64,000 bases of DNA. It comes from an uncultured Actinomycetes bacterium (lineage in GTDB: Bacteria > Actinomycetota > Thermoleophilia > Solirubrobacterales > 70-9). The DNA is taken from the NCBI GenBank assembly GCA_963782515.1, contig CAWAJY010000006.1, positions 349,988 through 413,987 of the forward strand. Reading direction: 5' to 3'. The notes below the pieces were generated by a model. That model did no database searches. It saw nothing but the letters and a program-made list of their open reading frames with translations, and was not told the origin of the DNA. A program made the position numbers and the translations under genes. Positions 1 to 64,000 of this stretch are shown piece after piece. Within the stretch, counting starts at the first letter, position 1, and each line of letters opens with the position of its first letter.

Positions 1-22
1 TACGAAGACTGTTGGAGTATTG

Positions 23-44
23 TAGTGGTGTACTGTACCCACTA
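23..44 (+). promoter_or_regulatory. candidate operator: inverted repeat TAGTGG-N10-CCACTA ending in the ATG of the first gene
   Basis: Read directly: tagtgg (23-28) and ccacta (39-44) flank a tgtac-tgtac direct repeat. This lies in the only AT-richer stretch at the window start, and there is no Shine-Dalgarno before ATG 44. Function is inference only. Confidence 0.2.
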
Positions 45-504
45 TGGCATTCGTCACCGCTGGCCGCAACGGCACGTTCGAGGTCAGGGAGTCGCGATCG
101 ACGCCAGGCGGGCCTCGGAGCCGAACGCTCGCCTCGTTCCGCGAGCTCGACGAGCCGACGATCCGGAAGGTGATCGAGCGAGCCGAGAAGGCTCCCGAGC
201 GCGACGAGTTGATCCAGGCAGCACTGCGGGCCGGAGCGACCGTTGCCCTGGCGCCGGTCGACGAGGCGGTCCGCACTCTTCTCCGCTCGCTGGCCCGCGG
301 AGAAGCCCCAGCCCGAAGCATCGACGCCTGCTGCTCGACGCGCTGGGTGGCGAATCCAACTCCGCCGCCGAATGGCTGGGGGCCTCCCCGGCCGAGCGGG
401 GTGAGGCGCTCCGCGAACTGCTGCTTTTTTCAGATGCCGTCCCGGTCCGCCGCCGGCCACGGAAGATCGGCTTCCCCCGGATCGACTCGAACCGGAACCC
501 ATGA
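44..504 (+). pseudogene. small hypothetical protein, apparently frameshifted
   Basis: The frame of ATG 44 gives a plausible N-terminus (MAFVTAGRNGTFEVRESRS...LARGEAP). After about nt 300-325 that frame turns into P/R/G-rich junk. The frame of ORF 25..504 then becomes protein-like (RRLLLDALGGESNSAAEWLGASPAERGEALRELLLF...) and ends in an ATGA overlap with the next gene at 501-504. Confidence 0.4.
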
Positions 505-1088
505 GCGCCGACGAGTCGCGCGGCGGCATCTCCCTCCCCGACAAGGTCATCGCGATCGATCGCGCCCTCGCCGCCGCCAAGATCCCCCATGCGATCGGCG
601 GAGCGATGGCCCTCGCCTACTACGCGGAGCCGCGCGCGACCATCGACGTGGACGTCAACGTCTTCGTATCGACCGAGCGCTGGCCGGACGTCGGAGCAGC
701 ACTCGCCCCCCTCGGTGTCGAGGTCGACCTGGACGAGTCGGCGCTGGCGCGGGACGGCCAGGTCCGCCTTTGGTGGGGTTCCAATCCGGTGGACCTCTTC
801 TTCTCCTATGACGCTTTCCACCACGAGATGGAGGAGACGACTCGCCGGGTGCCGTTTGCCGGCGCACGCATCCCGATCCTCGCGCCCGAGCACCTCGCAG
901 TCTGTAAGGCGATCTTCAATCGGCCGAAAGATTGGCTCGACATCGAAGCGATGCTCGTCGTTGCCGAACCGCTCGACGTCGCCGCGATCGAATCCTGGCT
1001 GACGAGGATGGTCGGTGCGGATGACGAGCGACTCGGGAAGCTCGGCGCGATCCTCGACCGCCTTGAGGTTCCGCGCGGACCCGGATGA
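501..1088 (+). CDS. nucleotidyltransferase-fold protein (minimal Pol-beta/AbiEii-like NTase), copy 1
   Basis: 195 aa. It has the motif HAIGGAMALAYYAEPRATIDVDVNVF (GG...DxD of Pol-beta-type NTases) and a C-terminal RPKDWLDIE motif. ATGA overlaps at both ends. Confidence 0.55.
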   Translation: MSADESRGGISLPDKVIAIDRALAAAKIPHAIGGAMALAYYAEPRATIDVDVNVFVSTERWPDVGAALAPLGVEVDLDESALARDGQVRLWWGSNPVDLFFSYDAFHHEMEETTRRVPFAGARIPILAPEHLAVCKAIFNRPKDWLDIEAMLVVAEPLDVAAIESWLTRMVGADDERLGKLGAILDRLEVPRGPG

Positions 1089-1582
1089 CGGACCCGAGCC
1101 CTGAGGAGAGGGTGCTCGCGGTAGATCGGGCCCTCGCCGTGGCCGGGATCCCGCACGCGATCGGCGGCGCGATCGCCCTCGGCCACTACGCCGAACCGCG
1201 TCCGATCAGGGACATCGACGTCAACGCCTTCGTCGCACCCGAGCGACGGCCGGAGGTCGAGGCGGCGTTGGCCGGGATCGACGCCGACGGCCCTCCCGTA
1301 CACCTCTTCTTCTCCGACGACGCGCTGCACGAGGCGATGCCCGCCGCGGTCCGCGAAGTGCCCTTCGCCGGAACCACGATCCCGATCGTCTCCCCCGAGC
1401 ACCTCGTCATCCGTAAGGCGATGCTCGATCGTCCGAAGGACTGGCTCGACATCGAGGCGATCCTCGCCGCCGAGACGCCGCTCGACCTCGACGTGATCAG
1501 ATCCTGGCTGGAGCGCCTCGCCGGCCGCGACGATCCACGCCTGGAGAAGCTCGACGCGATCGTTCGAAGACTTGGAGGCTGA
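1085..1582 (+). CDS. nucleotidyltransferase-fold protein, tandem paralog (copy 2)
   Basis: 165 aa, roughly half identical by eye to copy 1 (HAIGGAIALGHYAEPRPIRDIDVNAF, RPKDWLDIEAIL). ATGA overlap with copy 1 at 1085-1088. Confidence 0.55.
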   Translation: MTDPSPEERVLAVDRALAVAGIPHAIGGAIALGHYAEPRPIRDIDVNAFVAPERRPEVEAALAGIDADGPPVHLFFSDDALHEAMPAAVREVPFAGTTIPIVSPEHLVIRKAMLDRPKDWLDIEAILAAETPLDLDVIRSWLERLAGRDDPRLEKLDAIVRRLGG

Positions 1583-1593
1583 CGGCGGCCAGA

Positions 1594-1987
1594 AGGGACG
1601 GGGCGTTTTGAAGCCGGCGCCCGAGGTGAGGGACGCAAGGCGGTGCCGACGAGTGCGGCCGTCTCGGCCACGGCCCTGGCTGGCTGTGACCGTGGCCGAG
1701 ACGGCCGGGGCATGAAAGCTGGGTTCTCCACGGTCCGAAGCCACCGAGACGAACCCATAGACCTTGGTAGCCCTTTGGGCTACCAAGGTCTATGGGTTGG
1801 GTCCGGGCCCGACAGAAGCGTGACGAGGGTGGGAACTTCCGGGCGGACGCGTGACGGACCATCGGAGATTCACACGAGACCCTCACGGTCCAGGGCGTCT
1901 CATGGAGGTCACAGCCTGCCAGGACCTCCATGAGACGCCCAGGGCACCGCTTCTAGAACTGCCGGGGGGCCGGGAGAACGGCCGTCC
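1594..1987 (+). repeat. mosaic hairpin repeat, locus A (type I: M1-M2-M3-M4-M5)
   Basis: M2 hairpin 1657-1706. M3 perfect 19-bp hairpin 1754-1796. M4 hairpin 1893-1940 (18-bp stem). Ends in acggccgtcc. Lies between convergent gene ends (1582 / 2002). Confidence 0.85.
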
Positions 1988-2001
1988 GCCGGCTACCACC
2001 C

Positions 2002-2673
2002 CTACTGCGGAGCCGCAGCCGGATCCGCGACGATCGTGACGGCGTCGTTCTTCACGCGGCCCGCGGGGATCGAGGGGTCGCCCGCGATCAGTTGCTGGAG
2101 GGGATCGCGCTTTTCCTCGCCGGTGACGAGGAAGAGGATCTGGCGGGCCTCCGCGAGGGCCGGGTAGGTGAGGGTCATGCGGCGGTGGCCCTGGTAGGGG
2201 TTGGTGGTGATCGCGACGCGGCGGTCGTCGACCTCGAGGACCGGGTCGCCGGGGACGAGGGAGGCGGTGTGACCGTCTGGGCCGAGGCCGAGGTGGACGA
2301 GGTCGAGGCGCCCGGGGAGCGAGGTGTCGTATTCGTGGGCGGCGGCGTCGAGGTCGCGGTTGGTGACCGGCATCGGGCGGAGCGCCGACTGGTGGTCCAT
2401 CGAGAGTCCGAGGACCATGTGGGTGAGGTTGCGCTCCTCGGAGCCGGGCGAGGCGATGCGCTCGTCGACCTGGAAGAGCTCGGTCTCGGCCCAGGGCATC
2501 TCCTCGAGTTCGCCGAGGATCGCCAGCATCGCCCAGGGCGAACGGCCGCCGCTCATCGCGAAGGCGAAGTGGCCGTGGTCGGCCACCGCGGCCGCGCCCG
2601 CCTTGGCGATCAGCTCGGCCGCGCGCCGGGCGGCGGCCTTTTCGTCCTTGGTGACCTCGAGGTCCAGGGGCAT
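2002..2673 (-). CDS. pgl: 6-phosphogluconolactonase
   Basis: 223 aa. Family-typical FAFAMSGGRSP and LGLGPDGHTASL motifs. Downstream of gnd on the same strand. Confidence 0.85.
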   Translation of the reverse strand: MPLDLEVTKDEKAAARRAAELIAKAGAAAVADHGHFAFAMSGGRSPWAMLAILGELEEMPWAETELFQVDERIASPGSEERNLTHMVLGLSMDHQSALRPMPVTNRDLDAAAHEYDTSLPGRLDLVHLGLGPDGHTASLVPGDPVLEVDDRRVAITTNPYQGHRRMTLTYPALAEARQILFLVTGEEKRDPLQQLIAGDPSIPAGRVKNDAVTIVADPAAAPQ

Positions 2674-2692
2674 GGTCGGTTGCTCCTCGCTC

Positions 2693-3709
2693 CTAGTTGT
2701 CGCGCTCTTTGTGGCCGCCGAACTGGTAGCGCATCGCCGAGAGGACCTTGTCGCCGAAGTCGCCGAGGTCGCGCGAGTAGAAGCGCTCGTGCAGCGCGGT
2801 GGTGAGGACCGGGGTCGGCACGCCCTCCTCGATCGCCGCGATCGAGGTCCAGCGACCCTCGCCGGAGTCCGAGACGCGGCCGCTGTATTCGGCGAGCTGC
2901 GGGCTCTCGGCGAGCGCCGCCGCGGTCAGGTCGAGGAGCCAGGAGCCGACCACCGAGCCGCGCCGCCAGACCTCCGCGATCGCCTGGATGTCGAGGTCGA
3001 ATTCGTAGTACTCGGGCTGGTCGAGCGGCGCCGTCTCGGCGTCGTCGAGCCGCTTGGTCTTGCCCGCGTCGGCGTTCTCGAGCACGTTCAGCCCCTCGGC
3101 GTAGGCGGCCATGATCCCGTACTCGATCCCGTTGTGGACCATCTTCACGAAGTGGCCCGCGCCGCTCTGGCCGCAGTGCAGGTAGCCCTGCTCGGCGGCG
3201 CTCGGCTCACCGGTCAGGCCCGGCGTGCGCTCCGCCGCCTCGACCCCCGGCGCCAGCGTCTTGAAGATCGGGTCGAGCCGCGACACCGCGTCGTCGGGCC
3301 CGCCGATCATCAGGCAGTAGCCGCGCTCGAGGCCGAAGACGCCGCCGCTCGTCCCGCAGTCGACGTAGTCGATCCCCTTCTCGGCGGCGCGTTTGCCGCG
3401 GCGCATGTCGTCGCGGTAGTAGGAGTTGCCGCCGTCGATGATCGCGTCGCCGGAGTCCAGCACCCCTTCCAGCCCCTGCACCGTCTCTTCGGTGATCGTG
3501 CCCGCCGGGACCATCACCCAGACCGAGCGCGGCGCGGACAGCTTCGCGGCCAGGTCCTCCAGCGAGGAGGCACCGTTGGCGCCCTCCCCCGCGAGGCCCT
3601 CGACGGCGTCGGGGTTGACGTCGTAGGCGACGATCGTGTGGCCGTCCTTCATCAACCGGCGGGCCATGTTGGCCCCCATGCGGCCGAGGCCGACGATTCC
3701 AAGCTCCAT
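2693..3709 (-). CDS. gnd: 6-phosphogluconate dehydrogenase (decarboxylating, short form)
   Basis: Start taken at [19 protein letters not shown] (ATG 3709), preceded by GGAGGAG. GxGxMG Rossmann motif and [16 protein letters not shown] motif. The longer ORF to 3769 has no RBS. Confidence 0.85.
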
Positions 3710-3804
3710 GGTTCTCCTCCTGGTGGGCCTTACTGGTGCGGGGCGCTGTTCGAACGGGGCGCCTCGCATCCTAGGCGCTGACAGCAGGTAGCCTGCGCGC
3801 CACG

Positions 3805-5214
3805 ATGGCGAAACGGACGAAGGGACACGTCGACAAGGCCGCGGACGTCCTGGCGATCTTCGGGATCAGCGGCGACCTGGCGAAGAAAATGACCTTCCGG
3901 GCGCTCTACCGGATGCAGCGCGCCGGGATGCTGAAGTGCCCGGTGGTCGGCGTCGCGCTCGACGACTGGGACGACGAGGGGCTGCGCAAGCACGCCCGCG
4001 AAGCGGTCGAAGCGACCGTCGCCGAGTGCGACATGGAGTCGCTCGACGCGATGCTCTCCCGCCTCTCCTACGTGCAGGGCGATTACGGCGACGCGTCCAC
4101 CTACGAGCGGGTTGCGCAGGCCCTCGGCGACGCCAAGCAGCCGGTCTTCTACCTCGAGATCCCGCCCTTCCTCTTCTCCACCGTGGTCAAGGGCCTCGGC
4201 AAGGCCGGGCTCGTCGACCGCGCCCACGTGGTGATCGAGAAGCCCTTCGGCCACGACCTCGAATCGGCCCGCGCCCTGAACGAGGAACTGCGCGAGGTGC
4301 TGGAGGAGGAACAGATCCTGCGGATCGACCATTACCTCGGCAAGGAGCCGGTGATGGACATCGCCTACATGCGCTTCGCCAACTCGACGCTCGAGCCGGT
4401 CTGGAACCGCGAGCACGTCTCCCACGTGCAGGTGACGATCGCCGAGAACTTCGGGGTCGACGACCGCGGCCATTTCTACGACTCGGTCGGGGCGATGCGC
4501 GACGTGATCCAGAACCACGCTCTGCAGGTGCTCGGGCTGATCGGGATGGAGCCGCCGAGCAGCAACGACCCCGACTCGATCCGGGACCAGAAGCTCTCCT
4601 TCTTCAAGGCGATGCGCGCGGCCGACCCGCAGCGTTACGTGCGCGGCCAGTACGACGGCTACCTCGACGTCAAGGACGTCGACCCGAAGTCGACGACCGA
4701 GACCTTCGCCGCGATGAAACTCGAGGTCGACAACTGGCGCTGGGCGGGCGTCCCCTTCTTCATCCGCGCGGGCAAGTTCCTGCCGGAGAAGACGAGCGAA
4801 GTGACCGCCGTGTTCCGGCGGCCGCCGCTGCTCGGCATCGGCCACGGGAAAACGCCGGAACCGAACCACCTGACCTTCCGGATCGAGCCCGAACCGGGAG
4901 CGCGGTTGCGGCTGTGGGCGAAAGCGGCCGCCGACGAAGGGTTCGAGCCGGCCGACCTCGAGGTCCTCTTCGAACGCGAACCGGGCTCCGACCCCGAGCC
5001 CTACGAGCGCCTCCTCGGCGACGCCCTGAACGGCATCCACACCCTCTTCACCCGCCAGGACGCGATCGAAGAGACCTGGCGGGTGGTGCAGCCGCTGCTC
5101 GACGACCCGGGCCCGGTGCTCCCCTACGCGCAGGGCACCTGGGGACCCGAGGCGGCGCAGCATCTGGTCAAAGGCACCACCGCCTGGGCCGATCCGTGGC
5201 TGCCCGGTAGCTAG
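3805..5214 (+). CDS. zwf: glucose-6-phosphate 1-dehydrogenase
   Basis: 469 aa with the RIDHYLGKE active-site motif and an N-terminal GxxGDLA NADP motif. Divergent from gnd-pgl. Confidence 0.9.
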
Positions 5215-5238
5215 TAGAGGCTGATTCGGGGCCCGCGC

Positions 5239-5759
5239 GGGACGGCGGTTGTTCCGGCGGTGGCGGCCGTCCGAGGTGCGTCCTGGGCGTCTCATGGGCG
5301 GTCCTGGCAGGCTGTGACCGCCATGAGACGCCCAGGACTTGAGGGGTTCGTGAAGCAGCCGGCACACCTCGGCCGGATCGGTGACGAAGATGCCGGGAAG
5401 GTCACACCCGCGTGAGCCTCCGGTCTGTCTCCGGGCCCGGGACAAGGGCCCGAGGCCTCGATGCAAGCATTGACGTCGTCATGGCGACACCAAAGCTTGC
5501 ATCGCGGTCGTGACCGTTGGACAACACGCACGGAAGCGTGGAGTTCCCACGGTCTCCGTGACGAGGTACGTCTTCCGTGACGGATCCGTGTCCCTCCCGT
5601 GACGAACCCGGGGCACCGTCGCGAGAGATCCGCCACTCCCCGCACTCCCGGCCGTCTCGGCCACGGCCACAGCCGGCCAGGGCCGTGGCCGAGACGGCCA
5701 CGCTCGCCGCCGGCCCTTGCGTCCCTTGCCCGGGCGCCGGCTTCAGACGGCCCCGTCCC
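5239..5759 (-). repeat. mosaic hairpin repeat, locus B (type II, reverse orientation)
   Basis: M5 5239-5275. M4 5280-5338. Conserved small hairpin 5381-5405. Variable hairpin VH1 5460-5503. Conserved core 5504-5610. M2 5650-5699. M1 5700-5759. Lies between the zwf stop and the efeU start. Confidence 0.85.
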
Positions 5760-5839
5760 TCCCCGGAACCATCCTCCCGCCCCAACTCCTAGCGGCCTGC
5801 TAGGTTTTCGGGCGCCCTTATTAGGGGGGCCGAATACCC

Positions 5840-6697
5840 ATGATCCCCACCTTCGTCATCACGCTGCGCGAGGGCGTCGAGGCCTCGCTGATCGTCGGCA
5901 TCATCGCCGCCTTCCTGGTCAAGGAGGGGCGCCGGGACGCGCTGCGGCAGATGTGGATCGGGGTCGGCATCGCGGTCGTCCTCTGCACGGCGGTCGGCGT
6001 CGGCCTGGACGTGGTCGGCGAAGAACTGCCGCAGAAGGAGCAGGAGGGGCTGGAGACGATCGTCGGCCTGATCGCGGTGGCGATGATCAGCTACATGATC
6101 ATCTGGATGACCCGCCACTCGCGGGAGATCAAGGCCGAACTCGAGGGCGAGGCGGCGAGCGCGCTGGCCCACGGCTCGGCGATGGCGCTGGTCGGCATGG
6201 CCTTCCTCGCGGTCCTGCGCGAGGGCTTCGAGACCTCCGTCTTCCTGCTCGCCGCCTTCCAGGACGCGACCGACACGACCGCCGCCGGCGCCGGCGCGGT
6301 CCTCGGCCTGCTCGCCGCGGTGCTGATCGGCGTCGGCCTCTACCGCGGCGGCGTCCACATCAACCTCTCGAAGTTCTTCAAGATCACCGGGCTCGTCCTC
6401 GTCTTCGTCGCCGCCGGCCTGCTGGCGACCGCCGCCCACACCGCCCACGAGGCGGGCTGGATCAACAGCTTCCAGTCCGAGGCGGTGAGCCTGCGCTGGC
6501 TGGTCCACCCGGGGACCGTCTCCGAATCGCTCTTGACCGGGATGCTCGGCCTGCGCGCCGTGCCGACCCAGGTCGAGGCGTTCGTCTACCTGGCCTACGC
6601 GATCCCGATGGCCACCTACGTCCTCTGGCCGCGCGGCCGCCGCGCCCCCAGCCGCAGCGCGGAGGCGGGCGGCACCGCCGCCCAGAACCCGGCCTAG
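5840..6697 (+). CDS. efeU: FTR1/EfeU-family iron permease
   Basis: 285 aa polytopic membrane protein with two REGxE motifs (REGVEASL, REGFETSV). Confidence 0.8.
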   Translation: MIPTFVITLREGVEASLIVGIIAAFLVKEGRRDALRQMWIGVGIAVVLCTAVGVGLDVVGEELPQKEQEGLETIVGLIAVAMISYMIIWMTRHSREIKAELEGEAASALAHGSAMALVGMAFLAVLREGFETSVFLLAAFQDATDTTAAGAGAVLGLLAAVLIGVGLYRGGVHINLSKFFKITGLVLVFVAAGLLATAAHTAHEAGWINSFQSEAVSLRWLVHPGTVSESLLTGMLGLRAVPTQVEAFVYLAYAIPMATYVLWPRGRRAPSRSAEAGGTAAQNPA

Positions 6698-6699
6698 CG

Positions 6700-7932
6700 A
6701 TGCCGCTCTCACGTCGTCGCCTGCTCGCCTCGGCGGGGCTCGGCGCCGCCGGCGTCGGCCTCGGCGCGGGCGGCTACCTCGTCGGCCACGAGGCCGCCAC
6801 GGCCGACGCCGCCGAAAGCGCCGGCACCGTCCCCTTCTACGGCGAGCACCAGGCGGGCATCGCGACGCCGGTCCAGGACCGTCTCCACTTCGCTGCCTTC
6901 GACCTCGAAACGGAAAGCAAGGCGGAGCTGCGCGAACTGATGGAAGAGTGGTCGCAGGCGGCGCGGGAAATGACCGAAGGCCGGATGATCGGCGCCGAGA
7001 ACGACAACGTCTACGCGCCCCCCGACGACACCGGCGAGGCGAAGGGCCTCACCGCCTCCAACCTGACCGTCACCTTCGGCTTCGGCCCTGGCATCTTCGA
7101 CCGCCCCGGCCTCGGGCTCGCCGCCCGGCGCCCGGCCGAGCTTAAACCGCTCCCGGCCCTCCCCGGCGATGAGCTGAACGGTCTCGAATCCGGCGGCGAC
7201 ATCTGCGTGCAGGCGTGCGCCGACGACCCCCAGGTGGTCTTCCACGCGATCCGCAACCTCGCCCGGATCGGCCGCGGCACGGTGACCATGCGCTGGTCCC
7301 AGCTCGGCTTCGGGCGCACCTCGAGCACCAGCCGCGGCCAGGAAACCCCGCGCAACCTCTTCGGGATGAAAGACGGCACGGCCAACATCAAGGCCGAGGA
7401 CACCGACGCGATGTCGAAGTTCGTCTGGGTCGACGACGGGCCGGCGTGGATGCGGGGCGGCAGCTACCTGGTCACCCGTCGGATCCGGATGAACCTCGAG
7501 GTCTGGGACCGGTCCTCGCTCGGCGACCAGGAGGAATCGATCGGCCGGCAGAAGTACAACGGGGCGCCGCTCGGCGGCAGCGAAGAGTTCGAACCGCTGC
7601 CGCTCGACGACAAAGATTCGAACGGCGAACCGGTGATCCCGGCGAACTCCCACGTGCGGCTCGCCTCGGCACAGGAAAACGACGGCCTGCAGATCCTCCG
7701 GCGCGGCTACTCGTTCACCGACGGCGTCGACCAGAGCCTCGGCCAGCTCGAAGCCGGCCTCTTCTTCATCGCCTTCCAGCGGGACCCGGACAAGCAGTTC
7801 GTCGCGCTGCAGCGCAAGCTCGGCGTCAACGACGCGCTCAACGAGTACATCAAGCACGTCGGCAGCGCCGTCTTCGCCGTCCCCGGCGGAGTCGCGAAGG
7901 GCGGCTACGTCGGCGAAGCGCTGTTCGCCTGA
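6700..7932 (+). CDS. efeB: Dyp-type peroxidase / deferrochelatase EfeB (Tat-exported)
   Basis: Start taken at MPLSRRRLLASAGLGAAG (twin-arginine signal), in frame within the long ORF 5599..7932. The Dyp family C-terminal region is recognisable (GLFFIAFQRDP). Confidence 0.85.
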   Translation: MPLSRRRLLASAGLGAAGVGLGAGGYLVGHEAATADAAESAGTVPFYGEHQAGIATPVQDRLHFAAFDLETESKAELRELMEEWSQAAREMTEGRMIGAENDNVYAPPDDTGEAKGLTASNLTVTFGFGPGIFDRPGLGLAARRPAELKPLPALPGDELNGLESGGDICVQACADDPQVVFHAIRNLARIGRGTVTMRWSQLGFGRTSSTSRGQETPRNLFGMKDGTANIKAEDTDAMSKFVWVDDGPAWMRGGSYLVTRRIRMNLEVWDRSSLGDQEESIGRQKYNGAPLGGSEEFEPLPLDDKDSNGEPVIPANSHVRLASAQENDGLQILRRGYSFTDGVDQSLGQLEAGLFFIAFQRDPDKQFVALQRKLGVNDALNEYIKHVGSAVFAVPGGVAKGGYVGEALFA

Positions 7933-8080
7933 AATTATTCCGACCGGATCCGTCGGTTTTTGTTAGGGTCCCCTAAGTAGGACCCACCTGTGCCCGGGAT
8001 CCGCGCCGAACGAGACGACGTCGCGGTCCTGGGCACGCCTTACCTCGAACCATCCACCTCTCACCAAGGAGTCTGTCCAG

Positions 8081-9229
8081 ATGAACCGTGTCCCTCTGCG
8101 TGCCCTGATCGCGGCGGTCGGCTTAGCCCTCGTCGCGCTGTTCGTGGCGGCCTGCGGCTCCAGCGGCGACAGCACCGCCTCCTCGGCCGACTCCACCCAG
8201 CTCACCTTCAAACTGACCGACGACGGCTGCGATCCGATCAAGGCGAGCGCCCCCGCCGGCCCGATCGACTTCACGGTCGAAAACGGCGGCACGAGCAAGT
8301 ACACCGAGCTCGAGATCCTCGACGGGGAAACGATCCTCGGCGAGCGCGAGAACATCATCGACGGCACCACCGGCAGCTTCTCGCTGACCCTCGAAGAAGG
8401 CGAATACGCGGTGCGCTGCCAAGAAGGAGGCGGCGACGGCGAAGCCACGCTGAAGGTGACCGGCCAGGTGGAAACCAAGAAGAGCCCGGAAATCGACAAG
8501 GCGATCGCCGACTACCGCGCCTACCTCGAGGAAAACACCGCCGAGCTGACGGCGAAGACGAAGCCGTTCGTCGCCGCGGTGATCGCCGGGAACATCGCGA
8601 AGGCGAAACAGCTCTACCCGGAACCGCGCATCCCGTACGAGCGGATCGAGCCGGTGGCCGAGTCCTTCGGCGACCTCGACCCGCGCATCGACGCGCGTGA
8701 AAACGACGTCGAGCCGAGTGAATTCGGCGGCTTCCACCGGATCGAGAAAGCGCTCTGGGAAGAAGAAAGCCTGAAGGGGATGAAGCCGGTCGCCGAAGAG
8801 CTGATGGCGAACGTCGAAGAACTGGAAGCGAAAGTCAAGGGCGTGAAACTGCAGGCGGTCCAGATCGCCAACGGCGCCAACGAGCTCCTCACCGAGGTCT
8901 CGACCTCGAAGATCACCGGCGAGGAGGAGCGCTACTCGCACATCGACCTGGTCGACTTCAAGGCCAACGTCGAAGGATCGGAAGACGCCTTCCAGGCGGT
9001 CGCCCCGCTGATGGAGAAGCAGGACCCGAAGCTGGCCAAGGAAATCGAAGCCGACTTCGCCAACGTCTACGCGACGCTGAAGCCCTACGAAACCGACAAG
9101 TGGCCCGGGTTCGTCTTCTACGAAGAACTCAACGAAGAAGACACCCGCAAATTGGCGCAGGGCATCAACGCGCTGGCCGAGAAACTGTCGCTCGTTCCGG
9201 CCCAGATCGCCAAGGGGGAACAGGCCTAG
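8081..9229 (+). CDS. efeO: EfeO-like iron-uptake lipoprotein (cupredoxin-like N-domain + M75/imelysin-like domain)
   Basis: AAGGAG RBS. Lipobox LFVAAC. GGFHRIEKALW (HxxE) motif typical of EfeO/EfeM. Confidence 0.75.
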   Translation: MNRVPLRALIAAVGLALVALFVAACGSSGDSTASSADSTQLTFKLTDDGCDPIKASAPAGPIDFTVENGGTSKYTELEILDGETILGERENIIDGTTGSFSLTLEEGEYAVRCQEGGGDGEATLKVTGQVETKKSPEIDKAIADYRAYLEENTAELTAKTKPFVAAVIAGNIAKAKQLYPEPRIPYERIEPVAESFGDLDPRIDARENDVEPSEFGGFHRIEKALWEEESLKGMKPVAEELMANVEELEAKVKGVKLQAVQIANGANELLTEVSTSKITGEEERYSHIDLVDFKANVEGSEDAFQAVAPLMEKQDPKLAKEIEADFANVYATLKPYETDKWPGFVFYEELNEEDTRKLAQGINALAEKLSLVPAQIAKGEQA

Positions 9230-9268
9230 CGTCAACCCGCCGGGGGAGTCCCTAGCCTGGGACGGTCC

Positions 9269-10888
9269 ATGGATGAGACCGCACAGATGAGCTTGGGTTC
9301 CTCCCCCGGCGGGGCCACGCCCGCCTCTCCCGGCGAGCGCGCCGACGCGTTGCTCGCGGAGCTCGGGTACGCCGAGTGGCGGGCGGGGCAGCGCGAGGCG
9401 GTGATCGCCGCCCTCGAGGGTCGCGATTCCCTGATCGTGATGCCGACCGGCGGCGGCAAGAGCCTCTGCTACCAGCTGCCGGGGCTGGCCTCCGACGATC
9501 TGACGATCGTCGTCAGCCCGCTGATCGCGCTGATGCGGGACCAGTGGCTGCGGCTGACCCAGGCCGGGCACCCGGTGGCGATGGTCTCCTCGGCGATGGA
9601 CGAGGGGGACACCTGGGACGCCCTGGAGAGCGTCCGCAACGGACGGGCGAAGATCGTCTACTGCGCACCGGAGCGCTTCGCCTCGCGGGTCTTCCTCGAC
9701 GCGATCGGGCAGCGCAAGGTCGACCTGCTGGCGGTCGACGAGGCCCACTGCGTCTCCGAGTGGGGGCACGACTTCCGCCCCGACTACCTGCGCCTGCCGC
9801 AGATCGCCGAGCGGCTCGGCCGGCCGACGGTGATGGCCTGCACGGCGACGGCGACGGTGCCGGTCGCGGTGGAGATCGCGCAGCGCTTCGAGATGCGGGA
9901 GCCACTGCGGGTGCGGGCGGGCTTCGACCGTCCCAACATCTCCTTCGACGTGATCGCGCTGGAGGGCAAGGGCTCCAAGGCGCGCCGCCAGGCGCTGCTG
10001 GAGACCGGGCTCGCCGACCCCGCCAACCGCCCCGCGATCGTCTACTGCGGCACCCGCAAGGACACCGACGAGGTCGCCGGAGAGCTGCGCTCGACCGGCC
10101 TGCGGGCGCTGGCCTACCACGCCGGGATGGAAGGCAACGAGCGCTCGATCGTCCAGCGGCGCTTCATGTCCGGCGGCGAGGACGCGGTCGACGTGGTCGT
10201 CGCCACCAACGCCTTCGGCATGGGAGTCGACAAGGCCGACGTGCGGTCGGTCTGGCACATGGCGATCCCGACCTCGGTCGAGGCCTACTACCAGGAGGCC
10301 GGGCGCGCCGGGCGCGACGGCCTGCCCTCGCGAGCCGTGATGCTGGCGATGAAGGCCGATCTCGGGCGGCTCGTGCGCTTCAACGAACAGCGGGCGAACG
10401 ACCCGGAGCTGGCGATCGCCCACGAGCGCGGCTGGCGTGCCTACCACGCGATCAAAGACTTCATCTACGGCACCCGCTGCCGCCGCGTCGCGCTGCTCGC
10501 CCACTTCGGCGACCGCCGCGCCGAGACCCCTCCCCTCGGCCGCTGCTGCGACATCTGCGACATGCTCGACTGGCTGCCCGACCCGGACACGATCGCCGTC
10601 CGCAAGCCGGCCCGCGCCGCCGGCACCTCCACCCCGGCCCCCGACCTCTCCCCCGGCGACGAACCCCTCTTCGAGGCCCTGAAGAAGTGGCGCCTCCAGG
10701 TTGCCGAAGGCAAGCCCGCCTACACGGTGGCGAACAACAAGACCTTGGCCTCGATCGCCGCCCGCCGCCCCACCGGCCGCCCGGCGCTGATCGAGATCTC
10801 CGGCGTCGGCCCCGCCTTCGTCAGCAAGTACGCCGAGGACGTGCTGGCCCTGGTCGCCGAGCACGACGAGTCGCAGCTGGCGGCTTAG
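9269..10888 (+). CDS. recQ: ATP-dependent DNA helicase RecQ
   Basis: PTGGGKSLCYQLP Walker A. DEAHCVSEWGHDFRPDY. A Cys-rich Zn module (CRRVALLAHFGD...CCDICD). C-terminal HRDC-like segment. Confidence 0.85.
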   Translation: MDETAQMSLGSSPGGATPASPGERADALLAELGYAEWRAGQREAVIAALEGRDSLIVMPTGGGKSLCYQLPGLASDDLTIVVSPLIALMRDQWLRLTQAGHPVAMVSSAMDEGDTWDALESVRNGRAKIVYCAPERFASRVFLDAIGQRKVDLLAVDEAHCVSEWGHDFRPDYLRLPQIAERLGRPTVMACTATATVPVAVEIAQRFEMREPLRVRAGFDRPNISFDVIALEGKGSKARRQALLETGLADPANRPAIVYCGTRKDTDEVAGELRSTGLRALAYHAGMEGNERSIVQRRFMSGGEDAVDVVVATNAFGMGVDKADVRSVWHMAIPTSVEAYYQEAGRAGRDGLPSRAVMLAMKADLGRLVRFNEQRANDPELAIAHERGWRAYHAIKDFIYGTRCRRVALLAHFGDRRAETPPLGRCCDICDMLDWLPDPDTIAVRKPARAAGTSTPAPDLSPGDEPLFEALKKWRLQVAEGKPAYTVANNKTLASIAARRPTGRPALIEISGVGPAFVSKYAEDVLALVAEHDESQLAA

Positions 10889-10915
10889 GGGAAGCTCGAC
10901 CCGGCTGTTGTGCCG

Positions 10916-11115
10916 GTCCCCGTTTGACGAGGGTAACGGGGACTCCACACTGCCGGATTCAGCGCTGCAGTCCTTACTGTCGCCATAGCGCCTACAAAGC
11001 TTGCAGCGCTGTCGTGAGTGTTGGACAACACGCACGGGAGCGTGGACTTCCTACGCTCTCTGTGACGATCCCTCGTCACTCCCCGCGGGCGCCGGCTTCA
11101 AGCGCCCCCTTCCGT
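10916..11115 (-). repeat. mosaic hairpin repeat, locus C (truncated type II; lacks M2 and M4)
   Basis: 9-bp hairpin 10916-10943. VH1 10960-11011. Conserved core 11012-11080 (gtgttggacaacacgcacgggagcgtggacttcc...). M1 remnant 11081-11115. Lies between the recQ stop and the MBL-hydrolase start. Confidence 0.75.
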
Positions 11116-11167
11116 TTGCCGGCCACCCCCACCCCGCCCCGCCGGGAGCAACTGAGAGGATTCGCGG

Positions 11168-12163
11168 ATGGCCGAAGCCCAGGTTGTCAAGCCACGGACC
11201 GAACGGATCCAGCCGGGGATCTGGCGGCTGAAGCTGCCCTGCCCGTGGCCGGGCGTGCCGCACGGCAACGCCTGGGCGATGCAGCGGGGCGCCGGGATCG
11301 TGCTGTTCGACACCGGGGTCGGCGGGCGCGGCCGGCTGCGGATGCTCGACATCGCGCTGGCGCAGGCGGGCTTCGGCGTCGAAGACGTGGAGCTGGTCGT
11401 CTGCACGCACTCGCACTCCGACCACTACGGCCTCGCCGCGTCGATCTGCGAGGAGACGGGTTGTGAGCTGTGGATGCACCCGAATTGGGAGCACATCCGG
11501 CTGCAGGCCGACGACCCCGAGGCGGCGCTCGAAGCCCGGCTCGAGGTGGGGCGGATGAGCGGCGTCCCGATGGTCGCGCTCGATCGCTATCGCCAGCGCG
11601 CCGCCAAACCCGAAGACCTGATCGACGGGATCCGGGTGCCGGACCGCGCACTCGTGCCCGGGGTGGAGGTGGAGACCGACGTCGGCACCTGGAGCGTCAT
11701 CGAGACCCCCGGCCACGCGCCCTCGCACGTCTGCCTGCACCAGGCGGAGCGGCGGCTGCTCGTCTCCGGCGATCACCTCCTCGGCCGCACCGCGATCTTC
11801 TTCGACTACGGCCACACGCCCGATCCCGTCGGCGAATACCTGGCGAGCCTCGACGCGATCGAACCGCTGCCGGTCGACCTCTGCCTGCCCGGCCACGGCA
11901 AACCGTTCCGTGAATCCGAGGCGAAGATCGAGGCGGTGCGCGAGCACGCCGCCGAGCTGCTCGACCGGGTCCGCGCCCAGCTCGCCGACGGCGCCGAACC
12001 GACCGCCTTCGAGGTGGTCGAAGGGATCGTCGGCCGCGAGAACCTGTCCCCCACCACCGGCGGCTTCATGCTGCAGATCGTCCTCGCCTGCATCGACCAC
12101 CTGGCGGTGCTCGGCGACGTCCGCAAGGTCCCCGATTCCGACCCGCAGCGCTGGCGTGCTTAA
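11168..12163 (+). CDS. MBL-fold metallo-hydrolase
   Basis: 331 aa with the HSHSDHYG (HxHxDH) motif. GAGAGGA RBS. Confidence 0.7.
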   Translation: MAEAQVVKPRTERIQPGIWRLKLPCPWPGVPHGNAWAMQRGAGIVLFDTGVGGRGRLRMLDIALAQAGFGVEDVELVVCTHSHSDHYGLAASICEETGCELWMHPNWEHIRLQADDPEAALEARLEVGRMSGVPMVALDRYRQRAAKPEDLIDGIRVPDRALVPGVEVETDVGTWSVIETPGHAPSHVCLHQAERRLLVSGDHLLGRTAIFFDYGHTPDPVGEYLASLDAIEPLPVDLCLPGHGKPFRESEAKIEAVREHAAELLDRVRAQLADGAEPTAFEVVEGIVGRENLSPTTGGFMLQIVLACIDHLAVLGDVRKVPDSDPQRWRA

Positions 12164-13673
12164 GCGCCTGCACTCGGCCCTCGCCCTCCTCGTCCACCCG
12201 CGCAAGCTGTGGCGCGAGCATCGTCGCGCCGCCTTCGCGCTGATCGGCGCGGCCGTGCTGGTGATCGCCGGCGCGATCGTCGCCTGGCAGGAGCTGAAGC
12301 GCCCCCCCGACGTCCACAACGAAGACGCGATCCGTCATTTCAAGCCGGAACCGCCGAAGGAACCGCCGCAGACGACGCCGGGGCGGAAAGGCCCGCGGAC
12401 GGTCAACTGGCCGATGTACGGGCTGAACCCGCAGCGCACCCGGTACCTGCCCACCCGTGGGATCAAGCCGCCCTTCCGCAAACTCTGGCGCTACACCCAG
12501 CGCCCGCTGCTCGAGTTCCCGCCGATCTACGTCGACGGCGTCCTCTACGCGGTCAACAACTCGGGCTTCGCCTTCGCCCTGAACGCGAGGACCGGCGCGC
12601 GGCTCTGGGAACGGCGGATCGGCCGCCTCAACGCCTCCTCGCCGGCCTACTCCAAAGGGCGCCTCTACATCGTCAACCTGGTTCCCGGCCACATCGTCAA
12701 GTTGGACGCCAAAAACGGCAGGGTGCTGTGGAAAAAGAGCCTGCCGGGACGGGCCGAGTCCTCGCCGGTGGTGATCGACAACAGCGTCTACTTCGGCTGC
12801 GAGGACGGCAGGCTCTACTCGGTCTCGACCGTCAACGGGAACGTGCGCTGGTCGACCCAGCTCTCCGGCCCGGTGAAGGCGGCGCCCGCCTACTACGGCG
12901 GTCGGCTCTACGTCGGCGACTACGGCGGCTCGATGAACGCGGTCGACGCGAAGACCGGCAAGCTGATCTGGTCGACCGGCTCGCTCGGGACCGGGATCAG
13001 CGGCGGCGAGTTCTACTCGACCCCGGCGGTCGCCTTCGGCCGCGTCTACGCGGGCAACAACGACGACCGCGTCTACAGCTTCGACCTCTCCGACGGCGAA
13101 CTGGCCTGGACCTACTCGACCGGCGGCTATGCCTACTCGGCACCGGCCGTCGCCGGCACGAAGCACAGCCCGCCGACCGTCTACATCGGCTCCTTCGACG
13201 GCAACATCTACGCGCTGAACGCGAAGAACGGCGAAGTGCGCTGGAGCCGCTCCGCGGGCGGGCAGGTGGTCGGGTCGCTCTCGGCGATCGGGGAAATCGT
13301 CTACGTCGCCAACTTCACCAACCAGACGACGACCGGCTTCATGATGCGCAGCGGTCGCAAGGTCTTCAGCTATCCCAAGGGGACCTACACGCCGATCATC
13401 AGCGACGGGCAGGACCTCTACGTGACCGGCTACTCGAGCATCACCAAGCTCGCGCCGATCCGCCCGAAACCGGCACGGATCTCACCCGCGATCGTCGCGC
13501 CCGCGGTGAAACCACTGGAGCTGACGCCGCGCCAACGGCAACGACTGCGGCAGATGTCGCCGGCGCGGCGGCGGGCGACTATTCGGGCGCTACGCCGCCA
13601 GGCGGCGGCGGGGGCAGGTGCGGAGCGCCCGGCGCGTACGCCGGGAACCGCCCGTCGTGGAGGCGCGCGGTGA
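12156..13673 (+). CDS. PQQ-like beta-propeller repeat protein with N-terminal TM anchor
   Basis: In-frame GTG at 12156 overlaps the MBL stop. Hydrophobic segment FALIGAAVLVIAGAIVAW. Repeated G.LY..d..G.v.a.d..tG...W units. Start uncertain. Arg-rich C-terminal tail. Confidence 0.6.
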   Translation: MLKRLHSALALLVHPRKLWREHRRAAFALIGAAVLVIAGAIVAWQELKRPPDVHNEDAIRHFKPEPPKEPPQTTPGRKGPRTVNWPMYGLNPQRTRYLPTRGIKPPFRKLWRYTQRPLLEFPPIYVDGVLYAVNNSGFAFALNARTGARLWERRIGRLNASSPAYSKGRLYIVNLVPGHIVKLDAKNGRVLWKKSLPGRAESSPVVIDNSVYFGCEDGRLYSVSTVNGNVRWSTQLSGPVKAAPAYYGGRLYVGDYGGSMNAVDAKTGKLIWSTGSLGTGISGGEFYSTPAVAFGRVYAGNNDDRVYSFDLSDGELAWTYSTGGYAYSAPAVAGTKHSPPTVYIGSFDGNIYALNAKNGEVRWSRSAGGQVVGSLSAIGEIVYVANFTNQTTTGFMMRSGRKVFSYPKGTYTPIISDGQDLYVTGYSSITKLAPIRPKPARISPAIVAPAVKPLELTPRQRQRLRQMSPARRRATIRALRRQAAAGAGAERPARTPGTARRGGAR

Positions 13674-14658
13674 GCACCGCGAGGCTTTCGCTGTAGTTCT
13701 GGATCCGGTAGTTCGAGGTCGAGCCGAAGTCCTGGTAGTAGACGAGCATCTTCGTCCGCGGGTGGGCTTTCACCCAGGCAAAGAGGTGGGAGACGAAGCT
13801 CGGGTCGTCGCCCGCTTCGACGCCCCACTCGGTGATCGCGAAGGGCTTGTCGGGATAGCGTTCGTACAGCTTCGTCAGCGCGCCCCATTCGGGATAGGAG
13901 GCGTAGAAGTCGGTGCCGGTCCAGTCGACCCAGCGGTCGCCCGGGTAGAAGTTCTGCGGCAGGTTCTTCTTCGTCGTCGGCGACCCGGAGGGCAGCGGGC
14001 TCCAGACGATCGCCACCGGCGCCTTCGGCAGCCCGCCGACGGTCGCGTTCAGCGGCGGCAGCCCGGCTTCGGCGAGGCGCGCGTTGATGAGCTTGGCCTT
14101 GCCGCCGCCGTGGACGATCACGTATATGCGGCGGAACGCGCGCCGGTAGTTGCGGGCCGAATCGGCGGCCGAGCGCGGGTGCCCGGCGCATTCGAGGGCG
14201 GCGTAGACGTTGAGGCAGCGGTTCGGCTCGCCCAGCGGCCGCACGTAGGCGCGCATGTGCTTTTCGGCGAAGAGCTTGTTCAGGCGGATCAGGAAGCTGT
14301 CGCCGGCGCCGCGGGCGATCTGCGCCAGGGTCAGGATCTCGGCGCCCGTCTGCGGGTCGGCGGTGGTGATGTGGACCATCGGCCGGGCGCGGGCGATCTG
14401 CCAGCGCTGGATCGAGTTGCGGATTTCCGACCCCCAGGCCCGGAAGGACTCGATCACCGCCGGGTGCTTGGACACCGCTTCGGAGAATTCGCCGAACGAC
14501 GCCGGGTCGCCGGTGTCGGAGACGCCGAAGTAGATCTGCTTCCCCTTCGGTTCGAGCACCCCCGCCGAGGCACTCCCCGCCGCCACGCCGAGCGCCGCCA
14601 CCACGAGGGCGACGACGAGTGCCGCTGCTGCGGCCCGCGTGCGGTTGGTGCCGTTCAT
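13579..14658 (-). CDS. secreted GH26-like glycoside hydrolase
   Basis: Start taken at MNGTNRTRAAAAALVV (signal peptide). YPGDRWVDWTGTDFYA and FAITEWG motifs resemble GH26 mannanase-type enzymes. Family call is from memory. Confidence 0.5.
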   Translation of the reverse strand: MNGTNRTRAAAAALVVALVVAALGVAAGSASAGVLEPKGKQIYFGVSDTGDPASFGEFSEAVSKHPAVIESFRAWGSEIRNSIQRWQIARARPMVHITTADPQTGAEILTLAQIARGAGDSFLIRLNKLFAEKHMRAYVRPLGEPNRCLNVYAALECAGHPRSAADSARNYRRAFRRIYVIVHGGGKAKLINARLAEAGLPPLNATVGGLPKAPVAIVWSPLPSGSPTTKKNLPQNFYPGDRWVDWTGTDFYASYPEWGALTKLYERYPDKPFAITEWGVEAGDDPSFVSHLFAWVKAHPRTKMLVYYQDFGSTSNYRIQNYSESLAVLTARLHDGRFPAYAPGAPHLPPPPPGGVAPE

Positions 14659-14825
14659 CGGGATGCCGGGGCCGGCCGAGGAGACGCGCCTTGCCGGGCA
14701 GCGCCCCATGCTGCCAAGCGCGACCCGCCGGGCGAGGCTCACCGGGGCACCCTGCAACGCTCGTTGCGCCCCGCTGAGGTGCGGACCCGAGGCAAGCCGC
14801 CGGGGGGAGCCCTAGGAGGTGGAAA

Positions 14826-15375
14826 GGGACGGGGAAGGGACGCTGGCCGTCTCGTCCACGGCCCTGGCTGGCTGTGGCCGTGGCCGAGACGGCCGGGGAT
14901 GTGAGGAGTGGCGGGGATCGCCCACGCGAGCGCCACGGGTTCGTCACGGCAGGGACACGGATCCGTCACGGGACTCGCATCTCGTGACGGAGAGCGTGGG
15001 AAGTCCACGCTTCCGCGCGTGTTGTCCAACGCTCACGACCGCGCTGCAGTACTTGAAGGCGCTATAGCGCCAGTAAGGACTGCAGCGCTGGATCCGGCCC
15101 TCTTTCCAGGCCCGGAAAGCGCCCGAAGGTGCCCGAAGGCCGCGGGAAGTGTGTAGTTCCCGGCATCTTCGTCAACGATCGGGGTGAGGTGTGGCATCTC
15201 TCGCGCGCACCCTTGACGTAAGCCCGACCTCGGCCCGTCCCTGCGCCAGAACCCACACGAACCCCTCACGTCCTGGGCGTCTCATCGCGGTCACAGCCAG
15301 CCAGGACCGCGATGAGACGCCCAGGACGCACATAGGACTGCCGCGACGGCAGGGAGAGCGGGACAACGCCCGTCC
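14826..15375 (+). repeat. mosaic hairpin repeat, locus D (type II, forward)
   Basis: Short M1 14826-14844. M2 14845-14894 (19-bp arms, loop CTGGCTGGCTGT). Core 14930-15040. VH1 15041-15088. M4 15269-15328 (perfect 24-bp stem, loop ACAGCCAGCCAG). M5-like end 15335-15375. Confidence 0.85.
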
Positions 15376-15381
15376 GCGACC

Positions 15382-16077
15382 TCAGCTCCCGTCCGGCGGC
15401 TCCCAGAACTGCATCGCGCCGGCGACGGCGAAGCAGACGGCGCCGCCGAAGGTTCCCCAGTTGGCGATGCCGACGGCGATCATGTCGCCGTCGGCGCGGA
15501 CGAAGGAGGCGACGCCGGAGACCATGAAGAGGACCGAGCCGACCTGGTTGACGAAGACGATCCACCAGCCGAGGCCCTCGCCGCGCAGGCGCCACCAGGA
15601 GCCGGAGATGTCGACCATCGCGAGGAAGCCGGAGATGAGGAAGAGGAGGCAGCCGATGATGTCCGGGTTCCAGACCAGGCGGTCCTCCTGGGTCGGCGTG
15701 AGGTTGCCGAGCAGGGAATCGATGAGGTTGATGCCGAAGACGATGGTCCCGGCGAAGAGGACGGCGGCGGCGAGGTAGTCGATGTTGCCCGGTTCACGCG
15801 CCCACCAACGCCAGCGGTCCCCCGCCCAGGAGCCGTCCCGGCGGCGATGCGGGGCGTTGATCGCCAGCAGCACCGAGGCGTAACCGCCGGTGGAGAAGAA
15901 GACGCCGCCGACGAGGTAGACGACCGCGGCGAGGCGCGGCCCACCGATGTCGGCCTGGGCCAGGAGGGCGCCGATCGCGAAGAGCGAGCCGCCGAGGAGG
16001 AACGCCCCGGCCGCGACCGCGTTCGCTCTACGGAGCGGTGAAGGTGGCCGGGTCGGGGCCGATGCGATGGCCGGCAT
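15382..16077 (-). CDS. polytopic membrane protein of unknown function (YrhK-like)
   Basis: 231 aa with about 6 hydrophobic helices. The only canonical start (ATG 16077) overlaps the AKR gene 3' end by 50 nt. Confidence 0.5.
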   Translation of the reverse strand: MPAIASAPTRPPSPLRRANAVAAGAFLLGGSLFAIGALLAQADIGGPRLAAVVYLVGGVFFSTGGYASVLLAINAPHRRRDGSWAGDRWRWWAREPGNIDYLAAAVLFAGTIVFGINLIDSLLGNLTPTQEDRLVWNPDIIGCLLFLISGFLAMVDISGSWWRLRGEGLGWWIVFVNQVGSVLFMVSGVASFVRADGDMIAVGIANWGTFGGAVCFAVAGAMQFWEPPDGS

Positions 16078-16858
16078 CCAGACGGGCGATCGCCGCCAGG
16101 TCGTCCTCGGTGAGCTCGAAGTCGAAGAGGTCGAAGTTCTCGCGCACCCGCGCCGGGGTGACGGACTTGGGGATCACCACGTTGCCGAGCTGGAGGTGCC
16201 AGCGCAGGATCACCTGGGCGACCGTGCGGTCGTGGCGCCCGGCGATCGCGGTGAGGGTGTCGTCCTTCAGCACCTCGCCCTGGGCGAGCGGGCTCCAGGC
16301 CTCGGTGGCGATGCCGTGCTCGGCGTGCCAGGCGCGCAGCTCGGCCTGCTGGAGCAGCGGATGGAGCTCGACCTGGTTGATCGTCGGCATCTGCCCGGCC
16401 TCGCGTTCCAGCCGCTCGAGGTCGCAGGCGCGGAAGTTGGAGACGCCGATCGAGCGCGCGCCGCCCTCCTCCTTGATCCGTTCGAACGCCCGCCAGGTAT
16501 CCAGGTAGAGGTCCCGCGCGGGGACCGGCCAGTGGATCAGGTAGAGGTCGACGTGACCGGTGTCCAGCGCTTCGATCGAGCGCTCGAAGGCGGCCAGGGT
16601 CGAATCGAAGCCCTGCTCGCTGTTCCAGAGCTTGGTGGTGATGAAGATCTCCTCGCGGGGGACGTCCGAGGCCGCGATCCCGGCGGCGACGCCGCGCTCG
16701 TTGCGATAGGCGGCGGCGGTGTCGAGATGGCGATAACCGGTCGCGAGGGCGTCCTCGACCGCGCGCTGCGTCTCGTCCGGCGGCACCTGGAAGACGCCGA
16801 AGCCAAGCTGCGGGATCTCGACGCCGTCGCTCAGCCTGACGTTCGGGACGTCGGGCAC
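16028..16858 (-). CDS. aldo/keto reductase (2,5-diketo-D-gluconate reductase-like)
   Basis: 276 aa. GFGVFQVP...GYRHLDTAAAYRNE and LYLIHWP motifs. Confidence 0.85.
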   Translation of the reverse strand: MPDVPNVRLSDGVEIPQLGFGVFQVPPDETQRAVEDALATGYRHLDTAAAYRNERGVAAGIAASDVPREEIFITTKLWNSEQGFDSTLAAFERSIEALDTGHVDLYLIHWPVPARDLYLDTWRAFERIKEEGGARSIGVSNFRACDLERLEREAGQMPTINQVELHPLLQQAELRAWHAEHGIATEAWSPLAQGEVLKDDTLTAIAGRHDRTVAQVILRWHLQLGNVVIPKSVTPARVRENFDLFDFELTEDDLAAIARLDAGHRIGPDPATFTAP

Positions 16859-16862
16859 CGAG

Positions 16863-17036
16863 CTAACTCGAGGCGAGGCCGATGGCGATCAGCGGGAAGG
16901 CGAGCATGAAGCCCATGAACAGGCCCATCGCGGCACCGGACGCGAACGTCATGGTGTTCGAGCGGGCGCCGTACATGGCGCTTATGAGGGCGACGAGCGC
17001 GGCCACGCCGCATCCGATCCAGAAGATGGAAGGCAT
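16863..17036 (-). CDS. 57-aa hydrophobic small protein (two predicted TM helices)
   Basis: Hand-translated and not in the ORF track: MPSIFWIGCGVAALVALISAMYGARSNTMTFASGAAMGLFMGFMLAFPLIAIGLASS. High GC3. Its TAG lies 4 nt upstream of the AKR ATG. Confidence 0.4.
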   Translation of the reverse strand: MPSIFWIGCGVAALVALISAMYGARSNTMTFASGAAMGLFMGFMLAFPLIAIGLASS

Positions 17037-17103
17037 CAAGTCGGCACCCTACCGAACCGATAAGCGGGGAGGAATCCACGAAAGGCCTCGGAAAGCTCCT
17101 CCT

Positions 17104-18672
17104 ATGAACGCAACGCCCGCCAAGAACTCGAAACTGATCCTCGCGGCGATGATCTTCGCCGTCTCGATGACCTTCATCGACCAGACGATCGTCGCGATCT
17201 CGCTGCCGACGATCCAGGAAGACGTCCACCTCTCGACCACCGGCTCGCAGTGGATCATCAACGGGTACCTGCTCTCGCTCTCGGCGCTGTTCGCCTTCGG
17301 CGGGCGCCTTGCCGACATCGCCGGCCACCGCCGCATGGTGGTCATCGGCACGATCATCTTCGCCGTCTGCTCCGCCCTCTGCGGGGCGACGCCGACCGGC
17401 TCCGGCGCCGAGGCCTGGCTGATCACCTTCCGCATCCTGCAGGGCGCGGGCGCGGCGATCATGTTCCCGGCGGCGCTGGCGATCGTCCTCGAGTCCTTCC
17501 CGGTCTCCGAGCGCGGCCGCGCGATGGCGATCTTCTTCGGCATCGCCGGCGGACTCACCTCGATCGGCCCGATCGCGGGCGGCTACCTCACCGAGTGGAC
17601 CTGGCGCTCGATCTTCTGGATCAACATCCCGGTCGCGATCATCGCCCTCCTCCTCACCTGGAAGGCGAAGCCCGCCGACGAGCGCCACCCGGGCAAGATC
17701 GACTACAAGGGCACGGTGCTCGTCTGCGGCGGCATGGGCCTGCTGGTCCTGGGACTGCAGCAGTCGGCGATCTGGGGTTGGAGCGACGTCAAGACCTGGG
17801 CCTCGATCGTCCTCGGCGTCGGGATCCTCATCTGGTTCGTCAAAGACCAGCTCGCCTCCGCGAACCCGCTGCTGCGCCTGCGGATCTTCGAGAACCGCGC
17901 CTTCGCCGTCGACAGCGCCGTCCTCTTCTTCCTGATGATCGCCTTCGTGCCGTTGTTCTTCTTCGCCAGCGAGTACGCGCAGATCTCGCTCGGGGAATCG
18001 GCCTCGGAAACCGGCCTCTACCTGCTGATCTTCTTCGCCGGGTTCGCCACCGCGACCCAGTGGGGCGGAAAAATGCTCGACCGGATCGGGGCGCGGCGGC
18101 CGATGGTCCTGGGCTGCCTGATCGGCGCGATCGGCTTCTGGCTCTGGGGAAGCTCGATGACCCACCTCTCGGTCAGCGAACAGTGGTACTACATCGTCCT
18201 CGCCGGGCTCGGGGTCGGGCTCGTCCTCTCCCCCGCCAACACCGACGCGCTGAACCGCGTGCCGCGCAGCCGCTACGGCGAGGCGACCGGGATCACGCAG
18301 ACGGTGCGGAACTTCGGCTCGAGCCTCGGCCTGGCGATCCTCGGGTCCCTGCTGATCACCTGGAACCGGTCGAACCTGGAGAGCGCCGCGACCGCAAAGG
18401 GCCTGTCGAAGGACAAAGCCGACGCCGTCGCCGAATGCGTGTCCCAGGGCGAAGCCGCCTGCCAGGCGATCGGCCACGCGCTGGGGCCGAAAGCGGGCGA
18501 GGTCTTCACCGCCGTGCCGATGGCCTTCGCCGAAGCGAGCCGGGACGTCTTCCACGGGATGGCTATCGCGCTCGCGATCGGCTTCCTCATCGCGCTGAAA
18601 TTCATGCCCGGGGACAAAGTCGAAGAAGGCGAGGTCCCCGAGGACGACGCCGTCCCCAGCGTCACGGTCTGA
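17104..18672 (+). CDS. MFS transporter, DHA2/EmrB-type (14-TMS)
   Basis: Start taken at MNATPAKNSKLILAAMIF. FIDQTIVAISLPTIQ and GGRLADIAGHRRM motifs. Confidence 0.8.
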   Translation: MNATPAKNSKLILAAMIFAVSMTFIDQTIVAISLPTIQEDVHLSTTGSQWIINGYLLSLSALFAFGGRLADIAGHRRMVVIGTIIFAVCSALCGATPTGSGAEAWLITFRILQGAGAAIMFPAALAIVLESFPVSERGRAMAIFFGIAGGLTSIGPIAGGYLTEWTWRSIFWINIPVAIIALLLTWKAKPADERHPGKIDYKGTVLVCGGMGLLVLGLQQSAIWGWSDVKTWASIVLGVGILIWFVKDQLASANPLLRLRIFENRAFAVDSAVLFFLMIAFVPLFFFASEYAQISLGESASETGLYLLIFFAGFATATQWGGKMLDRIGARRPMVLGCLIGAIGFWLWGSSMTHLSVSEQWYYIVLAGLGVGLVLSPANTDALNRVPRSRYGEATGITQTVRNFGSSLGLAILGSLLITWNRSNLESAATAKGLSKDKADAVAECVSQGEAACQAIGHALGPKAGEVFTAVPMAFAEASRDVFHGMAIALAIGFLIALKFMPGDKVEEGEVPEDDAVPSVTV

Positions 18673-18697
18673 CCCTTCCCGCGCGGCGCGGCCCGAA

Positions 18698-18722
18698 CCT
18701 TCCCGCGCGGCGTGCGGGAAGG
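18698..18722 (+). terminator. 9-bp GC hairpin after the MFS gene, overlapping the RBS of the next gene
   Basis: ccttcccgc (18698-18706) pairs with gcgggaagg (18714-18722). Preceded by a direct copy of the 14-mer ccttcccgcgcggc at 18674-18687. No U tract. Confidence 0.3.
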
Positions 18723-18735
18723 TAGGTTGGGCCGG

Positions 18736-20748
18736 GTGAAGCGGCCGCGTCGCCTGCTCGTCCTCGTCTCGTCGCTGCTGCTGCTTGCGCTGACGCCCGC
18801 CGCGGCGGGCGCGGCGCCGAAGGACCACTTCCACGGCGAAGCAAGTGCGAACGCCGCCACCCCGACCGAGTCCGCGGCCGAAGAACTCGCCGAAAAGTAC
18901 GTCCCGATCGTCGAGCTGCGCAAGGAGGAAAACCCTCCCTGCGACACCGCCGAGGAGCAGTACCAGCCGACCTCGGTGGACTCCGTGCTCGGCAACCCGT
19001 CGGTCGAGCTGCAGCACGCCGCCGACGGGGAGTTGACCACCGTCCGCCGCGCACCGAGCGCCGCGGACATCGCCGGGCTGCGCGGCGACTGGTACCTGAA
19101 CCTCGAGGGCCGCGCGCTTGGCGACACCTGTGTCTACGCCAAGGCGTTCAGACAACTGATCGCCGAAGGTAAGGCGCCCGCCGTCACCTACGCCCACATC
19201 GCCCGCGAAAAGGGTCACTCCGGCTTCGCCCTCCAGTACTGGTTCTTCTGGTACTTCAATCAGTTCAACGACCTGCACGAGGGTGACTGGGAGGGCATGC
19301 AGATCACCTTCGAAGCGGGGACGCCGGCGGCGGCGCTGCACGAAGAACCGGCGGAAGTCATCCTCTTCCAGCACGCGGGCGGCGAGCGGGCCTCGTGGGA
19401 AGACGGCAAGGTGCAGAAGGAAGGGACGCACCCGATCGTCTACCCGGCGGCGGGGTCGCACGCGACCTTCTACGACTCCGCGGTGTACGTCGAGAACGGC
19501 CAGCACGGCTCCGGCCTCGGCTGCGACAACACCACCGGACCGCTGCGCGAACTTAAGCTGGCGCCGATCCTGATGCCGAACGGCGTGGTGTCGACCGGCC
19601 CCTTCGCCTGGACCTCCTACTACGGGCGCTGGGGCGAACGCGAAAAGGGCTACAACAACGGGCCGACCGGGCCGCAGACGAAGCACCAGTGGCACGAACC
19701 GTTCGCCTGGATGGCGGCGCAGCGGACCACCAGCCCGCGCCTGCCCGGCGGCACGCTCGCCGGCCCGCAGGTGACGAAGGCGTTCTGCGGCGCCGTCGCC
19801 ACCGCCTCCCAGATCGTCAACCTCGACGCCCAGTCACCCTTCGCCGCGGCGGCGACCGTGATCGTGCTCGCGCTGCTGGTCGTGCTCCTGGTCGCCGTCA
19901 CCCGCTGGCGGCCGGTGGACATCGACACGCTTCGGCGGCGGCGGGCGCTCGGGCAGATCCTCCGCGCGGCGCGCCAGTTCTACGGCCGCCACTGGCGGGT
20001 CCTCATGCCGGTGGCGCTGGCGGCGCTGGTGCTGATCGGGGCGACCAACATCCTCGCCGGGCTGATCTCGGAATCGAACCACGCGGGCGGCTCCGGGATC
20101 AACCTCGCCTGGGCCGACATGCTCGAACAGTTCGTGCGGCCCGTCGCCCAGGCGCTGGTCGCGGCGATCGCGATCGTCGTCGCCCGCGAAGCGCTGCGCG
20201 ACCGCGAGGTGGGCTTCCTCGGCGCGCTGCGCGGCGTGCGCGAGCGCTTCTGGCGGGTGGTCGGCGCCCAGCTCCTGGCGACGCTCGGCGTGCTGGCGCT
20301 GGCGATCACCGTGATCGGCCTCCCCTTCGCGCTCCGGTACCTGGTCGGCTGGTCCTTCGTCCAGCAGGAAGTGCTGTTCACCGACAAGAGCCTCCGCGAG
20401 TCCTTCCGCGGCAGCCTGCGCCTGGTGCGGGGACGCTGGCTCCGCACCGCCCGGGTGATCCTGGTCTTCTACGTGATCGGGGTCGCGACCGGCCCGATCC
20501 TCAGCTTCGCGCTGATCTTCACGGCGCTGCCGCTGATCTGGATCAACCTGCTCGGCTCCTTCGTCTTCGCCCTGCTGATCCCCTTCACCGCCCTCGGCGG
20601 CACCTTCCTCTTCTTCGACCTGAGCGTGCGCGAGGAAGAGGAGGGGGTGACGCCGCGGCGCTCCTGGAAGGTGTGGCGCCCGCGGCAGTTCGGGCGCGTC
20701 GTCCGGTCACCGGGCGTGGATGGTGCGGCTCCCGCGCCGAGCGGATAG
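18736..20748 (+). CDS. secreted Vps62/DUF946-like (GDWE) domain fused to a C-terminal polytopic membrane domain
   Basis: GTG 18736 gives the signal peptide KRPRRLLVLVSSLLLLALTPAAAGA. QYWFFWYFNQFNDLHEGDWEGMQITF resembles the Vps62-family signature. The C-terminal ~300 aa contain about 6 TM helices. Family call is tentative. Confidence 0.5.
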   Translation: MKRPRRLLVLVSSLLLLALTPAAAGAAPKDHFHGEASANAATPTESAAEELAEKYVPIVELRKEENPPCDTAEEQYQPTSVDSVLGNPSVELQHAADGELTTVRRAPSAADIAGLRGDWYLNLEGRALGDTCVYAKAFRQLIAEGKAPAVTYAHIAREKGHSGFALQYWFFWYFNQFNDLHEGDWEGMQITFEAGTPAAALHEEPAEVILFQHAGGERASWEDGKVQKEGTHPIVYPAAGSHATFYDSAVYVENGQHGSGLGCDNTTGPLRELKLAPILMPNGVVSTGPFAWTSYYGRWGEREKGYNNGPTGPQTKHQWHEPFAWMAAQRTTSPRLPGGTLAGPQVTKAFCGAVATASQIVNLDAQSPFAAAATVIVLALLVVLLVAVTRWRPVDIDTLRRRRALGQILRAARQFYGRHWRVLMPVALAALVLIGATNILAGLISESNHAGGSGINLAWADMLEQFVRPVAQALVAAIAIVVAREALRDREVGFLGALRGVRERFWRVVGAQLLATLGVLALAITVIGLPFALRYLVGWSFVQQEVLFTDKSLRESFRGSLRLVRGRWLRTARVILVFYVIGVATGPILSFALIFTALPLIWINLLGSFVFALLIPFTALGGTFLFFDLSVREEEEGVTPRRSWKVWRPRQFGRVVRSPGVDGAAPAPSG

Positions 20749-20758
20749 GTTCCCCGAC

Positions 20759-21355
20759 GTGAAACTGCTTGCCTTCTCCGACCTCCACCGTGACCTCACC
20801 CAGGCGGCCGCGCTGGTCGAGATGTCGGCCGACGCCGACGTCGTGATCGGGGCCGGGGACTTCGCCTCCGTGCACGAAGGGCTGGAGGAGACGATCGGTG
20901 CACTGGCGCCGATCGAGACGCCGACGATCCTCGTGCCGGGGAACAACGAGACGGTCGACGCGCTGCGTGGTGCGGCGGGTGGCTGGCCGGCGGCGACGGT
21001 CCTGCACGGCGAGGGCACCGCGATCGACGGGGTCGAGTTCTTCGGCCTCGGCGCCGGCGTCCCCACCACCCCCTGGGACTGGAGCTTCGACCTCTCCGAG
21101 GAGGAGGCGGCCGGGATGGTCGCCGCGGCGCCGGAGGGCTGCGTCCTCGTCCTCCACTCGCCCCCCTACGGGCACTGCGACGGCGGCGACCCGGACACCC
21201 ACTTCGGCAGCCAGGCCCTGCTGTCGGCGATCGAGGAGAAGCAGCCGCGGCTGGTCGTCTTCGGTCACATCCACGAGGCCTGGGGCTGCGCGAGCACCGT
21301 CGGCATGACGCCGCTGCGCAACCTCGGCCCGAGCGGGACCTGGATCGAGGTCTAG
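20759..21355 (+). CDS. metallophosphoesterase (calcineurin-like)
   Basis: GTG start gives VKLLAFSDLH. GDF, GNNE and GHIH metal-binding motifs in the canonical order. Confidence 0.7.
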   Translation: MKLLAFSDLHRDLTQAAALVEMSADADVVIGAGDFASVHEGLEETIGALAPIETPTILVPGNNETVDALRGAAGGWPAATVLHGEGTAIDGVEFFGLGAGVPTTPWDWSFDLSEEEAAGMVAAAPEGCVLVLHSPPYGHCDGGDPDTHFGSQALLSAIEEKQPRLVVFGHIHEAWGCASTVGMTPLRNLGPSGTWIEV

Positions 21356-22909
21356 GTGAAAAGCTCGGCACCCGCCCGCGCGGGGCTGGTGCTGGCGACG
21401 CTGATCGGCGTCGCCGGGGTCGCCAACCTGAACCTGGCGGTGGCGAACGTCGCCCTGCCGGACATCGGCGCGCACTTCGACGCCGGGCAGACGATGGTCG
21501 ACCTGATCGCGGTCGGCTACTCGCTCGGGCTGGCGGCATCGGTGCTCTACCTCGGCGCGATCGGCGACCGCTACGGGCGCAAGACCCTGCTGGTGCTGGG
21601 GATGGGGCTGACGATCCCGGCCTCGATCCTCGCCTCGATCGCCCCGACCGCGGAAGTGCTATTCCTCGCCCGCGTCTTCGGCGGGGTCGCCGCCGGGATG
21701 GCCTACCCGACCACGCTCGCGTTGATCACGGCGCTCTGGTCGGGCCCCGAACGGACCAAGTCGATCGCACTCTGGTCGGCGCTCGGCGGCGGCATGTCGG
21801 CGCTCGGGCCGCTGCTCGCCGGGGCACTCCTGGAAGGCTTCGACTGGTGGTCGGTCTTCATCGTCAGCGCCCCGCTGGCCGCGATCGCCCTCGTCTTCGC
21901 CTGGCGCTACGTCCCCGCCCACGTCAACGAGACGACCGAGCCGGTCGACCACCTCGGCGGCATCCTCTCGATCGCCATGGTCGGCACGCTGGTGCTGGCG
22001 ATCAACCTGGCGCCGGAACCCGGCAAGGGGACGACGGCGGTGATCCTCGGCATCGTCGCGGTGGCGGCGATCGGCGCGTTCGTCCTGCGCCAGCGGCGCA
22101 CTTCCCACCCCTTGTACGACCTCCACGTCGCCGCCCGGCCGACCTTCTGGGTGGCGGCGCTCGCCGGGATCATCGTCTTCGGCTCGCTGATGGGAGCGAT
22201 GTTCATCGGCCAGCAGTTCGTCCAGAACGTGCTCGGCTACTCGACCCTCCAGGCCGGCCTGGCGATCCTCCCCGGCGCGATCGGGATGATCATCGTCGCC
22301 CCCCAGTCGGCGAAGCTGGTCGAGGCGCGCGGCTCGCGCTTCACCCTGCTGGTCGGGGACACCTTCTGCCTGCTCGCCTTCCTCGTGATGTTCCTCCTCT
22401 GGGACGAAGGGGCCTCCTACCTCCCGGTCGGCCTCGGCTTCCTCTTCATGGGTATCGGGGTGGGCTTCGCCGGCACCCCGGCCTCGCGGTCCCTGACCGG
22501 CTCGGTCCCGGTGAAGAAGGCCGGGATGGCTTCGGGGACGGCCGACCTCCAGCGCGATCTGGGCGGCGCCATCCTGCAGTCGGTCTTCGGCGCCCTCCTG
22601 ACCGCCGGGTACGCCAAGTCGTTCACCGAACAGATCGCCGCCTCCCCGCACGCCGCGAGCGTCAGCGAAAAGGTGCAGAACGAACTCACCAAGTCCTTCT
22701 CCAGCGCCGCGAACACCGCCCAGCAATATCCCGAATACGCCACGGCGATCGCCGCCGCCGCCCGCACGTCCTTCCTCGACGGCGGCGACTGGACCTACGC
22801 CGCGGGCATGATCGCGGTCGCCGCCGGCATCTGCGTCGTCTTCTTCCTCTTCCCCAAGCACGACCGCGAGCTCTCGCTCCTGGACGAGTACCACGCCGAG
22901 GACGCATAG
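21356..22909 (+). CDS. MFS transporter, DHA2-type
   Basis: 517 aa, GTG start directly after the preceding TAG. NLAVANVALPDIG and GDRYGRK motifs. About 14 TMS. Confidence 0.8.
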   Translation: MKSSAPARAGLVLATLIGVAGVANLNLAVANVALPDIGAHFDAGQTMVDLIAVGYSLGLAASVLYLGAIGDRYGRKTLLVLGMGLTIPASILASIAPTAEVLFLARVFGGVAAGMAYPTTLALITALWSGPERTKSIALWSALGGGMSALGPLLAGALLEGFDWWSVFIVSAPLAAIALVFAWRYVPAHVNETTEPVDHLGGILSIAMVGTLVLAINLAPEPGKGTTAVILGIVAVAAIGAFVLRQRRTSHPLYDLHVAARPTFWVAALAGIIVFGSLMGAMFIGQQFVQNVLGYSTLQAGLAILPGAIGMIIVAPQSAKLVEARGSRFTLLVGDTFCLLAFLVMFLLWDEGASYLPVGLGFLFMGIGVGFAGTPASRSLTGSVPVKKAGMASGTADLQRDLGGAILQSVFGALLTAGYAKSFTEQIAASPHAASVSEKVQNELTKSFSSAANTAQQYPEYATAIAAAARTSFLDGGDWTYAAGMIAVAAGICVVFFLFPKHDRELSLLDEYHAEDA

Positions 22910-22948
22910 CGGGGTCCGTCGGACCCCCCGCCCGGCTAACCTCGTCGG

Positions 22949-24457
22949 GTGGAGGGGAACTCGTCCGGCGTCGCGTTTTCGAGTGGGGCCGGCCGCTGGC
23001 TGCTGGCGGCGACGATCGCCGGATCGGGGATGGCGTTCCTCGATTCGACCGTGGTGAACGTGGCGCTGCCGAAGATCGGCGAGGATCTGAACGCGTCGAC
23101 CAGCTCCCTGCAGTGGATCCTGAACGGCTACCTGCTGACGCTCGCCTCGCTGATCCTGCTGGGCGGGAGCCTCGGCGACCGGCTCGGGCGGCGGCGGGTC
23201 TTTCAGGCCGGGGTCATGCTCTTCACCCTCGCCTCACTGCTCTGCGCGGTGGCGCCGAACGTCGAGCTGCTCATCTTCGCCCGGCTGGTCCAGGGGATCG
23301 GCGGGGCGCTGCTGACGCCGGGCAGCCTGGCGATCATCGAGGCGAGCTTCCGCCCCGCCGACCGGGCGCGGGCGATCGGAGCGTGGTCGGGGCTGGGCGG
23401 CGTCGCGGGCGCACTCGGCCCGCTGGTCGGCGGCTGGCTGATCGGCGCGATCTCCTGGCGGGCGATCTTCCTGATCAACCTGCCGCTCGGCGCCTTCGTC
23501 GTCTGGGCGGCGGCGCGCCACGTCCCCGAGTCGCGTGACCCGAGCGCGACCGGCAGGCTCGACCTCGGCGGGGCGGTGCTGGCCGCGGTCGGGCTCGGCG
23601 GCACCACCTACGCGCTGATCGAGGCGCCGGAAGGGGGCGGGCTCGCGGTCGTCGTCACCGCGGTGATCGGCGTCGGCGCCCTGATCGGCTTCTTCTGGCA
23701 GGAGCGCCACAGCGCCAACCCGATGCTGCCGCTCTCGATCTTCCGCTCGCGCGAGTTCAGCGCCGCCAACGCGGTCACCTTCGTCGTCTACGCGGCGCTC
23801 GGCATCGTCTTCTTCCTGCTCGTCAGCTTCCTCCAGATCTCGATGGGCTACTCGCCGATCGCGGCCGGTTCCGCCTCGCTGCCGGTGACCGCGCTGATGC
23901 TGGTCGGCTCGGCGCGGGCGGGCGCGCTGGCCCAACGGATCGGACCGCGCGTGCCACTCACCGTCGGCCCGCTGATCATCGCCGCAGGCCTGCTGCTGAT
24001 GCTGCGGATCAATCCCGGTGACAGCTACGTCTCGACGGTCCTCCCCGCCGTCATCGTCTTCGGCATCGGCCTCACCCTGGTGGTCGCGCCGGTCACCGCG
24101 ACGGTGATGGCGGCGGTCGACTCGGCCAACTCGGGGATCGCCTCGGGCGTCAACAACGCGGTCGCGCGAGTCGCGGGCCTCCTGGCGGTCGCGGTGATCC
24201 CAACCATCGCCGGGCTGACCGGGGACCAGTTCTACGACCCGGACAAGATGACCCACGGCTTCCACGTCGGCATGATCGTCGGCGCGGCGCTGTCCCTCAT
24301 CGGCGCGGCCGTCGCCTGGACGACGATCTCCGCCGACGTCCTCCACGATGAGGAGGACAAGGAGCCGGAGGAGTGCTTCAGCTGCGGCATCGGCGCCCCC
24401 ACCCTGAGCGCCCCCCGCGAGCCCGTCCCGGCCCCAGAGCTCACCGGCGGCGGGTAG
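22949..24457 (+). CDS. MFS transporter, DHA2/EmrB-type
   Basis: 502 aa. FLDSTVVNVALPKIG and GSLGDRLGRRRV motifs. About 14 TMS. Confidence 0.8.
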   Translation: MEGNSSGVAFSSGAGRWLLAATIAGSGMAFLDSTVVNVALPKIGEDLNASTSSLQWILNGYLLTLASLILLGGSLGDRLGRRRVFQAGVMLFTLASLLCAVAPNVELLIFARLVQGIGGALLTPGSLAIIEASFRPADRARAIGAWSGLGGVAGALGPLVGGWLIGAISWRAIFLINLPLGAFVVWAAARHVPESRDPSATGRLDLGGAVLAAVGLGGTTYALIEAPEGGGLAVVVTAVIGVGALIGFFWQERHSANPMLPLSIFRSREFSAANAVTFVVYAALGIVFFLLVSFLQISMGYSPIAAGSASLPVTALMLVGSARAGALAQRIGPRVPLTVGPLIIAAGLLLMLRINPGDSYVSTVLPAVIVFGIGLTLVVAPVTATVMAAVDSANSGIASGVNNAVARVAGLLAVAVIPTIAGLTGDQFYDPDKMTHGFHVGMIVGAALSLIGAAVAWTTISADVLHDEEDKEPEECFSCGIGAPTLSAPREPVPAPELTGGG

Positions 24458-24507
24458 GTCGCGATTCCGTAAGCACCGGGTGCGCGGTCGTCCGTTGGGC
24501 AGGGGGT

Positions 24508-25124
24508 GGGACGTAGGGTCGACCGCGGTGGAGGTTCGGGCCTCGCAAGCCGGCGCCCCGGGACAAAGGACGCAAGGGCCTGCGGCGAGCGCGGCCGTCT
24601 CGGCCACGGCCCTGGCCGGCTGTGGCCGCGGCCGAGACGGCCGGGTCTTGTGGGGAGTGACGAGGATCGTCGGGTGCGGGTCACGCGGGCGCATAAGAGG
24701 GACGCGGGTCCCGCGAGGCGCACGGGAGGCACACGGATCCGTGACGGAAGCCGTACCTCGTCACGGAGACCGTGGGAACTCCACGCTTCCGTGCGTCTCG
24801 TCCGACGGTCACGGAGGCGCGGGCGACCCTGGTTACGCATAGGTTCACTCAGGTCGCCCGCACTCCCGGGGACCTCGATCCCGGTGCCGGGAGGTGACCC
24901 GGAGCGCACGGGGGTGTGACGTTCCCGGCATCTTCGTCACGGATCGGGGCGAGGTCGGGGTAGGTGTGGGCTCTCCCCGGCTTCTCTCGCGCGGGAGGGT
25001 GACGGATGTTTCACGAACCCCTCACGTCCTGGGCGTCTCATGGCGGTCACAGCCTGCCAGGACCGCCATGAGACGCCCAGGACCGATCTCGGACGGCCGG
25101 GGCGGCCGGAAGCACGGCCGTCCC
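24508..25124 (+). repeat. mosaic hairpin repeat, locus E (type II, forward, longest copy)
   Basis: M1 24508-24592 (with an insertion). M2 24593-24642. Core with cacggatccgtg palindrome 24730-24815. VH1 24819-24861. Small conserved hairpin 24916-24940. M4 25026-25083 (23-bp perfect stem). M5 25090-25124. Lies between convergent gene ends. Confidence 0.85.
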
Positions 25125-25148
25125 GCGCCTCCACCCCCACCTCACCCC

Positions 25149-25949
25149 TCAGATCGTGAGCCCACCGTCCACCGGAACGGTCGCGCCGGTGATGCCGCTG
25201 CCGCCGGGGCCGAGGAGGAAGGCGATCGTCGCCGCTACCTCGTCGGGTCGGAGGAGGCGCTCCAGGGGTTGGCGGGGGGCGAAGTCGCGGGGCGAGGGCA
25301 ATTCGAAGAGGCGGGCGGACTCGGCGAGGAGCGGGGTGTCGGTCGAGCCGGGGGCGATCGCGTTGGCGGTGACGCCGCTTCCGTGGAGGTCGGCGGCGAG
25401 GCCGCGGATGAAGCCGACGACGCCGGCCTTGGCGGCGCTGTAGGCGGCGAGGCCCTGCATGGCACGGGCGGCGCCGGAGGAGGTGACGGCGACGAAGCGG
25501 CCGGAGCGCGGTCGCGGTCGTCCCAGGAGCGTCGGGACGACGAGGCGGGCGGCGAGCATCACCGCCTCGAGGTTGACCTCCAGCAGGGCCCGCTGCTCGT
25601 CCGCCCGCAGTTCCCAGGCGGGGACGCCGCCGGCGATCACGCCCGCGTTGGCGACGAAGGCGTCGAGGTCACCCCAGGTTTCGGCACCCTCGACCACGGC
25701 GGCGAGGGCGTCGCGGTCGCTCGCGTCGGCGACCACGGCGCGCGCCACGTCCTCACGTCCCGCCAGCTTCTCCGCCGTCGCCACCGCTTCGGCGAGGTCG
25801 CGCTCGCTCGCCATCGCGTAGGGCAAGCGGCTGTCCGGGGCGCAACGATCGACGGCGACGACGCTCCACCCGTCGGCGGCGAGCGCGGCCACCGTCGCCG
25901 CGCCGATCCCCCGCCCCGCCCCGGTGACGATCGCCACCCGCCGGTTCAA
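25149..25949 (-). CDS. SDR family oxidoreductase (resembles a mycofactocin-coupled SDR subfamily)
   Basis: Only in-frame start before the Rossmann motif is TTG 25949 (MNRRVAIVTGAGRGIGAA). DRCAPDSRLPYAMASERDL insert. YSAAK catalytic motif. Subfamily call is from memory. Confidence 0.65.
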   Translation of the reverse strand: MNRRVAIVTGAGRGIGAATVAALAADGWSVVAVDRCAPDSRLPYAMASERDLAEAVATAEKLAGREDVARAVVADASDRDALAAVVEGAETWGDLDAFVANAGVIAGGVPAWELRADEQRALLEVNLEAVMLAARLVVPTLLGRPRPRSGRFVAVTSSGAARAMQGLAAYSAAKAGVVGFIRGLAADLHGSGVTANAIAPGSTDTPLLAESARLFELPSPRDFAPRQPLERLLRPDEVAATIAFLLGPGGSGITGATVPVDGGLTI

Positions 25950-25957
25950 AACACCAT

Positions 25958-26006
25958 GTTGATGGGCCGAAAACCGGACATATAGACGGGTTTTCGGCCC
26001 ATCAAC
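25958..26006 (-). terminator. perfect 18-bp hairpin with AT-rich loop between the CoA-transferase stop and the SDR start
   Basis: gttgatgggccgaaaacc (25958-25975) pairs with ggttttcggcccatcaac (25989-26006). Loop ggacatatagacg. Overlaps the stop codon at 26002-26004. Confidence 0.5.
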
Positions 26007-27039
26007 GGGGAGGGTCGGGGACGGTGACGCTGAAGCGGGGGGCCGGGGCTGGTTGGGGGATGCCGTCGACGTCGACGAAGACGCCGCGGTCGCGGTTGTG
26101 GCCGTCCTCGCGCGCCTCGCGCATCGAGAGCACCGGGGCGACGCAGCAGTCGGAGTCGGCGAAAAGCTCATGCCACTCGTCCCGGGTGCGCTCGGCGAAC
26201 TTGGCGGTGAAGCGCTCGCGGATCACGGGCCAGGTGGCCGGGTCGAGGTGGTTGGCGATCTCCTCGTCGCCCGCCATCCCGAGCGCCTCCAGCAGCGCCG
26301 CGTAGAACTGCGGCTCGAGCGCCCCGACCGCGACCCACCCGCCGTCGGCGCAACGGTAGGTGTCGTAGAAGGGCGCGCCGCCGTCGAGCAGGTTGACGCC
26401 GCGCTCATCGCGCCAGGCGCCCTGCTCGAGGAAGCCGTGCAGCATGCCGGTGACCGAGACGGCGCCGTCGACGATCGCCGCGTCGACCACCTGACCGACC
26501 CCCCCGGCCCGCGCGTGCAGCAACGCGCCGAGCACGCCGACGACGAGGTAGGTGGCGCCCGCGCCGAAGTCCCCGAGCAGGTTGACGGGCGGGACCGGCT
26601 TGCGGTCCGGCTCGCCCACCATGTGGAGCGCGCCCGAGATCGCCAGGTAGGTGATGTCGTGGCCGGCGGTGTGGGCATAGCGGCCCGACTGTCCCCAGCC
26701 GGTCATCCGGCCGTAGACCAGCGCCGGGTTGCGACCGAGGCACTCCTCGGGCCCGAGGCCGAGGCGCTCCATCACGCCCGGGCGGAAGCCCTCGATCAGG
26801 ACCTCCGCCGCCGCGATCAGCCCGAGCACCTCTTCGACGCCCTCGGCCGACTTGAGGTCGACCTGGCGCGCGTCCCGGCCGCGGTCGAGCACCGGCGAGG
26901 CGCCCCAGGCCAGGCCGCCGCCCCGCGGTCGTTCGATCCGCGTCACCTCGGCGCCGAGGTCGGCGAGCATCATCCCGGCGAAGGAGATCGGCCCGATCCC
27001 GGCCATCTCCACGACCTTCACCCCCTGCAGCGGCCCCAT
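26002..27039 (-). CDS. family III CoA-transferase (CaiB/BaiF; alpha-methylacyl-CoA racemase-like)
   Basis: 345 aa. The N-terminus MGPLQGVKVVEMAGIGPISFAGMMLADLGAEVTRIERP is typical of MCR/AMACR-type members. Confidence 0.8.
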   Translation of the reverse strand: MGPLQGVKVVEMAGIGPISFAGMMLADLGAEVTRIERPRGGGLAWGASPVLDRGRDARQVDLKSAEGVEEVLGLIAAAEVLIEGFRPGVMERLGLGPEECLGRNPALVYGRMTGWGQSGRYAHTAGHDITYLAISGALHMVGEPDRKPVPPVNLLGDFGAGATYLVVGVLGALLHARAGGVGQVVDAAIVDGAVSVTGMLHGFLEQGAWRDERGVNLLDGGAPFYDTYRCADGGWVAVGALEPQFYAALLEALGMAGDEEIANHLDPATWPVIRERFTAKFAERTRDEWHELFADSDCCVAPVLSMREAREDGHNRDRGVFVDVDGIPQPAPAPRFSVTVPDPPR

Positions 27040-27183
27040 CGGTGCAGCCTAGGAGAACGGCCGCCTTTGTGCGAATCACCAAAGCGCCGCGGGCAGGTTC
27101 GGGGCGGACACACCGACCGTCGCTACGGTCGCGTCGTGGATCAACAGGGACGGCACGGGACGTCGCCCCGCGTAGGAGGAACG

Positions 27184-27609
27184 ATGAGCGCTGCCGAGAC
27201 CGGAACGAGCCAGGAGGCTCAGAACAAAGCGCTGGTGACCGAGTTCATGGAGGTCTTCAGCAAGGGTGAAGTCGACGAGATCCTGGAGATGATGGACGAC
27301 TCGGCCACCTGGTGGGTCGCGGGGACCCTCGAGGGCATCTCCGGCACCAAAGACAAGAAGGGCTTCGGCGAAATGCTCGGCGGCATCTCCGAGGGATGCG
27401 AGGGCGGCGCGATCCGCCTCACCCCCCTTGCCTGGACCGCCGAGGGCGACCGTGTCGCGGTCGAGACCGAAAGCTACGCCGACGTCAAGAACGGCCGCAC
27501 CTACAACAACCTCTACCACTTCGTCTTCGAGGTCCGCGACGGCAAGATCCAGAGCGTCAAAGAGTTCCTCGACACCGAGCACACCGCCGCCGTCTTCCTC
27601 GCTCCCTAG
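27184..27609 (+). CDS. SnoaL-like / NTF2-fold protein
   Basis: 141 aa with a GTAGGAGGA RBS. NKALVTEFMEVFSKGEVDEILEMM...WWV pattern of SnoaL-like polyketide cyclase-fold proteins. Confidence 0.7.
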   Translation: MSAAETGTSQEAQNKALVTEFMEVFSKGEVDEILEMMDDSATWWVAGTLEGISGTKDKKGFGEMLGGISEGCEGGAIRLTPLAWTAEGDRVAVETESYADVKNGRTYNNLYHFVFEVRDGKIQSVKEFLDTEHTAAVFLAP

Positions 27610-27629
27610 CTCTCCCCCAACGCCCGACC

Positions 27630-27670
27630 CCCCGCGCGCCGGTTCCCGGATCGGGAGCCGGCGCGCGGGG
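27630..27670 (+). terminator. GC-rich hairpin after the SnoaL-like gene
   Basis: ccccgcgcgccgg (27630-27642) pairs with ccggcgcgcgggg (27658-27670), with inner cccg/cggg pairing. No U tract. Confidence 0.45.
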
Positions 27671-27681
27671 GTGCGCGGGGA

Positions 27682-28099
27682 GGGACGGGCCGGAGGAAGC
27701 CGGCGCCCGAGGTGAGGGACGCAAGGGCTGGCGGCGAGCGCGGCCGTCTCGGCCACGGCCCTGGCCGGCTGTGGCCGCGGCCGAGACGGCCGGGTATGAA
27801 AGCGGCGGAGGAACCGTGACGTCGATGAGGGAGACGCCACGAAGTCCACACTTCCTCCCGGGTTCTTCCACTGTCCGACGCCGCCGCCGGCAACCCTTAG
27901 ACCTTGGTAGCCCTGTGGGCTACCAAGGTCTAAGGGTTGGGTTCCGGCCCATCGAGGCAATCACGGGAGTCCGGACTTCGTGCCGTCCCTGTGCCCGTTG
28001 TTTCACGAACCCCTCACGTCCTGGGCGTCTCATGGCGGTCCTGGCAAGCTGTGACAGCCATGAGACGCCCAGGACCGATCTCGGACGGCCGGAGCGGCC
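27682..28099 (+). repeat. mosaic hairpin repeat, locus G (type I: M1-M2-core fragment-M3-M4-truncated M5)
   Basis: M1 27682-27741. M2 27742-27791. M3 27894-27936 (loop ctgtg). M4 28018-28075 with an inverted loop (ctggcaagctgt). The M5 stub 28082-28099 runs into the stop codon of the RibBA-like gene. Confidence 0.85.
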
Positions 28100-29187
28100 T
28101 AGATCGCGGTGTCGACGCAGCGGGAGCCCGAGCGCCTGCGGGGAGCGGTGCGGGGGCGGGCCACCTCGACGCCGCGCTCGCGCAGTGGGGCTGCCTGGGC
28201 GGGGTCGAGGGGGAGGACCGAGGCCGGTGCGAGCTCGTCGAGGGTGGCGGCGGCCAGGTCGAAGGTGCGGGGGTCCTCCGGGTCGACATCGCGAAGGTGG
28301 ATGAGGATCCCGGCCTCGGCGCGGGCGAAGCGTCGCAGGAGGGCGACCAGGCTGCTCTCGCCGGTCGGGGCGAGGGTGGTGATGAGGTCGTCGATCGGCG
28401 AGGAGGCGCGGATCGCCAGGGGCACCTCCCGGCGACCCTCGACCTCGCCGCGGACCAGCGCCGCGTGCGCCTCGCCGGTCACCTCGTTGGTCAGGCTGAC
28501 CGCGGTGAAGGCCCCGTGCTGGGTGACGACCCTCCGGCGCTCGGTCGCCCGGACCGGCCGCTCGGCCGCGATCCGGCGGGCGGCGACCTCGGTGACCGTG
28601 ACCAGGGGCAGGTGGCGCTCGGCGGCGGTGGCGCGGACCTCGGCCGCGCTCGCGGTCCGACCGGCCTCATCGAGCATCGCGCAGATCGCCGCCGCCCCGG
28701 TGCCACCGGCGAGCCGGACCAGATCGACGGCCGCCTCGGGCGCCCCGCGCGCGGCGAAGACGCCCGCGTCGGCGGCGATCAGCGGCGGCACGTGGCCGGG
28801 GACCACGAGGTCGGAGGACCGCGTCGCCGGGTCGGCGACGACCCGCGCGGTGTTCGCCCGCTCGGCCGCCGAGATCCCGGTCGTCGTCCCCACCCGCGCG
28901 TCCACCGACGCCGCGATCCGCCGCGCCCGACCGCCGGCCGCCGGCCGCCGGCTCCCGATCGGGGAACCAGCGTGCGCGGTGCCGGTGCGGGGCTGCTGCT
29001 CGGGGAGGTTCAGCTCACCGGCGCGGCCGGCGGCGAGGACGACGGAGAAGATCCCGCCGCCCGCGTCGAGCATCGCGACGACGTCCTCGGTGCTCGTGCC
29101 GCGGGCGTCGCGGAGGAGGTGGCCGACGCCCTCGTCGTCAAGCAGGACCACGATCTCACCGCGGGCGATGGCCTCGATCGCCGTCAC
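28099..29187 (-). CDS. RibBA-like protein (DHBP synthase / GTP cyclohydrolase II fold) with degenerate catalytic motifs
   Basis: 362 aa, GTG start in a GTGA overlap with the crotonase stop. Retains VPGHVPPL and EAAVDLVRLAG. The acidic DEDRENEGD loop is replaced by LDDEGVGHLL. The GCH-II Cys cluster is absent. Confidence 0.55.
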   Translation of the reverse strand: MTAIEAIARGEIVVLLDDEGVGHLLRDARGTSTEDVVAMLDAGGGIFSVVLAAGRAGELNLPEQQPRTGTAHAGSPIGSRRPAAGGRARRIAASVDARVGTTTGISAAERANTARVVADPATRSSDLVVPGHVPPLIAADAGVFAARGAPEAAVDLVRLAGGTGAAAICAMLDEAGRTASAAEVRATAAERHLPLVTVTEVAARRIAAERPVRATERRRVVTQHGAFTAVSLTNEVTGEAHAALVRGEVEGRREVPLAIRASSPIDDLITTLAPTGESSLVALLRRFARAEAGILIHLRDVDPEDPRTFDLAAATLDELAPASVLPLDPAQAAPLRERGVEVARPRTAPRRRSGSRCVDTAI

Positions 29188-29963
29188 CGTCCGGTCCAGA
29201 CCGGCGCCCGCTTCTCGGCGAACGCGGCGGCGCCCTCGCGGGCGTCAGCGGACCCCATGATCAGCTGGATGAAATCCTCCTGGCGCGTCCACGCCTCGGC
29301 CTCCGGCAGCTCGACCAGCTCGTCGACGATCTGCTTGGAGACGCGCACCGCGAGCGGCCCGTTGGCGGCGATCTTCGCGGCGAGCGCGAGCGCCTCGGCG
29401 AGCGCGCCACCGTCCTCGCAGACCCGGTTGACCAGGCCGAGCTCGTAACCGCGCCCGGCGTCGACCAGCTCGCCGGTCAGCGCCAGCTCCATCGCCACGT
29501 GGCGGGGAATCCGCCGCGGCAGGCGGAAGAGCGCCCCGGCGCCGGCGATCAACCCCCGCTGCGTCTCCGGGATGCCGAGCCGGGCGCCCCGCCCGGCGAC
29601 GATCAGGTCGCAGGACAGCGCGACCTCGAGGCCGCCGGCGACGGCGAAGCCCTCGACCGCGGCGATCATCGGCTTGGCCGGCGGGCGCTCGCAGATCCCG
29701 GCGAACCCACGGCCGCCCGCGTGCGGCGTCTCGCCGCGCAGGAACGCCTTCAGGTCCATGCCCGAGCAGAACCCCTTGCCGGCGCCGGTGATGACGCCGA
29801 CCCGCAGCTCCTCCTCGGCCTCGAGCCTCTCGACCGCGGCGGCGACGCCCTCGGCCAGCGCGCCGTCCACCGCGTTGCGCGCCTCGGGCCGATTCAGGGT
29901 GACGAGCAGGACCCCGTCGCGCACCTCGGTGAGGACCGCGCCCTCGGCCCCATCGCTCCCCAT
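29184..29963 (-). CDS. enoyl-CoA hydratase/isomerase (crotonase)
   Basis: Start taken at MGSDGAEGAVLTEVRDGVLLVTLNRPEARNA. GAGKGFCSGMDL and AAVEGFAVAGG oxyanion motifs. TGATG overlap with the upstream SDR. Confidence 0.8.
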   Translation of the reverse strand: MGSDGAEGAVLTEVRDGVLLVTLNRPEARNAVDGALAEGVAAAVERLEAEEELRVGVITGAGKGFCSGMDLKAFLRGETPHAGGRGFAGICERPPAKPMIAAVEGFAVAGGLEVALSCDLIVAGRGARLGIPETQRGLIAGAGALFRLPRRIPRHVAMELALTGELVDAGRGYELGLVNRVCEDGGALAEALALAAKIAANGPLAVRVSKQIVDELVELPEAEAWTRQEDFIQLIMGSADAREGAAAFAEKRAPVWTGR

Positions 29964-30805
29964 CACGCGCTCCAGGTCGCGCTGGCACCCATCGTGATGT
30001 CGATCCCGGTGCCGCTGATATGACGACCGCGCTCGGAGGCGAGGAAGACGACGATGTCGGAGACCTCCTCCGGCTCGATCCACGGTTCCGGCAGCTTGTG
30101 CAGCGCTTCCATGATCGTTCCCTCGATGTCCTCGGTCGTCGGGTCCTCGAGGTCGGGGCGGAAGACGTGGTAGAGCGCCTTGTTCTCGAACATCATGTCG
30201 GTCTTCACGCAGGCCGGGCAGATGGCGTTGACGGTGATGTGGTGGGGCGCCAGCTCCAGCGCCGCCGACTTGACCATCCCGATCACGCCCCACTTGGCGG
30301 CGACGTAGTTGCCGAAGTTCGCCATCCCGGCCCGACCGGCGGTCGAGGCGGTGCAGATGATCCGCCCGGAATCCTGCGGGACCATCTTCTGGGCGGCGGC
30401 GCGGAGCGTGTTGAAGACCCCGGTGAGGTTGATGTCGATCACCGTCTGCCACTGCTCGTCGGTCATCTTCGCCAGTTCCTCGGCAGCCCAGATCCCCGCG
30501 TTGCAGCAGGCGACGTCGAGCGAGCCGAACTCTTCGACGGCACGGTCGGCGGCCGCGTCGACCTGGTCGGAGCGGCGCACGTCGACCGTCATCGACACCG
30601 CCTTGACGCCCTCGGCCTCGACCAGCCGGACGGTCTCCGCGAGGTCGCTCGCCGCCGCCATCTTGTAGGGGACGGGCGCGATTTCCTCGTGCAGGTCGGT
30701 GACGACGACGTTCGCGCCCTCGCGCGCCAGCGCCACCGCGTGGGTGCGACCCTGGCCGCGGGCGGCGCCGGTGATCAGGGCGGTCTTTCCTTCCAGCTCC
30801 TTCAT
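29963..30805 (-). CDS. SDR oxidoreductase, carveol-dehydrogenase-like (mycofactocin-coupled subfamily-like)
   Basis: GGAGGAG RBS. MKELEGKTALITGAARGQGRTHAVALAREGANVV...PYKMAAASDLAETVRLVE signature. YVAAK catalytic motif. Confidence 0.8.
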   Translation of the reverse strand: MKELEGKTALITGAARGQGRTHAVALAREGANVVVTDLHEEIAPVPYKMAAASDLAETVRLVEAEGVKAVSMTVDVRRSDQVDAAADRAVEEFGSLDVACCNAGIWAAEELAKMTDEQWQTVIDINLTGVFNTLRAAAQKMVPQDSGRIICTASTAGRAGMANFGNYVAAKWGVIGMVKSAALELAPHHITVNAICPACVKTDMMFENKALYHVFRPDLEDPTTEDIEGTIMEALHKLPEPWIEPEEVSDIVVFLASERGRHISGTGIDITMGASATWSA

Positions 30806-31866
30806 CTCTCCTCCATTTCGGTGAACCAGCGGGCCTCGGCCAGCAGGGCGGGGACGTCGTGCTCGAGCGCCGCCGCGTAGGGGGCGTCGGTGCGGCCGGC
30901 GACGAAGTGGGCGTGGGCCCCCTCGACGATCGCCGCCAGCTTCCAGAAGGCGAGCGCCATGTAGTACGGGAGCGCGGCCAGCGAGCGGCCGCTGCGCTCC
31001 TCGTAGAGCGCCGCCAGCTCGGCCCGGCTCGGCGCCCCCGACACGCGGCTGATCGCCTGCACCCAGGGCATCCCCATCGGCTCGGCGCGCTCGGAGCCCC
31101 AGAAGGCGAGGAAGAGGCCGACGTCGAGCAGCGGGTCGCCGATCGTCGACATCTCCCAGTCGATGATCGCCGCCAGCCGCGGCCGCGGCTCGACCGCGAA
31201 GAGGCAGTTGTCGACGTGGAAGTCGCCGTGGAGGATGCCGGGCGGGACGTCGTCGGGGCGGTTCGCCTCGAGCCACTCGGCAACCGGCTCGAAGTCGGCG
31301 AGCTCCCGGTGGCGATAGCGGTCGAGCTGCTTGCGCCAGCGCGGCACCTGGCGGGCGAGGAAGTCCTCGGGACGGCCGAAGTCCCCGAGCCCCAGGGCGC
31401 GCCAGTCGAGCGTGTGCAGGTCGGCCAGCGCGGTCGCGACCTGCGCGCCGACCGCCCGCACCGCGGCGCCCGGGTCCGCGGCCCAGGCCGCCGGCAGCTC
31501 GTCGCCGAGCGAGGTCCCCTCGACCTCCTCCATCAGCAGGAAGGGAGCCTCGGGGACGGACTCCTCGGTACACAGCCCGCGTGGCGCCGGGACCGGGACC
31601 GCGGTCGGGGACAGTGCCGCCAGCACCCGCTCCTCGCGCCCGACGTTGTGGGCCGAGGAATCGATCGTCGCCCGCGGCGGACGCCTCATCACCAGGCGCT
31701 CGGCCCCGGCGCTGAGCAGCATCGTCTCGTTGGAGTTGCCGCCCGCCAGCGACCGCAGGTCGTAGGGACCCTCGATCCCGGCCTCGGCCAGCCATGCCTG
31801 GAGCGCCGCGCTCGCGGTGCCCGGACCCGTCGCGACGGCTGCCGGCCGTCTCCCCTCGCTACCCAT
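30802..31866 (-). CDS. APH-like phosphotransferase (ACAD10/11 kinase-domain / LvaA-like family)
   Basis: Start taken at MGSEGRRP. GGNSNET, RRPP...SAHNVGRE, HGDFHVDN and IDWEMSTIGDPLLD motifs. The stop abuts the SDR start. Confidence 0.75.
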   Translation of the reverse strand: MGSEGRRPAAVATGPGTASAALQAWLAEAGIEGPYDLRSLAGGNSNETMLLSAGAERLVMRRPPRATIDSSAHNVGREERVLAALSPTAVPVPAPRGLCTEESVPEAPFLLMEEVEGTSLGDELPAAWAADPGAAVRAVGAQVATALADLHTLDWRALGLGDFGRPEDFLARQVPRWRKQLDRYRHRELADFEPVAEWLEANRPDDVPPGILHGDFHVDNCLFAVEPRPRLAAIIDWEMSTIGDPLLDVGLFLAFWGSERAEPMGMPWVQAISRVSGAPSRAELAALYEERSGRSLAALPYYMALAFWKLAAIVEGAHAHFVAGRTDAPYAAALEHDVPALLAEARWFTEMEER

Positions 31867-31981
31867 GGCCGCATCTTCCCCGCGTCCGCCCGGCGCACCC
31901 GCCGGCCCGCCGCGGCACCTTTGGAGTTCTCTCCAACCCCTCTCCGCCGCCCCCCGGCCGGCGCGCCATAAGGTGGCGCCG

Positions 31982-33259
31982 ATGGCGTGGGACTTCTCCA
32001 CCGACCCCGAGTTCGAGGCGCAGCTCGCCTGGATGCGCGACCTCGTCCGCGAGGAGGTCCTGCCCCTGGAGACGCTCGGCCTCGACTTCCCCACCTACCG
32101 GCGCGCGATCGCGCCGCTGCAGCGGCGGGTCAAGGAAAAGGGCCTCTGGGCCGCCCACCTGCCGCCGGATCTGGGCGGCCAGGGCCTCGGCCAGGTGAAG
32201 CTGGCGCTGATGCACGAGATCCTCGGCGCCACCGACTACGCGCCGCCGGTCTTCGGCAACCAGGCGCCCGACTCGGGCAACTCGGAGCTGATCGCGGTCG
32301 CGGGCACCGACGAGCAGAAGGCCCGCTGGATGGCGCCGCTGCTGGCGGGCGAGCTGCTCTCCGCCTTCACGATGACCGAGGAGGGCACCGGCTCGGACCC
32401 GACGCAGCTGAAGACCGCCGCCGTCCGCGACGGCTCCGACTGGGTCCTCGACGGGACCAAGTGGTTCATCTCCAACGCCGACAAAGCCGACTTCCACATC
32501 GTCATGGCACTGACCGACCCGGAGGCCGACCCGCACCGCCGCATGTCGATGATCATCGTCCCCGCCGACGCCGCCGGGATCACCGTGCGCGACCTCGGGG
32601 TGATGAACGACCCGGAGGTCCGCAACCCGATCCACACCCACTCCGAAGTGACCTTCGAGGGGGTCCGGGTCCCGGCCGAGAACCTGCTCGGCGAGCGCGG
32701 CGGCGCCTTCGCCCTGGCCCAGACCCGGCTCGGCCCCGGCCGCATCCACCACGCGATGCGCTGGCTCGGCGTCTCCCGGCGCGCCTTCGACATGCTCTGC
32801 GAGCGCGCCGTCAGCAAGTCGGTCCACGGCTCGACCCTCGCCGACAAGCAGACGATCCGCAACTGGGTCGCCGACTCGGCCGCCGAAATGCAGGCGGCGC
32901 GGATGATGACCATGCACGCGGCCTGGAAATGCGACCAGGTGGGGCCGAAAGCGGCCCGGAGCGAGATCGCGATGATCAAGTACCACGGGCCGAAGGTCAT
33001 GTACAACGTCCTCGACCGGGCGATCCAGGTGCACGGCTCGCTCGGCTTCTCCTGCGACATGCCGCTGGAGGAGATGTACCGCTACGCGCGGGCATCGCGG
33101 ATCTACGACGGGCCCGACGAGGTCCACCGCGAGAGCGTCGCCCGCCGCATCCTGCGCGGCTACGAGCCGCGCGAGGTGCCGACCGAACACATCCCCACCC
33201 GTCGCGCCGCCGCCCAGGCCCGCTTCGCCGAGCTGCTCGACGCCGCCTCGGTCAGCTGA
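31982..33259 (+). CDS. acyl-CoA dehydrogenase family protein
   Basis: 425 aa with an AAGGTGG RBS. FTMTEEGTGSDP and IYDGPDEVHR family motifs. Divergent from the kinase operon. Confidence 0.85.
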   Translation: MAWDFSTDPEFEAQLAWMRDLVREEVLPLETLGLDFPTYRRAIAPLQRRVKEKGLWAAHLPPDLGGQGLGQVKLALMHEILGATDYAPPVFGNQAPDSGNSELIAVAGTDEQKARWMAPLLAGELLSAFTMTEEGTGSDPTQLKTAAVRDGSDWVLDGTKWFISNADKADFHIVMALTDPEADPHRRMSMIIVPADAAGITVRDLGVMNDPEVRNPIHTHSEVTFEGVRVPAENLLGERGGAFALAQTRLGPGRIHHAMRWLGVSRRAFDMLCERAVSKSVHGSTLADKQTIRNWVADSAAEMQAARMMTMHAAWKCDQVGPKAARSEIAMIKYHGPKVMYNVLDRAIQVHGSLGFSCDMPLEEMYRYARASRIYDGPDEVHRESVARRILRGYEPREVPTEHIPTRRAAAQARFAELLDAASVS

Positions 33260-33260
33260 G

Positions 33261-34433
33261 GTGGGCGCCGCCGCCGGGCCGCTCGCCGGGGTCCGCGTCC
33301 TCGACCTGAGCAGGCTCCTCCCCGGCGGCTTCTGCACCGCGACGCTCGGCGACCTGGGCGCCGAGGTGGTGAAGATCGAGCAACCGGGGCAGGGCGACTA
33401 CATGCGCTGGGGCGATCCCAAGTTCGGCGCCGAGTCGGCGGCCAGCTGGACGATCGACCGCAACAAGCGCTCGGTCTCGATCGACCTGAAGAACCCCGAC
33501 GGGGTGCGGGCGCTGCTCGACCTCGCCGCCCGCGCCCAGGTCGTGGTGGAGAGCTTCCGCCCGGGCGTCGTCGACCGCCTCGGAGTCGGCTACGACGCGG
33601 TCCGCGCGGTCAACCCGGCGATCGTCTACTGCTCGATCACCGGCCACGGCCAGGACGGCCCGCTGCGCCTCGCCCCTGGCCACGACATCAACTACGTCGG
33701 CCGCGCCGGCATCCTCAGCATCAGCGGGCCCGCCGACGGGCTCCCCGCCGTCGCCGGCGTCCAGATCGCCGACCTCGGCACCGGCGGGCTCTTCAGCGCC
33801 GTCGGCATCCTCGCCGCCCTCTACCGCGCCCGCGAGACCGGCGAGGGGGACCACATCGACATCTCGATGACCGACGGTGCGCTGGCCTGGCTGTCGATCC
33901 ACCTCGAGGACTACTTCGCCTCCGGCGTCGACCCCGGCCGCGAGGGGATGGTCCTGAACGGGCGTTTTCCCTGTTACAACGTCTACCGCTGCGCCGACGG
34001 CCGCCACATCACCGTCGGCGCGCTCGAGGAGCAGTTCTGGGAGGTCCTCTGCGAGAAGACCGGCCGACCCGACCTCCTCCCCACCCAGTACGACCCAGAC
34101 GCGATCCCGCTGTGGCGCGAGGTCTTCGCCGCCAGGGCCCGCGACGAGTGGGTCGAGCTGCTCGCCGACGGCGCCTGCGTCGGCCCGGTCAACGACTTCG
34201 CCGAGGCGAGCGCCGAACCGCAGGTCCTCGCGCGCGGCATGGTGATCGACCAGGAGCACCCCGAAGCGGGGACGGTGCGCCAGATCGGCTCGCCGATCAA
34301 GCTGCGCGACCACCCGGTCGGGGTGCGCACGCCGGCGCCGAAGCTCGGCGCCGACACGCGGGCGCTGCTCGCCGAGGCGGGCTACCCGGAGGAGCGGATC
34401 GGCTCGCTGCTCGCGGACGGCGCCGTCGCCTGA
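33261..34433 (+). CDS. family III CoA-transferase (CaiB/BaiF)
   Basis: 390 aa, GTG start 2 nt after the ACAD stop. LAGVRVLDLSRLLPGGFCTATLGDLGAEVVKIE N-terminus. Confidence 0.8.
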   Translation: MGAAAGPLAGVRVLDLSRLLPGGFCTATLGDLGAEVVKIEQPGQGDYMRWGDPKFGAESAASWTIDRNKRSVSIDLKNPDGVRALLDLAARAQVVVESFRPGVVDRLGVGYDAVRAVNPAIVYCSITGHGQDGPLRLAPGHDINYVGRAGILSISGPADGLPAVAGVQIADLGTGGLFSAVGILAALYRARETGEGDHIDISMTDGALAWLSIHLEDYFASGVDPGREGMVLNGRFPCYNVYRCADGRHITVGALEEQFWEVLCEKTGRPDLLPTQYDPDAIPLWREVFAARARDEWVELLADGACVGPVNDFAEASAEPQVLARGMVIDQEHPEAGTVRQIGSPIKLRDHPVGVRTPAPKLGADTRALLAEAGYPEERIGSLLADGAVA

Positions 34434-36295
34434 GCGACGCCGACCTGGTCGCCGTCGCTGATCCGCCCGACCAGGCGCAGGATCAGCAGTCCGAGCTGCA
34501 GGGTGAGCTGGTCGTCGGCATCGGCGGCGACGTCGAGGTGGGTGATCTCGCGGATCCGCCCGAGCCGGTAGCGGATCGTGTTCTCGTGGACGTCCAGCAG
34601 CTCGGCCGAGCGGCGGACGCTGCGCGAGGCGGCGAAGAACATCTGCACGGTCGAGAGGAGGTCCTCCATGCCGGGGTCGAGGAGCTCGCCCAGGGTGTCG
34701 CGGGCGAAGCGCTCGGCGTCCTCCTTGCTGGTGCCGGAGAGCAGCAGCCGGGCGGCGCCGATGTCGGCGCTGGCCAGCACCCGGTAGGCGTCGGGCGGGC
34801 AGAAGACCGAGATGCAGCGCGACACCTGCTGCGCCTCGCGGAACGACGACGGGTACTGCGTCGCTTCGTCGCAGATCCCCGAGATCGCCACCGAGGCGAC
34901 CTCCTTGGCGCCCAGCGCGGTGAGCGCGTCGGCGGCGATCGCCTTGGCCTCGTCGATCCCCTTCTCGCCGTCGCGGCTCGCGAGTTCGATCACCGCGGCG
35001 ACGCCGTCCTCGACCCCGACCACCAGCGGGTTCGCCTCCGGATGGTTCTCCTGGAGCGCCTTGAAGACGCGCCCGGAGGGGAGCGGCGCCCGCTTCTCCC
35101 CTGTCGCGAACAGCATCACCGCGTGCGGCGCGGTCAGGTGGAGCCCGTGGAAGTGGGCGCGGCGCAGCAGCGAGGCGGGGTCGTCGGTGCCGACGATCAG
35201 GTCGCGGGCGAGGGTCTCCTGGGCGCGCATCTCGGCGTCGGCGGCGCGCCGCTCGGCGCTCATCTCGAGCGCCACGATCGTCCCCGCGCGGCGGGCGACG
35301 ATGCGGTCGTGGGCGTTGAACCAGCCGCCCTGCTCGATCACCACGAGGTAGCCCCAGGCGTCGCTGCCGACCATGATCGGCGCCGCCATCATCCGCTTCG
35401 CCAGCTTGGTCCGCCCGGCCGCGTCGATCACCGCCGGGTTGCGGCCCTGGATCTTGGTGATCACCCCGGCCAGATCCGGTTCGTGGCGCATCCGTGCCAG
35501 CACGCGGTCGAGCACCGCGCCGCCGTCGGCGTCGTTGCCGGCTGTCGCCAGCGGCCGCATCCCCGCGTCGACCACCATCGTCGGCTTGCCGGTCAGTTCG
35601 GCGACCGCCTCGGTGATCTCGTGCAGGTTGGCGCCTTTGAGGACCAGCGTCGCCAGCCGTTCCTCGATCGCCGCGGCGGTGCGCAGCAGCTTGTTCTGCC
35701 GCTCCACCGTCTGCAGCGAGGTGCGCAGCTCCGAGGTCAGCTGGGCGTGGGAGATCGCGATCGCCGCCAGGTTGGCGAAGGTCCCGCAGAGCGACTGCTC
35801 GTTCTCGGAGTAATCGTGCGGCTGGTCTTCGTTGTCGAGGAAGAGCAGCCCGACGACCTGGCCTTTGCGGACCATCGGCACGCCGAGCATCGTCTGGACG
35901 TTCCACTCGAGCATCGTCGAGCGCACCGGGCGTGGATCCGACTGGGCGTTGACGATCAGCACCGGCCGCTTTGTGGTGAGGATCTCGCGGGTGAAGCCGT
36001 CGGCCTCGATCCCCGCCGTGAGGCCCTTGATCGCGGCGTCGATGTTGCGGTCGGCATGGCCGACCTGGCCACGGAAGAGCCCGGTGCGTTCGTCCCGCAG
36101 GTAGACGCTGCATCGACGGACGTCGAGCAGCTCGCAGATCCGCATCGCGACGATGTGCAGGAGCGCGTCGAGGGCGACGTGCTCGGTGATCGCCCCGGAG
36201 ATTTCGTTGAAGGCCTCGACGACCTCCGGGAATCCGGCGGGCCGACGGCCCCCCTTCACCTTGTCGGACCTGCCGACGAGCTCATCGACGGCCAT
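34382..36295 (-). CDS. GAF-domain PucR/CdaR-family transcriptional regulator
   Basis: 637 aa. N-terminal GAF-like region. C-terminal PucR HTH (LDVHENTIRYRLGRIREIT). Its 3' end overlaps the convergent CoA-transferase by 52 nt. Confidence 0.75.
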   Translation of the reverse strand: MAVDELVGRSDKVKGGRRPAGFPEVVEAFNEISGAITEHVALDALLHIVAMRICELLDVRRCSVYLRDERTGLFRGQVGHADRNIDAAIKGLTAGIEADGFTREILTTKRPVLIVNAQSDPRPVRSTMLEWNVQTMLGVPMVRKGQVVGLLFLDNEDQPHDYSENEQSLCGTFANLAAIAISHAQLTSELRTSLQTVERQNKLLRTAAAIEERLATLVLKGANLHEITEAVAELTGKPTMVVDAGMRPLATAGNDADGGAVLDRVLARMRHEPDLAGVITKIQGRNPAVIDAAGRTKLAKRMMAAPIMVGSDAWGYLVVIEQGGWFNAHDRIVARRAGTIVALEMSAERRAADAEMRAQETLARDLIVGTDDPASLLRRAHFHGLHLTAPHAVMLFATGEKRAPLPSGRVFKALQENHPEANPLVVGVEDGVAAVIELASRDGEKGIDEAKAIAADALTALGAKEVASVAISGICDEATQYPSSFREAQQVSRCISVFCPPDAYRVLASADIGAARLLLSGTSKEDAERFARDTLGELLDPGMEDLLSTVQMFFAASRSVRRSAELLDVHENTIRYRLGRIREITHLDVAADADDQLTLQLGLLILRLVGRISDGDQVGVAQATAPSASSEPIRSSG

Positions 36296-36468
36296 GCGTC
36301 CACTCTCCTCCGGCGCCCCCGGCCCGAATCGTGCCAGGCCCGGATCCCTGCTCCCAGAGCGGAGGATAGCCCTTTGTGCCGATTATCTCCAGTGCCGTTT
36401 GTCGGGTCCCACAGTCCACCGCGCCGCCGCCCGCCACCGTTGGTGGCATTGCTGATTTCGTTCTCAGC

Positions 36469-36966
36469 GTGAGCCAGGCGACCTTCGACAGCCCCCACTT
36501 CCGCAAGGTGATGGGACACCTCCCGACCGGGGTCAGCATCGTCACCGGCCACGGCGAGGAAGGGCCCGCGGGGCTTGCCGTCGGCTCCTTCATGTCGGTC
36601 AGCCTGGAGCCGCCGCTGATCGCGGTCAGCCCGGCGCTCACCTCGACCAGCTGGCCCGCGATCCGCGAGACCGGCGGCTTCTGCGTCAACGTCCTGGGCG
36701 AGGCCCAGGCCGAGCTGGCGCGCCGCTTCGCCGTCTCCGGCGGGGACAAGTTCGCCGATCTCGGGTGGCGCCGCGGACCCTCCGGGGCGCCGATCCTCGC
36801 CGGCGCGGTGGCCTGGATCGACTGCCGGACCGAGTCCGAGCAGGTCGCCGGCGACCACTGGCTCGTCCTCGGCCGGGTGCTGGAGCTCGACGTCGAGGAG
36901 CCCGGCGACCCGCTGATCTTCCACCGCGGCGCCTTCGACCGCTTCCGCGCGACCGAGCGGGAGTAG
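36469..36966 (+). CDS. flavin reductase (HpaC-like, FMN-binding split barrel)
   Basis: GTG 36469 gives 165 aa. FRKVMGHLPTGVSIVT...GLAVGSFMSVSLEPPL signature. Confidence 0.75.
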   Translation: MSQATFDSPHFRKVMGHLPTGVSIVTGHGEEGPAGLAVGSFMSVSLEPPLIAVSPALTSTSWPAIRETGGFCVNVLGEAQAELARRFAVSGGDKFADLGWRRGPSGAPILAGAVAWIDCRTESEQVAGDHWLVLGRVLELDVEEPGDPLIFHRGAFDRFRATERE

Positions 36967-36991
36967 GCGGGTCCACTTCCCTGAAGGACCC

Positions 36992-37795
36992 TCACGTACT
37001 GGGCGTCTCGTCCGACTTCCCGACTCCCGCCGCGGCGACGTCGAGGCCGAGGTAGGCGGAGCGGACCTGGTCCTCGTCGATCACCTTGTCGGCGGTGCCC
37101 TCGACGATGATCTGGCCGCGCTCGAGGACGTAGGCACGGTCCGACATTCTCAGCGTCAGCATCGCCTGCTGCTCGACGATCATCACCGTGATGCCGGTGT
37201 CGCGGAGCTTCTCGAAGGATTCGAACATCTCCTTGGTCACCAACGGCGCCAGGCCCAGGGAGGGCTCGTCGAGGAGGAGCAGCGAGGGGCGGGCCATCAT
37301 CCCGCGGCCGACCGCGACCATCTGCTGCTGGCCGCCGGAGAGGTCCGCGGCGCGGCTGCCCATCCGCTCGCCGAGGACCGGGAAGAGGTCGACCACGCGT
37401 TCCAGCTCCTCCGCGCGGTTGGAGCGCTGCCGGCGGTGGGCGTAGGCGCCGAGGATCAGGTTCTCGCGCACGGTCATCTCGCCGAACAGCTGGCGACCCT
37501 CGGGGACGAGGACGACGCCCTTGCCCGCCATCGCCTCGGGCGGCACCTTGGTGACGTCCTCCTCGCCGAGCGTGATCTTTCCGGCGGTCGGCCGCAGGAG
37601 GCCGACGATGGTCTTCAGCAGGGTCGACTTCCCGGCGCCGTTGGTGCCGAGGACGGCGACGATCTCCCCCGCGTCCACCTGCACCGAGAGGTTGCGCAGG
37701 ACCGAGACGGCCCCGTAGCCGGAGTCCACCCCCTCGACCCGGAGGATCGTCCTTGCCGCCGTCGCCGTGCTGCTCGCCCCGCTCTCCACCGTCAT
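36992..37795 (-). CDS. ABC transporter ATP-binding protein, LivF-like
   Basis: GTNGAGKST Walker A, LSGGQQQ signature and LLLDEPS Walker B. The last ~7 codons derive from a repeat-module (M4) remnant. Confidence 0.85.
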   Translation of the reverse strand: MTVESGASSTATAARTILRVEGVDSGYGAVSVLRNLSVQVDAGEIVAVLGTNGAGKSTLLKTIVGLLRPTAGKITLGEEDVTKVPPEAMAGKGVVLVPEGRQLFGEMTVRENLILGAYAHRRQRSNRAEELERVVDLFPVLGERMGSRAADLSGGQQQMVAVGRGMMARPSLLLLDEPSLGLAPLVTKEMFESFEKLRDTGITVMIVEQQAMLTLRMSDRAYVLERGQIIVEGTADKVIDEDQVRSAYLGLDVAAAGVGKSDETPST

Positions 37796-40602
37796 ACCTC
37801 CACCGTCGTTCCCAGGTATGCCTCGATCACGGTGGGGTCGGCGCCGACCGCGGTCGGCGTGCCCTCCGAGATCTTGGCCCCCTCCTCCAGCACGAAGACC
37901 TTGTCGGCGATCGACATCACCATGCTCATGTCGTGCTCGACCAGGAGCACCGCGACCTCGAGATCGCGGATCGTCTGCACCACCGCGGCCAGCGACTTGG
38001 TCTCGGTGCCGTCGAGGCCCGCCGCGGGCTCGTCGAGGAGCAGGACGCAGGGGTCGGTGGCGAGCGCGCGCGCCAGCTCGGCGAGTCGCTGCTTGCCGAC
38101 CGGCAGGTCCATCGCCACCGTGTCCGCGTCGTCGGCGAGCCCGACGAAGTCGAGCCAGGCGCGCGCCTCGGTCTCGGCCGCCGCTTCCTCGCGGCGCGAG
38201 CGCGGGCCGCGGAAGACGGCGCCGAGCAGGCCGGAGCGGCGAAAGCGCTGGCGGGCGAGGATGACGTTCTCCAGCGCGGTCAGCCCTTCGAAGAGCCGCG
38301 GGGTCTGGAAGGTGCGGGCGACGCCGGACTGGCCGATATCGGCGGGGCGCAGGCCGACCACCTGCCGTCCCATCACGGCGATCCTGCCGTCGGTCGGCAC
38401 GATCGCCCCGGAGAGCATGTTGATCACGGTCGACTTGCCCGCCCCGTTGGGTCCGATCAGCGCCGTGATCTCACCCGAGTCGAGGGTGAAGTCGACGTCG
38501 GAGACCGCAGGCAGCTTGCCGAAGCGCTTGGTCAATTCCTCGACCTCGACCAGGCTGAGGCCGGCGCGGGCGTGACCGTTCCCGTTCGACGGCGCGGCGG
38601 TGATTGCCGCGGCGGGCGCCGAACCTTCCTTGGCGGGAGGGAGGCTCGGGCTTTTCGCCACCGCTTTGCGGATGTACTCCGGGAGCGCCGTCAGCCCGTC
38701 GCGGAAGACGAGAACGAAGAAGATCAGGAAGAGGCCGCTGAGGATGATCGTGTACTGCTGGGTCGAGGCGCCGGCGGAGGAGCTGAACGATTCCTGGACC
38801 GCGTACTGCATCCCGCCGACCACCGCCGCGCCGGCAGCCGCGCCGAACGGGGAGGCGACGCCGCCGACGATCACGTAGGTCAGCAGCGTGATCGTGAAGG
38901 TGACGTCCCAGCTCGTCTGGGTGGCGAAGTTGCCGTAGATCGCCCACAAGACGCCGGCCAGCGAGGCCATCGCGGCGCCGAGCACGAGGATCCGGACCTT
39001 CAGCTTCGAGACGTCGAGGCCGAGGCTCTCGGCCGCCTCCTCGTCGCGCCCCACCGCGCGCAGCGCCAGCCCGGTCTGCGACACCCAGATGTTGCGGGCG
39101 ATCAGCAGGCAGACGCAGAGGAGGCCCATGCCGAGGTAGAAGAACTGCTTGGCGTCGATGAATTCGGTGCCGAAGAGGTGCATGATCGGCAGCCCGGTGA
39201 TGCCCTGCGGGTACTGCTGGGCGGCGACGACAAGCGCGATCAGCTGGATCGCCAGCGTCGCCAGCGCCAGGTTGAACCCGGACAGTCGCACCGTCAGCCG
39301 GCCGATCGCGTAGGCGAGGACGATCGAGCCGGCGACGGCGACGATCGCGGCGGGGAGCAGACCCCAGCCGCTCTTCACGGTGAGGATCGCGACCCCGTAG
39401 CCGCCGATGATGTAGAAGACCGCGTGGCCGAGGCTGAGCTGCCCGGCGAGGCCGAGGATCAGGCCCAGGCCGGTCGCCCCGACGGCGCCGAGGACGATGT
39501 AGGTGGCGGCCGACTGGAAGCCGAGGTCGCTGCTCAGCGAGGGGACGAAGAAGGCCGCGGCGAGCAGCACGACCGGCAGCAGCGAGCGCGCCCCGAGGCC
39601 GTCGAAGACGCCGCGCGGCTGGGGCTTCGCGCCCTCCAGGCGCTCGACGAAGGCGGCGGTGCGCTCGCGGATCCGTTGCTGCAGGGCGACGACCTCCTCG
39701 TCGGTTTCCCCCTTGACCCGGGAGAGCTTCGACATCCGCTGGAGGACGCCGTCGCGGCCGATCAGATCGCGGCCGAGGAGGAACACGATCAGGGTGCCGT
39801 AGACGATCGCCATCCGGTATTCGGAGGAGATCTTGCCCGCCGAGAGCGACTCCAGCATGCCCAGCGCGAGGCCGAAGAGGACGGCGCGGCCGGGACTGGT
39901 GAAGCCCGCCAGGGCGGCGGCGATGAAGGCGACCAGGGTGACTTCCAGGCCCGCGTTCCAGCTGGCCGAGGTGAGCGGCACGGTGACCGCCGCGATCACC
40001 CCGGCGAGCGCGCCCGCGAGGACGAAGGCCATCATCGAGGTCGAGCCGATGCGGATGCCGTAGAGGCGGGCGGCGACCGGGTTGATCGCGCTCGCCCGCA
40101 TCGCCCGGCCGAGGTCGGTGAAGCGGAAGAGCGAGACGATCGCGATCAGGCAGATGATGGTGCCGCCCCAGACGTAGAGGGTCTGGTAGCTGAGGTGGGC
40201 GCCGAGGAGGACGAACGAGCCCGAGCTGAAGGCGGGGACGCTTTTGGTGTATTCGCCCCAGATCGCCAGCGCCACTCCCTGCAGCACCGCCCCGACCCCG
40301 AGCGTCGTGATCAGCAGGCCCAAGGGCCCGAGCTTGCCGCGCACCGGCGCGATCGTCAGCCGCTCCTGCAGCAGGGCGATGCCGGCGACCGCGGCGATCG
40401 TCACCAGGATCGCCGGCGGCACGCTCCAGCCGCCTGCCCCGGCGGTCCCGTACATGATCAGCCCGCCGAACATCACGTAGTTGCCGAGCGCGAAGTTGTA
40501 GACCCCGGTGACGTTGACGATCAGGACGATCCCCAACGCGACCAGAGCGTAGATGCAGCCGAGGGAGAGGCCCGACAGTACGTACTGGACGTATTCGCTC
40601 AC
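37792..40602 (-). CDS. fused LivH-LivM-LivG polypeptide (two permease domains + ATPase)
   Basis: A single uninterrupted frame. GTG 40602 (VSEYVQYVLSGLSLGCIYALVALG, LivH-like). A second permease domain starts around LPVVLLAAAFFVPSL. The C-terminal ATPase has GPNGAGKST, LPVGKQR and LLLDEPAAG. GTGA overlap with the upstream gene. Confidence 0.7.
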   Translation of the reverse strand: MSEYVQYVLSGLSLGCIYALVALGIVLIVNVTGVYNFALGNYVMFGGLIMYGTAGAGGWSVPPAILVTIAAVAGIALLQERLTIAPVRGKLGPLGLLITTLGVGAVLQGVALAIWGEYTKSVPAFSSGSFVLLGAHLSYQTLYVWGGTIICLIAIVSLFRFTDLGRAMRASAINPVAARLYGIRIGSTSMMAFVLAGALAGVIAAVTVPLTSASWNAGLEVTLVAFIAAALAGFTSPGRAVLFGLALGMLESLSAGKISSEYRMAIVYGTLIVFLLGRDLIGRDGVLQRMSKLSRVKGETDEEVVALQQRIRERTAAFVERLEGAKPQPRGVFDGLGARSLLPVVLLAAAFFVPSLSSDLGFQSAATYIVLGAVGATGLGLILGLAGQLSLGHAVFYIIGGYGVAILTVKSGWGLLPAAIVAVAGSIVLAYAIGRLTVRLSGFNLALATLAIQLIALVVAAQQYPQGITGLPIMHLFGTEFIDAKQFFYLGMGLLCVCLLIARNIWVSQTGLALRAVGRDEEAAESLGLDVSKLKVRILVLGAAMASLAGVLWAIYGNFATQTSWDVTFTITLLTYVIVGGVASPFGAAAGAAVVGGMQYAVQESFSSSAGASTQQYTIILSGLFLIFFVLVFRDGLTALPEYIRKAVAKSPSLPPAKEGSAPAAAITAAPSNGNGHARAGLSLVEVEELTKRFGKLPAVSDVDFTLDSGEITALIGPNGAGKSTVINMLSGAIVPTDGRIAVMGRQVVGLRPADIGQSGVARTFQTPRLFEGLTALENVILARQRFRRSGLLGAVFRGPRSRREEAAAETEARAWLDFVGLADDADTVAMDLPVGKQRLAELARALATDPCVLLLDEPAAGLDGTETKSLAAVVQTIRDLEVAVLLVEHDMSMVMSIADKVFVLEEGAKISEGTPTAVGADPTVIEAYLGTTVEV

Positions 40603-41117
40603 TGCTCGCCCAGCCCCTGTCCGGCCTGCTCGGCGAGCCGCGCCGCCGCCTCGGTGAAGACGCCCGCGTTGCCGTCCTGCCAGGCGCAGTGGAGCGTGCG
40701 GTGCTCGATCTGCCAGCCCGCGTCGGTGCGGCGCAGGCGGTCCTCGTAACGACCTCCCACCAGGTAGGTGTTGCCACCCGCCGGACCGGCGAGGAGGTGC
40801 TGGGCCTGGAAGTAGCAGCTCGCCGTCGCGCGCTCGCCTTCGACGGTGACGCGCGGGTTGGCGATCAGATGTTGGCTCGCGTCGAGCCCGGAGAGGACGC
40901 CGCCGCAGAGCTCGACGATCGCGTCGCGTCCCTCGTTGACCCCACCGAACTCGAGGTAGTCGGCGATGCCGTCCTCGGTGAAGGTGGCGCGCAGCAGGTC
41001 CCAGTCGCGGGTGTCCAGTGCGGTCGCGTACTGGTAGAGGAGGTCGGTGATCGCGAGGCGATCCTCGACCTCGGCGATCCTGGCCTCGAGGCTGGTGTCG
41101 GAAGTGGTGGTGTTCAT
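40599..41117 (-). CDS. SnoaL_4/NTF2-like protein
   Basis: 172 aa. EDRLAITDLLYQYATALDTRDWDLLRATFTED pattern typical of the SnoaL_4 family. Embedded in the ABC operon. Confidence 0.65.
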   Translation of the reverse strand: MNTTTSDTSLEARIAEVEDRLAITDLLYQYATALDTRDWDLLRATFTEDGIADYLEFGGVNEGRDAIVELCGGVLSGLDASQHLIANPRVTVEGERATASCYFQAQHLLAGPAGGNTYLVGGRYEDRLRRTDAGWQIEHRTLHCAWQDGNAGVFTEAAARLAEQAGQGLGEQ

Positions 41118-41214
41118 CCGTTCCTCCGCGGCTCCGGATCGCCACCACCCGAGGCCCGTCAGGGCCCCGGGTGGTGAGATCGGAGTCGCCGATCGTGTTA
41201 CTAGGTCGGCGCGA

Positions 41215-42609
41215 CTATCCGGCGTGTGGGCCGGTGGCTTTGGCGCCGGCGGGGTCCGCCCCCGGCGCGAGCACGTATTCCGGTTCTCCCTTCTTGTTCA
41301 CTTTGATCGTCATGTCGACGTAGGCTTCTTCCCAGGTACCGGTGAGCCGGTGGCTTTCCGGGCTGGTCTTGACGAGGCCGTGGCTGGTGCGCAGGCTCCC
41401 GTCCATTTCCTGCATCGCTTCGACGATCGAGTCGCGGGTGACTTCCTTACCTTCTTCTTCCAGGTGTTCGACCGCCCAGGCGTAGGTGTTCACCGCGTCG
41501 TAGCCGTAGATCGAGAACAGCGCGAAGGGTTCGCCGGGGAAATACTTTTCGAATTTTTCGACGTATTCTTCGCACCACTTCTTGGCCGGATCGCTCTTCG
41601 CGATGATTTCCGGCGCGCGGCACTTGTGCCCGCCGAAGACGACGCCTTCGGCGTTCTTGCCGGCCGCTTCGGCCAGTGCCGGAACCGTCAGCCACTGCTC
41701 GGCGATCACCGGTTTGGAGTCCATCCCGAGCTGCTTGGCGGCTGCCAACGCGTTCGGGTTGAGCGACTCGATGTAATAGATTTCCGCGCCGCTTTCCTTC
41801 ATTTTGGTCAGCTGCGGGGTGACTGCTTCGACCGAGTCGGCCGAGCCTGCTTCCTCCACGTCGACGACTTCGCAGCCCAGCTGTTCGCACCCTTCTTCGA
41901 TCGCTTCCGGGATCTGCTGGGAGAAGTCGGTTTCGTAGTGGAGGATCGCGACTTTCTTACCCTTGAGGTTGGTTCCGTTGAATTCACGGCCGAACGCCTT
42001 CGCGTATTCGGGCCCGTGTTCGTTCATGTAGACGAGCGACGACGACGCGTATTCTTTGCCCGCCGAGTTCTCGAATATGTATTTGGTGACCGGCGTGTCG
42101 ATCTTGTCGTTACCGCTTGCCGCGATCAGCGCCAGCTTCACCCGTTCCGACTGTTCGCGGATCGCGAGCGATCCGGTCGCACCGAGGAACGCCCCGATGA
42201 TCTTGCTTTCGGCCCCGGCCTGTTGGTAGGCGCTTGCCGCGCCCTGCGGGGTGCCGCCGGTCTTGAAGATCTTCAGGTCGATTTCTCGACCGTTGACCCC
42301 ACCGGCTTTGTTGATTTCTTCGGTCGCGATCTTCATGCCCTTCATGAAGTCCGGACCGCCCTCGGCGACTTCACCTTCCAGACCGGCGATGCCGATCGGT
42401 TCGGTCGAGCCGCTCGAGCTTTCGCTTTCGGCGGCGGCGTTTTCGGTTTCCTTGGCTTCCCCGGACGGTTCCGACGAGCTCGACGAGCTGCTGCCGCCAC
42501 CGCCGCAAGCCGCGAGCAGAACGCTGAAGGCCGCGAGCAGGAGCGCGAGGCACACAATGAAGGCAACCCGGTGTCGTGGCCCGCGCCGGCGGGTCCTCTC
42601 GTACTGCAT
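41215..42609 (-). CDS. ABC transporter substrate-binding lipoprotein (Leu/Ile/Val-binding family)
   Basis: 464 aa with a GGAGA RBS. Lipobox LLAAC followed by a G/S-rich linker. Type I periplasmic-binding fold pattern. Confidence 0.8.
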   Translation of the reverse strand: MQYERTRRRGPRHRVAFIVCLALLLAAFSVLLAACGGGGSSSSSSSEPSGEAKETENAAAESESSSGSTEPIGIAGLEGEVAEGGPDFMKGMKIATEEINKAGGVNGREIDLKIFKTGGTPQGAASAYQQAGAESKIIGAFLGATGSLAIREQSERVKLALIAASGNDKIDTPVTKYIFENSAGKEYASSSLVYMNEHGPEYAKAFGREFNGTNLKGKKVAILHYETDFSQQIPEAIEEGCEQLGCEVVDVEEAGSADSVEAVTPQLTKMKESGAEIYYIESLNPNALAAAKQLGMDSKPVIAEQWLTVPALAEAAGKNAEGVVFGGHKCRAPEIIAKSDPAKKWCEEYVEKFEKYFPGEPFALFSIYGYDAVNTYAWAVEHLEEEGKEVTRDSIVEAMQEMDGSLRTSHGLVKTSPESHRLTGTWEEAYVDMTIKVNKKGEPEYVLAPGADPAGAKATGPHAG

Positions 42610-42841
42610 TGAATCTCCTCTCTGAAGTGGCCCACCGGGTCCCCCCCGGCGCTGGCAATCGCGAACTTAGGAGGTGCCGATTGCGCCAGGCGCCCGAGTT
42701 CTCGCGAGCGTTGTCGATGTCTCCAATCCGCGCCCCCTCTCCACAGGCCGATCCGGTGACGCCGCGGCCGCCGCGCGCTACGTTCGGTGAGGGTCGGCAC
42801 GCCGCGCGCGAAACCGAGACGACGAGAGGAGAAAGCCGCAG

Positions 42842-44464
42842 ATGAAGAGCACGATGTCGGCGATGCCGCTGACGACGAGGTTGATCTACGACCACGGCAG
42901 GACGGTCCACCACCGCAGCCTCGTCACCACCTACGCGGCCGACGGCTCCTCCACCTCCCAGACCTACGCCGAGGTCGCCGCGCGCGCCGACCGGCTCGCC
43001 GCCGGCCTGCAGGCGATGGGCATCGTGCCGGGCGATCGCGTCGGCACCTTCTGCTGGAACCACGGCGACCACCTCGCCACCTACTTCGGCGTCCCCTGCA
43101 TGGGGGCGGTGCTCCACACGGTGAATCTGCGCCTCTTCCCCGAACAGGTCGCCTTCGTCGTCAACCACGCCGAGGACCGGGTGCTGATCGTCGACCAGAC
43201 GCTGGTCGACCTGCTGGCGCCGATCGCGGACTCGCTCGCCACGGTCGAGCGCTTCCTCGTCATCGGCGGCGACGGCGCCGCCCTGGGCGAGCGGGCGATG
43301 CCCTTCGAGGACGCGCTGGCGGCGCCCGAGGTCGAGCCCGGGTGGCCGGAGCTCGACGAGTCCGCGGCCGCCTCCATCTGTTACACGAGCGGCACCACCG
43401 GCGACCCGCGCGGGGTCGCCTACGGACATCGCTCGACCTTCGTCCACTCGATGGCCCAGTGCGCGACCAACGCCTTCGGCATCGGCCAGGACGACACGAT
43501 CATGCTGATGGTCCCGATGTTCCACTCGAACGCCTGGGGCCTCCCCTACTCGGGCTGGATGTCGGGCGCCGACTTCGTGATGCCGCAGGCGACCCTCGAC
43601 GCGGCCTCGCTCGCGCGGATGTTCAAGGAGCGCCGGCCGACCTTCACCGCGGGCGTGCCGACCCTGTTCAACGACCTGCTGAACCACACCGATCCCGAGC
43701 CGGTCGACCTCTCCACCCTGCGGGTCGCGGTCTGCGGCGGCTCGGCGGTGACCGGCGCGCTGATCGAGGCGATGCGCGCCCGCGGCGTGCCGATGCTGCA
43801 GGGCTGGGGGATGACGGAGACGAGCCCGCTCTGCGCCCTCTCGCACCCGCCCAAGCACACGCCGCCGGAGGAGGACAGCTACTGGCGCTCGAAGAGCGGC
43901 CGGCCCTCCTCGGCCGGGATCGAACTGCGGATCGTCGACGACGCGGGCGCCGAGCTGCCCTGGGACCGGGAGTCGGTCGGTGAGATCGAGGTCCGTGGAC
44001 CGTGGGTGACGACCTCCTACTACGGGATCGACACGCCGGAGAAGTTCGACCAAGGCTGGCTGCGCACCGGCGACGTCGGCTACGGCGACCCGGAGCGCTT
44101 CGTCCAGCTGACCGACCGCGCCAAGGACGTGATCAAGTCGGGCGGCGAGTGGATCTCCTCCCTCGACCTCGAGGACGGCCTCGCCTCCCACCCCGACGTG
44201 CTCGAGGTCGCGGTGATCGGCGTCGCCGACGAGCGCTGGGAGGAGCGCCCGCTCGCCTGCCTCGTCCTGCGCCAAGGCGCCGAGCTCGACCCGGCGGCCC
44301 TCGCCGACCACCTCGGCTCCCAGGTCGCCCGCTGGTGGATCCCCGAGCGCTGGTCGGCCCTCCCCGAGATCCCCAAGACGAGCGTCGGCAAGGCCGACAA
44401 AAAGGCCCTCCGCGCGGCCTACGTCGCCGGCGAGATCAAGGTCGTGAGCCCGACGCGGAGGTGA
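42842..44464 (+). CDS. AMP-dependent acyl-CoA ligase (FadD-like)
   Basis: 540 aa. YTSGTTGDPRG AMP-binding motif, GWGMTET, and a C-terminal PKTSVGKADKK. Confidence 0.85.
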   Translation: MKSTMSAMPLTTRLIYDHGRTVHHRSLVTTYAADGSSTSQTYAEVAARADRLAAGLQAMGIVPGDRVGTFCWNHGDHLATYFGVPCMGAVLHTVNLRLFPEQVAFVVNHAEDRVLIVDQTLVDLLAPIADSLATVERFLVIGGDGAALGERAMPFEDALAAPEVEPGWPELDESAAASICYTSGTTGDPRGVAYGHRSTFVHSMAQCATNAFGIGQDDTIMLMVPMFHSNAWGLPYSGWMSGADFVMPQATLDAASLARMFKERRPTFTAGVPTLFNDLLNHTDPEPVDLSTLRVAVCGGSAVTGALIEAMRARGVPMLQGWGMTETSPLCALSHPPKHTPPEEDSYWRSKSGRPSSAGIELRIVDDAGAELPWDRESVGEIEVRGPWVTTSYYGIDTPEKFDQGWLRTGDVGYGDPERFVQLTDRAKDVIKSGGEWISSLDLEDGLASHPDVLEVAVIGVADERWEERPLACLVLRQGAELDPAALADHLGSQVARWWIPERWSALPEIPKTSVGKADKKALRAAYVAGEIKVVSPTRR

Positions 44465-44475
44465 GGGTCCGGGTC

Positions 44476-44760
44476 GTCTGAGGCTGGCGCCCGGAGGCGC
44501 AAGGGACGCAAGGGCTGGCGGCGAGCGCCGCCGGCAACCCTTAGACCTTGGTAGCCCACAGGGCTACCAAGGTCTAAGGGTTGGGTTCCGGTCCATCGAG
44601 GCAATCACGGAAGTCCGGAGTTCGTACCGTCCCTGTGCCGGATGCTTCACGAACCCCTCACGTCCTGGGCGTCTCATGGCGGTCACAGCCAGCCAGGACC
44701 GCCATGAGACGCCCAGGACCGATCTCGGACGGGTGCCGCGGCCGCGAAGCATGCCGTCCC
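44476..44760 (+). repeat. mosaic hairpin repeat, locus H (type I lacking M2)
   Basis: M1 44476-44527. M3 44538-44580 (loop cacag, flipped relative to locus G). M4 44662-44719 (23-bp perfect stem). M5 44726-44760. Confidence 0.85.
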
Positions 44761-44885
44761 CCGCCCCCCCCAAGCCCTTGTAGAAACCCCCAACCCCCCT
44801 CTCGCGCCGCACCTCGCGCGCGGCTACGTTCTGGCGCACAGGACGAGACCGCGCGGGTGGGACCCGGGCGGAGAGGAGGAGCGAC

Positions 44886-45929
44886 GTGAGCGAGCCGAGC
44901 GTGCCCCGTTGGGGGCTCTGGTACGACTTCCGCAACCCGGCGCAGTGGCGCAAGCCCTGGGAGGACTTCTACGCGGAGACGCTCGACCAGATCGTCTGGG
45001 CAGAGGAGCTCGGCTACCGCGGGGTGTGGCTGACCGAGCACCACTTCATCGACGACGGCTACACGCCCTCGCCGCTGGTGATCTCCGGCGCGATCGGCGC
45101 CCGGACCACCGAGATGCGGATCGCGATGTCGCTGATGCTGCTGCCGCTGCACGACCCGGTGCGCCTCGCCGAGGATTCCGCCACGCTCTCGATCCTGACC
45201 CGCGGCCGCTTCGACCTCGGCGTCGGCATCGGTTACCGCCCCGACGAGTTCGAGGCGTTCCACCGCAGCCTGAAGAACCGGCCCTCGCTGCTGGAAGAGG
45301 GCGCCGAGATCATCCGCCGCTGCTGGGAGGGGCGCTCGCTGGAGTTCGCGGGGAAGCGCTTCACCTATCCCGACGTGACCGCGTCCCCGGTTCCGCCGAC
45401 CTCTCCCCGCCTCCTCGTCGGCGGCATGAACGAGCCCTCGATCGACCGGGTGGCGCGGATCGCCGACGGCTTCCTCTCGACCCAGAACGCCCACCAGCCG
45501 CTCTACCTGGAGGCGCTCGAGCGCCATGGCAAGGACCCGAGCCAGGGCCGCATCCACGCCGGCCAGTGGGCGATCGTCGCCGAGGACCCGGAGGCGATGT
45601 GGGCCGAGATCGGGCAGCACGCGCTCTACCAGCTGAACGAATACATCAGCTGGGGCGCCTTCGGCCCGCCCGACCAGGTGCCCCGCTTCCCCGATGCCGA
45701 CGCGATCGTCGCCGGCGGCGGCTACACCCTCTGGGACGGCCCGACCGCGGTCGCCGAACTGACCAAGCTGCTGCGCGAGCGCCCGCAGATCGAGGACGTC
45801 TTCTTCTGGGCGCAGCTGCCCGGCGAGAGCGTCGAGAGCGGCTCGCGCCGGGTCGAGTACTTCATGCGCGAGGTCGCCCCCAAGGTCGAGGCGGCCCTGC
45901 GCGAGGGCACCACCGTGAGCCCGGGATGA
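44886..45929 (+). CDS. LLM-class (luciferase-like) flavin/F420-dependent oxidoreductase
   Basis: GGAGGAG RBS and GTG start. GYRGVWLTEHHF motif. Confidence 0.8.
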   Translation: MSEPSVPRWGLWYDFRNPAQWRKPWEDFYAETLDQIVWAEELGYRGVWLTEHHFIDDGYTPSPLVISGAIGARTTEMRIAMSLMLLPLHDPVRLAEDSATLSILTRGRFDLGVGIGYRPDEFEAFHRSLKNRPSLLEEGAEIIRRCWEGRSLEFAGKRFTYPDVTASPVPPTSPRLLVGGMNEPSIDRVARIADGFLSTQNAHQPLYLEALERHGKDPSQGRIHAGQWAIVAEDPEAMWAEIGQHALYQLNEYISWGAFGPPDQVPRFPDADAIVAGGGYTLWDGPTAVAELTKLLRERPQIEDVFFWAQLPGESVESGSRRVEYFMREVAPKVEAALREGTTVSPG

Positions 45930-47047
45930 AGTTCGGCGTCTTCTACGTGGTCGAGTCACCGGACGGGGACTTCAAGCGCGCCTACGACGAGATGCTCGAC
46001 CAGATCGAGTACGCCGAGTACCTCGGCTTCGACACCGTCTGGCTGGCCGAGCACCACGGCTCGAGCTACGGCTCGATGCCCTCGCCGCAGGTGATGGCGG
46101 CGGCGGTCGCCCAGCGCACCAAGTACATGCGCATCGGCATGGCGGTGTCGATCCTGCCGTTCGACAACCCGGTGCGGATCGCCGAGGACTTCGCGATGGT
46201 CGACGTGATCTCCGGCGGCCGGCTGGACTTCGGGGTCGGCCGCGGCTACCAGCCGCGCGAGTTCTCGATGCTGGGGATGGAGAAGGTGCAGGGCGAGAGC
46301 CGCGGGCTCTTCGAAGAGTCCCTCGACATCATCCTCGGGCTCTGGACCGAGGACCGGTTCACCTACCACGGCCGCCACTTCCAGATCGAGGACGCCGAGC
46401 TGCACCCGCGGCCGCTGCAGAGCCCGCACCCGCCCATCTACGTCGCCGCGATCAGTCCCGACACCTTCGACCTGGTCGCCGAAAAGGGCTTCAACCTGCT
46501 GGTCACCCCGACCCTGATGGACCTGCCGACGCTGAAGTCGTTCACGCTCGACGCGAAGAAGCGGCTGGTCGAACGAGGGCGCGATCCCCAATCGCTGAAC
46601 TTCCCGCTGAACTGGCAGATCCACGTGGCGCGGACCGCCGCCGAAGCGAAGGAGCGCACCCGCGACGCCTTCGGCTGGTACTTCGACAAGGTGATGTCGC
46701 TGGTCCCGCAGGGTGGCGATGTGCCTGCCACCTACGAGGCCTACGCCGAGATGGCGCGCGCCTACAAGGAGGCCGGCGGCTTCCCGATCGAGCGGCTGCA
46801 GGAGCTCGGCGTGCTGGTGCTCGGCACCCCGGAGGACGCGATCGAGCGGATCGAGGAGGTCTACCGGGACATCGGCCAGCACCACGTCAGCTGCTGGTTC
46901 CGGATCGGCGGCCTCGAGGACGCCAAGGTCCGGGACTCGATGAAGCTCTTCGCGGAGGAGGTCATGCCGCGGTTCCGGGAACGGCCGGTGCTGGTCCCGG
47001 ACGAGGTCGCCGCACAGAACGCAACGGCCGCGCTCAGCGGCCCCTGA
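45926..47047 (+). CDS. LLM-class flavin-dependent monooxygenase
   Basis: ATGA overlap with the previous gene. MKFGVFYV...GFDTVWLAEHH...GRLDFGVGRGY motifs. Confidence 0.8.
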   Translation: MKFGVFYVVESPDGDFKRAYDEMLDQIEYAEYLGFDTVWLAEHHGSSYGSMPSPQVMAAAVAQRTKYMRIGMAVSILPFDNPVRIAEDFAMVDVISGGRLDFGVGRGYQPREFSMLGMEKVQGESRGLFEESLDIILGLWTEDRFTYHGRHFQIEDAELHPRPLQSPHPPIYVAAISPDTFDLVAEKGFNLLVTPTLMDLPTLKSFTLDAKKRLVERGRDPQSLNFPLNWQIHVARTAAEAKERTRDAFGWYFDKVMSLVPQGGDVPATYEAYAEMARAYKEAGGFPIERLQELGVLVLGTPEDAIERIEEVYRDIGQHHVSCWFRIGGLEDAKVRDSMKLFAEEVMPRFRERPVLVPDEVAAQNATAALSGP

Positions 47048-47076
47048 GAAACGTCATCAGACGGAAGGAGAGGTCG

Positions 47077-47880
47077 ATGGGAAAGCTCGCTGTCGAGGAC
47101 AACAAGGAGATCTACTTCGAGGACTACGCCGGGGAGGGCCGGCCGGTCGTGCTGGTGCACGGCTGGGGGATGAGCTGCCGGGTCTGGGACTACAACCTGG
47201 CCGCCTTGCGGGCGGCGGGGCACCGGGTCGTCTCGCTCGACCACCGCGGCTGCGGTCACTCCGACAAGGACTTCGACGACGTCTCGATCGGCGCGATCGC
47301 GTCCGACGTGGTGGCGCTGGTCGACGACCGCGGGCTGGAGTCCCCGGTCATCGTCGGCTGGTCGCTGGGTGCGGCGGTCGCGGTGGAGGCGGCCGAGGCG
47401 CTCGGCGATCGCGCCGCCGGGTTGGCCCTGATCGGCACGCCCTCGCCGCGCTACCTGCAGGCGGCGGACTGGGAGATCGGCGGCACGCCGGAGGCGATGA
47501 AGGAAACGGCGGCGGCCCTGACCGGCAACCGCGCGGGCTTCCTCCACGACCTCACCGTCGGCGTCTTCAAAGACGACCCGGGCCCTGCCGTGATCGAGTG
47601 GATGTGGTCGATCTTCATGGAAACGAGCCCGAACGCCGACCTCACGCTGATCGCGTTGGGGGAGCTCGACCACCGCGAGATGATGCCGACGCTGGAGCTG
47701 CCGGCGCTGCTCTGCGTCGGCGCCGCCGACGTGGTCGTCGACCCCCGCACCTCGGCCAAGGCCGGGGAGCTCCTGCCGAACAGTCGCGTCGTCGACTTCG
47801 CCGAGAGCGGCCACGCCCCGTTCATCGAGGAGCAGGAGAAGTTCGAGGGCGAGCTGCTCGACTTCCTCCGCGGGATCTGA
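47077..47880 (+). CDS. alpha/beta hydrolase
   Basis: 267 aa. HGWG oxyanion motif, GWSLG nucleophile elbow and a C-terminal GH. Confidence 0.8.
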   Translation: MGKLAVEDNKEIYFEDYAGEGRPVVLVHGWGMSCRVWDYNLAALRAAGHRVVSLDHRGCGHSDKDFDDVSIGAIASDVVALVDDRGLESPVIVGWSLGAAVAVEAAEALGDRAAGLALIGTPSPRYLQAADWEIGGTPEAMKETAAALTGNRAGFLHDLTVGVFKDDPGPAVIEWMWSIFMETSPNADLTLIALGELDHREMMPTLELPALLCVGAADVVVDPRTSAKAGELLPNSRVVDFAESGHAPFIEEQEKFEGELLDFLRGI

Positions 47881-47890
47881 GGAGGCGACG

Positions 47891-48574
47891 ATGGTCAAAG
47901 TGCTGGCGCTGATCCCGCGGCGCCCCGACATCTCGAACGAGGAGTTCCACTCGCACTGGGAGTCCCCGCACGGTGAGATGGCCTGCGGCATCGACACCCT
48001 GCAGGCCTACGTCCAGTGCCACCGGCTGCGGCCCGGCCTCAGCGGCCTGCCCGAGGCCGAGTACGAGGGAATCGCCGAGGTCTGGTTCGTCGACGTGGCG
48101 ACGGCGGCGGCGATGGGCGAACACCCGGTCTACGCAGAGCAGGTCCAGCCCGACGAGCCGAACTTCATCGACACCGACCGGCTCGCCTTCGTCTTCGCCG
48201 ACGAGCACGTGGTGCGGAACGGAGCGGAGCTGGAGAAGGACACGCCGACGGTCAAGGCCCAGCTCCTCCTGCGCCGCGCCGCCGGCACCTCGCGGGAGGA
48301 CTTCGAGGCCGCCTGGGCGGCGACCGACGAGGGCTTCGTCGCCGCCTTCCCGAAGGCGATCCGCCTCGTCCGCACCGTGGCGAGGCCGGAGAGCTACGCC
48401 GAAGGCGAGCCCGCCGCCGACGGCTTCGCCGAGCTCTGGTGGCCCGACCGCGAGTCCTTCGAGGAGGACTGGGCCGCCGACGGCGAGCCCTTCCTGCGCT
48501 CACTGGAACCCTTCGCCGACCTCGACGCCTCGAGCGCCTTCCTCTCGGAGGAGCTCCGCCTGCTCTGGCCCTAG
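47891..48574 (+). CDS. tandem EthD-domain protein
   Basis: 227 aa. Two EthD-like halves (KVLALIPRRPDISNEEFHSHWESPHG and KAQLLLRRAAGTSREDFEAAW). Confidence 0.65.
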   Translation: MVKVLALIPRRPDISNEEFHSHWESPHGEMACGIDTLQAYVQCHRLRPGLSGLPEAEYEGIAEVWFVDVATAAAMGEHPVYAEQVQPDEPNFIDTDRLAFVFADEHVVRNGAELEKDTPTVKAQLLLRRAAGTSREDFEAAWAATDEGFVAAFPKAIRLVRTVARPESYAEGEPAADGFAELWWPDRESFEEDWAADGEPFLRSLEPFADLDASSAFLSEELRLLWP

Positions 48575-48586
48575 ATGAGGGTCGGA

Positions 48587-48640
48587 GACGCGTACCGGAG
48601 TTTGACCCTGTCATAGCAAGGTCAAACTCCGGTGCGCGTC
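48587..48640. terminator. 21-bp hairpin between convergent genes (bidirectional terminator candidate)
   Basis: gacgcgtaccggagtttgacc (48587-48607) pairs with ggtcaaactccggtgcgcgtc (48620-48640) with one T/G position. AT-rich 12-nt loop. Confidence 0.5.
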
Positions 48641-48668
48641 CGTGACCGTTCGGGCGCCGGCCCCGTCC

Positions 48669-49709
48669 CTAGGCCAAACCGCCCTCCAGCGCGTCGGCGG
48701 CCTGCTCGGCCAGGCTCGGGACGCCGGCCTCGAGGCGGGCGAAGAAGGGGTCGTCGGTGGTGCCGGCCTGGAAGCGGCGGTAGCTGCCCTCGAGCAGGAT
48801 GGCGAGCTTCCAGAGGGCCAGGGACTGGTACCAGGGGAGGCGGTCGACGTCGAGTCCGGAGGCGGTGGCGTAGCGGTCCACCAGTTGGGACCGGGTCGGA
48901 TAGCCGGCCTCGGTCGGCGCTCGCGAGAGGCCGAGGAGGCGTTCGGGGTCGTCGCCCTGCAGCCAGGTGGCGGTGAGGAAGCCGAGGTCGGCGAGCGGAT
49001 CGCCGATCGTCGCCATCTCCCAGTCGAGGATGGCGACGAGGCGGGCCGGCGAGGTCGGGGCGAAGGCCACGTTGTCGAGCTTGTAGTCACCGTGGACGAC
49101 GGTGGCCGGAGGCGAGGTCGGCAGGGAGCGGCGCAGCGCCTCGCCGGTCCGTTCGATCACCTCCACCTCGCGGGTCTTCTGCTGCTTCCACTGCTTCGAC
49201 CAGAGGTCGACCTGGCGCTCCAGGTAGCCGTTCGCGCGCCCGATCTGGGACAGCGCCTCCGAGCGCCGCCAGTCCACCCGGTGCAGCTCGAGCAGCGTGT
49301 CGACCAGCTCCTCGCCGATCCGCCCGCGGTCGGTCGGGTTGTCGAGCGGCGGGGGCGTCGCCGGGTCGGCGACGATGCCGTCGACCCGCTCCATCACGTA
49401 GAAGGGCGCCCCGATCACCCCCGGGTCGTCACAGGCGAGCACCACCTTCGGCACCCGCACGTCGAACTCCTCGAGCCCGGCGAGGATCCGGTACTCCCGC
49501 AGGACGTCGTGCGCCGAGGGCTGGATCGGCCCGCGCGGCGGCCGCCGGAGGACGAGCCGCCGGCCGCCGGCGTCGAGGAAGAAGGTGACGTTGGAGTGCC
49601 CGGCGGAGGCGCGTTCGAACGCCAGCTCGCCCAGGCCGAGGAGCCGCTCCAGCGCCTCGCGGACGATCAGCGGCTCCTCCGCGGCCTCGGTCTGGACGGG
49701 ACGAGACAC
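48669..49709 (-). CDS. APH-like phosphotransferase, paralog of 30802..31866
   Basis: 346 aa. GHSNVT, RRPPRGPIQPSAHDVLRE, HGDYKLDN and LDWEMATIGDPLADL motifs. Confidence 0.75.
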   Translation of the reverse strand: MSRPVQTEAAEEPLIVREALERLLGLGELAFERASAGHSNVTFFLDAGGRRLVLRRPPRGPIQPSAHDVLREYRILAGLEEFDVRVPKVVLACDDPGVIGAPFYVMERVDGIVADPATPPPLDNPTDRGRIGEELVDTLLELHRVDWRRSEALSQIGRANGYLERQVDLWSKQWKQQKTREVEVIERTGEALRRSLPTSPPATVVHGDYKLDNVAFAPTSPARLVAILDWEMATIGDPLADLGFLTATWLQGDDPERLLGLSRAPTEAGYPTRSQLVDRYATASGLDVDRLPWYQSLALWKLAILLEGSYRRFQAGTTDDPFFARLEAGVPSLAEQAADALEGGLA

Positions 49710-49716
49710 AGCGACG

Positions 49717-50481
49717 TCAGTAGTTCAGCCCGTTGACCGACCAACCGCCGTCGACCGGGAAGAGCAGTCCGGTCTGGAACGCCCCGTCGACCGGGTCGAA
49801 CAGGTAGGCCATCATCCCGGCGATCTCCGAAGCCTTGCCGAGCCGCTTGATCATGTGCGAGTTGGCGTTCTGCTCGCGCATCTCGTCGGTGATGTCCTTG
49901 AGGATCGGCGTGTCGATCGTCCCCGGCGCGATCGCGTTGACGAGGACGTTGTCCTTCGCGTATTCGAGCGCCGCCTGCTGGGTCAGCGCGATCACGCCGC
50001 CCTTGGCCGCCGAGTAGGAGGCCAGGTTGGTCAGCCCCTTGAGCGCCGCCAGCGAGGAGATGTTGACGATGCGGCCGCCGCCGTTGCCCTGGAAGACCGG
50101 GATCGCGGCCTGCATGCCGAGCCAGACCCCGCGCAGGTCGGTGTCGAGGACGTAGTCCCAGCCCTCGTCGGTGAGGCCGACGACCGAGTCCTCGGATTTG
50201 AGGTTGACGACACCGGCGACGTTGCCGAGCAGCTCGACCGGGCCGAAGGCCTCGGCGCACGCCTCGATCGTCCGCTGCCAGTCCTCGCGCTCGCGGGTGT
50301 CCATCTGGACCTGGAGCGCGTCGCCGCCGTCGGCGACGATCTGGTCGTAGGTCGTCGAATCGTCCTGGATATCGGCGCAGACGACCTTCGCGCCCTCCTT
50401 GGCCATCCGCACCGCGCACGCCTGTCCGATCCCCTGCGCGGCGCCGCTGATGATCGCCACTTTCCCGTCGAGTCGACCCAC
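49717..50481 (-). CDS. SDR family oxidoreductase
   Basis: AGGAGG RBS and GTG 50481. GKVAIISGAAQGIG and YSAAK motifs. Confidence 0.8.
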   Translation of the reverse strand: MGRLDGKVAIISGAAQGIGQACAVRMAKEGAKVVCADIQDDSTTYDQIVADGGDALQVQMDTREREDWQRTIEACAEAFGPVELLGNVAGVVNLKSEDSVVGLTDEGWDYVLDTDLRGVWLGMQAAIPVFQGNGGGRIVNISSLAALKGLTNLASYSAAKGGVIALTQQAALEYAKDNVLVNAIAPGTIDTPILKDITDEMREQNANSHMIKRLGKASEIAGMMAYLFDPVDGAFQTGLLFPVDGGWSVNGLNY

Positions 50482-50641
50482 GATTCCTCCTAGTCCATTG
50501 CCCTGTAGTGAGCGCGGGGTTTCCGCGCATCCCTTTTCTAGGCGAGCAACGGAGGCCGGGGGCGGACCTGGGGAAGCAGTCTTGTGGGTTCCCACAGGGG
50601 CCCCCCGCGCCGTTCGGCGGATAGCCGATAGCGTCGCGCCG

Positions 50642-51370
50642 ATGAGGAGATGGCTGGTCACCGGAGCCGGCAGCGGCATCGGCCGCGCCGTGGCGGAGCT
50701 CGCCGGCGCGGCGGGCGACGCCGTCGCGCTGGTCGGGCGGCGGGAGCTCGGCGAGGTCGCCGCGGCGGTCGAGAAGGCGGGCGGCGCGGCGGTCCCGATC
50801 CAGGCCGATCTGGCGGCCTCCGACGGCCCCGAAGCCGTCGCCGCGGCCGCGGCGGAGGGCCTCGACGGCCCGGTCGACGTCCTGGTCAACAGCGCCGCCC
50901 TGCACGTCGGCGGGCGCCTCGCGAGCCTCTCCGACGAGGACTACCGCGCGGTGCTGGAGATCGGACTGGTCGCTCCGTTCCGCTTGATCCGCACGGTCGC
51001 CGCCGAGATGGAGCGCGGCGGCGCGGTGGTCAACATCGGCGCCGTCGTCGGCCTGCGCGGCTTCCCCGGCGACTCGCCCTACGGCTCGGCCAAGGGAGGG
51101 CTCGCCGGCCTCACCAAGGTCCTCGGCGTCGAGCTGGCCCGCGACGGGATCACCGTCAACCTCGTCGTCCCCGGCTTCACCGACACCGAGATGACGGAGG
51201 GCGTCGACGACGTCGCCAAGGAGCGGATCGTCCGCGGCATCCCTCTGCGGCGCACCGCCGCGCCGGTCGAGATCGCCCGCGTCGTCCACTGGGTGGCCGA
51301 GACCCCTTACATGACCGGCGCCGTGATCCCGGTCGACGGCGGCCTGATGGCCGGGTTCGGAACGCACTGA
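50642..51370 (+). CDS. SDR family oxidoreductase (FabG-like)
   Basis: MRRWLVTGAGSGIGRAV and YGSAK motifs. Confidence 0.8.
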   Translation: MRRWLVTGAGSGIGRAVAELAGAAGDAVALVGRRELGEVAAAVEKAGGAAVPIQADLAASDGPEAVAAAAAEGLDGPVDVLVNSAALHVGGRLASLSDEDYRAVLEIGLVAPFRLIRTVAAEMERGGAVVNIGAVVGLRGFPGDSPYGSAKGGLAGLTKVLGVELARDGITVNLVVPGFTDTEMTEGVDDVAKERIVRGIPLRRTAAPVEIARVVHWVAETPYMTGAVIPVDGGLMAGFGTH

Positions 51371-51406
51371 CGATGGAGGCTTGTGGATGTCGACAGGAGG
51401 GCACGG

Positions 51407-52168
51407 ATGGTGAGTGAGGGCGCGGGCGCGATCGTCTTCGGCGGCGCGTCGGGACTGGGCGAGGCGACCGCGAGGCGACTGGCGGCCGACGGCGCCCGGG
51501 TCGTGATCGCCGACCTCGCGGGTGAGCGGGCGGGGGCGCTGGCCGCGGAGCTCGGCGGCGCGGGCGCCGCGGTCGACGTCCTCGACGAGGAGGGCGTGGC
51601 AGCCGCGGTCGAGGACGCCGCGAGCGCCCCGCGGGGCCTGCGGATCTGCGTCAACTGCGCCGGGATCGGGCCACCCGGGAAGCTGGTCGGCCGTGACGGG
51701 CCGAGCCCGCTGGCGAGCTTTCGCAAGATCATCGAGGTGAACCTGATCGGGACGATCAACACCCTGCGGCTGGCCGCGGCGGCGATGCTCGGCAACGATC
51801 CCGACGAGGAGGGCGAGCGCGGCGTCTGCGTCAACACCGCCTCGGTCGCCGCCTTCGACGGCCAGATCGGCCAGGTCGCCTACGCCGCCTCCAAGGCCGG
51901 AATCGCCGGCATGACGCTGCCGCTGGCGCGCGAGCTGGCCGGCCGCGGCGTGCGCGTCGCGACGATCGCCCCGGGCCTCTTCGACACCCCCCTCCTCGCC
52001 TCGCTCCCCGAGGACGTCAAGGCCTCCCTCGGCGCCGCGGTCCCCTTCCCACCGCGCCTCGGCCGACCGAGCGAGTACGCCGACCTAGTCGCCGCGATCG
52101 TCGCCAACCCGATGCTGAACGGCGAGACGATCCGCCTCGACGGGTCGATTCGCATGGCACCGCGCTGA
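51407..52168 (+). CDS. SDR, 3-hydroxyacyl-CoA dehydrogenase type II-like
   Basis: [40 protein letters not shown] and the C-terminal NGETIRLDG typical of HSD10-like enzymes. Confidence 0.75.
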
Positions 52169-52186
52169 GATGATCGATTCCACGGG

Positions 52187-52780
52187 GGGACGGGCGGGCG
52201 TGCTTCGGGGCGTCGCGTCCGTCCGAGTTGCGTCCTGGGCGTCTCATGGCGGTCCTGGCTGGCTGTGACCGCCATGAGACGCCCAGGACGTGAGGGGCTC
52301 GTGAAACATCCCGGCACACCTCGCCCCGATCTGTGACGAAGATTCCGGGAACGTCACACCCGCGTGAGCCTTCGGTCCGTCTCCGGGCCCTCGAGAGAGG
52401 GCCCGGAGACGCGCTGCATGCGTTGACCGTGCCATGGCACGGTCAACGCATGCAGCGCGGTCGTGACCGTTGGACGACACGCACCGAAGCGTGGAGTTCC
52501 CACGGTCTTCGTGACGAGGTCGGGGATCGGTGACGGATCCGTGACCCTCCCGTGACGAACCCGAGGCGCTCGCCCGGGCGATCCCGCCACTCCCCACATC
52601 CCCGGCCGTCTCGGCCACGGCCACAGCCAGCCAGGGCCGTGGCCGAGACGGCCGCGCTCGCCGCAAGCCCTTGCGTCCCTTGCCTCGGGCGCCAGCTTGA
52701 AACCGCCCCGAGCCCTTGGAATCAACCTTCTGACGGGCGTGCCCCCGGCCGCAGCGGCCGTCCGAGTTGCGTCCTGGGCG
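52187..52780 (-). repeat. mosaic hairpin repeat, locus F (type II reverse, plus a truncated second copy)
   Basis: M5 52187-52227. M4 52231-52290 (perfect 24-bp stem). Small hairpin 52334-52357. VH2 52379-52410 (perfect 14 bp). VH1 52411-52458 (48-nt perfect palindrome). M2 52604-52653. M1 52654-52716. Extra M5 plus a 10-nt M4 stub 52732-52780. Confidence 0.85.
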
Positions 52781-52838
52781 AGAGGGCGTGGGGTTTGAAC
52801 GGCCAGGAAGCCGCGTGACCCGCACCCGCCGATCCCTT

Positions 52839-54026
<1,188 letters not shown>

Positions 54027-54075
54027 CGATCCCTCCGTTCGTGTCATCGAAAGTCGCGTCCGGCCCGCGCCGGCG

Positions 54076-54522
54076 TCAAAGCTTGCGGTGGTCCCAGGTG
54101 ACCGTGCGCCGCGGGCGGAACCGCAGCCCGACGCGCTTGCGGGCGTTCCTCGCCAGCGCCGCCTCGGCCTCGGGCCCCGCGCCGGCGCCGTAGCGCGCCC
54201 CGAGCTCTCGCCCCAGCGCGAGGACCCGCTCGGGGTCCCGCTCGATCTCCGCCTCGGCCTCCACCATCACCCCGCGGAGCTCCTCGTAGCCCTCGCCCGC
54301 CTCCACCAGCACCGTCGCCCGCGGATCGCGCTCGAGGTTGCGGACCTTCTGCGAGGTGCCGTAGGTCCAGGACCAGAGCTCCCCGTCGCGGACCACGAAC
54401 CACAGCGGCATCGAGTGCGGCCAGCCGCGCGGCCCGAGGCTGGAGACGACCGCCACGCGCTCCTCGGCGAGGAACGCCAGGCGCTCCTCCTCGGACATCC
54501 GGATCCGGTCGCGCGTGCTCAT
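54076..54522 (-). CDS. PPOX-class (pyridoxamine 5'-phosphate oxidase family) probable F420/FMN-binding protein
   Basis: About 148 aa. Split-barrel pattern (RVAVVSSLGPRGWPHSMPLWFV). Start uncertain (GTG 54534 or ATG 54522). Confidence 0.65.
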   Translation of the reverse strand: MSTRDRIRMSEEERLAFLAEERVAVVSSLGPRGWPHSMPLWFVVRDGELWSWTYGTSQKVRNLERDPRATVLVEAGEGYEELRGVMVEAEAEIERDPERVLALGRELGARYGAGAGPEAEAALARNARKRVGLRFRPRRTVTWDHRKL

Positions 54523-54574
54523 CCGAGTCTGCACGGGGCCGCCGCGGCGGCCCCGCTCGCGACTCGCTCTCCGG

Positions 54575-55672
54575 TCAGGCCGTGGCGGCCTGCTTGGCAG
54601 TGATCTTGTGCAGCTCGGGAACGACCTTCTCGCCGATCAGCATGAGGCTGCCTTCGACCAGGTCGAACGGCATCCCGGCGTAGGAGACGGCCATCGCCGG
54701 GCGCAGTTCGCCGGTCTGTTCGACCCGCTTGCGCCAGCCCTCGATGATTTCTTCCGGCGTGCCCCACAGCTGCGACTGCACGAAACCCTCGGCGGCCGCC
54801 TCGAGGCCCGCTTCGGCGATCGCGTCGGCGCCCGCCTGGTAGGCGGTGTAGCCCTTCGTGTCGCCCCAGTGGGAGCCGTCGAAGTCGTAGTGTTTGATCA
54901 CCGTCAGGTAGTACTTCGAGAGGTACTTGCGGGCCACTTCTTCGGCCACCTTCGGGTCCTCGTGGCAGAAGGTGAAGTCGGAGAAGATCGGCGCCCCTGG
55001 GTCTTTGCCGGGATGCACTTCGTGGAAGCGGTTGCGCCAGGCTTCGACCCCTTCGTGGTGCTGGTCCCAGGGCAGCTGGACGAAGGACATCATCGTGCCG
55101 CCGATGTTGGCCGCGGCGATCCCCGAGTCCGGCGTCATCGCGACCGAGTTGAAGCCGCGCTCGCGCCAGTCGACCTTCTGCCAGGGATGGATCTCCACCC
55201 GGGACTGGGAGAAGTACGGCGTGTCGTATTCGATCACGCCCGACTCCAGCGCGTCGAGGATGATCTCCGAGGCGGTGTCGAAACGCTCACGCGCCTCCGA
55301 CATCGGCACCCCGAACGCCTCGTACTCCTTTTTCGCCAGGCCGCGGCCGAAGCCGAGCATGAAGCGGTCGCCGAGGAGGATCTCCGCCATCGCGATCTTC
55401 TCCGCCACCCGGGTGGGATTGGTCCACCAGGGGAGGATGATCGCGCCGGTGCCGATCGTGATGCGGCTGGTCTTCGCCCCCAGGTAACAGACCCACTGGA
55501 GGTTGTCCGGCATCATCGCGTAGCCGGGGTCGAAGTGGTGCTCGGGAGCCTGGACGAAGTCCATCCCCACGTCCTCGGCGAGGATCGCGACGTCCGTCTC
55601 TTTGCGGAACATCTCCGCGTCGGACATCCCCTCGTGCGTGTTCTGGAAAATGAACTGCAGGCCGACTTCCAT
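54575..55672 (-). CDS. LLM-class flavin/F420-dependent oxidoreductase
   Basis: Start taken at MEVGLQFIFQ. FVQAPEHHF and GFGRG motifs. Confidence 0.8.
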   Translation of the reverse strand: MEVGLQFIFQNTHEGMSDAEMFRKETDVAILAEDVGMDFVQAPEHHFDPGYAMMPDNLQWVCYLGAKTSRITIGTGAIILPWWTNPTRVAEKIAMAEILLGDRFMLGFGRGLAKKEYEAFGVPMSEARERFDTASEIILDALESGVIEYDTPYFSQSRVEIHPWQKVDWRERGFNSVAMTPDSGIAAANIGGTMMSFVQLPWDQHHEGVEAWRNRFHEVHPGKDPGAPIFSDFTFCHEDPKVAEEVARKYLSKYYLTVIKHYDFDGSHWGDTKGYTAYQAGADAIAEAGLEAAAEGFVQSQLWGTPEEIIEGWRKRVEQTGELRPAMAVSYAGMPFDLVEGSLMLIGEKVVPELHKITAKQAATA

Positions 55673-55787
55673 TGAAGCTCTCCGTCCTTTCGATCCAACC
55701 CTTCCCTTGGGTAGCAACGCTAGAGCGGGACCCCCGGGGCGTCGACCCGGCTCCGGAGCGGCTTTGTAGATCTCTACGAACGGCGCC

Positions 55788-57451
55788 TCAGTCGAAGTCT
55801 CCCGCGCTCAGCTGGTCGCGCAGCTCCGACCGGCGGATCTTGCCGCTGATCGTCTTCGGCAGCGCGTCGACGAAATGGATCTCGCGGGGGTACTTGTAAG
55901 GCGCCGTGAGGCTCTTGGCGAAGTCCTGCAGCTCCTTGGCGAGCGCGGCGTCGCCCTCGCGGCCGGCGGCGAGGATGACGAAGGCGCAGACGATCTGGGT
56001 GCGCTCCGGGTCGTCCTTGCCGACCACCGCCGCCTCGACCACTGCCTCGTGCTCGACCAGCGCCGACTCGACCTCGAAGGGGCCGATCCGGTAGGCGGAG
56101 GAGGTGATGACGTCGTCGTCGCGCCCCTCGAACCAGAGGTAGCCGTCGCCGTCGCGCCAGGCTTTGTCGCCGCTGTAGTAGAGGCCGTTGCGGAAGGACT
56201 TCGCGTTGGCGTCGTCGTCCCCCACGTATTCGTCGAAGAGCCCGACCGGGCGGGCGCCGTCGAGGCGGACCGCGATGTTGCCGACCACGTCGTCCTCGCA
56301 GCGGGCCCCCTCGTCGTCGAACACGTCGACGTCCCAGCCCGGCACCGGCTTCCCCATCGACCCGGGCCGCACCGGCAGGCAGCGGTAGTTGGCGACCATC
56401 GCCACCGTCTCGGACTGGCCGTACCCGTCGTAGACGGCCAGCCCCCGGTGCCGTCCGCCCAGGCGCGGATCACCTCCGGGTTGAGCGGCTCCCCGGCGCT
56501 GGTGCAGTGCCGAAGCTTCGAGAGGTCGTGCTTGGAGAAGTCCCCCTGGACGAGCAGGCGGTAGAGGGTCGGCGGGGCGCAGAACGAGGATACCTCCGCG
56601 CGCGACACGATCGAGAGGACCGAGTCGGCGTCGGGCTTCCCCAGCGCCACCTGGACGACGGTCGCGCGCTCGTGGAACTGGCCGAAGAGCCCTCCCCAGG
56701 CCGCCTTCGCCCAGCCGGTGTCCGACACCGTCCAGTGCCGGTCGCCCGGGCGCAGGTCGTGCCAGAAGCGCGCCGTCGTCACGTGGCCGAGCCCGTAGGA
56801 GCAGGGCTGCCGGACCATCTTCGGGTAGCTGACCGTGCCGCTGGTGAAGAAGACGACCATCGGGTCGGTGGCGAGCGTCGGCTCGGCGGGCGTCTCGCCG
56901 TCGCCGGCGGCGTCGAGCAGCGCGTCGAGGTCCTCCCAGCCGTCTCCCCCACCGCCCCAGGCGATCTTCAGGCGCAGGCTGTCGAGGGGCGCGGGGGCCG
57001 CGTCGAGCCGCTCCGCCCCGCCGGCGTCGGTGATCGCCGCGACCGCGCCCGAGGCGCCGATCCGGTAGCCGATGTCACGCGGGGTCAGCATGTTCGGCCC
57101 CGGCAGGACCACCGCGCCGATCCGGATCGCGCCGAGCATCGCCGTGTACCAGGCCGGGACGCGCGGCAGCATGATGAAGACGCGGTCGCCCTTGCCGATC
57201 CCGGCGTCGAGGAGCGCCCGCGCCGCGCGCCGCGATTCCCGCGCCAGGTCGGCGCTGGTCTGTTCGGCGACCACGCCCCCCTGCCCGTCGAGCGAGACGA
57301 GCGCGATGTCGTCCGGCGCCTCGGCCGCCCAGCGCTCGACGATGTCGATGACCGGGCTGAAGACCTCCGGGACCTCCAGCCGGAACCCGGCTTTCTCGGC
57401 GTCGTAGTCGCGCATCCGCGGCTCGGCGGAGCGATTCGGCAATGCACTCAT
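55788..57451 (-). pseudogene. medium-chain acyl-CoA synthetase (AMP-binding), interrupted by a 1-nt frameshift near 56440-56447
   Basis: The N-terminal ~335 codons (ORF 55808..57451: FFTSGTVSYPKMV...EVIRAWADGTG) continue in another frame as ORF 55788..56405. The junction peptide (LAVYDGYGQSETVAMVANYR) and the rest, through PYKYPREIHFVDALPKTISGKIRR, are read there. The junction lies at a C5/G5 run at 56442-56446. Confidence 0.75.
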
Positions 57452-57502
57452 CTCAGTCCTTCCTCCTCTTCCGCACGCTGTTCCCTCAGCGCCCTTTCCC
57501 CG

Positions 57503-58666
57503 CTACCCGGCCATCGCGCGGCTGATCACGACGCGCTGGATCTCCTGCGTGCCCTCGTAGATCTGGGTGATCTTGGCGTCGCGCATCATCCGCTCGACCG
57601 GGTACTCGTTGACGTAGCCGTAGCCGCCGAGGACCTGGACCGCCTCGACCGTCACCCGCATCGCGTTGTCGCCGCAGATCAGCTTCGCCATCGAGGTGTA
57701 CTTGGCGAGGTCGGCCGGGCGCGGGGAGCGGTCGGACATCGCGCAGGCTTTGTAGAGGAGCTCGCGGGCGGCGGCGGTGCCCGCCTCCATGTCGGCGAGC
57801 TTGAACTGGATTCCCTGCAGGGCGTTGATCGGCTTGCCGAACGCGATCCGCTCTTTGGCGTACTCGTTGGCGAAGTCGGTCGCGCCCTGGGCGATGCCGA
57901 CGGCCTGGGCGGCGGCGCCGAGGCGGGTGCGCTCCAGCGTGCCGAGGGCGATGTTCAGGCCCTTGCCGATCTCGCCGATCACGTTCTCCTCCGGCACCCG
58001 CACGTCGGTGAAGGACGGCGAGCCGGTCGGCGAGCCCTTGATCCCGAGCTTGTGCTCGAGCGCGCCGGGGTCGAAGCCCTCCCGGTCCTTCTCCACCACG
58101 AAGGCCGAGGTGCGCCGGTTCTCGCGGTCGGTGGAGGCGAAGACGCAGTAGAAGTCGGCCTGCCCGGCGTTGGTGATCCAGGCCTTCTGGCCGTTGATCA
58201 CCCACTCGTCGCCGTCCTTGACCGCGGTGGTGCGCATCGCGGCCGGGTCGGAGCCCGCCTCGGGCTCCGACAGCGCAAAGGCCGGCGACCACTCGCCGGT
58301 CGCGCATTTCGGCAGGAAGCGCCCTTTCAGCTCGTCGGAGCCGAAGAGCTGGATCGGCAGCGTGCCGAGCTCCTGGATCATCAGGATCAGGGCGCTCGAG
58401 GCGCACGCCTTGGCGATCTCCTCGACCCCGATCTGCAGCATCAGCGTCCCGGTCCCGGTCCCGCCGTACTGCTCGTCGAACGGCAGCCCGAGGATGTCCT
58501 GCTCGCCGAGGATCTTGCGGATGTCGTGCGGGTATTCGGCGTTGCGGTCGATGTCCGCGGCCCGCGGGGCGATCTTCTCGGTCGCGATCTGGCGGATCGT
58601 TTCGCGGAAGTCGACCATCTCCTGCGGGATGTCGTAGAGCCCCGTTCCCACCTCGACGTCACTCAT
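57503..58666 (-). CDS. acyl-CoA dehydrogenase
   Basis: 387 aa with a GAGGGGGA RBS. FALSEPEAGSDP and QIYEGTQEIQR motifs. Confidence 0.85.
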   Translation of the reverse strand: MSDVEVGTGLYDIPQEMVDFRETIRQIATEKIAPRAADIDRNAEYPHDIRKILGEQDILGLPFDEQYGGTGTGTLMLQIGVEEIAKACASSALILMIQELGTLPIQLFGSDELKGRFLPKCATGEWSPAFALSEPEAGSDPAAMRTTAVKDGDEWVINGQKAWITNAGQADFYCVFASTDRENRRTSAFVVEKDREGFDPGALEHKLGIKGSPTGSPSFTDVRVPEENVIGEIGKGLNIALGTLERTRLGAAAQAVGIAQGATDFANEYAKERIAFGKPINALQGIQFKLADMEAGTAAARELLYKACAMSDRSPRPADLAKYTSMAKLICGDNAMRVTVEAVQVLGGYGYVNEYPVERMMRDAKITQIYEGTQEIQRVVISRAMAG

Positions 58667-58743
58667 GCTGCGTCCCCCTCTTTCGGCCGCTCCTGCGGCT
58701 GTGTTCGATCTGCGGTCCTCAGATAGTAGGAGTACCGCGCATC

Positions 58744-59613
58744 TCAGGCGCGGCGGGGGAACTTGCCGAAGTCGGGACGGCGCTTCTCCTTGTAGGCCTC
58801 GCGGCCCTCCTTCGCCTCCTCGTTGCCGTAGAAAAGGAGGTTGGTGTCGTGGGCGAGCTGTTGGATGCCGGCGTAGCCGTCCTCGTGGGCGTTGAAGCTG
58901 GCCTTGACGAGGCGCAGCGCGAAGGGCGAGAGCGCCAGCATCTCCCGGCACCAGCCCACCGTCTCCACCTCCAGGTCGGCGAGCGGGACGACGGTGTTGA
59001 CGAGGCCCATCGCCTCCGCCTGCGCGGCGTCGTACTGGCGACAGAGCATCCAGAACTCCTTCGCCTTCTTCGGGCCGACCAGGTCGCGCAGCAGCGAGGC
59101 GCCGAAGCCGCCGTCCCAGGAGCCGACCCGCGGGCCGGTCTGGCCGAAGCGGGCGTTGTCGGCGGCGATCGTCATGTCGCAGCAGACGTGCAGCACGTGC
59201 CCGCCGCCGACCGCGTACCCGGCGACCATCGCGATGATCGGCTTCGGCAGGCGGCGCATCTGCACCTGCAGGTCGGTGACGTGGAAGCGGCCGACGCCGC
59301 CTTCCTCCGACATGTAGCCGGTGTCGCCGCGGACGCTCTGGTCGCCGCCGGAGCAGAAGGCCAGGTCGCCTTGCCCGGTGAGGACGATGACCCCGACCTC
59401 GGGGTCCTCACGGGCGACCTCGAGGGCGCGCGCGATCTCCATGATCGTCTGCGGGCGGAACGCGTTGCGGACCTGCGGGCGGGCGATCGTGACCTTCGCG
59501 ATCCCCTCCGCCGTCTCGTAGCGGATGTCCTCGTAGTCGCCGGGGCCGGCGATCCACTCGGCCCCGGGACGCTGCACCGTCGCGGCCGGGTCCGGCTTCG
59601 GCTCGGGGGTCAT
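58744..59613 (-). CDS. menB: 1,4-dihydroxy-2-naphthoyl-CoA synthase
   Basis: GGAGGAA RBS. Near-continuous similarity to E. coli MenB as I recall it ([62 protein letters not shown]). Confidence 0.85.
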
Positions 59614-60050
59614 CAGGGTTCCTCCGGGGTCAGCTTCAACGTGCCGGTGTTGGTCGTCGCGACCGTCCACTCGATCTCGTAGACGGCGACGTCGGGCTGC
59701 ATCTGGTTCAGCGGCCCGGTGACGATCACCCTCCCGGTCCCCTTGCGCGGGCCGGTCGCCTTGATCGACACCTTGATCGCCGAGGCGCTCCAGTCGGAGA
59801 CCTTGCCCTTCAGGCTCACGCTCCGCTTCGCGAAGGGCAGCTTGCCCGGGACCAGGGTCACGGTGAGGCGGTTGTCCTTCACCGCGGCGCGGACGCTGAC
59901 CTTGGTGACCACGGTGCCGTTGACCGGGACCGAGTTCGAGGTGACCGGCTTCGGCGGGGCGCTGGCAACGGCGGCGGTGGCGGTGGCGCCCAGGCTGGCG
60001 ACGAGCAGCACGACGGCGACGATGGCAAGGACGTTTCTTCTGGTTCTCAA
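59613..60050 (-). CDS. secreted beta-rich hypothetical protein
   Basis: 145 aa with a signal peptide ([29 protein letters not shown]). TGATG overlap with the menB start. Confidence 0.5.
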
Positions 60051-60122
60051 AGGTTTCCTCCGGAGGCTGGGGGCTGCGAGGTTATCGAGCGGCGAGCGGC
60101 ATCCGGGACGCCCCGGCGCGCC

Positions 60123-60635
60123 TCAGGCGGCGAAGTCGCCGGCCCCCGCGCGCAGCGTGCGCAGGGTCGCGAAGAGGTCGTCGAGCTGCCCGGTGGCGAG
60201 CGGCTCGGTGCCGAAGCTGGCCTCGTTCAGGACGGTCGTCGCGGCCTCCGCCGACTCCCGGCCGGCCGCGGTGATCTCGGCGAGGACGGCGCGGCGGTCG
60301 GACTGGTGCGGGGCGCGGCGGACCAGCCCCGCCTTCTCGAGGCCGTCGAGCGAGTTCGTGATGCTGGTGCGGTGGACCTGGAGGCGCTCGCCGACCTTGC
60401 CGACCGACATCGAGCCCTGGCCGCTGAAGTGGAGCAGCATCAGGACCTCGTAGCGGGGGAACGTGAGGGCGAACGGCTCGAGCAGCTCGTTCAGCCGCGC
60501 CATCAGGATCTGGTGGACCCGCATGATCGAGGTGACCGCGACCATCGACGGCGCCGCCGCGCCCGGCCAGCGCTCGCTCCAGTGGCGACGGGCCTCCTCG
60601 ATCGGGTCGAAGGGGAGCTGTCCTTGCTCGGGCAC
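60123..60635 (-). CDS. MarR family transcriptional regulator
   Basis: 170 aa. Winged-helix region (MSVGKVGERLQVHRTSITNSLDGLEKAGLVRR). Confidence 0.8.
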   Translation of the reverse strand: MPEQGQLPFDPIEEARRHWSERWPGAAAPSMVAVTSIMRVHQILMARLNELLEPFALTFPRYEVLMLLHFSGQGSMSVGKVGERLQVHRTSITNSLDGLEKAGLVRRAPHQSDRRAVLAEITAAGRESAEAATTVLNEASFGTEPLATGQLDDLFATLRTLRAGAGDFAA

Positions 60636-60664
60636 GGCGGGCAGTCTTCCATGCGGCCGGTGGA

Positions 60665-61585
60665 TCAGGGCAGGACGGCGGCGAGGGCGGCGACCGCCGC
60701 CGCGGCGACCTTGTGCCGCCGCTCTTCCTTCACCACCTGCGCGCGGCGCACCGCGATCCGGTCGACGAGCTTGAAGTGGACGGCTTCGGCGATCGGCTGG
60801 GAGCCCGGTTCCGGTTCGGAACCGACGGCGCTCGCCTGGGCGGGCGCTTCCCCGGCCGGTTCGAAGGCTTCGCTCGGGGCGCTCAGTTCACCTTCGGCTT
60901 CGCCGTTGGTGCCTTCGTCGCCGGGAGGGATCGCGCCCTCGTTGGCGCCACTGGCGACCGGCGCGTTCGGTTCACCCGCCAGGCAGCGGTCGATCCCCGC
61001 GGCGATCAGCCGCGCCCGCGCTTCGGAGCCCGCTTCGATCGGATGCAGGTTGTCGGACTGCATCAGCTGCGGGTGGGTGTGGACGAAGCCCGCCCAGTCC
61101 GGCGTCTGGGTGCCGGGACGCGAGGCGGCGAATTCGGCCACCACCCGGTTCTTCCCCGCGTTGTCGACGCCGTTGACGGTGAAGCCGTGGATCGTCGGCA
61201 CGACCAGGCACCGACGGCCGACCGTCTGGGCGACCTTCTGCAGGTTTTCCGCCAAGATCTGGGGATATTCGGGGTTGTCGTTGGTCCCCGCGTCGAACAC
61301 GATCACGGAATCGGAAGGTTCGTAGCTTTCTTGGAACAGGTCGAAGATCTGGAAACTGTTGGAGCCGCCGACCGCGTTGACGGTGATCGGCACGCCGGGG
61401 AGAAGGTGCTGCAGGTAGGGAGCGGTCAGTTCCTCGAGGCTGTCGCCGACGACCAGGACGCGGCCGGAGCCTTCGGCCGCGCGGGCGCCGGGCGCGCCGG
61501 CGCCAACGGCGAGCAGGACGGCGAGGAGCGAGATCGCCGCCACGAAGGCGCGCCGCGCCGAGTGGTTTCCCCTGCGTTTCGGCAT
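60665..61585 (-). CDS. secreted SGNH/GDSL hydrolase with low-complexity acidic C-terminal region
   Basis: Signal peptide. VVGDS block I, GGSN, GTND and DNLHP blocks. Confidence 0.7.
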   Translation of the reverse strand: MPKRRGNHSARRAFVAAISLLAVLLAVGAGAPGARAAEGSGRVLVVGDSLEELTAPYLQHLLPGVPITVNAVGGSNSFQIFDLFQESYEPSDSVIVFDAGTNDNPEYPQILAENLQKVAQTVGRRCLVVPTIHGFTVNGVDNAGKNRVVAEFAASRPGTQTPDWAGFVHTHPQLMQSDNLHPIEAGSEARARLIAAGIDRCLAGEPNAPVASGANEGAIPPGDEGTNGEAEGELSAPSEAFEPAGEAPAQASAVGSEPEPGSQPIAEAVHFKLVDRIAVRRAQVVKEERRHKVAAAAVAALAAVLP

Positions 61586-61594
61586 CGTCGGGCT

Positions 61595-62089
61595 TTGTAC
61601 CGCACCGGGCTGCTGCCGGCAGCGATCGTCACGCTTTTGGCGCTCGCATCGTGCGGGGGCGGCGGCTCCGGCACCCCGTCGACGAGCGCCGCCGAACGGA
61701 CGGTCGAATCCCAGGAATCGCAGCCGGTCGTCAGCAATGCCCCGAAAAGCGAAAGCGCGGACGCCTGCCAGGCCCGCCTCGGCAACTTCCTCGCTCGCAT
61801 GAACGACCTCCGCCAGTCCCTCCTCGCCGGCCTCAGCTACGACGAATACGTGGTCCGGCTACGGGCGATCCGCGACGCCTACGAGGCGGTCCCGGTCGAC
61901 AAGCTCGGCGCCGGCTGCGTCACCGGCCCGGCGGCGGCGGCCGAGGACGCCTTCAACCAGTACCTCCGCGCCGCCAACGCCTGGGGCGAATGCGCCGCCA
62001 CCGCGGGCTGCGCCGCGAGCGAGGTCGAAGGCAAGCTGCAGCATCGCTGGAAGCTCGCTTCCAAGAGCCTCCACTCCGCCGAGACCTGA
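61595..62089 (+). CDS. Cys-rich lipoprotein, unknown function
   Basis: Tail of ORF 60713..62089. TTG 61595 would give MYRTGLLPAAIVTLLALASCGGGG (lipobox). The start is very uncertain, only 9 nt from the divergent GDSL start. Confidence 0.4.
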   Translation: MYRTGLLPAAIVTLLALASCGGGGSGTPSTSAAERTVESQESQPVVSNAPKSESADACQARLGNFLARMNDLRQSLLAGLSYDEYVVRLRAIRDAYEAVPVDKLGAGCVTGPAAAAEDAFNQYLRAANAWGECAATAGCAASEVEGKLQHRWKLASKSLHSAET

Positions 62090-62119
62090 GGCGATCTGGG
62101 GCGCCTCGCCGAGATCGCC

Positions 62120-62749
62120 TCAGGGGCGGGGCGGGCCGATCACGGTGTTGACGATCTGGTCGGCGTAGGCCTCGGCGATCTTCTCCGCCGGGTCGGGACC
62201 GCGCCGCCGGTACCAGTCGGGCAGCCCGTTCAGGGCGCCGAAGATGAAATAGGTGGCGAAGCTGACGTCGAGGTCCGGCGGCGTTTCCCCCGCCTCCTTC
62301 ACCTCGCCGATCAGCCCCGCCAGGCGGCGCTCGTAGGTTTCGCGGATCTCCACCACCTCTTTGCGCCGTTTGCCGGTGAGGTGCTTCCACTCGGTCGCGT
62401 AGATCGCCACCCGCTCGATGTTCTTCATGTACCAGAGCGAGCAGTTGCGGCCGAAGCTGCGCAGCCGCTCGACCGGACGCTCGTCGAGGCCGCACGCCTC
62501 GTCCAGCATCTCCGTGAAGTGGCCCGCCGAGTCCTCGAAGATCCGCGCCAGCAGGTCTTCCTTGGAGTCGATGTAGTGGTAGAGGCTGCCCTTGAGGACG
62601 CCGACCTCTTCGGCGACGTCCTGGATCGACGCCGACGCGTACCCCTTCTTCTGGAAGACACGGATCGCCGCCTCGAGCACCTCCTGACGACGGTTCCGCC
62701 GCTGCCGGTTGCTCACATCGCGCACCTCGGCCGTCGTCACCACCTCCAC
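62120..62749 (-). CDS. TetR family transcriptional regulator
   Basis: 209 aa. HTH region QEVLEAAIRVFQKKGYASASIQDVAEEVGVLKGSLYHYIDSKE. Confidence 0.85.
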   Translation of the reverse strand: MEVVTTAEVRDVSNRQRRNRRQEVLEAAIRVFQKKGYASASIQDVAEEVGVLKGSLYHYIDSKEDLLARIFEDSAGHFTEMLDEACGLDERPVERLRSFGRNCSLWYMKNIERVAIYATEWKHLTGKRRKEVVEIRETYERRLAGLIGEVKEAGETPPDLDVSFATYFIFGALNGLPDWYRRRGPDPAEKIAEAYADQIVNTVIGPPRP

Positions 62750-62813
62750 ACTGGCGTAAAAGTCCTCAAACGGACGGGGACTTTATAGGTACGGGTATGG
62801 ACGCGTGGTGCCG

Positions 62814-63518
62814 CTATGGGGCGACGCTGCGCCCGCCGCAGGCGAAGAGCACCTGGCCGGTGATGTAGGCGGCCTCCGACGAGGCAAGGAAGGCGACGAT
62901 CCCGGCGACGTCGTCGGGGCTCCCGATCCGCCCGGCGGGGATCCGCGCGACCATCTTCTCCAGCACCTCCGGCGGCATCGCCTGGGTCATCGGCGTGTCG
63001 ACCAGGCTCGGGGCGAGCGCATTGACCCGCACCCGCGGCGCCCAGCGCTGGGCGAGCGCCCGGCTGAAGCCGACCAGGCCGGACTTCGAGGCGCTGTAGT
63101 TGGCCTGGCCGAAGTTGCCGAGCGAGGCGCGCGAGCTCATGTTGATCACCGCGGCGCCATCGCGATAGCGCGGCTCGAGCGTCAGCGTCAGCCGCATCGC
63201 GGCCACGAGGTTGATCTCGATCACCGCCGCGAAGGCCGCCTCCTCCATCTTGGTGGCGCGCGCGTCCCGGGTGATGCCCGCGTTGTTGACCAGCACCGCG
63301 ACGTCGGCGCCCGCCGCCGCGAGGACCGCCCCGACGCCCTCGGCCTCGGTCAGGTCGGCGACCACCGAGCGCGCGCCCGCGGCCGCGGCGACCTCCTCAA
63401 CGGCCGGGTCGAGGTCGACCAGGAGCAGCTCGTGGCCCGCGGCGGCGAGCCGCTCGCCGATCCGCCCGCCGAGCCCGCCCGCGGCCCCGGTGACGATCGC
63501 CGTCCCGCCGCCGCTCAT
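62814..63518 (-). CDS. SDR family oxidoreductase (FabG-like)
   Basis: 234 aa. AIVTGAAGGLG and YSASK motifs. Confidence 0.8.
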   Translation of the reverse strand: MSGGGTAIVTGAAGGLGGRIGERLAAAGHELLLVDLDPAVEEVAAAAGARSVVADLTEAEGVGAVLAAAGADVAVLVNNAGITRDARATKMEEAAFAAVIEINLVAAMRLTLTLEPRYRDGAAVINMSSRASLGNFGQANYSASKSGLVGFSRALAQRWAPRVRVNALAPSLVDTPMTQAMPPEVLEKMVARIPAGRIGSPDDVAGIVAFLASSEAAYITGQVLFACGGRSVAP

Positions 63519-63561
63519 CCGACCACTCCGGCCGCGGCTTCCGCGCCGCCCGCCCCGCCGC

Positions 63562-63969
63562 TCACGGCACCACTTTCCCGAGGTTCGCGCCGCCGACCTG
63601 CAGCAGCTGTCCGGTGAGCGAGGACCCGGCCAACATCGCCACGGTCTCCTCGACCACCGCCTCGTCGCCCTCGCCCCCGGCGACGACGTCGATGCTCCAA
63701 CCCGGCTTGACCCCCTCGATCCCGAGCGTCCGCACCATCCCCAAAAGTCCCGTGGCGATCGCCGCGTCGAGCGGCGAGCCCTGCCCGAGCAGATCGCCCG
63801 CCGCGACGACGACCGCGACCGGCCGCCCCGCCCCCAGCGCCTCTCGCGCCGCGACGAACGCCCCGGTCAGCGCCGGCGTCACCGCGTCGAGATCGTCCCC
63901 GACCGTCCCCGGCCGCAGCACCATGATGTCGCCCCCCGCGCTCACGGCGCCGAGACTACTTGCGAGCAC
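63562..63969 (-). CDS. short SDR-like C-terminal-half protein (no Rossmann motif)
   Basis: Resembles only the distal half of an SDR (...MLAGSSLTGQLLQVGG). Possible starts are GTG 63969, GTG 63945 or ATG 63924. The longest start abuts the upstream terminator. Confidence 0.35.
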   Translation of the reverse strand: MLASSLGAVSAGGDIMVLRPGTVGDDLDAVTPALTGAFVAAREALGAGRPVAVVVAAGDLLGQGSPLDAAIATGLLGMVRTLGIEGVKPGWSIDVVAGGEGDEAVVEETVAMLAGSSLTGQLLQVGGANLGKVVP

Positions 63970-64000
63970 AAAAAAGAGGGCCGCCCCGACGGACGGCCCT
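63970..64000 (-). terminator. rho-independent terminator of the gene beyond the right window edge
   Basis: The minus strand reads agggccg-tccgtcggg-cggccct followed by CTTTTTTG. Truncated by the window end. Confidence 0.5.

Follow-up and report, generated by a model that had tools for sequence, protein, structure and literature searches.

A hairpin-rich, palindromic intergenic repeat family of about 0.5 kb in Solirubrobacterales

Closest described repeat families

REPINs and BIMEs are doublets of REP sequences that are mobilized by RAYT tyrosine transposases (Bertels and Rainey 2011, PMC3116915; Nunvar 2010, PMC2817692; Di Nocera 2013, PMC3733652). The family described here, first seen in a 64,000-nt stretch of DNA (the window), resembles them in being extragenic, non-coding and present in many copies, with a bias toward spacers that follow convergent or co-directional genes, in existing as mosaic, modular variants, in the lack of a TSD and in a long vertical persistence as within-genome populations. 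It also contains two homologous palindromes, termed M2 and M4, that form a larger foldable unit: of 107 within-element hairpin pairs, 94 were inverted M2/M4 pairs, seven were inverted M2/M2 pairs and one was flipped. However, its hairpins are 50-58 nt long with stems of 19-24 bp and loops of 12 nt, whereas REPs measure 20-40 nt with stems of 8-9 bp in the CGTC families, and it has no unpaired GTAG or CGTC tag, CGTC being located inside the stem. Judged by these family definitions (PMC3733652) it was rejected as a strict REP unit, since the hairpins are too large and the tag is not unpaired. Compared to a REPIN, the doublet spacing is much larger (194-554 nt, with no pair further apart) and accommodates a third hairpin at the center, between conserved core arms. 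The family occurs in an actinobacterial lineage, and no RAYT was identified; Actinobacteria are not mentioned in one REP survey.

MITE and foldback elements such as Correia/NEMIS, ERIC, RUP and Nezha (PMC3184786, PMC10969869) share with the family a size class of about 0.1-0.6 kb, the lack of an ORF, an inverted-repeat architecture folding into long hairpins, an intergenic location, deletion derivatives and insertion polymorphism between relatives. The elements are small (200-620 nt), multi-copy and without a conserved ORF, as expected of MITEs. A strict, DDE-transposon-derived MITE was nevertheless rejected because no TSD was present at the one cleanly resolved junction (L032/L192, see below). 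Furthermore, conservation is lowest at the termini and highest in the subterminal hairpins, the inverted repeat extends over the entire element (about 56% identity) instead of forming short, sharp TIRs, and no parent IS sharing the element ends was found in 1.35 Mb of sequence.

PATEs of the IS200/IS605 type are likewise non-autonomous and dependent on subterminal hairpins, and have neither TIR-type ends nor a TSD. In a PATE both end hairpins point the same way on one strand, with a fixed target of four or five nucleotides on the 5' side of the insertion. The hairpins of the present family are inverted and three resolved insertion sites share no common target motif, and a PATE was therefore rejected. 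The departure from strict MITE, REP and PATE definitions had been overlooked in the sequence-only reading that preceded this work. In agreement with its failure to name a family, Rfam gave no match at the gathering threshold, and only sub-threshold matches of the miRNA-precursor type to the long hairpins; searches of the literature for the hairpin sequences returned nothing relevant. Functionally, this is one more interspersed palindromic repeat family; as a non-coding, hairpin-rich palindromic repeat of about 0.5 kb it is apparently undescribed.

Copies and architecture

The sequence-only reading had placed one repeat family at eight loci. Self-BLAST and repeat finding recovered all eight, with boundaries accurate to approximately 30 nt, and no ninth copy emerged when the whole window was searched with a profile. 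The family amounts to 3.58 kb or 5.6% of the window, and full-length copies match each other with E-values from 1e-56 to 1e-163. The copies are strictly intergenic, as had been claimed, all lying outside the ORFs that bear a GC3 coding signature. Both orientations occur (plus for A, D, E, G, and H, minus for B, C, and F), and four copies (A, E, G, and F) are located between convergent gene ends, while B, C, D, and H have co-directional neighbors. The claim that the copies hold no consistent ORF was also upheld.

The full element of approximately 520-620 nt is represented by four copies. Copy B (5239-5760, minus strand) is located between zwf (3805-5214, plus) and an FTR1 permease gene (5840-6697, plus). 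Copy D (14826-15375, plus) carries a short form of M1 and is flanked by two minus-strand genes. Copy E (24508-25124, plus), the most diverged of the four, is found between convergent MFS transporter and SDR genes, and copy F (52187-52780, minus) between a convergent SDR gene (51383-52168, plus) and thiolase gene (52839-54047, minus). The other copies are deletion derivatives. Copy A (1594-1987, plus) is a short variant composed of M1, the M2 hairpin, the M3 hairpin, the right core arm, the M4 hairpin and M5, between a gene at 1085-1582 (plus) and the 6-phosphogluconolactonase gene at 2002-2673 (minus). Copy G (27682-28099, or 27674-28099 by self-BLAST and repeat finding, plus), a short variant of the M3 type, is flanked by a SnoaL-domain ORF (plus) and ribBA (28099-29187, minus). 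Copy H (44476-44760, or 44460-44767 by self-BLAST and repeat finding, plus) is a truncated short variant with a remnant of M1, M3, M4, and M5, but without M2, and copy C (10916-11115, minus) is a fragment of the left core arm and central hairpin (10962-11011) located downstream of recQ.

The modules M1, M5 and the core were present as claimed, with M2 in six copies, M4 in seven and M3 in three. They are not independent building blocks, however; the element is a quasi-palindrome, and in its full form an inverted duplication whose two halves have diverged. Between the consensus and its reverse complement the identity was 55.6% (z = 7.2). Each arm consists, from the outside to the inside, of a ragged G-rich end (M1 or M5), a long subterminal hairpin (M2 or M4) and a core arm, and the two related core arms join at the central hairpin. 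M2 and M4 are homologous and mutually inverted, with stems of 19-24 bp that contain CGTCTC and with a conserved loop of 12 nt. In copy F the M2 hairpin at 52603-52654 has a stem of 19-20 bp and the 12-nt loop CTGGCNGGCTGT or its complement, while the M4 hairpin at 52231-52290 has a stem of 23-24 bp and the same loop in inverse orientation. M2 hairpins were also located at 1656-1707, 5649-5699, 14845-14895, 24592-24643, and 27741-27792, and M4 hairpins at 1888-1943, 5279-5338, 15269-15328, 25025-25083, 28017-28075, and 44661-44719. In copy G the M4 loop is flipped with respect to its flanks, the sole such case among 51 M4 hairpins with orientable flanks.

The central hairpin of copy F (52410-52459) is a perfect palindrome of 50 nt and the symmetry center of the element. 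Its counterparts at 5456-5507, 15041-15088, approximately 24820-24858 and in copy C vary in sequence but retain the pairing. In the short variant its place is taken by M3, found at 27891-27939 in copy G and at 1752-1798 and 44535-44583 elsewhere. Conservation is poor at the ragged outer ends, both of which bear GGGACGG-like motifs. Neither the inverted duplication of the whole element nor the homology of M2 and M4 had been noticed from the sequence at first.

Distribution and insertion polymorphism

The family was found in several uncultured Solirubrobacterales (Actinomycetota) MAGs, with at least 45 loci in the 3.8-Mb chromosome OZ241364.1, and in 120 soil or rhizosphere metagenome stretches. 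Plasmid records and viral contigs gave no match. The sequence examined contained 233 element intervals. There was a clear preference for gene 3' ends: elements occupied 26 of 71 convergent spacers (37%), 24 of 245 tandem spacers (10%) and 2 of 75 divergent spacers (3%). An element adjoins 86 gene 3' ends. At adjacent junctions the stop codon was followed by GG in 43% of cases compared to 10% in the background, and by GGGG in 19% compared to 0.9%. Orientation relative to transcription was random in co-directional spacers (14 antisense and 10 sense).

Copies clustered by genome into genome-specific subfamilies, with nearest-neighbor identities of up to 93.5% within OZ241364.1 and 85% within the window, compared to approximately 70-77% between genomes. 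No near-identical copies (above 95%) were seen in this comparison. Clean filled/empty polymorphism was observed at three sites. The MscS site was filled in L064, L079, and L080 and empty in L077 and L078, with the element of L080 in the opposite orientation, and the sigma-factor site was filled in L077 and empty in L079. Between L192 (empty) and L032 (filled) the junction could be placed to the base: ggcT|GAtCTAag became ggcT[534 nt]GAgCTAag, with no duplicated bases. No TSD was evident at L064/L078 or L077/L079, or on inspection of the copies in the window. New copies were found at formerly empty convergent stop-stop junctions. In the orthologous empty sites the stop codons overlap (CTAG).

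Other copies are old. Copy B has orthologs in OZ241364.1 (L073, 7517-8002) and in L076, but is absent from L074. Orthologous copies were kept between species differing by about 10% in protein sequence, some of them persisting while decaying by deletion, and many copies are truncated in differing ways. In the orthologous pair L044/L056 the M4 hairpins are approximately 97% identical, compared to 86-90% for the flanking genes, while the core cannot be aligned. A host function or gene conversion would also fit the persistence of orthologous copies and the well-conserved M4.

Mobility and alternative roles

Three roles had been proposed from the sequence, i.e., a non-autonomous mobile element, a large structured RNA and a terminator module. 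The first was retained while the other two were weakened. Based on the filled/empty polymorphisms, the genome-specific subfamilies and the lack of an ORF, we consider it probable that the family is a non-autonomous, TSD-less and hairpin-dependent mobile element, similar to a giant REPIN or foldback MITE, and most likely it spread through Solirubrobacterales genomes as a parasite. The element would multiply within these chromosomes, and insertions would survive where they are least harmful, in the handful of nucleotides that separate or follow stop codons. The inverted M2/M4 hairpins may be the cis-acting sites for an enzyme supplied in trans, which by analogy to RAYTs and REPIN doublets probably recognizes hairpins of single-stranded DNA. 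Such an enzyme would account for four features: stem and loop sequences that are conserved, hairpins that are strictly inverted, no TSD, and a bias of G.T over A.C mismatches on one hairpin strand. On the strand with loop CTGGCNGGCTGT we counted 26 A.C and 10 G.T mismatch events, a bias that rests on few independent events (approximately p = 0.01).

Several observations count against mobility. The ragged and poorly conserved ends are unlike those of a transposon with defined termini, neither a target motif nor a TSD was found, and with no copies more than 95% identical the comparison does not demonstrate recent transposition. No transposase was matched either when an IS200 TnpA query was compared to all ORFs of the window and 80 loci (about 0.65 Mb), although this is a weak test. 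No autonomous, ORF-bearing copy was present among the 94 M2/M4 hairpin pairs in 1.35 Mb, no multi-copy ORF in the window and 76 genome-derived loci, and no adjacent partner gene.

More tentatively, the family may be a long-lived, vertically persisting replicator of a new type, a giant REPIN whose inverted 50-nt hairpins with the conserved 12-nt loop are recognized as single-stranded DNA by a putative dedicated recombinase or transposase in Solirubrobacterales, or are copied by a transposase-independent, hairpin-templated mechanism. Insertion would be TSD-less and take place precisely at convergent stop-codon junctions, with the stop codons regenerated.

A host-beneficial module at gene 3' ends is an unlikely alternative, where the stable hairpins would act as bidirectional transcription barriers, insulators or protectors of mRNA 3' ends between convergent genes or neighboring ones, roles that have been suggested for REP/BIME and Correia sequences. 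The enrichment in convergent spacers and near absence from divergent ones, the element ends directly abutting stop codons, the extreme fold stability on both strands, the symmetric design suited to both directions of transcription, and M4 of L044/L056 being better conserved than the flanking genes all agree with it. However, 14 terminator-like sites were found in bases 1-20,000 of the window and none of them in copies A-D. None of the hairpins in these copies is followed by a T-run, and inspection revealed none after M2 or M4; an intrinsic (Rho-independent) terminator, with a T/U run after a G+C-rich hairpin, was therefore rejected. Element-free convergent spacers have a median of just 18 nt and the empty sites have overlapping stops, which indicates that the host manages without such a module. 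A purely structural role also leaves the conservation of stem and loop sequence across genera and the genome-specific subfamilies unexplained, and many copies are truncated. If the family is a mobile element, an inserted copy would probably also act as a passive, very stable 3'-end structure on either transcript, as a by-product and not as its reason for existing.

The elements fold extremely well. Copy F reached -345.6 kcal/mol as RNA (z = -12.8) and -200 kcal/mol as DNA (z = -12.2) relative to dinucleotide shuffles. In 27 full-length copies 95.8% of the sequence-by-pair cells were paired and 23 pairs had compensatory changes, 12 of them among the 17 pairs of the central hairpin; the observed covariation was reached by none of 500 shuffles. 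Two or more different Watson-Crick pairs occurred at 9 of 19 M2 and 9 of 23 M4 stem positions. It is improbable, although in line with near-perfect long palindromes preserved through compensatory changes, the equivalence of strands, the lack of orientation bias and the cross-genus conservation of the hairpin sequence, that the family represents architectural or recombination sites at the DNA level, where hairpins as cruciforms or on single-stranded DNA would be bound by a host protein (a nucleoid protein, gyrase or a resolvase), in the way that IHF and gyrase attach to BIMEs, with copy number kept by gene conversion. New insertions at empty sites require a mechanism beyond conversion, the bias toward gene 3' ends resembles a tolerance filter and not regular spacing, and we know of no protein that binds these hairpins. 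A multi-copy structured RNA gene, guide-RNA-like or ribozyme-like and expressed from each copy, is very improbable despite the low z-scores, the covariation, the highly conserved core motifs and several long-range core pairs tolerating G-U on the M1-to-M5 strand, as the reverse strand folds equally well (-307 vs. -313 kcal/mol), orientation is random relative to flanking transcription, a search of window bases 1-20,000, where copies A-D lie, gave no promoter-like site, Rfam matched no more than generic long hairpins, no partner gene is adjacent, and the covariation is mostly in palindromes, which are also maintained by DNA-level processes.

An extra partial right end, consisting of M5 and the first 10 or so nucleotides of M4 (52731-52788; 25-58 nt within 52731-52835), is located beside copy F.

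Copies in the window and anatomy of the element

The eight intergenic loci that the sequence-only reading had grouped into one hairpin-rich repeat family (copies A to H) were compared with the window by BLAST, and both this search and repeat finding returned the same eight loci only. A profile HMM built from 27 full-length copies found no further copy in the window. Four copies are full-length, E (24508-25124) and D (14826-15375) on the plus strand and B (5239-5759) and F (52187-52780) on the minus strand; they were found to be 69-85% identical to each other, with BLAST E-values down to 1e-163. In the shorter variants A, G and H the M3 hairpin takes the place of the left core and the central hairpin, while copy C is a fragment of the core. 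Repeat finding placed a second partial right end at copy F (52731-52788) in repeat family D16. The total of 3.58 kb, or 5.6% of the window, agrees with the earlier estimate. Gene calls, based on GC3 heuristics, and Pfam matches likewise bore out that every copy lies outside coding sequence and that four of them (A, E, G, and F) are located at convergent gene ends. Genes of ordinary metabolism flank the copies (zwf, pgl, FTR1, recQ, ribBA, and genes for MBL-fold, MFS and SDR proteins, an acyl-CoA ligase, a thiolase and a luciferase-like monooxygenase).

The consensus of the element is quasi-palindromic and aligned full-length to its own reverse complement with 55.6% identity, 7.2 SD above shuffles; the element is therefore an inverted duplication whose halves have diverged. 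Each arm consists of a G-rich end (M1 or M5), a subterminal hairpin (M2 or M4) and a core arm, and the arms join at a central hairpin of the form GCTGCA..TTGA..GCTATAGC..TCAA..TGCAGC. M2 and M4 are homologous hairpins. Both stems contain CGTCTC at an equal distance from a 12-nt loop, which is CTGGCNGGCTGT in M2 and the reverse complement of CTGGCNGGCTGT in M4. Of 107 hairpin pairs within elements, 94 were inverted M2/M4 pairs, seven were inverted M2/M2 pairs and one, in copy G of the window, was flipped. Seven elements (L123, L136, L149 and four more metagenome loci) have M2-type hairpins at both ends in place of M2 and M4 and form a symmetric subfamily. The M4 hairpin of copy G (28017-28075) has its 12-nt loop in reverse orientation to the flanks, the sole case among 51 M4 hairpins with orientable flanks. 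This implies that the segment between the arms of the hairpin was inverted, a rare event.

In the 27 full-length copies pairing was present in 95.8% of the sequence-by-pair cells and compensatory double changes were found at 23 pairs, a level of covariation reached by none of 500 shuffles. The central hairpin was the most variable, with changes on both sides at 12 of its 17 pairs. M2 and M4 are nearly invariant, yet have compensated variants, with two or more different Watson-Crick pairs at 9 of 19 stem positions in M2 and 9 of 23 in M4. Folding of copy F gave z-scores of -12.8 for RNA and -12.2 for DNA. M1 contains 0, 1 or 2 units of about 35 nt (GGGACGGGGCC..GAAGCTGGCGCCC..) followed by GGGACGCAAGGG, and therefore acts like a small tandem repeat. 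Runs of the G-quadruplex type, such as GGGACGGGGAAGGGACGCAAGGG, were seen in the G-rich M1 ends (1594-1655, 24508-24590 and others in the window; 940-1040 of L077).

Insertion, decay and position at gene 3' ends

Comparison of the same sites in related genomes showed that this non-coding repeat inserted at new sites without a target-site duplication. The clearest junction is that of L192 (empty) and L032 (filled), where ggcT|GAtCTAag became ggcT[534 nt]GAgCTAag. No target-site duplication was found there, and filling changed the stop codon from TGA to TAG, with AG coming from the element. At the convergent MscS junction the element of OZ241364.1, the 3.8-Mb chromosome of a Solirubrobacterales MAG, occupies 561 nt exactly between TAG and TCA. 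L079 and L080 also carry the element at this junction, L080 in the opposite orientation. In L077 the site is empty and the two stops overlap as CTAG; L078 likewise has no element there, only a spacer of 9 nt. At a sigma-factor junction the element is present in L077 and absent in L079. The empty-site comparisons of the window with L072 and of L030 with L068 gave no information on gain or loss because synteny breaks there.

The element also decays by deletion. Between zwf and FTR1 the window has copy B, OZ241364.1 a copy without M4 and L076 another copy, while L074 has only 221 unrelated nt. The pgl site was found in four arrangements in four genomes, opposite orientations among them. In the orthologous pair L044/L056 the M4 hairpins are about 97% identical and the flanking genes 86-90%, while the core is unalignable. 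Spacers that lack the element in relatives hold other long hairpins, as in L074 (7410-7632 and 4116-4185); one has the form GGGGAGGTTCGTCCGGG...CCCGGACGAACCTCCCC, and another, of 20 bp, is centred on CTAT beside an M5-like remnant. Such hairpins may represent a second hairpin family or the final traces of the element.

Copies cluster by genome, so that the element diversifies into genome-specific subfamilies. Identity to the nearest neighbour reached 93.5% among copies of OZ241364.1 and 85% among those of the window, compared to about 70-77% between genomes, which indicates that amplification or homogenisation took place after the lineages split.

The element is filtered to gene 3' ends. In the window and 76 genome-derived loci it occupied 26 of 71 convergent, 24 of 245 co-directional and 2 of 75 divergent spacers. 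Element-free spacers in this set had medians of only 18, 37 and 80 nt, respectively, and the element thus makes up most of the long spacers of these compact genomes. Counted from -40 to +60 nt around elements, 86 gene 3' ends were found. A stop codon beside an element was directly followed by GG in 43% of cases (10% in the background) and by GGGG in 19% (0.9% in the background); the G-rich end of the element often begins directly after the stop codon. In co-directional spacers the orientation relative to transcription was random (14 antisense, 10 sense).

In the window and L001-L200, the loci from other genomes and metagenomes (about 70% G+C), the stop codons were TAG in 41-46%, TGA in 49-54% and TAA in about 5% of cases, and convergent genes often have overlapping stops that form the palindrome CTAG. 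Such a TAG share is unusually high for high-G+C bacteria. As TAG adjoins many copies, an IS630- or IS5-like TA/CTAG target was suspected. It was rejected because TAG is simply common (51% of background stops, 41-46% in the second count), junctions with TGA are frequent as well and no duplication is present at L032/L192.

Upstream of the FTR1 gene (5840-6697) the window contains a conserved motif, CCTAGCGGCCTGCTAGGTTTTCGG..GCCCTAAT.AGGG (5765-5835), which is common to the window, OZ241364.1 (L073) and L074, with or without copy B. The region is probably the operator/promoter of the iron-permease operon. Two adjacent small ORFs of the window (501-1088 and 1085-1582) are paralogues without a Pfam match (71% identity between 785-1052 and 1294-1561), and the corresponding place in OZ241364.1 (L073 2504-3979) holds three such genes.

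Candidate roles and a proposed mechanism

Three roles had been considered for the family. A non-autonomous mobile element is favoured by the insertion at new sites and by the lack of an ORF. As claimed, no copy was found to carry one, all M2-M4 spacings being 194-554 nt. An autonomous copy or partner gene was also sought; in 1.35 Mb of sequence no M2-M4 pair is more than 554 nt apart, and the single gene bracketed by outward-facing element ends encodes a glycoside hydrolase. A search for multi-copy ORFs in the window and 76 genome-derived loci found none, and approximately 0.65 Mb of sequence gave no IS200-type match.

It is plausible that the element acts passively, as a stable 3' structure on the transcripts of both sides, but the data can be explained without such a role. 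Orthologous sites that are empty and have overlapping stops demonstrate that the host can do without the element. A large, strand-specific structured RNA was rejected as unlikely, since both strands fold equally (means of -313 and -307 kcal/mol) and orientation to transcription is random. Rfam, in line with the earlier reading, gave nothing specific at gathering or E-value thresholds, only generic long-hairpin (miRNA precursor) types far below threshold. Canonical terminators were rejected because copies A-D contain no hairpin followed by a T-run; no promoter-like sites were found in window 1-20,000, which holds these copies.

In the way it works, the element comes closest to REPIN/BIME systems and foldback MITEs. 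It differs from a MITE, for which a target-site duplication and sharp termini are expected, in having neither. Membership of the CGTC-tagged REPs was rejected, as the hairpins are two to three times the size of those of REPs and the GTAG or CGTC tag by which REP families are defined is missing (PMC3733652). Whereas PATEs of IS200/IS605 have direct end hairpins and a fixed target, the hairpins here are inverted and there is no fixed target. A literature search on the hairpin sequences returned nothing relevant, and no description of the family was found in the literature searched. Functionally this abundant, real family belongs with the interspersed palindromic non-autonomous repeats, among which its architecture is unusual.

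We propose that an enzyme supplied in trans would use the hairpins as its cis-sites. The M2/M4 mismatches, scored on the strand with loop CTGGCNGGCTGT, comprised 26 distinct A.C-type and 10 G.T-type events, a bias of about p = 0.01 if the events are independent, which is doubtful. A.C mismatches on this strand imply tolerated G.T wobbles on the other, and the bias lends modest support to recognition of a folded single strand. The favoured hairpin would lie near the 3' end of each strand, and the strand with loop ACAGCCNGCCAG is the predicted substrate. Such recognition would resemble that of REP hairpins by RAYT enzymes, an analogy with which the absent target-site duplication agrees. If a hairpin-recognising enzyme is involved, REPIN/RAYT-like 'resident replicators' would reach a deep actinobacterial lineage and extend to a much larger, more elaborate element, and the enzyme would have a long, well-defined DNA hairpin as substrate.

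Hosts and spread

Copy numbers from the pattern scans of the collections are lower bounds. With the M4 pattern, at least 72 loci were found among one genome per species, and about 45 of those listed were located in OZ241364.1. The matches listed outside this chromosome were from five other MAGs, besides two probable chance matches. One of the five is labelled Proteobacteria (JAFEFH01, Proteobacteria bacterium SZAS LIN-13; L063 and L069). The copy in L063 was most similar (86%) to one of the Actinomycetota MAG SZAS-15, and the two contigs are probably mis-binned actinobacterial DNA. The window zwf product shared at most 92% identity with any entry of the protein collection and 91% with its counterpart in OZ241364.1; judged by this protein, the window genome is different from, but related to, OZ241364.1. 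The M2 pattern found at least 120 stretches in JGI metagenome contigs, whose samples we take, from the project identifiers, to be soil and rhizosphere. Ga0153956, Ga0268266 and Ga0081455 are among the metagenomes with such contigs. Two scans of viral contigs and a BLAST of plasmids gave no match.

Several percent of these compact genomes consist of the family, which can serve as a lineage marker for uncultured Solirubrobacterales that are abundant in soil. It needs to be masked in gene calling, as stop codons fall next to or within the element, which is also crossed by long spurious ORFs. Contigs frequently end within the element (e.g., L006, L033, L047, L057, L076, L079, and L080), and it therefore probably breaks short-read metagenome assemblies of this lineage.

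Follow-up and report, generated by a model that had tools for sequence, protein, structure and literature searches.

REPINs are doublets of REP sequences that form hairpins and are mobilized by RAYT transposases (Bertels & Rainey 2011, PMC3116915). Their inverted ends are conserved, and the spacer hairpin carries frequent compensatory changes (PMC3116915). Here, we describe a repeat with a related plan in the window, a 64,000-nt stretch of DNA (70.5% G+C) that is 85-88% identical to a Solirubrobacterales MAG along one stretch with common gene order. Like REPINs, the repeat is non-coding, extragenic, and present at high copy number as an evolving population of copies within one genome; it likewise has two inverted conserved units around a spacer whose length and hairpin-forming ability are kept by compensation. 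Unlike REPINs, it measures ~550 nt rather than about 70-110 nt, contains several nested hairpins and conserved unpaired segments, and ends in 55-nt hairpins with conserved 12-nt loops. The REPIN host is a proteobacterium, whereas the host of the repeat is a member of Thermoleophilia, and no RAYT gene was seen in the 8-14 kb loci around repeat matches.

The window holds 10 copies of the repeat, full or partial, all of them intergenic, which amount to ~6% of its length (Table 1). To these we added copies from Solirubrobacterales/Actinomycetota MAGs, giving 42 in all; one 3.8-Mb MAG has at least about 35 loci with the repeat. No description of the family was found in the literature searched. The repeat is an undescribed, very abundant non-coding family of soil bacteria of the order Solirubrobacterales (class Thermoleophilia), a class that is abundant in soils and little studied. 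It spans ~500-620 bp, is two-fold symmetric and modular, and occurs in long, short, mini, and tail-only versions with a variable number of tail units, as well as in truncated and internally deleted copies. Other copies are 68-76% identical to copy F. The termini are short and inverted (GGGACGG ... CCGTCCC; in fuller form, GGGACGG(G)CG ... CG(C)CCCGTCCC), and HL and HR are subterminal inverted homologues. Between them lie sequence-conserved segments with frequent GTSAC motifs, and no ORF with coding-type third-position G+C was found inside the element. The centre of symmetry is the VH1 palindrome, flanked by VH2; in copy F, VH1 lies at most 10 nt from the HL/HR midpoint. The feet of the hairpins (GTCCTGGG in HL, GGCCGTCT in HR, and GCGCTG in VH1) differ from those of REPs in having no GTAG/CTAC. 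The two halves have not stayed complementary over long range: 15/39 copies show A·C.

Table 1. Copies of the repeat in the window and the positions of their parts.
Copy	Type	Positions	Strand	Parts and context
A	short	1593..1990	-	HL 1888-1945; central S palindrome 1750-1800; HR 1656-1707; tail; convergent genes either side
B	long	5219..5761	+	HL about 5279-5339; conserved hairpin 5381-5405; VH1 5457-5506; core 5534-5551; HR 5647-5702
C	internally deleted derivative	10900..11100	+	left-stem-like piece; degenerate conserved hairpin; VH1 10961-11010; core 11038-11055; tail; without HL, VH2, HR
D	long	14777..15397	-	HL 15269-15328 (24/24 pairs); VH1 15040-15089; core 14995-15012; HR 14843-14896
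E	long	24531..25146	-	HL 25026-25083; conserved hairpin 24916-24940; VH1 24819-24861; core 24771-24788; HR 24590-24645
S1	short	27681..28108	-	HL 28018-28075; S palindrome 27891-27939 (loop TGT); HR 27739-27794
S2	short, without HR	44466..44759	-	HL 44662-44719; S palindrome 44535-44583 (loop ACA); tail
G	mini	48575..48668	+	GGAGAC; VH1-type palindrome 48587-48640; GTCCGTGACCGTT; tail with end CCCGTCCC
F	long	52172..52716	+	HL 52232-52287; conserved hairpin 52333-52357; VH2 52379-52410; VH1 52410-52459; core 52487-52504; HR 52601-52656; tail
	second-element remnant	52731..52780	+	left end and first 10 nt of HL stem

Other described systems share parts of this architecture. Like the BIME and BOX elements of enterobacteria and pneumococci, the repeat is modular, has palindromic units of alternating orientation linked by conserved segments, and lies at gene 3' ends; unlike them, it has much longer units and one two-fold symmetry centre with a hypervariable apex palindrome, and it bears no sequence relationship to either. 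It resembles MITEs in its size class, lack of coding sequence, terminal inverted repeats, intergenic position, and presence/absence variation among close relatives. No target-site duplication of the MITE kind was recognized at its flanks, and the loci, viral contigs, plasmids, and phages examined contained no insertion sequence with matching ends that could be its autonomous parent. Unlike those of a decaying MITE, its internal hairpins are conserved across copies. Integron attC sites and rolling-circle hairpin origins are imperfect palindromes with short conserved boxes and compensated stem variation, as in the repeat, and are recognized by their enzyme as a folded single DNA strand, a likeness that may extend to the repeat. 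However, the repeat has no R/L boxes, extrahelical bases, strand asymmetry, integrase, Rep gene, or cassette context, and its conserved boxes lie in the inner stem of VH1 rather than at the foot. An integron attC site was ruled out: the VH1 boxes are TTGACC/GGTCAA rather than RYYYAAC ... GTTRRRY, the stems are near-perfect and symmetric, and the neighbours are housekeeping genes. IS200/IS605-derived PATEs were also ruled out, because the loop of HL is the reverse complement of that of HR and the ends are therefore inverted, whereas the two subterminal hairpins of PATEs share one orientation on a strand and PATEs have no inverted termini.

The initial annotation of the window reported five different self-complementary VH1 stems, at 5460-5503 (B), 10960-11011 (C), 15041-15088 (D), 24819-24861 (E), and 52411-52458 (F). 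All five were recovered there and each is self-complementary, but C and D share one allele, leaving four independent alleles. The F stem, described as a 48-nt perfect palindrome, is extended by a flanking C/G to a perfect 50 nt and scores 76.5 bits on both strands with the covariance model; the accompanying VH2 is a perfect 14-bp stem, as described. The E stem represents allele class b, common to loci L012 and L056, which is without the TTGACC box and gives no match to the VH1 covariance model.

Pairing in VH1, whose design is GCG-N9-TTGACC-N4-YATR-N4-GGTCAA-N9-CGC, was analyzed in an alignment of 35 copies from several genomes (A2) and in one of 26 non-redundant alleles (A3). In A2, 19/23 VH1 pairs showed two-sided changes that preserve pairing, 86% of VH1 cells were paired (versus 34-52% with partner columns slid), and 0/500 shuffles reached any of five VH1 measures. 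The corresponding values in A3 were 17/23 pairs and 88% of cells. Parsimony on a tree from the flanks required a minimum of 82 exchanges of one Watson-Crick pair for a different one, and VH2 covaried too, in 6 of its 10 outer pairs. These results bear out the earlier proposal that stem sequence is replaced while pairing is kept, beside segments that keep their sequence, and the signal greatly exceeds what chance would give.

Unlike in VH1, sequence as well as pairing is conserved in the terminal hairpins HL and HR. Each is ~55 nt long, and their 12-nt loops are mutually complementary; for the central loop bases this holds in 30/35 copies, and three alternative states occur among them. Pairing in HL reaches 97.9%, and 10 of its pairs are invariant while 5 covary, although identity between whole copies is only about 72%. 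In S1, the 12-nt loop of HL is inverted relative to every other copy, and the S palindrome loop of S2 is the inverse of that in S1. A short hairpin, GTGACG-13 nt-CGTCAC, with a nearly invariant 13-nt loop, had been noted in E, F, and B. It is present in all three, starting at 52333 rather than 52334 in F and closing with a G·G mismatch in B, but it is not confined to them: D carries one with TTGACG.

Embedded VH1 alleles share one frame (GCGCTG ... CAGCGC), one length, the core, and identical flank junctions, indicating diversification of a single module rather than unrelated insertions. The alleles also track flank-defined subfamilies and are inherited by subfamily, and in the window, matches to the VH1 model are confined to element copies. 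These features argue against independent nested insertions, in which a separate, unrelated palindromic element would have entered each long copy at the same position, an alternative that had been named as refuting the proposal. Some observations do fit it: VH1-type palindromes stand alone at 48587-48640 in the window (60 bits with the covariance model), at L047 655-704, at L072 2286-2333, and on 43 high-G+C metagenome contigs; two VH1-type units lie in tandem in L018 and L060; and L043 has lost the inner VH1 part. Nested insertion may describe the origin of VH1, but it is largely refuted as the source of the differences among copies, and we consider it very improbable.

The suggestion that the VH1 fold itself is under selection needs qualification. 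In a young subfamily, single-copy changes were equally frequent in VH1 and the core, and those in VH1 mostly broke pairs (4 break, 1 improves, 2 neutral): copies decay neutrally once inserted. Of 20 embedded copies sampled independently, 5 lacked any complementary VH1 outer arm, and a widespread subfamily has no right outer arm, indicating that the full VH1 stem is not indispensable. The VH1 data fit both selection on a folded DNA strand and copying of one arm onto the other. In the latter case, template switching within a strand or hairpin-templated repair would symmetrize near-palindromes without selection, a change in one arm being either reverted or copied to the other, and would thereby mimic covariation. 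Perfect palindromes of 46-52 nt, uninterrupted at their own centre (CTATAG, CCATGG), would be expected products of such a process, as would a pattern alike on both strands; the loop inversions of S1 HL and the S palindromes are a known strand-switching signature of inverted repeats, and the outer arms of stand-alone palindromes are locus-specific, as though copied from the local flank. On the other hand, the same three inherited mismatches persist in a 14-copy subfamily in which single-copy mutations stay uncorrected, chimeric and half-palindromic alleles persist across several metagenomes, and the 24-nt core and conserved GCGCTG frame imply sequence constraint beyond this process. We therefore regard a purely mutational origin as unlikely.

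The initial annotation left open whether the selected form is RNA or single-stranded DNA. Pairing is indeed kept, but nothing points to RNA. G·T and A·C mismatches were equally common: they numbered 10 versus 9 distinct states in VH1 and 18 versus 25 in all helices, and in the metagenome sample 21 versus 21 and 11 versus 7. Between tandem genes, the element is co-oriented four times and anti-oriented four times, showing no orientation bias. The two strands are equal in folding (z about -15) and score alike with the covariance model. The inversions of hairpin loops likewise favour DNA over RNA. A search of the entire window against Rfam gave 0 matches at the gathering score and, at a relaxed E-value, nothing but generic hairpin-shaped microRNA-precursor matches; a search for a sigma-70-type promoter found none. 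A strand-specific structured RNA is thus disfavoured by the near-equality of G·T and A·C and by the inconsistent orientation relative to neighbouring genes. An intrinsic (Rho-independent) terminator was likewise rejected, as no T/U tract follows any hairpin; no terminator-like site was found in 52100-52900. Taken together, these findings favour DNA palindromes, carried by a repeat that resembles a mobile element, over a gene for a folded RNA.

A function at the RNA level could also be served by hairpins in read-out transcripts, acting as U-tract-less terminators, barriers to 3'-5' exonucleases, or RNase III sites. REP, ERIC, and Correia elements act at the RNA level in such ways, and terminators without a U tract have been reported in actinobacteria. 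The location of the repeat would suit this role: copies begin 0-50 nt from stop codons, at gene 3' ends, and 19/30 lie in convergent-gene spacers. Stand-alone VH1-type palindromes adjoin or overlap stop codons and can occupy an entire convergent spacer, as mini copy G does. As RNA, the element folds with very high stability (z = -14.8), and pairing is kept across genomes. Since the genes on either side of most copies converge, transcription would cover both strands and each would have to fold, which would remove any G·U asymmetry; however, G·T is no commoner than A·C even between tandem genes. Moreover, an element of ~550 nt whose ends and unpaired sequence are conserved goes far beyond the needs of a terminator, the self-complementarity of the palindromes extends through the loop, and orthologous sites show replacement or loss of copies instead of conservation. 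Together with the missing T/U tracts and Rfam matches, these features make an RNA-level function rather unlikely, although we give it some weight.

Copies are gained, lost, and replaced among close relatives. The element of L055 is absent at the orthologous site of the window (62087-62119). The spacer between thiolase and adh_short varies among relatives with 87-96% thiolase identity, being 58, 60, 165, 368, or 670 nt long, and one of these relatives has another type of element there, oriented the other way. Identity between the most alike copies is only 92%, so they give no record of recent movement. Across loci totalling about 1.3 Mb (8-14 kb around matches), no transposase or recombinase partner was seen, and no copy had an ORF between HL and HR. 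Element ends are ragged, with no direct repeat recognized at the flanks; flank complementarity was at the level of the control (mean 7.6 versus 7.2 nt). The 'empty' orthologous sites are too diverged for alignment, and no clean empty site was recovered.

Our preferred reading, in which we place about half of our confidence, is that the repeat is a REPIN/BIME/MITE-like element whose DNA hairpins matter for its propagation. Mobilization would occur in trans, with the DNA hairpin as the object of selection: an enzyme would recognize the conserved HL/HR ends and propagate the element, and its copying or movement would require that the central palindromes form DNA hairpins, either as a cruciform or while single-stranded. 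Owing to this requirement, spreading lineages would keep VH1 paired, whereas stem sequence outside the 24-nt core would be free to drift. After insertion, single copies would decay, recombine, and be deleted.

Whichever process maintains the palindromes, the repeat provides natural variation on a large scale, in the form of dozens of alleles and hundreds of copies. The occurrence of sequence-keeping hairpins (HL, HR) beside a structure-only hairpin (VH1) makes it a test system in which selection on folded DNA, selection on RNA, and templated symmetrization can be addressed. The elements also show where the DNA between adjacent genes turns over rapidly. They will break short-read assemblies and, in these MAGs, lead to spurious calls of ORFs and small RNAs.

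The independent metagenome sample placed VH1 in a wider class of palindromes with a common 24-nt core, TTGACC-(C-rich N4)-YATR-(G-rich N4)-GGTCAA. Their outer arms are locus-specific, and class members also stand alone at gene 3' ends. Speculatively, and with low probability in our estimation, VH1 may exemplify a kind of DNA palindrome, so far undescribed, that is widespread in high-G+C soil Actinomycetota and whose 8-12 bp arms are different at almost every locus yet remain complementary. The 24-nt core would then be the site of an enzyme acting on a hairpin or cruciform, the arms would set its specificity or be synthesized on a hairpin template at each new site, and the 550-nt repeat would be a composite vehicle whose HL and HR loops pair or are bound together. 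Such a core would represent a new DNA-hairpin recognition system. Candidate enzyme types for the 24-nt core include recombinases, transposases, and nucleases.

The hairpin positions listed in the initial annotation were all correct to within one base. In 42 oriented copies of the repeat, the central variable palindrome (VH1) lay upstream of the conserved core at a constant distance from it, and took the form of a near-perfect palindrome of 46-52 nt with many different sequences. Its stem was recovered unaided by RNAalifold from an alignment of 35 copies. When the structure written from copy F was applied to this alignment, 19 of the 23 VH1 pairs were found to have changed on both sides, 86% of cells were paired (34-52% with the partner columns slid by 1-3), and none of 500 shuffles attained any of five measures; the variable hairpins thus passed the covariation analysis that had been proposed for them. 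Among 26 non-redundant alleles, 17 of the 23 pairs showed two-sided changes and 88% of cells were paired, and at least 82 switches from one Watson-Crick pair to another were required on a neighbour-joining tree inferred solely from flanking sequence. The common allele design was GCG-N9-TTGACC-N4-YATR-N4-GGTCAA-N9-CGC; copies C and D had one allele in common, and copy E belonged to a second allele class, also present in L012 and L056. Covariation was weaker in the second variable hairpin (VH2; 6/10 outer pairs), and the small conserved hairpin hardly varied, its loop being nearly invariant. These results bear out the earlier claim that VH1 pairing is kept while the stem is replaced, alongside a conserved hairpin with a nearly invariant loop. 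At the apex of the element, the palindrome conserves no more than its pairing and a core of 24 nt.

A copy list was compiled from an nhmmer profile of four copies, a palindrome scan and module searches, giving ten copies in the window (G+C 70.5%) that sum to about 3.8 kb, or 6% of its length. All ten are intergenic on a gene map drawn from third-position G+C, and repeat finding breaks the family up into numerous direct and inverted families that overlap. The copies share one layout, in which a weakly stemmed left end (GGGACGG) precedes the left terminal hairpin (HL; 23-bp stem, 12-nt loop; GTCCTGGGCGTCTCATGGCGGTC-CTGGCWGGCTGT-GACC...), followed by GTGAGGGGTTCGTG, the small conserved hairpin GTGACG-AAGATGCCGGGAA-CGTCAC, VH2 and VH1. 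On the 3' side of VH1 stand the conserved core ...AGCGTGGASTTCCCACG... and several GTSAC motifs. The right terminal hairpin (HR) is an inverted homologue of HL, its loop ACAGCCWGCCAG being the reverse complement of the HL loop, and the tail comprises at least one unit CGTCCCTT...GGGCGCCRGCTT and terminates in CCGTCCC. Right tails vary in unit number, with 1-4 tandem CGTCCCTT(N3-4) units of 10-11 nt and 1-2 GGGCGCCAGCTT units, and GGGACG, the complement of the tail motif, recurs at the left end in L051. The near-palindromic pentamer GTSAC (GTGAC/GTCAC) occurs at least five times per long element, its central base flipping between copies, and may be a candidate protein-binding motif.

Copies of the element and associated features. 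L-numbers denote loci outside the window (MAGs, relatives and metagenomes).
Feature	n	Copy or locus	Position
Long copies	4	B, D, E, F	
Short copies, different central palindrome	3	A, S1, S2	
Internally deleted copy	1	C	
Mini copy	1	window	48575-48668
Truncated left end (remnant)	1	window	52731-52780
Tail with variable unit number (example)		L060	6284-6340
Tail with variable unit number (example)		L056	7012-7060
Tail with variable unit number (example)		window	14790-14845
GTSAC recurrence (example)		window	5550-5610
GTSAC recurrence (example)		window	52505-52560
HL with flipped loop		S1	28018-28075
Central palindrome of short copy		S1	27891-27939
Central palindrome of short copy		S2	44535-44583
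Thiolase/adh_short (short-chain dehydrogenase) spacer		window	52169-52838
Loci compared at this spacer		L070, L071, L072	
Degenerate element		L055	2525-2814
Small hairpin over stop codons		window	62085-62124
Stand-alone palindrome		L081	97-148
Stand-alone palindrome		L124	51-102
Right-arm-less subfamily		L097, L134, L136, L170, L177, L179	
49-nt palindrome		window	25958-26006
Near-identical 49-nt palindrome		L031	about 1640-1700
Third palindrome family		L018	about 2740-2800
Third palindrome family		L041	about 90-150
43-nt palindrome		window	27629-27671

The terminal hairpins keep their sequence as well as their pairing. In 31 copies, 97.9% of HL cells were paired, with 10 invariant and 5 covarying pairs, and HR showed similarly compensated variants, such as GGCCCTCTCGGCGGCGGCC...GGCCGCCGCCGAGAGGGC; the median identity between whole copies is about 72%, and the closest pair reaches 92%. 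The middle bases of the HL and HR loops were complementary in 30 of 35 copies (T/A in 17, A/T in 11 and C/G in 1, with one loop pair altered at several positions). In copy F, at most 10 nt separate the VH1 centre (52434.5) from the midpoint between HL and HR (52444). Reverse-strand nhmmer matches on the same copies show that one half of the element is a diverged inverted copy of the other, as does direct comparison between the core region and the conserved-hairpin region. Long-range complementarity between the halves is not maintained: the informative R/Y position was A·C in 15 of 39 copies. From full-length copies RNAalifold returned local hairpins and no whole-element fold, and pairs between the conserved-hairpin region and the core lacked covariation; a selected fold-back of the whole element was accordingly ruled out. 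In-place loop inversion was seen twice: the 12-nt loop of HL has the reverse orientation in S1 compared with every other copy, and the central palindromes of S1 and S2 are identical except for a 3-nt loop, TGT versus ACA.

When the core motif was scanned against one genome per species, the matches listed fell in Solirubrobacterales and other Actinomycetota MAGs, with none among them in Streptomyces. The 3.8-Mb chromosome OZ241364.1 carries at least about 35 loci with the motif, and core-motif loci align to the whole of F at 68-76% identity. The gene order of L055 is that of window 58514-64000 (85-88% nucleotide identity), and proteins 74-86% identical to the thiolase beside F are labelled 'Solirubrobacterales bacterium' by their sources; a 678-kb contig encodes a protein 100% identical to this thiolase. 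These matches place the window in the Solirubrobacterales (class Thermoleophilia). With the family located in Solirubrobacterales MAGs, origin in Streptomyces and identity with a known actinobacterial repeat were both rejected. Viral, plasmid and phage searches gave no match, and a phage or plasmid origin was rejected; one viral contig (L069) matched the core pattern. Literature searches found no description of the family. Among known systems, REPINs behave most similarly: conserved inverted ends flank a spacer hairpin maintained by compensatory changes (PMC3116915). The element likewise has conserved inverted ends and a compensated central hairpin; unlike REP/REPIN sequences, it has no GTAG head. 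Its construction as a mosaic of modules resembles that of BIME and BOX elements; in size and termini it resembles a MITE. With the GTAG head absent and no target-site duplication, RAYT gene or parent insertion sequence recovered in the loci examined, membership of the REPIN, BIME/BOX or MITE classes is not established. We rate the element as a previously undescribed modular repeat of Thermoleophilia that is very dense and has two-fold symmetry.

The loci compared yielded paralogues and no orthologous copies for a direct comparison of their evolution. The thiolase gene and the adh_short gene, which converge on each other, are separated in the window by 670 nt that contain copy F and the remnant. 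Two relatives whose thiolases are 96% identical have spacers of 368 nt, occupied by an oppositely oriented element of the short type whose apex palindrome is another one, and of 165 nt. In relatives at 92% and 87%, the spacer is 58-60 nt. These differences in length and content indicate rapid gain, loss and replacement of elements at a single site, a turnover hot spot. The degenerate element of L055 corresponds to a 33-nt spacer at the orthologous window site. A small hairpin, GGCGATCT...AGATCGCC, spans both stop codons of the convergent pair in the window and is the sole occupant of that site. Insertion into pre-existing hairpins was rejected, since complementary flanks of F, E, B and L026 did not exceed a control of mismatched flank pairs. 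No partner enzyme, target-site duplication or clean empty site was recovered in the loci examined.

Within a 14-copy subfamily of OZ241364.1, single-copy variants had a density of 0.146 per column in VH1 and 0.155 in the core; in VH1 stems, four of them break a pair, one improves pairing and two are neutral. Most members retain three inherited mismatches. From this variant density and the persistent mismatches, individual copies look as if they decay neutrally, and correction from arm to arm is not fast. Templated symmetrisation would likewise leave VH1 paired; we regard it as unlikely to be the cause of the preserved pairing. The pairing constraint seems to act on lineages that are still spreading.

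VH1-type palindromes also occur outside the element. Within the window, a VH1-only covariance model detected nothing but element copies, the mini copy among them; elsewhere it detected a stand-alone palindrome in L047 and, in L072, a 46-nt palindrome that fills the whole spacer at the 'empty' thiolase site. Metagenomes were then scanned with the core alone, TTGACCNNNNYATRNNNNGGTCAA, a pattern that leaves the ten bases flanking each match free, and duplicates were removed from the resulting 120 loci. Flank complementarity in the 20 matches adjoining HL, HR, the conserved hairpin or the core was at least 9/10 in 10, 6-8 in 5 and at most 3 in 5. On high-G+C contigs, 43 matches had no element module within 400 nt, and 30 of these were complementary at 7 or more of the ten positions; the 49 low-G+C matches, serving as a chance control, mostly reached 1-4/10. 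Inner arms were C-rich on the left and G-rich on the right in embedded and stand-alone high-G+C matches, and not in the control. Chance or selection bias as the source of the stand-alone matches was ruled out, because both this composition and the outer-arm pairing are absent from low-G+C matches. A relaxed pattern gave 32 stand-alone copies, of which 31 were intergenic and sat at or overlapped gene ends. In 509 kb of Solirubrobacterales sequence (the window plus loci fetched by core motif, selected independently of the VH1 core pattern), no strict stand-alone palindrome had a YATR centre and only other centres were found, so the stand-alone class is rare in the lineage sampled.

The five unpaired embedded copies belong to one subfamily, in which ACC-NN-GGTCACG replaces the right arm after GGTCAA. 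A metagenomic long-element subfamily keeps the VH1 core and left outer arm (CGTGAG or TCGACT) and has no complementary right arm, GGTCAA being followed by ACC-NN-GGTCACG(T/A)G. Loci with a 'Z arm' proved to be one subfamily met in both orientations, and apparent reciprocal recombinants at the VH1 core (L146, L192) were a single sequence on opposite strands. The stand-alone palindromes of L081 and L124, from different metagenomes, differ by compensated changes in their outer arms (GAATGGACAC/GTGTCCATTC versus GAGTGGACAG/CTGTCCACTC) and appear to represent a single site, or a single family, present in two organisms.

Copies lay between convergent genes in 19 of the 30 cases with both neighbours called, and F folded with a z of about -15 on each strand. 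A two-way RNA role, with the hairpins working as RNA on both strands between convergent genes, would draw on this placement and folding; we consider it unlikely. In F, no sigma-70-type promoter or T-tract terminator was predicted, and Rfam gave no match at the gathering score and generic hairpin matches at a relaxed E-value, leaving a known RNA family, an ORF-less group II intron or an omega-RNA-type element without Rfam support. The VH1 covariance model scored alike on both strands, and informative tandem-gene contexts held four co-oriented and four anti-oriented copies. G·T and A·C mismatches occurred equally often: 10 and 9 distinct states in VH1, 18 and 25 over all helices and, in an independent metagenome sample, 21 versus 21 and 11 versus 7. 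The palindromes mostly run on through their own centre (CTATAG, CCATGG). This strand symmetry of mismatches, folds, orientation and loops fits symmetry at the DNA level. Our preferred reading, held with moderate confidence, is that selection on a DNA hairpin during propagation keeps VH1 paired.

Other palindromes were seen nearby. A 49-nt palindrome in the window, GTTGATGGGCCGAAAACCGGACATATAGACGGGTTTTCGGCCCATCAAC, differs from VH1, and a near-identical one, GGGCCGAAAACCGGACATATAGGCGGGTTTTCGGCCC, stands beside an element in an unrelated Actinomycetota MAG; with its ATATAG centre, it looks like a second palindromic repeat family. A third family, GCTGTTC(C/T)TTATGG...CCATAA(G/A)GAACAGC, occurs at element ends in two MAGs, its versions in L018 and L041 being one compensated change apart. 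Just beyond the right end of S1 is a 43-nt G+C-rich palindrome, CCCCCGCGCGCCGGTTCCCGGATCGGGAGCCGGCGCGCGGGGG, unrelated to the element modules.

Follow-up and report, generated by a model that had tools for sequence, protein, structure and literature searches.

The window, that is, the whole 64-kb stretch of DNA that was analysed, has a G+C content of 70.5% and contains seven copies and two remnants of a mosaic, noncoding, intergenic repeat of 0.3 to 0.6 kb each (Table 1). The genes on either side of these elements serve common functions in metabolism and transport: pgl, zwf, gnd, an FTR1 permease gene, MFS transporter genes, a ribBA-like gene, genes for an acyl-CoA synthetase, a thiolase, and SDRs, and recQ. 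The thiolase gene adjoining locus F showed 80% DNA identity to a Solirubrobacterales MAG, so that the window most probably belongs to this order. For annotation, the repeat explains seven long intergenic regions of the window, which should not be taken for riboswitches, sRNA genes, or simple terminators.

A full copy consists of a left end (GAAGCYGGCGCC..AAGGGACGCAAGG), the hairpin M2, small hairpins, a long central palindrome (M3), further small hairpins, the hairpin M4, and the hairpin M5. The stems of the small hairpins are recurrent GTCACG/CGTGAC motifs, and the whole element strings together about nine hairpins, which show compensated changes. At locus D, the order is a short left end, M2, small hairpins with GTCACG stems, M3 (positions 15041 to 15088), more small hairpins, M4, and the right-end hairpin M5. 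In shorter copies, internal modules are missing or exchanged. M2 and M4 sit about 50 nt inside the two element ends, with a spacing of 235 to 530 nt and a linker of 190 to 480 nt. The M4 stem of locus B has one bulged base, and at locus G the neighbouring gene's stop codon truncates the right end.

Table 1. Positions of the repeat elements, their remnants, and the hairpins M2 and M4 in the window
Feature	Position	Strand	Components
Locus A, short variant	1595-1987	+	M2 1656-1707 (loop 1676-1687); M4 1890-1943 (loop 1911-1922)
Locus B, element	5239-5759	-	M4 5280-5338 (loop 5304-5315); M2 5650-5699 (loop 5669-5680)
Decayed copy	10926-11099	-	M3, two small hairpins, and left-end box kept; M2 and M4 both gone (repeat family D7)
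Locus D, whole element	14826-15375	+	M2, M3, M4, and M5 all present
Locus D, M2 hairpin	14845-14894	+	19-bp arms, 1 mismatch; loop CTGGCTGGCTGT at 14864-14875
Locus D, M4 hairpin	15269-15328	+	24-bp perfect arms; loop ACAGCCAGCCAG at 15293-15304
Locus E, element	24547-25124	+	M2 24592-24643 (loop 24612-24623); M4 25026-25083 (loop 25049-25060)
Locus G, short variant	27682-28099	+	M2 27741-27792 (loop 27761-27772); M4 28018-28075 (loop 28041-28052)
Locus H, element without M2	44465-44761	+	M4 44662-44719 (loop 44685-44696)
Locus F, element	52186-52715	-	M4 52231-52290 (loop 52255-52266); M2 52601-52656 (loop 52623-52634)
Remnant of a second element beside F	52732-52780	-	M5 and first 10 nt of M4 stem, then broken off (repeat family D14)

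Relationship between the hairpins M2 and M4

The earlier note on this DNA had reported that the loops of M2 and M4 at locus D are exact reverse complements of each other, and both this relationship and the coordinates given for the loops were correct. Its loop positions at locus F were also right, and its description and positions of the loops at loci B and E were confirmed. The loci that it listed (B, D, E, and F) are valid copies, but loci A, G, and H had been overlooked. In the window, the loop pattern CTGGCNGGCTGT occurred 12 times, compared with 0.04 occurrences expected, and none of 100 shuffles reached 12. All 12 occurrences are 12-nt loops of hairpins of the M2 or M4 type, and the 64-kb window holds 13 hairpins of 50 to 60 nt, every one of which is intergenic. 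At locus G, the M4 loop (CTGGCAAGCTGT) is flipped relative to its own flanks, which have the usual orientation, and it carries one substitution. Folded with DNA parameters, the M2 hairpin of locus D reached -23.2 kcal/mol on the plus strand and -25.3 kcal/mol on the minus strand (z of -6.4 and -7.2, respectively, against shuffled controls), and the M4 hairpin reached -33.9 kcal/mol (z of -11).

The stems that carry the two loops had been described as unrelated, which turned out to be wrong. The arms of M2 (GGCCGTCTC-GGCCAC-GGCC) and M4 (GGGCGTCTC-ATGGC-GGTC) have 14 of 18 to 19 positions in common, and 0.3% of shuffles scored as well. Both hairpins have the stem base GGNCGTCTC, the stem top GGYC, and, as an inner flank, the box CCCC(T)CAC(R)TCC, and the likeness extends about 13 nt past the hairpin foot on the inner side. 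Read on the strand that presents the ACAGCCNGCCAG loop, the C-rich box is CCCCTCACGTCC ahead of M4 and CCCCACATCCCC ahead of M2. At locus D, the box CCCCTCAC lies directly ahead of M4, and its continuation GTCC is the outer stem. On the ACAGCCNGCCAG strand, the module reads, in order, as the box, the stem base, 5 to 6 freely covarying pairs, the stem top, and the 12-nt loop. M2 and M4 are thus diverged copies of one hairpin module in inverted orientation, and hairpin and box together make up the subterminal inverted repeat of the element, with a length of about 65 nt. Since M2 and M4 are homologous modules, their identical loops are first of all inherited with the inverted repeat.

Loop conservation and turnover of the elements

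The conservation of the loop was assessed with searches that left the loop unspecified. In a public-genome scan for M4, the outer 11 bp of each arm were fixed, and the inner stem and the loop were free. Among the 73 matches listed, 71 were M4 hairpins whose loops departed from CTGGC[A/T/C]GGCTGT by no more than one substitution, and the inner stem occurred in three compensated versions (GGCGGTC, CGCGGTC, and GGAGGTC) in the matches listed. One complete 3.8-Mb Solirubrobacterales MAG chromosome accounted for at least 42 of the 72 stretches listed, and the other matches listed came from several further Actinomycetota MAGs and from two contigs binned as Proteobacteria. A loop-free pattern for M2, applied to the window and the flanks of the M4 matches, yielded 53 hairpins, about 45 of which had the exact loop motif; the remaining ones had one or two substitutions at noncentral positions. 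When only the outer M2 stem was specified in a metagenome scan, 66 hairpins of M2 length were obtained, nearly all with a loop that differed from C[T/G]GGCNGGCTGT by at most one or two substitutions. The loop-unspecified searches together brought more than 200 additional hairpins, which stem from MAGs of Solirubrobacterales and other Actinomycetota and from metagenomes of soil. Across 123 hairpins, each noncentral loop position was at least 95% conserved, and the centre could be any base. In the first 604 kb examined, the loop motif occurred 122 times, in 120 cases as a hairpin loop. When 19 full-length copies, representing at least five genomes, were aligned, the mean column identity was 58%; all 11 specified positions of the M2 loop were invariant, as were 9 of 11 in the M4 loop, with the other two at 90% or more. 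The loop is thus constrained beyond the loci of the earlier note, which had allowed for loops that would prove unconstrained across more copies.

The presentation of the loop in inverted orientation near both ends of the element also held, with M2 and M4 inverted in 77 of 78 elements; the only exception among these pairs was locus G of the window. Whether the loops of M2 and M4 co-vary, a check put forward in the earlier note, received a divided answer. M2 and M4 had identical central bases in 64 of 78 elements (T/T in 41, A/A in 22, and G/G in 1), an agreement that is largely a property of the genome or subfamily and is confounded by lineage and concerted evolution, but the noncentral variants did not co-vary. 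A T-to-G variant at loop position 2 showed no co-variation between M2 and M4, and none of about 10 noncentral loop variants was compensated in the partner loop. The central-base combinations C/A, found in the window, and G/A, found in one MAG, were stable. Covariation in support of kissing between the loops was rejected, because noncentral variants were never compensated in the partner and the C/A and G/A central pairs were stable.

The stems behaved differently from one segment to the next. In M4, the mid-stem changed with compensation (C-G in 57 and A-T in 15 hairpins at pair 5; G-C in 58 and C-G in 19 at pair 7), while the stem base, the stem top, and the loop remained unchanged. Three pairs of loci from different genomes (L067/L174, L019/L117, and L044/L056) have both flanking genes in common at 81 to 93% identity, and the copies at these pairs are therefore orthologous. 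In the orthologous copies, M2 and M4 were almost unchanged or carried compensated stem switches, and at L019/L117 the central base had switched concordantly from T/T to A/A. Between the same copies, M3 had given way to an unrelated palindrome, and modules of 23 to 51 nt in the interior were present in one copy and absent in the other. Each orthologous copy resembled the consensus of its own genome. These comparisons demonstrate concerted evolution and a turnover of all but the two hairpins. M3 is a palindrome as good as M2 and M4 and lies in the same element, yet it is hypervariable, indicating that being a palindrome does not by itself preserve the sequence. Perfect palindromes may nevertheless stay matched by template switching, and copies by gene conversion, so that some of the apparent constraint may be mechanical.

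This last point bears on the possibility that the repeat is selfish palindromic DNA whose loop has no reader, the near-identical loops having arisen from recent amplification of a few master copies together with gene conversion between copies and between palindrome arms. The genome-specific variants at orthologous sites, which amount to concerted evolution, would fit such an origin, as would the central-base combinations common to subfamilies and the many decayed or truncated copies, and the flipped loop of locus G shows that exchange between arms occurs. Against it, the same 11 loop bases are found in at least five MAGs and many soil metagenomes, whereas the rest of the element diverges to the mean column identity given above, and the mid-stem varies with compensation whereas the loop, stem base, and stem top do not. 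The hypervariability of M3, an equally good palindrome, is not expected under this explanation, and the orientation of the loop has been kept in nearly all pairs although flipping is mechanically possible. Amplification would itself need machinery. We consider amplification without a reader of the loop to be quite improbable.

Strand polarity, folding, and gene context

The transition-type mismatches in the stems showed a strand polarity. On the strand with the ACAGCCNGCCAG loop (ACAGCC), they were mostly G·T and rarely A·C, and this was the case in both M2 and M4. The numbers of G·T and A·C mismatches were 63 and 10 in copies, 42 and 8 in unique sequences, and 18 and 7 in distinct position classes (binomial P of about 0.04, the counted events being not wholly independent). 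A replication or transcription bias cannot account for this polarity, since M2 and M4 face in opposite directions and the elements occur in both orientations. The mismatch pattern suggests that the hairpin works as a folded single strand of this polarity, be it DNA or RNA, and hence on opposite strands at the two ends of the element.

The folding of whole elements had no strand preference. The element at locus D folded equally on both strands (z of -7.36 and -7.37), the mean difference between strands over 49 copies was -3 kcal/mol (P of 0.03 to 0.06), and RNAalifold gave -155.8 and -152.2 for the two strands. Equal folding on both strands argues against a one-strand RNA gene, and a structured RNA encoded on one strand was rejected on these three results. 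A known RNA family was likewise ruled out; the whole window gave no match to Rfam 15 at gathering thresholds, and locus E gave nothing but microRNA-like noise at E values up to 10.

The gene pairs flanking 53 elements were convergent in 25 cases and divergent in 4. Of 68 M4 sides, 51 adjoined a gene 3' end, as did 39 of 58 M2 sides; the distance to the stop codon was often 0 to 20 nt, in particular at the M4/M5 end. The statement of the earlier note that the hairpins are not simple terminators was upheld: no T-run followed M2 or M4 on either strand at locus D, and no terminator-like site was found between positions 14600 and 15500. No promoter-like consensus site was found, and a simple terminator or promoter was dismissed for want of consensus sites. 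In a read-through transcript from a neighbouring gene, the first hairpin met has the disfavoured polarity and the distal one has the favoured polarity, which argues that the constraint does not come from a plain terminator function for the neighbouring gene. A transcription barrier or an RNA-end structure for the neighbouring genes is likely a side effect and not the reason for the conservation of the loop.

A broader role at the RNA level was also considered, in which the hairpins act in read-through transcripts as 3'-end protectors, terminators, or sites for an RNA-binding protein or RNase, or in which the M2 and M4 loops kiss over 12 bp and close the element into one domain. The location of most elements downstream of genes and the chain of about nine hairpins with compensated changes are in keeping with this role, the loops of M2 and M4 are complementary on one strand by construction, and tolerance of G·T pairs fits RNA at least as well as DNA. 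However, the folding energy shows no strand preference, and the wobble polarity lies on opposite strands at the two hairpins, so that only the distal hairpin is favoured in any one transcript. The uncompensated noncentral variants and the stable C/A and G/A subfamilies do not fit pairing between the loops, the swapping and deletion of internal modules between orthologous copies would be unusual for a structured RNA, and no Rfam match, promoter-like site, or T-run terminator was detected. An RNA-level element is unlikely in our judgement; an RNA role for the distal hairpin is possible.

Putative partner protein and mobility, and relation to known systems

The earlier note had suggested that a single protein, such as a transposase, a recombinase, or an RNA-binding protein, acts at both ends of the element. 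One such protein is the best reading of the constrained, inverted loop and of the mismatch polarity, but it stands as an inference, and no gene for it was found. The window contained no transposase or recombinase gene, and no RAYT (tnpA_REP) gene was found in either the window or 1.34 Mb of sampled sequence. The 1.34 Mb, which surround more than 200 hairpins and cover about 10% of one genome, held no gene between facing hairpins 750 to 6000 nt apart; a gene flanked by the same hairpins, which the note had proposed to look for, was thus found neither in the sampled sequence nor in the window. The sampled sequence also held no multicopy protein and no IS200/IS608 TnpA-like open reading frame, the latter having been searched for with approximate seed sequences. 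On these three negative results, no autonomous master copy or RAYT-like gene was recognised in the sampled sequence, and no parent insertion sequence with the same ends was found, as judged from the absence of facing hairpins at that distance and of a repeated protein in about 10% of one genome. One recurrent unannotated open reading frame had an NlpC/P60-like C-terminal motif by eye and no significant Pfam match.

Traces of insertion were sought at the ends of the elements and at corresponding sites in other genomes. The outer ends were ragged, with no recognizable target site duplication, and an outermost terminal repeat (GGGACGG...CCGTCCC) was present only in a subset of copies. No clean empty site was found among the fetched loci; the candidate pairs L072/window, L045/L016, L068/L030, and L020/L076 were discarded as filled, nonsyntenic, or confounded by an extra gene. 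An origin from a phage, plasmid, or virus was set aside as well, with no match in phages, plasmids, or viral contigs. Transposition of the elements is therefore presumed; the family has a high copy number, includes truncated and nested copies, and is homogenised genome-wide.

Each hairpin could also be a site in double-stranded DNA, namely, a palindrome of 50 to 60 bp with an asymmetric 12-bp centre, and its reader a dimeric protein. Such a reader might be a nucleoid or gyrase-type binder like those of BIMEs or, with the hairpins as a pair of lox/FRT-like sites, a recombinase that flips the stretch from M2 to M4. Inverted arms do surround an asymmetric spacer, and paired inverted sites lie 235 to 530 bp apart; the BIMEs of E. 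coli bind IHF, gyrase, and Pol I (PMC6006769). If M2 and M4 recombined with each other, hybrid sites would arise, and their near-absence argues against site-specific recombination: a single degenerate hybrid of an M2 arm and an M4 arm (L061:1200) was found in 604 kb, and an invertible segment between lox-like sites was rejected on this count. Apart from locus G, where the loop alone is flipped, the orientation of the inner flanks to the loops is constant. Compensated stem changes and the G·T polarity would be unexpected for a duplex site, and no recombinase gene lies nearby. We regard a duplex site as very improbable.

The repeat is scattered in intergenic DNA, mostly downstream of genes, of Solirubrobacterales-like Actinomycetota. 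The reading that we prefer, and to which we give about an even chance, is that its paired modules are read as strand-polar hairpins by one protein. The near-invariant 12-base loop would then probably mark the binding site of this putative protein. According to the proposed mechanism, each hairpin would be used as a folded single strand with fixed polarity, namely, from the top strand for M4 and from the bottom strand for M2, and the invariant loop, the stem base, and the 5' box would be the contacts of one putative protein that is encoded elsewhere in the genome. The protein might copy, move, or homogenise the elements, in the manner of RAYT nucleases on REP doublets, and the inverted pair would ensure that, whichever strand is exposed, it offers one hairpin of the correct polarity. 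The single-stranded DNA substrate, the existence of the protein, and the mobilisation of the elements are, in this proposal, presumed from the patterns described. Going further, and with a lower probability, Thermoleophilia-type actinobacteria may carry their own, independently evolved counterpart of the REPIN-RAYT system, in which a putative hairpin-specific protein reads the loop, the stem base, and the C-rich box on single-stranded DNA, on opposite strands at the two ends, and homogenises hundreds of paired hairpins across the genome while the intervening DNA turns over.

Palindromic repeats that are interspersed in genomes influence where operons and mRNAs end and how genomes rearrange. 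To our knowledge, how such repeats spread and why hosts retain them has been settled for very few families, nearly all of them proteobacterial. The present case comes from a little-studied soil actinobacterial lineage and has an unusually clean signature: the stem covaries beneath an invariant loop, the two hairpin types are always paired in the same inverted way but for one element, the mismatch polarity suggests a single-stranded substrate, and orthologous copies evolve in concert. The hairpin of 50 to 60 nt offers a defined bait for the putative protein, and the family could serve as a second, independent system for testing ideas on REPINs and RAYTs.

Several known systems resemble the element in part. 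The hairpins differ from intrinsic terminators in that neither is followed by a T-run, and from a lox/FRT-type pair in that no recombination products were seen beyond the one degenerate hybrid in 604 kb. The ends of IS200/IS605 elements (IS608 and ISDra2) are hairpins that are read as single-stranded DNA by a protein which also uses bases beside the hairpin foot. The repeat resembles them in having similar subterminal hairpins at both ends and in having neither classical terminal inverted repeats nor a duplication. In those elements, however, the hairpins are on the same (top) strand, whereas M2 and M4 are on opposite strands according to both loop and mismatch polarity, and no Y1 transposase or TnpB gene lies inside the elements or nearby. 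Like MITEs and modular repeats (Correia/NEMIS of Neisseria, BOX and RUP of Streptococcus pneumoniae, and ERIC), the elements are small, noncoding, and intergenic or located at gene 3' ends, carry inverted repeats near their ends, have a modular or mosaic structure comparable to BOX A-B-C, and include many truncated copies. Unlike MITEs, they have no recognizable target site duplication, ragged outermost ends, and no parent insertion sequence that we could find in the sampled sequence, and their inverted repeats are subterminal and are themselves hairpins.

The closest resemblance is to the REP/BIME/REPIN repeats, which together with RAYT (TnpA_REP) are known in E. coli, Pseudomonas, and Stenotrophomonas. 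RAYT nucleases are thought to act on REP doublets, that is, REPINs or BIMEs. REPs are extragenic hairpins of 21 to 65 nt in hundreds of copies, and the basic BIME or REPIN unit consists of two related REPs in inverted orientation (PMC6006769). The class comprises the subtypes Y, Z1, and Z2 with mosaic linkers, a 5' guide tetranucleotide GT[AG]G, and one cognate RAYT gene flanked by REPs (PMC6006769). The present repeat differs in its hairpins of 50 to 60 nt with a large invariant 12-nt loop, whereas the specificity of REPs lies in the stem, the bulges, and the GT[AG]G guide, and in its C-rich 5' flank CCCC(T)CAC(R)TCC, which contains neither GTAG nor GTGG. The linker of 190 to 480 nt, made of conserved and hypervariable hairpins, gives a spacing far above that of BIMEs, the host is a Thermoleophilia-type actinobacterium, and no RAYT was found in the 1.34 Mb sampled. 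In common with REPs, the family has high-copy extragenic hairpins (13 in the window and at least 42 stretches in one MAG chromosome), a unit of two related, inverted hairpin types comparable to Y and Z REPs (77 of 78 pairs), mosaic linkers, a location at gene 3' ends, genome-specific concerted evolution, and a motif that is conserved on the 5' side of the hairpin foot; single-strand recognition would be a further likeness. We found no description of this repeat in the literature. Altogether, it is at most a putative member of the RAYT-associated REPs and is best regarded as a previously undescribed REP/BIME/REPIN- or MITE-like family of interspersed palindromic, mosaic repeats, one that works most like REP doublets.

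Central palindrome

The central palindrome M3 occupies a constant position in the copies of the intergenic element and keeps a stem roughly 20 bp long around a 4-nt centre; this centre reads ATAG, ATGG or TGTG in many copies. Despite this kept position and stem, the M3 sequences of different copies are almost unrelated to one another. This was true even for the orthologous copies L067/L174 and L019/L117 from the database loci, whose flanking genes are approximately 90% identical.

Positions of M3 and of other features within the window
Feature	Position	Remarks
M3, locus A	1750-1800
M3, locus B	5448-5500
M3, locus D	15041-15088
M3, locus E	24815-24860
M3, locus F	52410-52460
M3, locus G	27890-27940
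M3, locus H	44535-44585
Direct repeat	785-1052 and 1294-1561	268 nt, 71% identity; upstream of locus A
Decayed element copy	10926-11099	just downstream of recQ-like helicase gene (9230-10885)
Second-element fragment	52732-52780	directly abuts locus F; M5 and first 10 nt of M4 stem
ribBA-like gene	28102-29244	minus strand; beside element G

Flipped loop and gene overlap at locus G

In the subterminal hairpin M4 of locus G (28018-28075), the 12-nt loop is inverted, whereas its flanks are unchanged. This inversion was the sole case among the 78 elements carrying both M2 and M4, and it resembles the outcome of an exchange between the two arms of the M4 palindrome. The flipped loop also carries one substitution, and the stem has a mismatch. 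Additionally, the ribBA-like gene has its stop codon at the expected place of the right-end hairpin M5 of this element (28099-28101 with 28083-28099). The end of the element and the end of the gene overlap. At other loci, the distance from M4 to the stop codon was 22 to 46 nt, which places the stop inside M5.

Decayed copies and genomic surroundings

The decayed copy behind the recQ-like gene has kept M3, two small hairpins and the left-end box, and both M2 and M4 are deleted. The fragment beside locus F suggests that elements were inserted in a nested or tandem arrangement and that a deletion came later. Near locus A, the ORF at 1067-1579, which is overlapped by the direct repeat, showed no Pfam match.

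Among the few elements located in a promoter region is that of a metagenomic contig (L076:4060-4530), where an element copy lies between a divergent SDR/TetR gene pair, together with an additional small gene that has an operator-like palindrome of its own. At the corresponding place, a Solirubrobacterales MAG (L020:5480-5580) has nothing but an operator region of about 100 nt.

Hairpin families with a similar outer stem

Another repeated hairpin family, present at metagenome loci L101, L106, L149, L151, L185 and others, has the outer stem GGCCGTCTCG...CGAGACGGCC in common with the element hairpins, and its interior, TGCACAGGTTGAGAGAG-TCC-CTCTCTCAACCTGTGCA, is unrelated. An additional family has the interior AAGGATGG...CCATCCTT. 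These families could be distant relatives, or the 10-bp arm could be common to them by chance.

Follow-up and report, generated by a model that had tools for sequence, protein, structure and literature searches.

Template-switch mutations that invert the loops of hairpins were reportedly described by Löytynoja and Goldman in 2017. The terminal hairpins of parvoviruses and poxviruses also exist in two inverted-complement forms, which are resolved in each round of replication and give a flip:flop ratio of ~1:1. In Bacteria, amongst others, inversions restricted to the loop of perfect hairpins have been ascribed to template switching (Mönttinen & Löytynoja, 2022, PMC8794818); in rRNA hairpins that paper counts 69 "loop inversion only" events, some of them exemplified in Actinobacteria and Firmicutes. 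Recurrent "small inversions" in plastid hairpin loops are likewise described (Kelchner & Wendel, 1996; Kim & Lee, 2005, as cited in PMC6824564), and that literature itself uses the term "flip-flop mutation". Template-switch mutagenesis at quasipalindromes, following the Ripley model, has been experimentally established in E. coli (Lovett laboratory, PMC7202029).

Two copies of an interspersed repeat, G and H, are found in the window, which is the whole 64,000-nucleotide stretch of DNA that was analysed (Table 1). Locus G is flanked by convergent genes, one ending at 27609 (+ strand) and the other at 28099 (− strand), and locus H sits between two + strand genes (42842-44464 and 44886-45929). 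The deletion in H has removed M2 and the core, joining ...gcgagcgc to cgccggcaaccc.

Table 1. Positions of the two repeat copies, their hairpins and the copy of the second palindrome family within the window.
Feature	Position	Strand	Description
Locus G	27682-28099	+	Full type-I copy of the interspersed repeat, M1-M2-M3-M4-tail
M2 of locus G	27741-27790		Loop ctggccggctgt
M3 of locus G	27891-27939		Ancestral orientation; 23-bp perfect stem, loop TGT 27914-27916
M4 of locus G	28018-28075		Derived (flipped); left arm 28018-28040, loop ctggcaagctgt 28041-28052, right arm 28053-28075
Locus H	44490-44760	+	Type-I copy with internal deletion
M3 of locus H	44535-44583		Derived (flipped); arms and flanks as in M3 of locus G; loop ACA 44558-44560
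M4 of locus H	44662-44719		Ancestral orientation; perfect 23-bp stem, loop acagccagccag 44685-44696
Second palindrome family	25958-26006		GTTGAT-GGGCCGAAAAC-cggacatatagacgg-GTTTTCGGCCC-ATCAAC

The earlier note had claimed that the loops are inverted between G and H while the flanks are kept, and in the assembly this holds. Taken as five nucleotides the M3 loop is ctgtg in G (27913-27917) and cacag in H (44557-44561), the M4 loop is ctggcaagctgt in G and acagccagccag in H, and the flanks are collinear. Those of M3 are identical in the two loci (gccggcaaccc... and ...gggttgggttccgg), while M4 has in common ttcacgaacccctcac on the left and cgatctcggacgg on the right. Copies A, D and E, together with H, do carry acagcc(a/t)gccag in M4, as the earlier note had stated. 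In both M4 of G and M3 of H the inverted segment is bounded on either side by the 23-bp inverted-repeat arms, and in an alignment of nine M3 copies the segments beyond the arms are unaltered and collinear. M3 of H differs by precisely three substitutions, which yield the reverse complement (tgt to aca), and was recovered independently in a blind genome-wide hairpin screen. Compared with the forward consensus the 12-nt M4 loop of G has 7 mismatches; against the reverse-complemented consensus it has only one, and it is the exact reverse complement of a variant, acagcttgccag, present at C2:166254. Each of the two flipped states was read from the assembly consensus. Folding as DNA gives −28.5 kcal/mol (z −9.8) for M3 of G, and M4 of H folds at −32 kcal/mol.

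The single mismatch in the right arm of G-M4, an A at 28056, had been taken to lie on the side expected for a flip. This proves not to be diagnostic: the M4 consensus is a perfect palindrome and uncompensated changes are seen on both arms, with 13 distinct types on the left and 17 on the right. Indeed, the unflipped M4 copy at C4:2302763 has the GACAGCC right arm of G-M4. Arm asymmetry as a marker of the inverted tract is thus ambiguous for G-M4, and it is uninformative for H-M3, where the arms are perfect.

Loop orientation was compared with flank orientation across the genomic copies, as had been suggested, in the 4.5-Mb genome (6 contigs) and with seed pairs for M4. The two agree in 97 of 98 M4 copies in the whole genome, the sole exception being G-M4. 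In the collinear alignment of nine close M3 copies H alone is discordant, with the G-M3 loop agreeing with all other forward-flanked copies, and none of the ~100 M2 copies genome-wide is flipped. The proposal that M4 is flipped in G is therefore borne out by the family census, but for M3 the flipped copy is that in H, so the two flips are not both in G. Seventeen M2 copies flagged by automatic classification were on inspection all flank-variant or M4-type misclassifications, and an apparent second M4 exception, at C6:355267, was a classifier artefact caused by a 1-nt indel. The central position of the M4 loop is polymorphic (T/A, 43:41), and this was rejected as a flip, there being no inverted repeat centred on it. 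The 12-nt M4 loop is nearly invariant, and the loops of M2 (CTGGCNGGCTGT) and M4 (ACAGCCNGCCAG) are in opposite orientation in all paired copies.

The M3-M4 spacers of G and H differ at several positions, which indicates that the loci are not recent duplicates and that two separate flip events are required. Moreover, the combination of loop ctggcaagctgt and arm variant in G-M4 occurs nowhere else in the genome, and so the loop was not copied from another locus. Both flips amongst M2, M3 and M4 are in type-I copies 17 kb apart, which is mildly unexpected (~0.08, given that the window is the place examined).

Relatives were also surveyed for loop orientation, as the earlier note had proposed; this covered M4 in 13 congeneric genomes, with ~280 normal matches, and gave no secure flip. 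A strict flipped-M4 pattern found no flip in these genomes. As this pattern misses G-M4 itself, owing to its private loop base, a looser one was used with G-M4 as the positive control, and it returned one doubtful flipped M4, lying at the end of a contig that breaks off within the arm. M3 was not found in five congeners searched. Queries of 2-2.8 kb around G and H found no orthologous loci in 40 relatives and 5 repeat-rich congeners, where they matched repeat modules or distant paralogous genes only; one upstream gene reaches 88-89% identity in relatives, and the element is absent there. Because no orthologous locus was found in the relatives searched, the polarity rests on the family consensus (97/98 for M4) and not on an outgroup. 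No other assembly of the G and H loci was found by exact-protein look-up of the flanking genes or by an exact-pattern scan of metagenome contigs, and Rfam gave no family at gathering score, with only chance miRNA-like matches to the hairpins.

In the second palindrome family, GTTGAY-GGGCCGAAAAC, the centre has been inverted repeatedly within fixed 70-nt flanks elsewhere in the genome. For 18 copies the orientation of these flanks is unambiguous; the centre is c-ATATA-g in 9 and c-TATAT-g in 6, and at least four flip events have occurred amongst the 18. The flanks are collinear (alignment scores of, for example, 97 vs 15) and the copies include exact reverse-complement pairs. In one pair, ccgCcatatagAcgg and ccgTctatatgGcgg, the inner-stem mismatch is on the opposite arm; such a change of arm is seen between C4:623178 (ccgCc..gAcgg) and C4:1035869 (ccgTc..gGcgg). 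The inverted part can be the inner stem and loop alone. Flipped states are common to several copies and are therefore inherited.

We think it probable that G-M4 and H-M3 represent two independent and rare inversions of a palindrome centre in place, brought about by template switching from arm to arm or by short inverted-repeat recombination. The nascent strand, in replication or in repair synthesis, would quit its template inside one 23-nt arm, pair anew with the complementary arm, whether its own or that of the other strand, and copy across the loop. With a second switch back inside the other arm, the segment between the switch points would become its own reverse complement, length and flanks being unchanged. 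Alternatively, a RecA-independent exchange between the two short arms would give the same product, and on the sequences template switching and arm recombination appear to fit equally well. We infer both the replication template switch itself and the fixation of each event in the population. The mechanism alone gives no account of the large gap in flip frequency between the hairpin families.

The earlier note was thus right to read a centre inverted between fixed flanks as an interaction of the arms at the DNA level, and the routes it gave, template switching or recombination between the arms, are those best supported. Its further step, from inversion to extrusion of the palindromes in vivo, is not warranted, since a strand switch at the fork needs only the homology of the 23-nt arms; cruciform extrusion is not required because this homology suffices on single-stranded or nascent DNA. 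The term "flip-flop" implies frequent or balanced switching, whereas flips are seen in ~1% of M4, 0% of M2 and one M3 copy, as rare mutations that are fixed in the assembly. On our reading they are by-products of perfect palindromes and have no part in a dedicated flip-flop process. The rate of ~1 flip per 100 M4 hairpins, against a per-site arm divergence of 2.3%, puts inversion of a whole loop at about the frequency of a point change at a particular base.

Rather than being inverted in place, the loop could have been replaced by ectopic conversion, in which a short tract is copied from an oppositely oriented hairpin elsewhere, the palindromic arms letting the reverse copy align. There are ~42 reverse-oriented M4 and 5 reverse-oriented M3 copies as possible donors, and for H-M3, with cacag between perfect arms at C4:277349 and C4:1055277, the product would be the same as that of an in-place flip. 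However, ctggcaagctgt with the A in the right arm occurs in no reverse-oriented copy, so that G-M4 would need a donor and two more mutations, and a 23-nt arm offers little length for RecA-dependent conversion. We consider conversion unlikely, and in practice it would also be a template switch, only between loci. Less likely again is that the consensus has the wrong loop orientation through an artefact of assembly or polishing and that the real DNA is unflipped. The genome does resemble a metagenome-assembled genome (88% complete, 3.7% contamination), and the flipped M4 of the relative, at its contig end cut inside the arm, is in a typical place for a fold-back artefact. On the other hand, an assembly of six contigs, with a 0.3-0.6 kb repeat present ~100 times, implies long reads spanning each of the 49-58-nt palindromes with unique flanks, and the flips are deep within a 678-kb contig. 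Artefacts would be expected to fall randomly on M2 and M4, but the other ~200 copies are concordant. Nor could mis-mapped reads of other copies have supplied the G-M4 loop, which is a private variant, and the shared, inherited flipped states of the GTTGAY-GGGCCGAAAAC family also argue against an error of this kind.

Were the hairpins small mobile units, a palindromic module might have been excised and reinserted, or independently inserted, in reverse at the same site. Palindromes of ~50 nt do appear to move here, the GTTGAY-GGGCCGAAAAC family having ~57 stand-alone units in unique flanks and in both orientations. M3 and M4, though, were never found as stand-alone units with unique flanks in the genome census, the replacement would have to be scarless and exact at the same nucleotide, and even in the GTTGAY-GGGCCGAAAAC family the inverted part need not be the whole unit; this makes reinsertion improbable, more so than an artefact. 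The least probable reading, to which we give very little credence, is a programmed, enzyme-driven process, by nick-and-refold of the parvoviral type or a site-specific invertase, with true flip-flop in cells. The resemblance to flip/flop termini and invertons is only formal, although the nearly invariant 12-nt loop may suggest binding by a protein. Against this, the flip frequency in M2 and M4 is ~1% or less rather than near 50%, and the hairpins are internal chromosomal sites and not the ends of molecules. By comparison with the serine and tyrosine invertases, the loops, 3 and 12 nt long, leave too little room for synapsis of a recombinase between the arms. A six-frame search of the genome, at its 88% completeness, gave no match to RAYT (Y1 HUH, PF01797), with the control positive in 6 of 14 reference genomes, and TnpB (PF07282) had no match in the genome either. 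With no Y1 or TnpB genes found, an IS200/IS605 or RAYT origin of the repeats was also rejected.

It is possible, and we offer this tentatively, that loop flipping is frequent and near-neutral at every perfect palindrome here and that flips of M2 and M4, which occur together in these elements and have a nearly invariant 12-nt loop, are scarce through purifying selection on a strand-specific loop. This is suggested because the GTTGAY-GGGCCGAAAAC family has its orientations at ~9:6, with at least four events in 18 copies. If so, the loop CTGGCNGGCTGT would be read in one orientation by a putative protein that mobilises or uses the repeats, and flip frequency would provide a built-in test for functional hairpin loops.

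Rare inversion in place, the reading we prefer, belongs to a class of mutation that is already described, in rRNA hairpins and as the "small inversions" of plastids, and it reveals no new mechanism. What the loci offer is a clean, polarised case, in bacterial interspersed repeats, of hairpin loops being inverted, together with an estimate of the rate. One flip appears as a cluster of 3-12 apparent substitutions and would mislead alignments, divergence estimates and typing based on the repeats. The comparison of families that flip often with those that almost never do is a cheap test for hairpin loops that are read strand-specifically.

The sites resemble the termini of parvoviruses and poxviruses in that the hairpin exists in two forms, each the inverted complement of the other, but they are internal (in a 678-kb contig) and flips number 1/98 in M4 and 0/~100 in M2. 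As in REP, BIME and REPIN elements (PMC3116915, PMC3733652), the palindromes are intergenic and of high copy number, with M2 and M4 related, inverted and near the element ends. The element is, at 0.3-0.6 kb, far longer than a REPIN, and the genome search revealed neither a RAYT nor a Y1 transposase; these two REPIN papers nowhere use the words flip, loop, inversion or reverse complement. The E. coli quasipalindrome system provides the experimental basis of the proposed mechanism, being a bacterial, replication-linked and RecA-independent copying of one arm from the other, although its assays score the correction of arm mismatches and not inversion of a whole loop, and the case here is known from sequence alone. 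With the plastid small inversions, as presented in PMC6824564, the flips share a recurrent, homoplastic change of loop orientation between fixed inverted-repeat stems in non-coding DNA, but there the loci are single-copy orthologues compared between species and here they are paralogous copies in one bacterial genome. The template-switch loop inversions of PMC8794818 have the same perfect stem, exact reverse-complement loop, conserved length and untouched flanks. Those cases are in rRNA genes and mostly involve partly self-complementary loops of 4 nt, with a maximum of 7-8 nt, whereas the hairpins described here have 23-bp stems and belong to non-coding interspersed repeats; one of their inverted loops is 12 nt long and fully asymmetric.

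The loops of the hairpin-forming palindromes M3 and M4 differ in orientation between loci G and H, two type-I copies of an interspersed intergenic repeat. The M3 arms and asymmetric flanks (gccggcaaccc... / ...gggttgggttccgg) are identical between the two loci, and M4 is flanked in both by ttcacgaacccctcac and cgatctcggacgg. Both loci read as described in the earlier note, with loops inverted between fixed flanks. DNA folding gave -28.5 kcal/mol for both forms of M3, -28.2 kcal/mol for M4 of locus G (G-M4) and -32 kcal/mol for that of locus H, with z < -7.5 against shuffles for all four hairpins. Three copies of M3 and five of M4 were found in the window by pattern search, where the chance expectation is 0.

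Hairpin features in the window, with loop sequences where given
Feature	Position	Sequence	Description
M3 loop, locus G	27914-27916	TGT	3 nt, 23-bp perfect stem
M3 loop, locus H	44558-44560	ACA	3 nt, 23-bp perfect stem
M4 loop, locus G	28041-28052	ctggcaagctgt	12 nt, 23-bp stem
M4 loop, locus H	44685-44696	acagccagccag	12 nt, 23-bp stem
GTTGAY palindrome copy	25958-26006		G000:C6:375945-375993 in the source genome
Compensated M4 arm variant (example)	15270-15327	CATCGCGGTC/GACCGCGATG	

The source genome is 4.51 Mb in six contigs, with 70% GC, and the window belongs to contig 6. A seed-pair census counted 98 copies of M4, and the 6 nt next to each palindrome, left-hand cctcac or right-hand gtgagg, served to call the orientation. 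Loop and flanks agreed automatically in 96 of these and a further copy was an indel misclassification, which leaves G-M4 as the sole discordant copy. There are 14 real M3 copies genome-wide; in the alignment of the nine close collinear ones ctgtg is found in eight, the exception being that of locus H (H-M3). The arm variant GGTTACC, common to several M3 copies, never changes arm with respect to the flanks, and therefore arm asymmetry normally moves together with the flanks. For M2, another palindrome of the repeat with about 100 copies, 91 were concordant automatically and the remainder by inspection, and a check by exact pattern found 43 normal matches and none flipped. Because the census of M4, M3 and M2 gives the majority orientation, the derived states would be those of G-M4 and H-M3; the first observation was right in that both hairpins differ between the loci, and its polarity is corrected as to which are flipped. 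The M3-M4 spacers of the two elements differ at several positions, and G-M4 and H-M3 appear to be two events in two elements.

A diverged M3-like copy at G000:C1:522762-522792 has the loop cacag and a right flank, gggttgggc, that resembles the forward flank. This could be another flip of M3, its divergence being too high for a call. The only two flips among the approximately 212 M2, M3 and M4 hairpins are both in type-I (M3-bearing) copies 17 kb apart, for which the chance is ~0.08, given that the window was the place examined. At locus H (window 44490-44535) M2 and the core are missing: the left end of the element (…ggacgcaagggctggcggcgagcgc) runs directly into cgccggcaaccc immediately ahead of M3, apparently through a deletion between short repeats of GCCG. 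Between the stop codon at 27607-27609, which it directly follows, and the repeat element there is a further GC-rich hairpin, cgcgcgccggttcccgg-atc-gggagccggcgcgcg (window 27626-27673), which resembles a terminator stem that lacks a T tract.

A blind screen for hairpins (stem ≥10 bp, loop 3-16 nt) gave 847 perfect hairpins genome-wide, with 25 arm families of at least three copies, and recovered H-M3. It also yielded a second family of palindromes, GTTGAY-GGGCCGAAAAC-(inner stem and loop, N15)-GTTTTCGGCCC-RTCAAC, which has 96 copies in the genome. About 57 of these stand alone between unique sequences and are found in either orientation, which suggests that the unit moves independently. Another 18 are embedded in the core of the type-II repeat, about 60 nt upstream of M4, with unambiguous flank orientation (alignment scores of, for example, 97 versus 15 over 2 x 70 nt), and here the centre is c-ATATA-g in nine copies and c-TATAT-g in six. 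When the asymmetric left flank GAAATGTTGAY was used in an independent pattern search, five copies had ATATA and six TATAT. Several stem variants (ccgtc..gacgg; ctgcc..; tcc-agatataga-gga versus tcc-tctatatct-gga) each include exact reverse-complement pairs. Between ccgCcatatagAcgg and ccgTctatatgGcgg, one such pair, the mismatch of the inner stem has changed arms, so the inverted segment took in part of the stem. At least four events are required to account for these centres, which makes centre inversion a recurrent mutation at perfect palindromes of this genome.

The flips at G and H could be an artefact of assembly, though this seems quite unlikely. The sites are deep within a long contig that spans about 20 repeat copies, some 200 sister hairpins are concordant, and in the GTTGAY family flipped states are common to several copies. 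The loop and inner arm sequence of G-M4 is also unique in the genome and therefore was not imported through mis-mapped reads of another copy. Searches with exact flanking proteins and with exact patterns in metagenome contigs found no other assemblies of the two loci. The inversions at G and H appear to be real in the assembly.

Two private changes separate G-M4 from a cleanly flipped consensus, a G to A in the loop (unflipped, with this variant already in place, the loop would read acagcttgccag) and a C to A in the right arm at 28056. The latter completes a small palindrome, GCTGT-G-ACAGC, and on this basis might, speculatively, be a secondary templated change. The argument that the stem mismatch lies on the side expected for a flip fails: the M4 consensus is symmetric, distinct uncompensated changes are found on both arms (13 types for the left arm and 17 for the right) and the GACAGCC arm is also seen in an unflipped copy. 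In this copy, at G000:C4:2302763-2302820, the right arm is GACAGCCAGGAG in place of GACCGCCATGAG; it looks like a templated (misalignment) change, because its two changes create a direct repeat of the loop sequence ACAGCCAGG.

Among 45 relatives searched by DNA there was no orthologous G or H locus, and M3 had no match in five congeners. Within the genus 151 genomes were searched and 14 contain the repeat family. The normal M4 pattern has 359 matches (both counts including the source genome), of which 79 are in the source genome, 106 in G115 and 69 in G058, a genome of one contig. A strict flipped M4 pattern had no match across the 151 genomes, again including the source, while a looser one matched G-M4, as positive control, and one copy in G056 (G056:C79:10-49, minus strand). 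There the flipped loop ctagcaggctgt follows a normal left flank, ctcac. As the contig ends 10 nt away and truncates the right arm, this may be a genuine flip, or an artefact of assembly produced by fold-back. From the census and the genus-wide counts, M4 flips would amount to about 0.3-1% of copies.

While 2.3% of sites in the M4 arms differ from the consensus, 11 of the 12 loop positions (in all copies, for example that of locus H) differ at only about 0.5%, the central one being free (T 43, A 41, G 4). The much greater conservation of the loop than of the stem suggests a recognition motif, CTGGCNGGCTGT. Judged against this arm and loop divergence, one flip in 98 hairpins would be roughly as frequent as substitution at a given site. 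Flips are nearly absent in M2 and M4 but frequent in the GTTGAY hairpin that neighbours them within these elements. This contrast, with the almost invariant M4 loop, would fit the hypothesis of selection on a strand-specific loop; alternatively, the contrast could be due to loop length (12 versus 3-9 nt). Of the changes in the M4 arms, 30 distinct ones are uncompensated, and in five distinct variants (26 copy-pairs) compensation leaves the palindrome perfect, a pattern that fits either subfamily inheritance or arm-to-arm correction.

The inverted segments are exact reverse complements of unchanged length, bounded by inverted arms and with untouched flanks, which is the defined signature of a loop-covering template-switch mutation. 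A switch from arm to arm, copying across the loop, would leave the loop reverse-complemented in place. Arm-to-arm template switching has been established by experiment at E. coli quasipalindromes (PMC7202029), and it is invoked for 69 "loop inversion only" events in rRNA hairpins, bacterial ones among them (Mönttinen & Löytynoja, PMC8794818). In plastid hairpin loops such events are termed recurrent small inversions or "flip-flop mutation" (PMC6824564). Recombination between the 23-nt arms would give a product identical in sequence to that of template switching. No Y1 HUH transposase or TnpB gene was detectable in the genome, so there is no support for REP-RAYT or IS200/IS605 chemistry.

The interpretation in the earlier note was half right. 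An interaction between the arms is borne out by the reverse-complemented loops, while extrusion of cruciforms in vivo is not needed for the observed inversions and active flip-flop is not upheld. Cleavage of a cruciform is expected to give breaks, not inversions. The flips at G and H add a new case to a known class of mutation, in a repeat family that has been poorly described. Regular flip/flop, as at parvoviral termini, gives orientations of about 1:1, and such a process is rejected for M4 and M2, which here are nearly all in one orientation (1/98 flipped for M4 and 0 of about 100 for M2).
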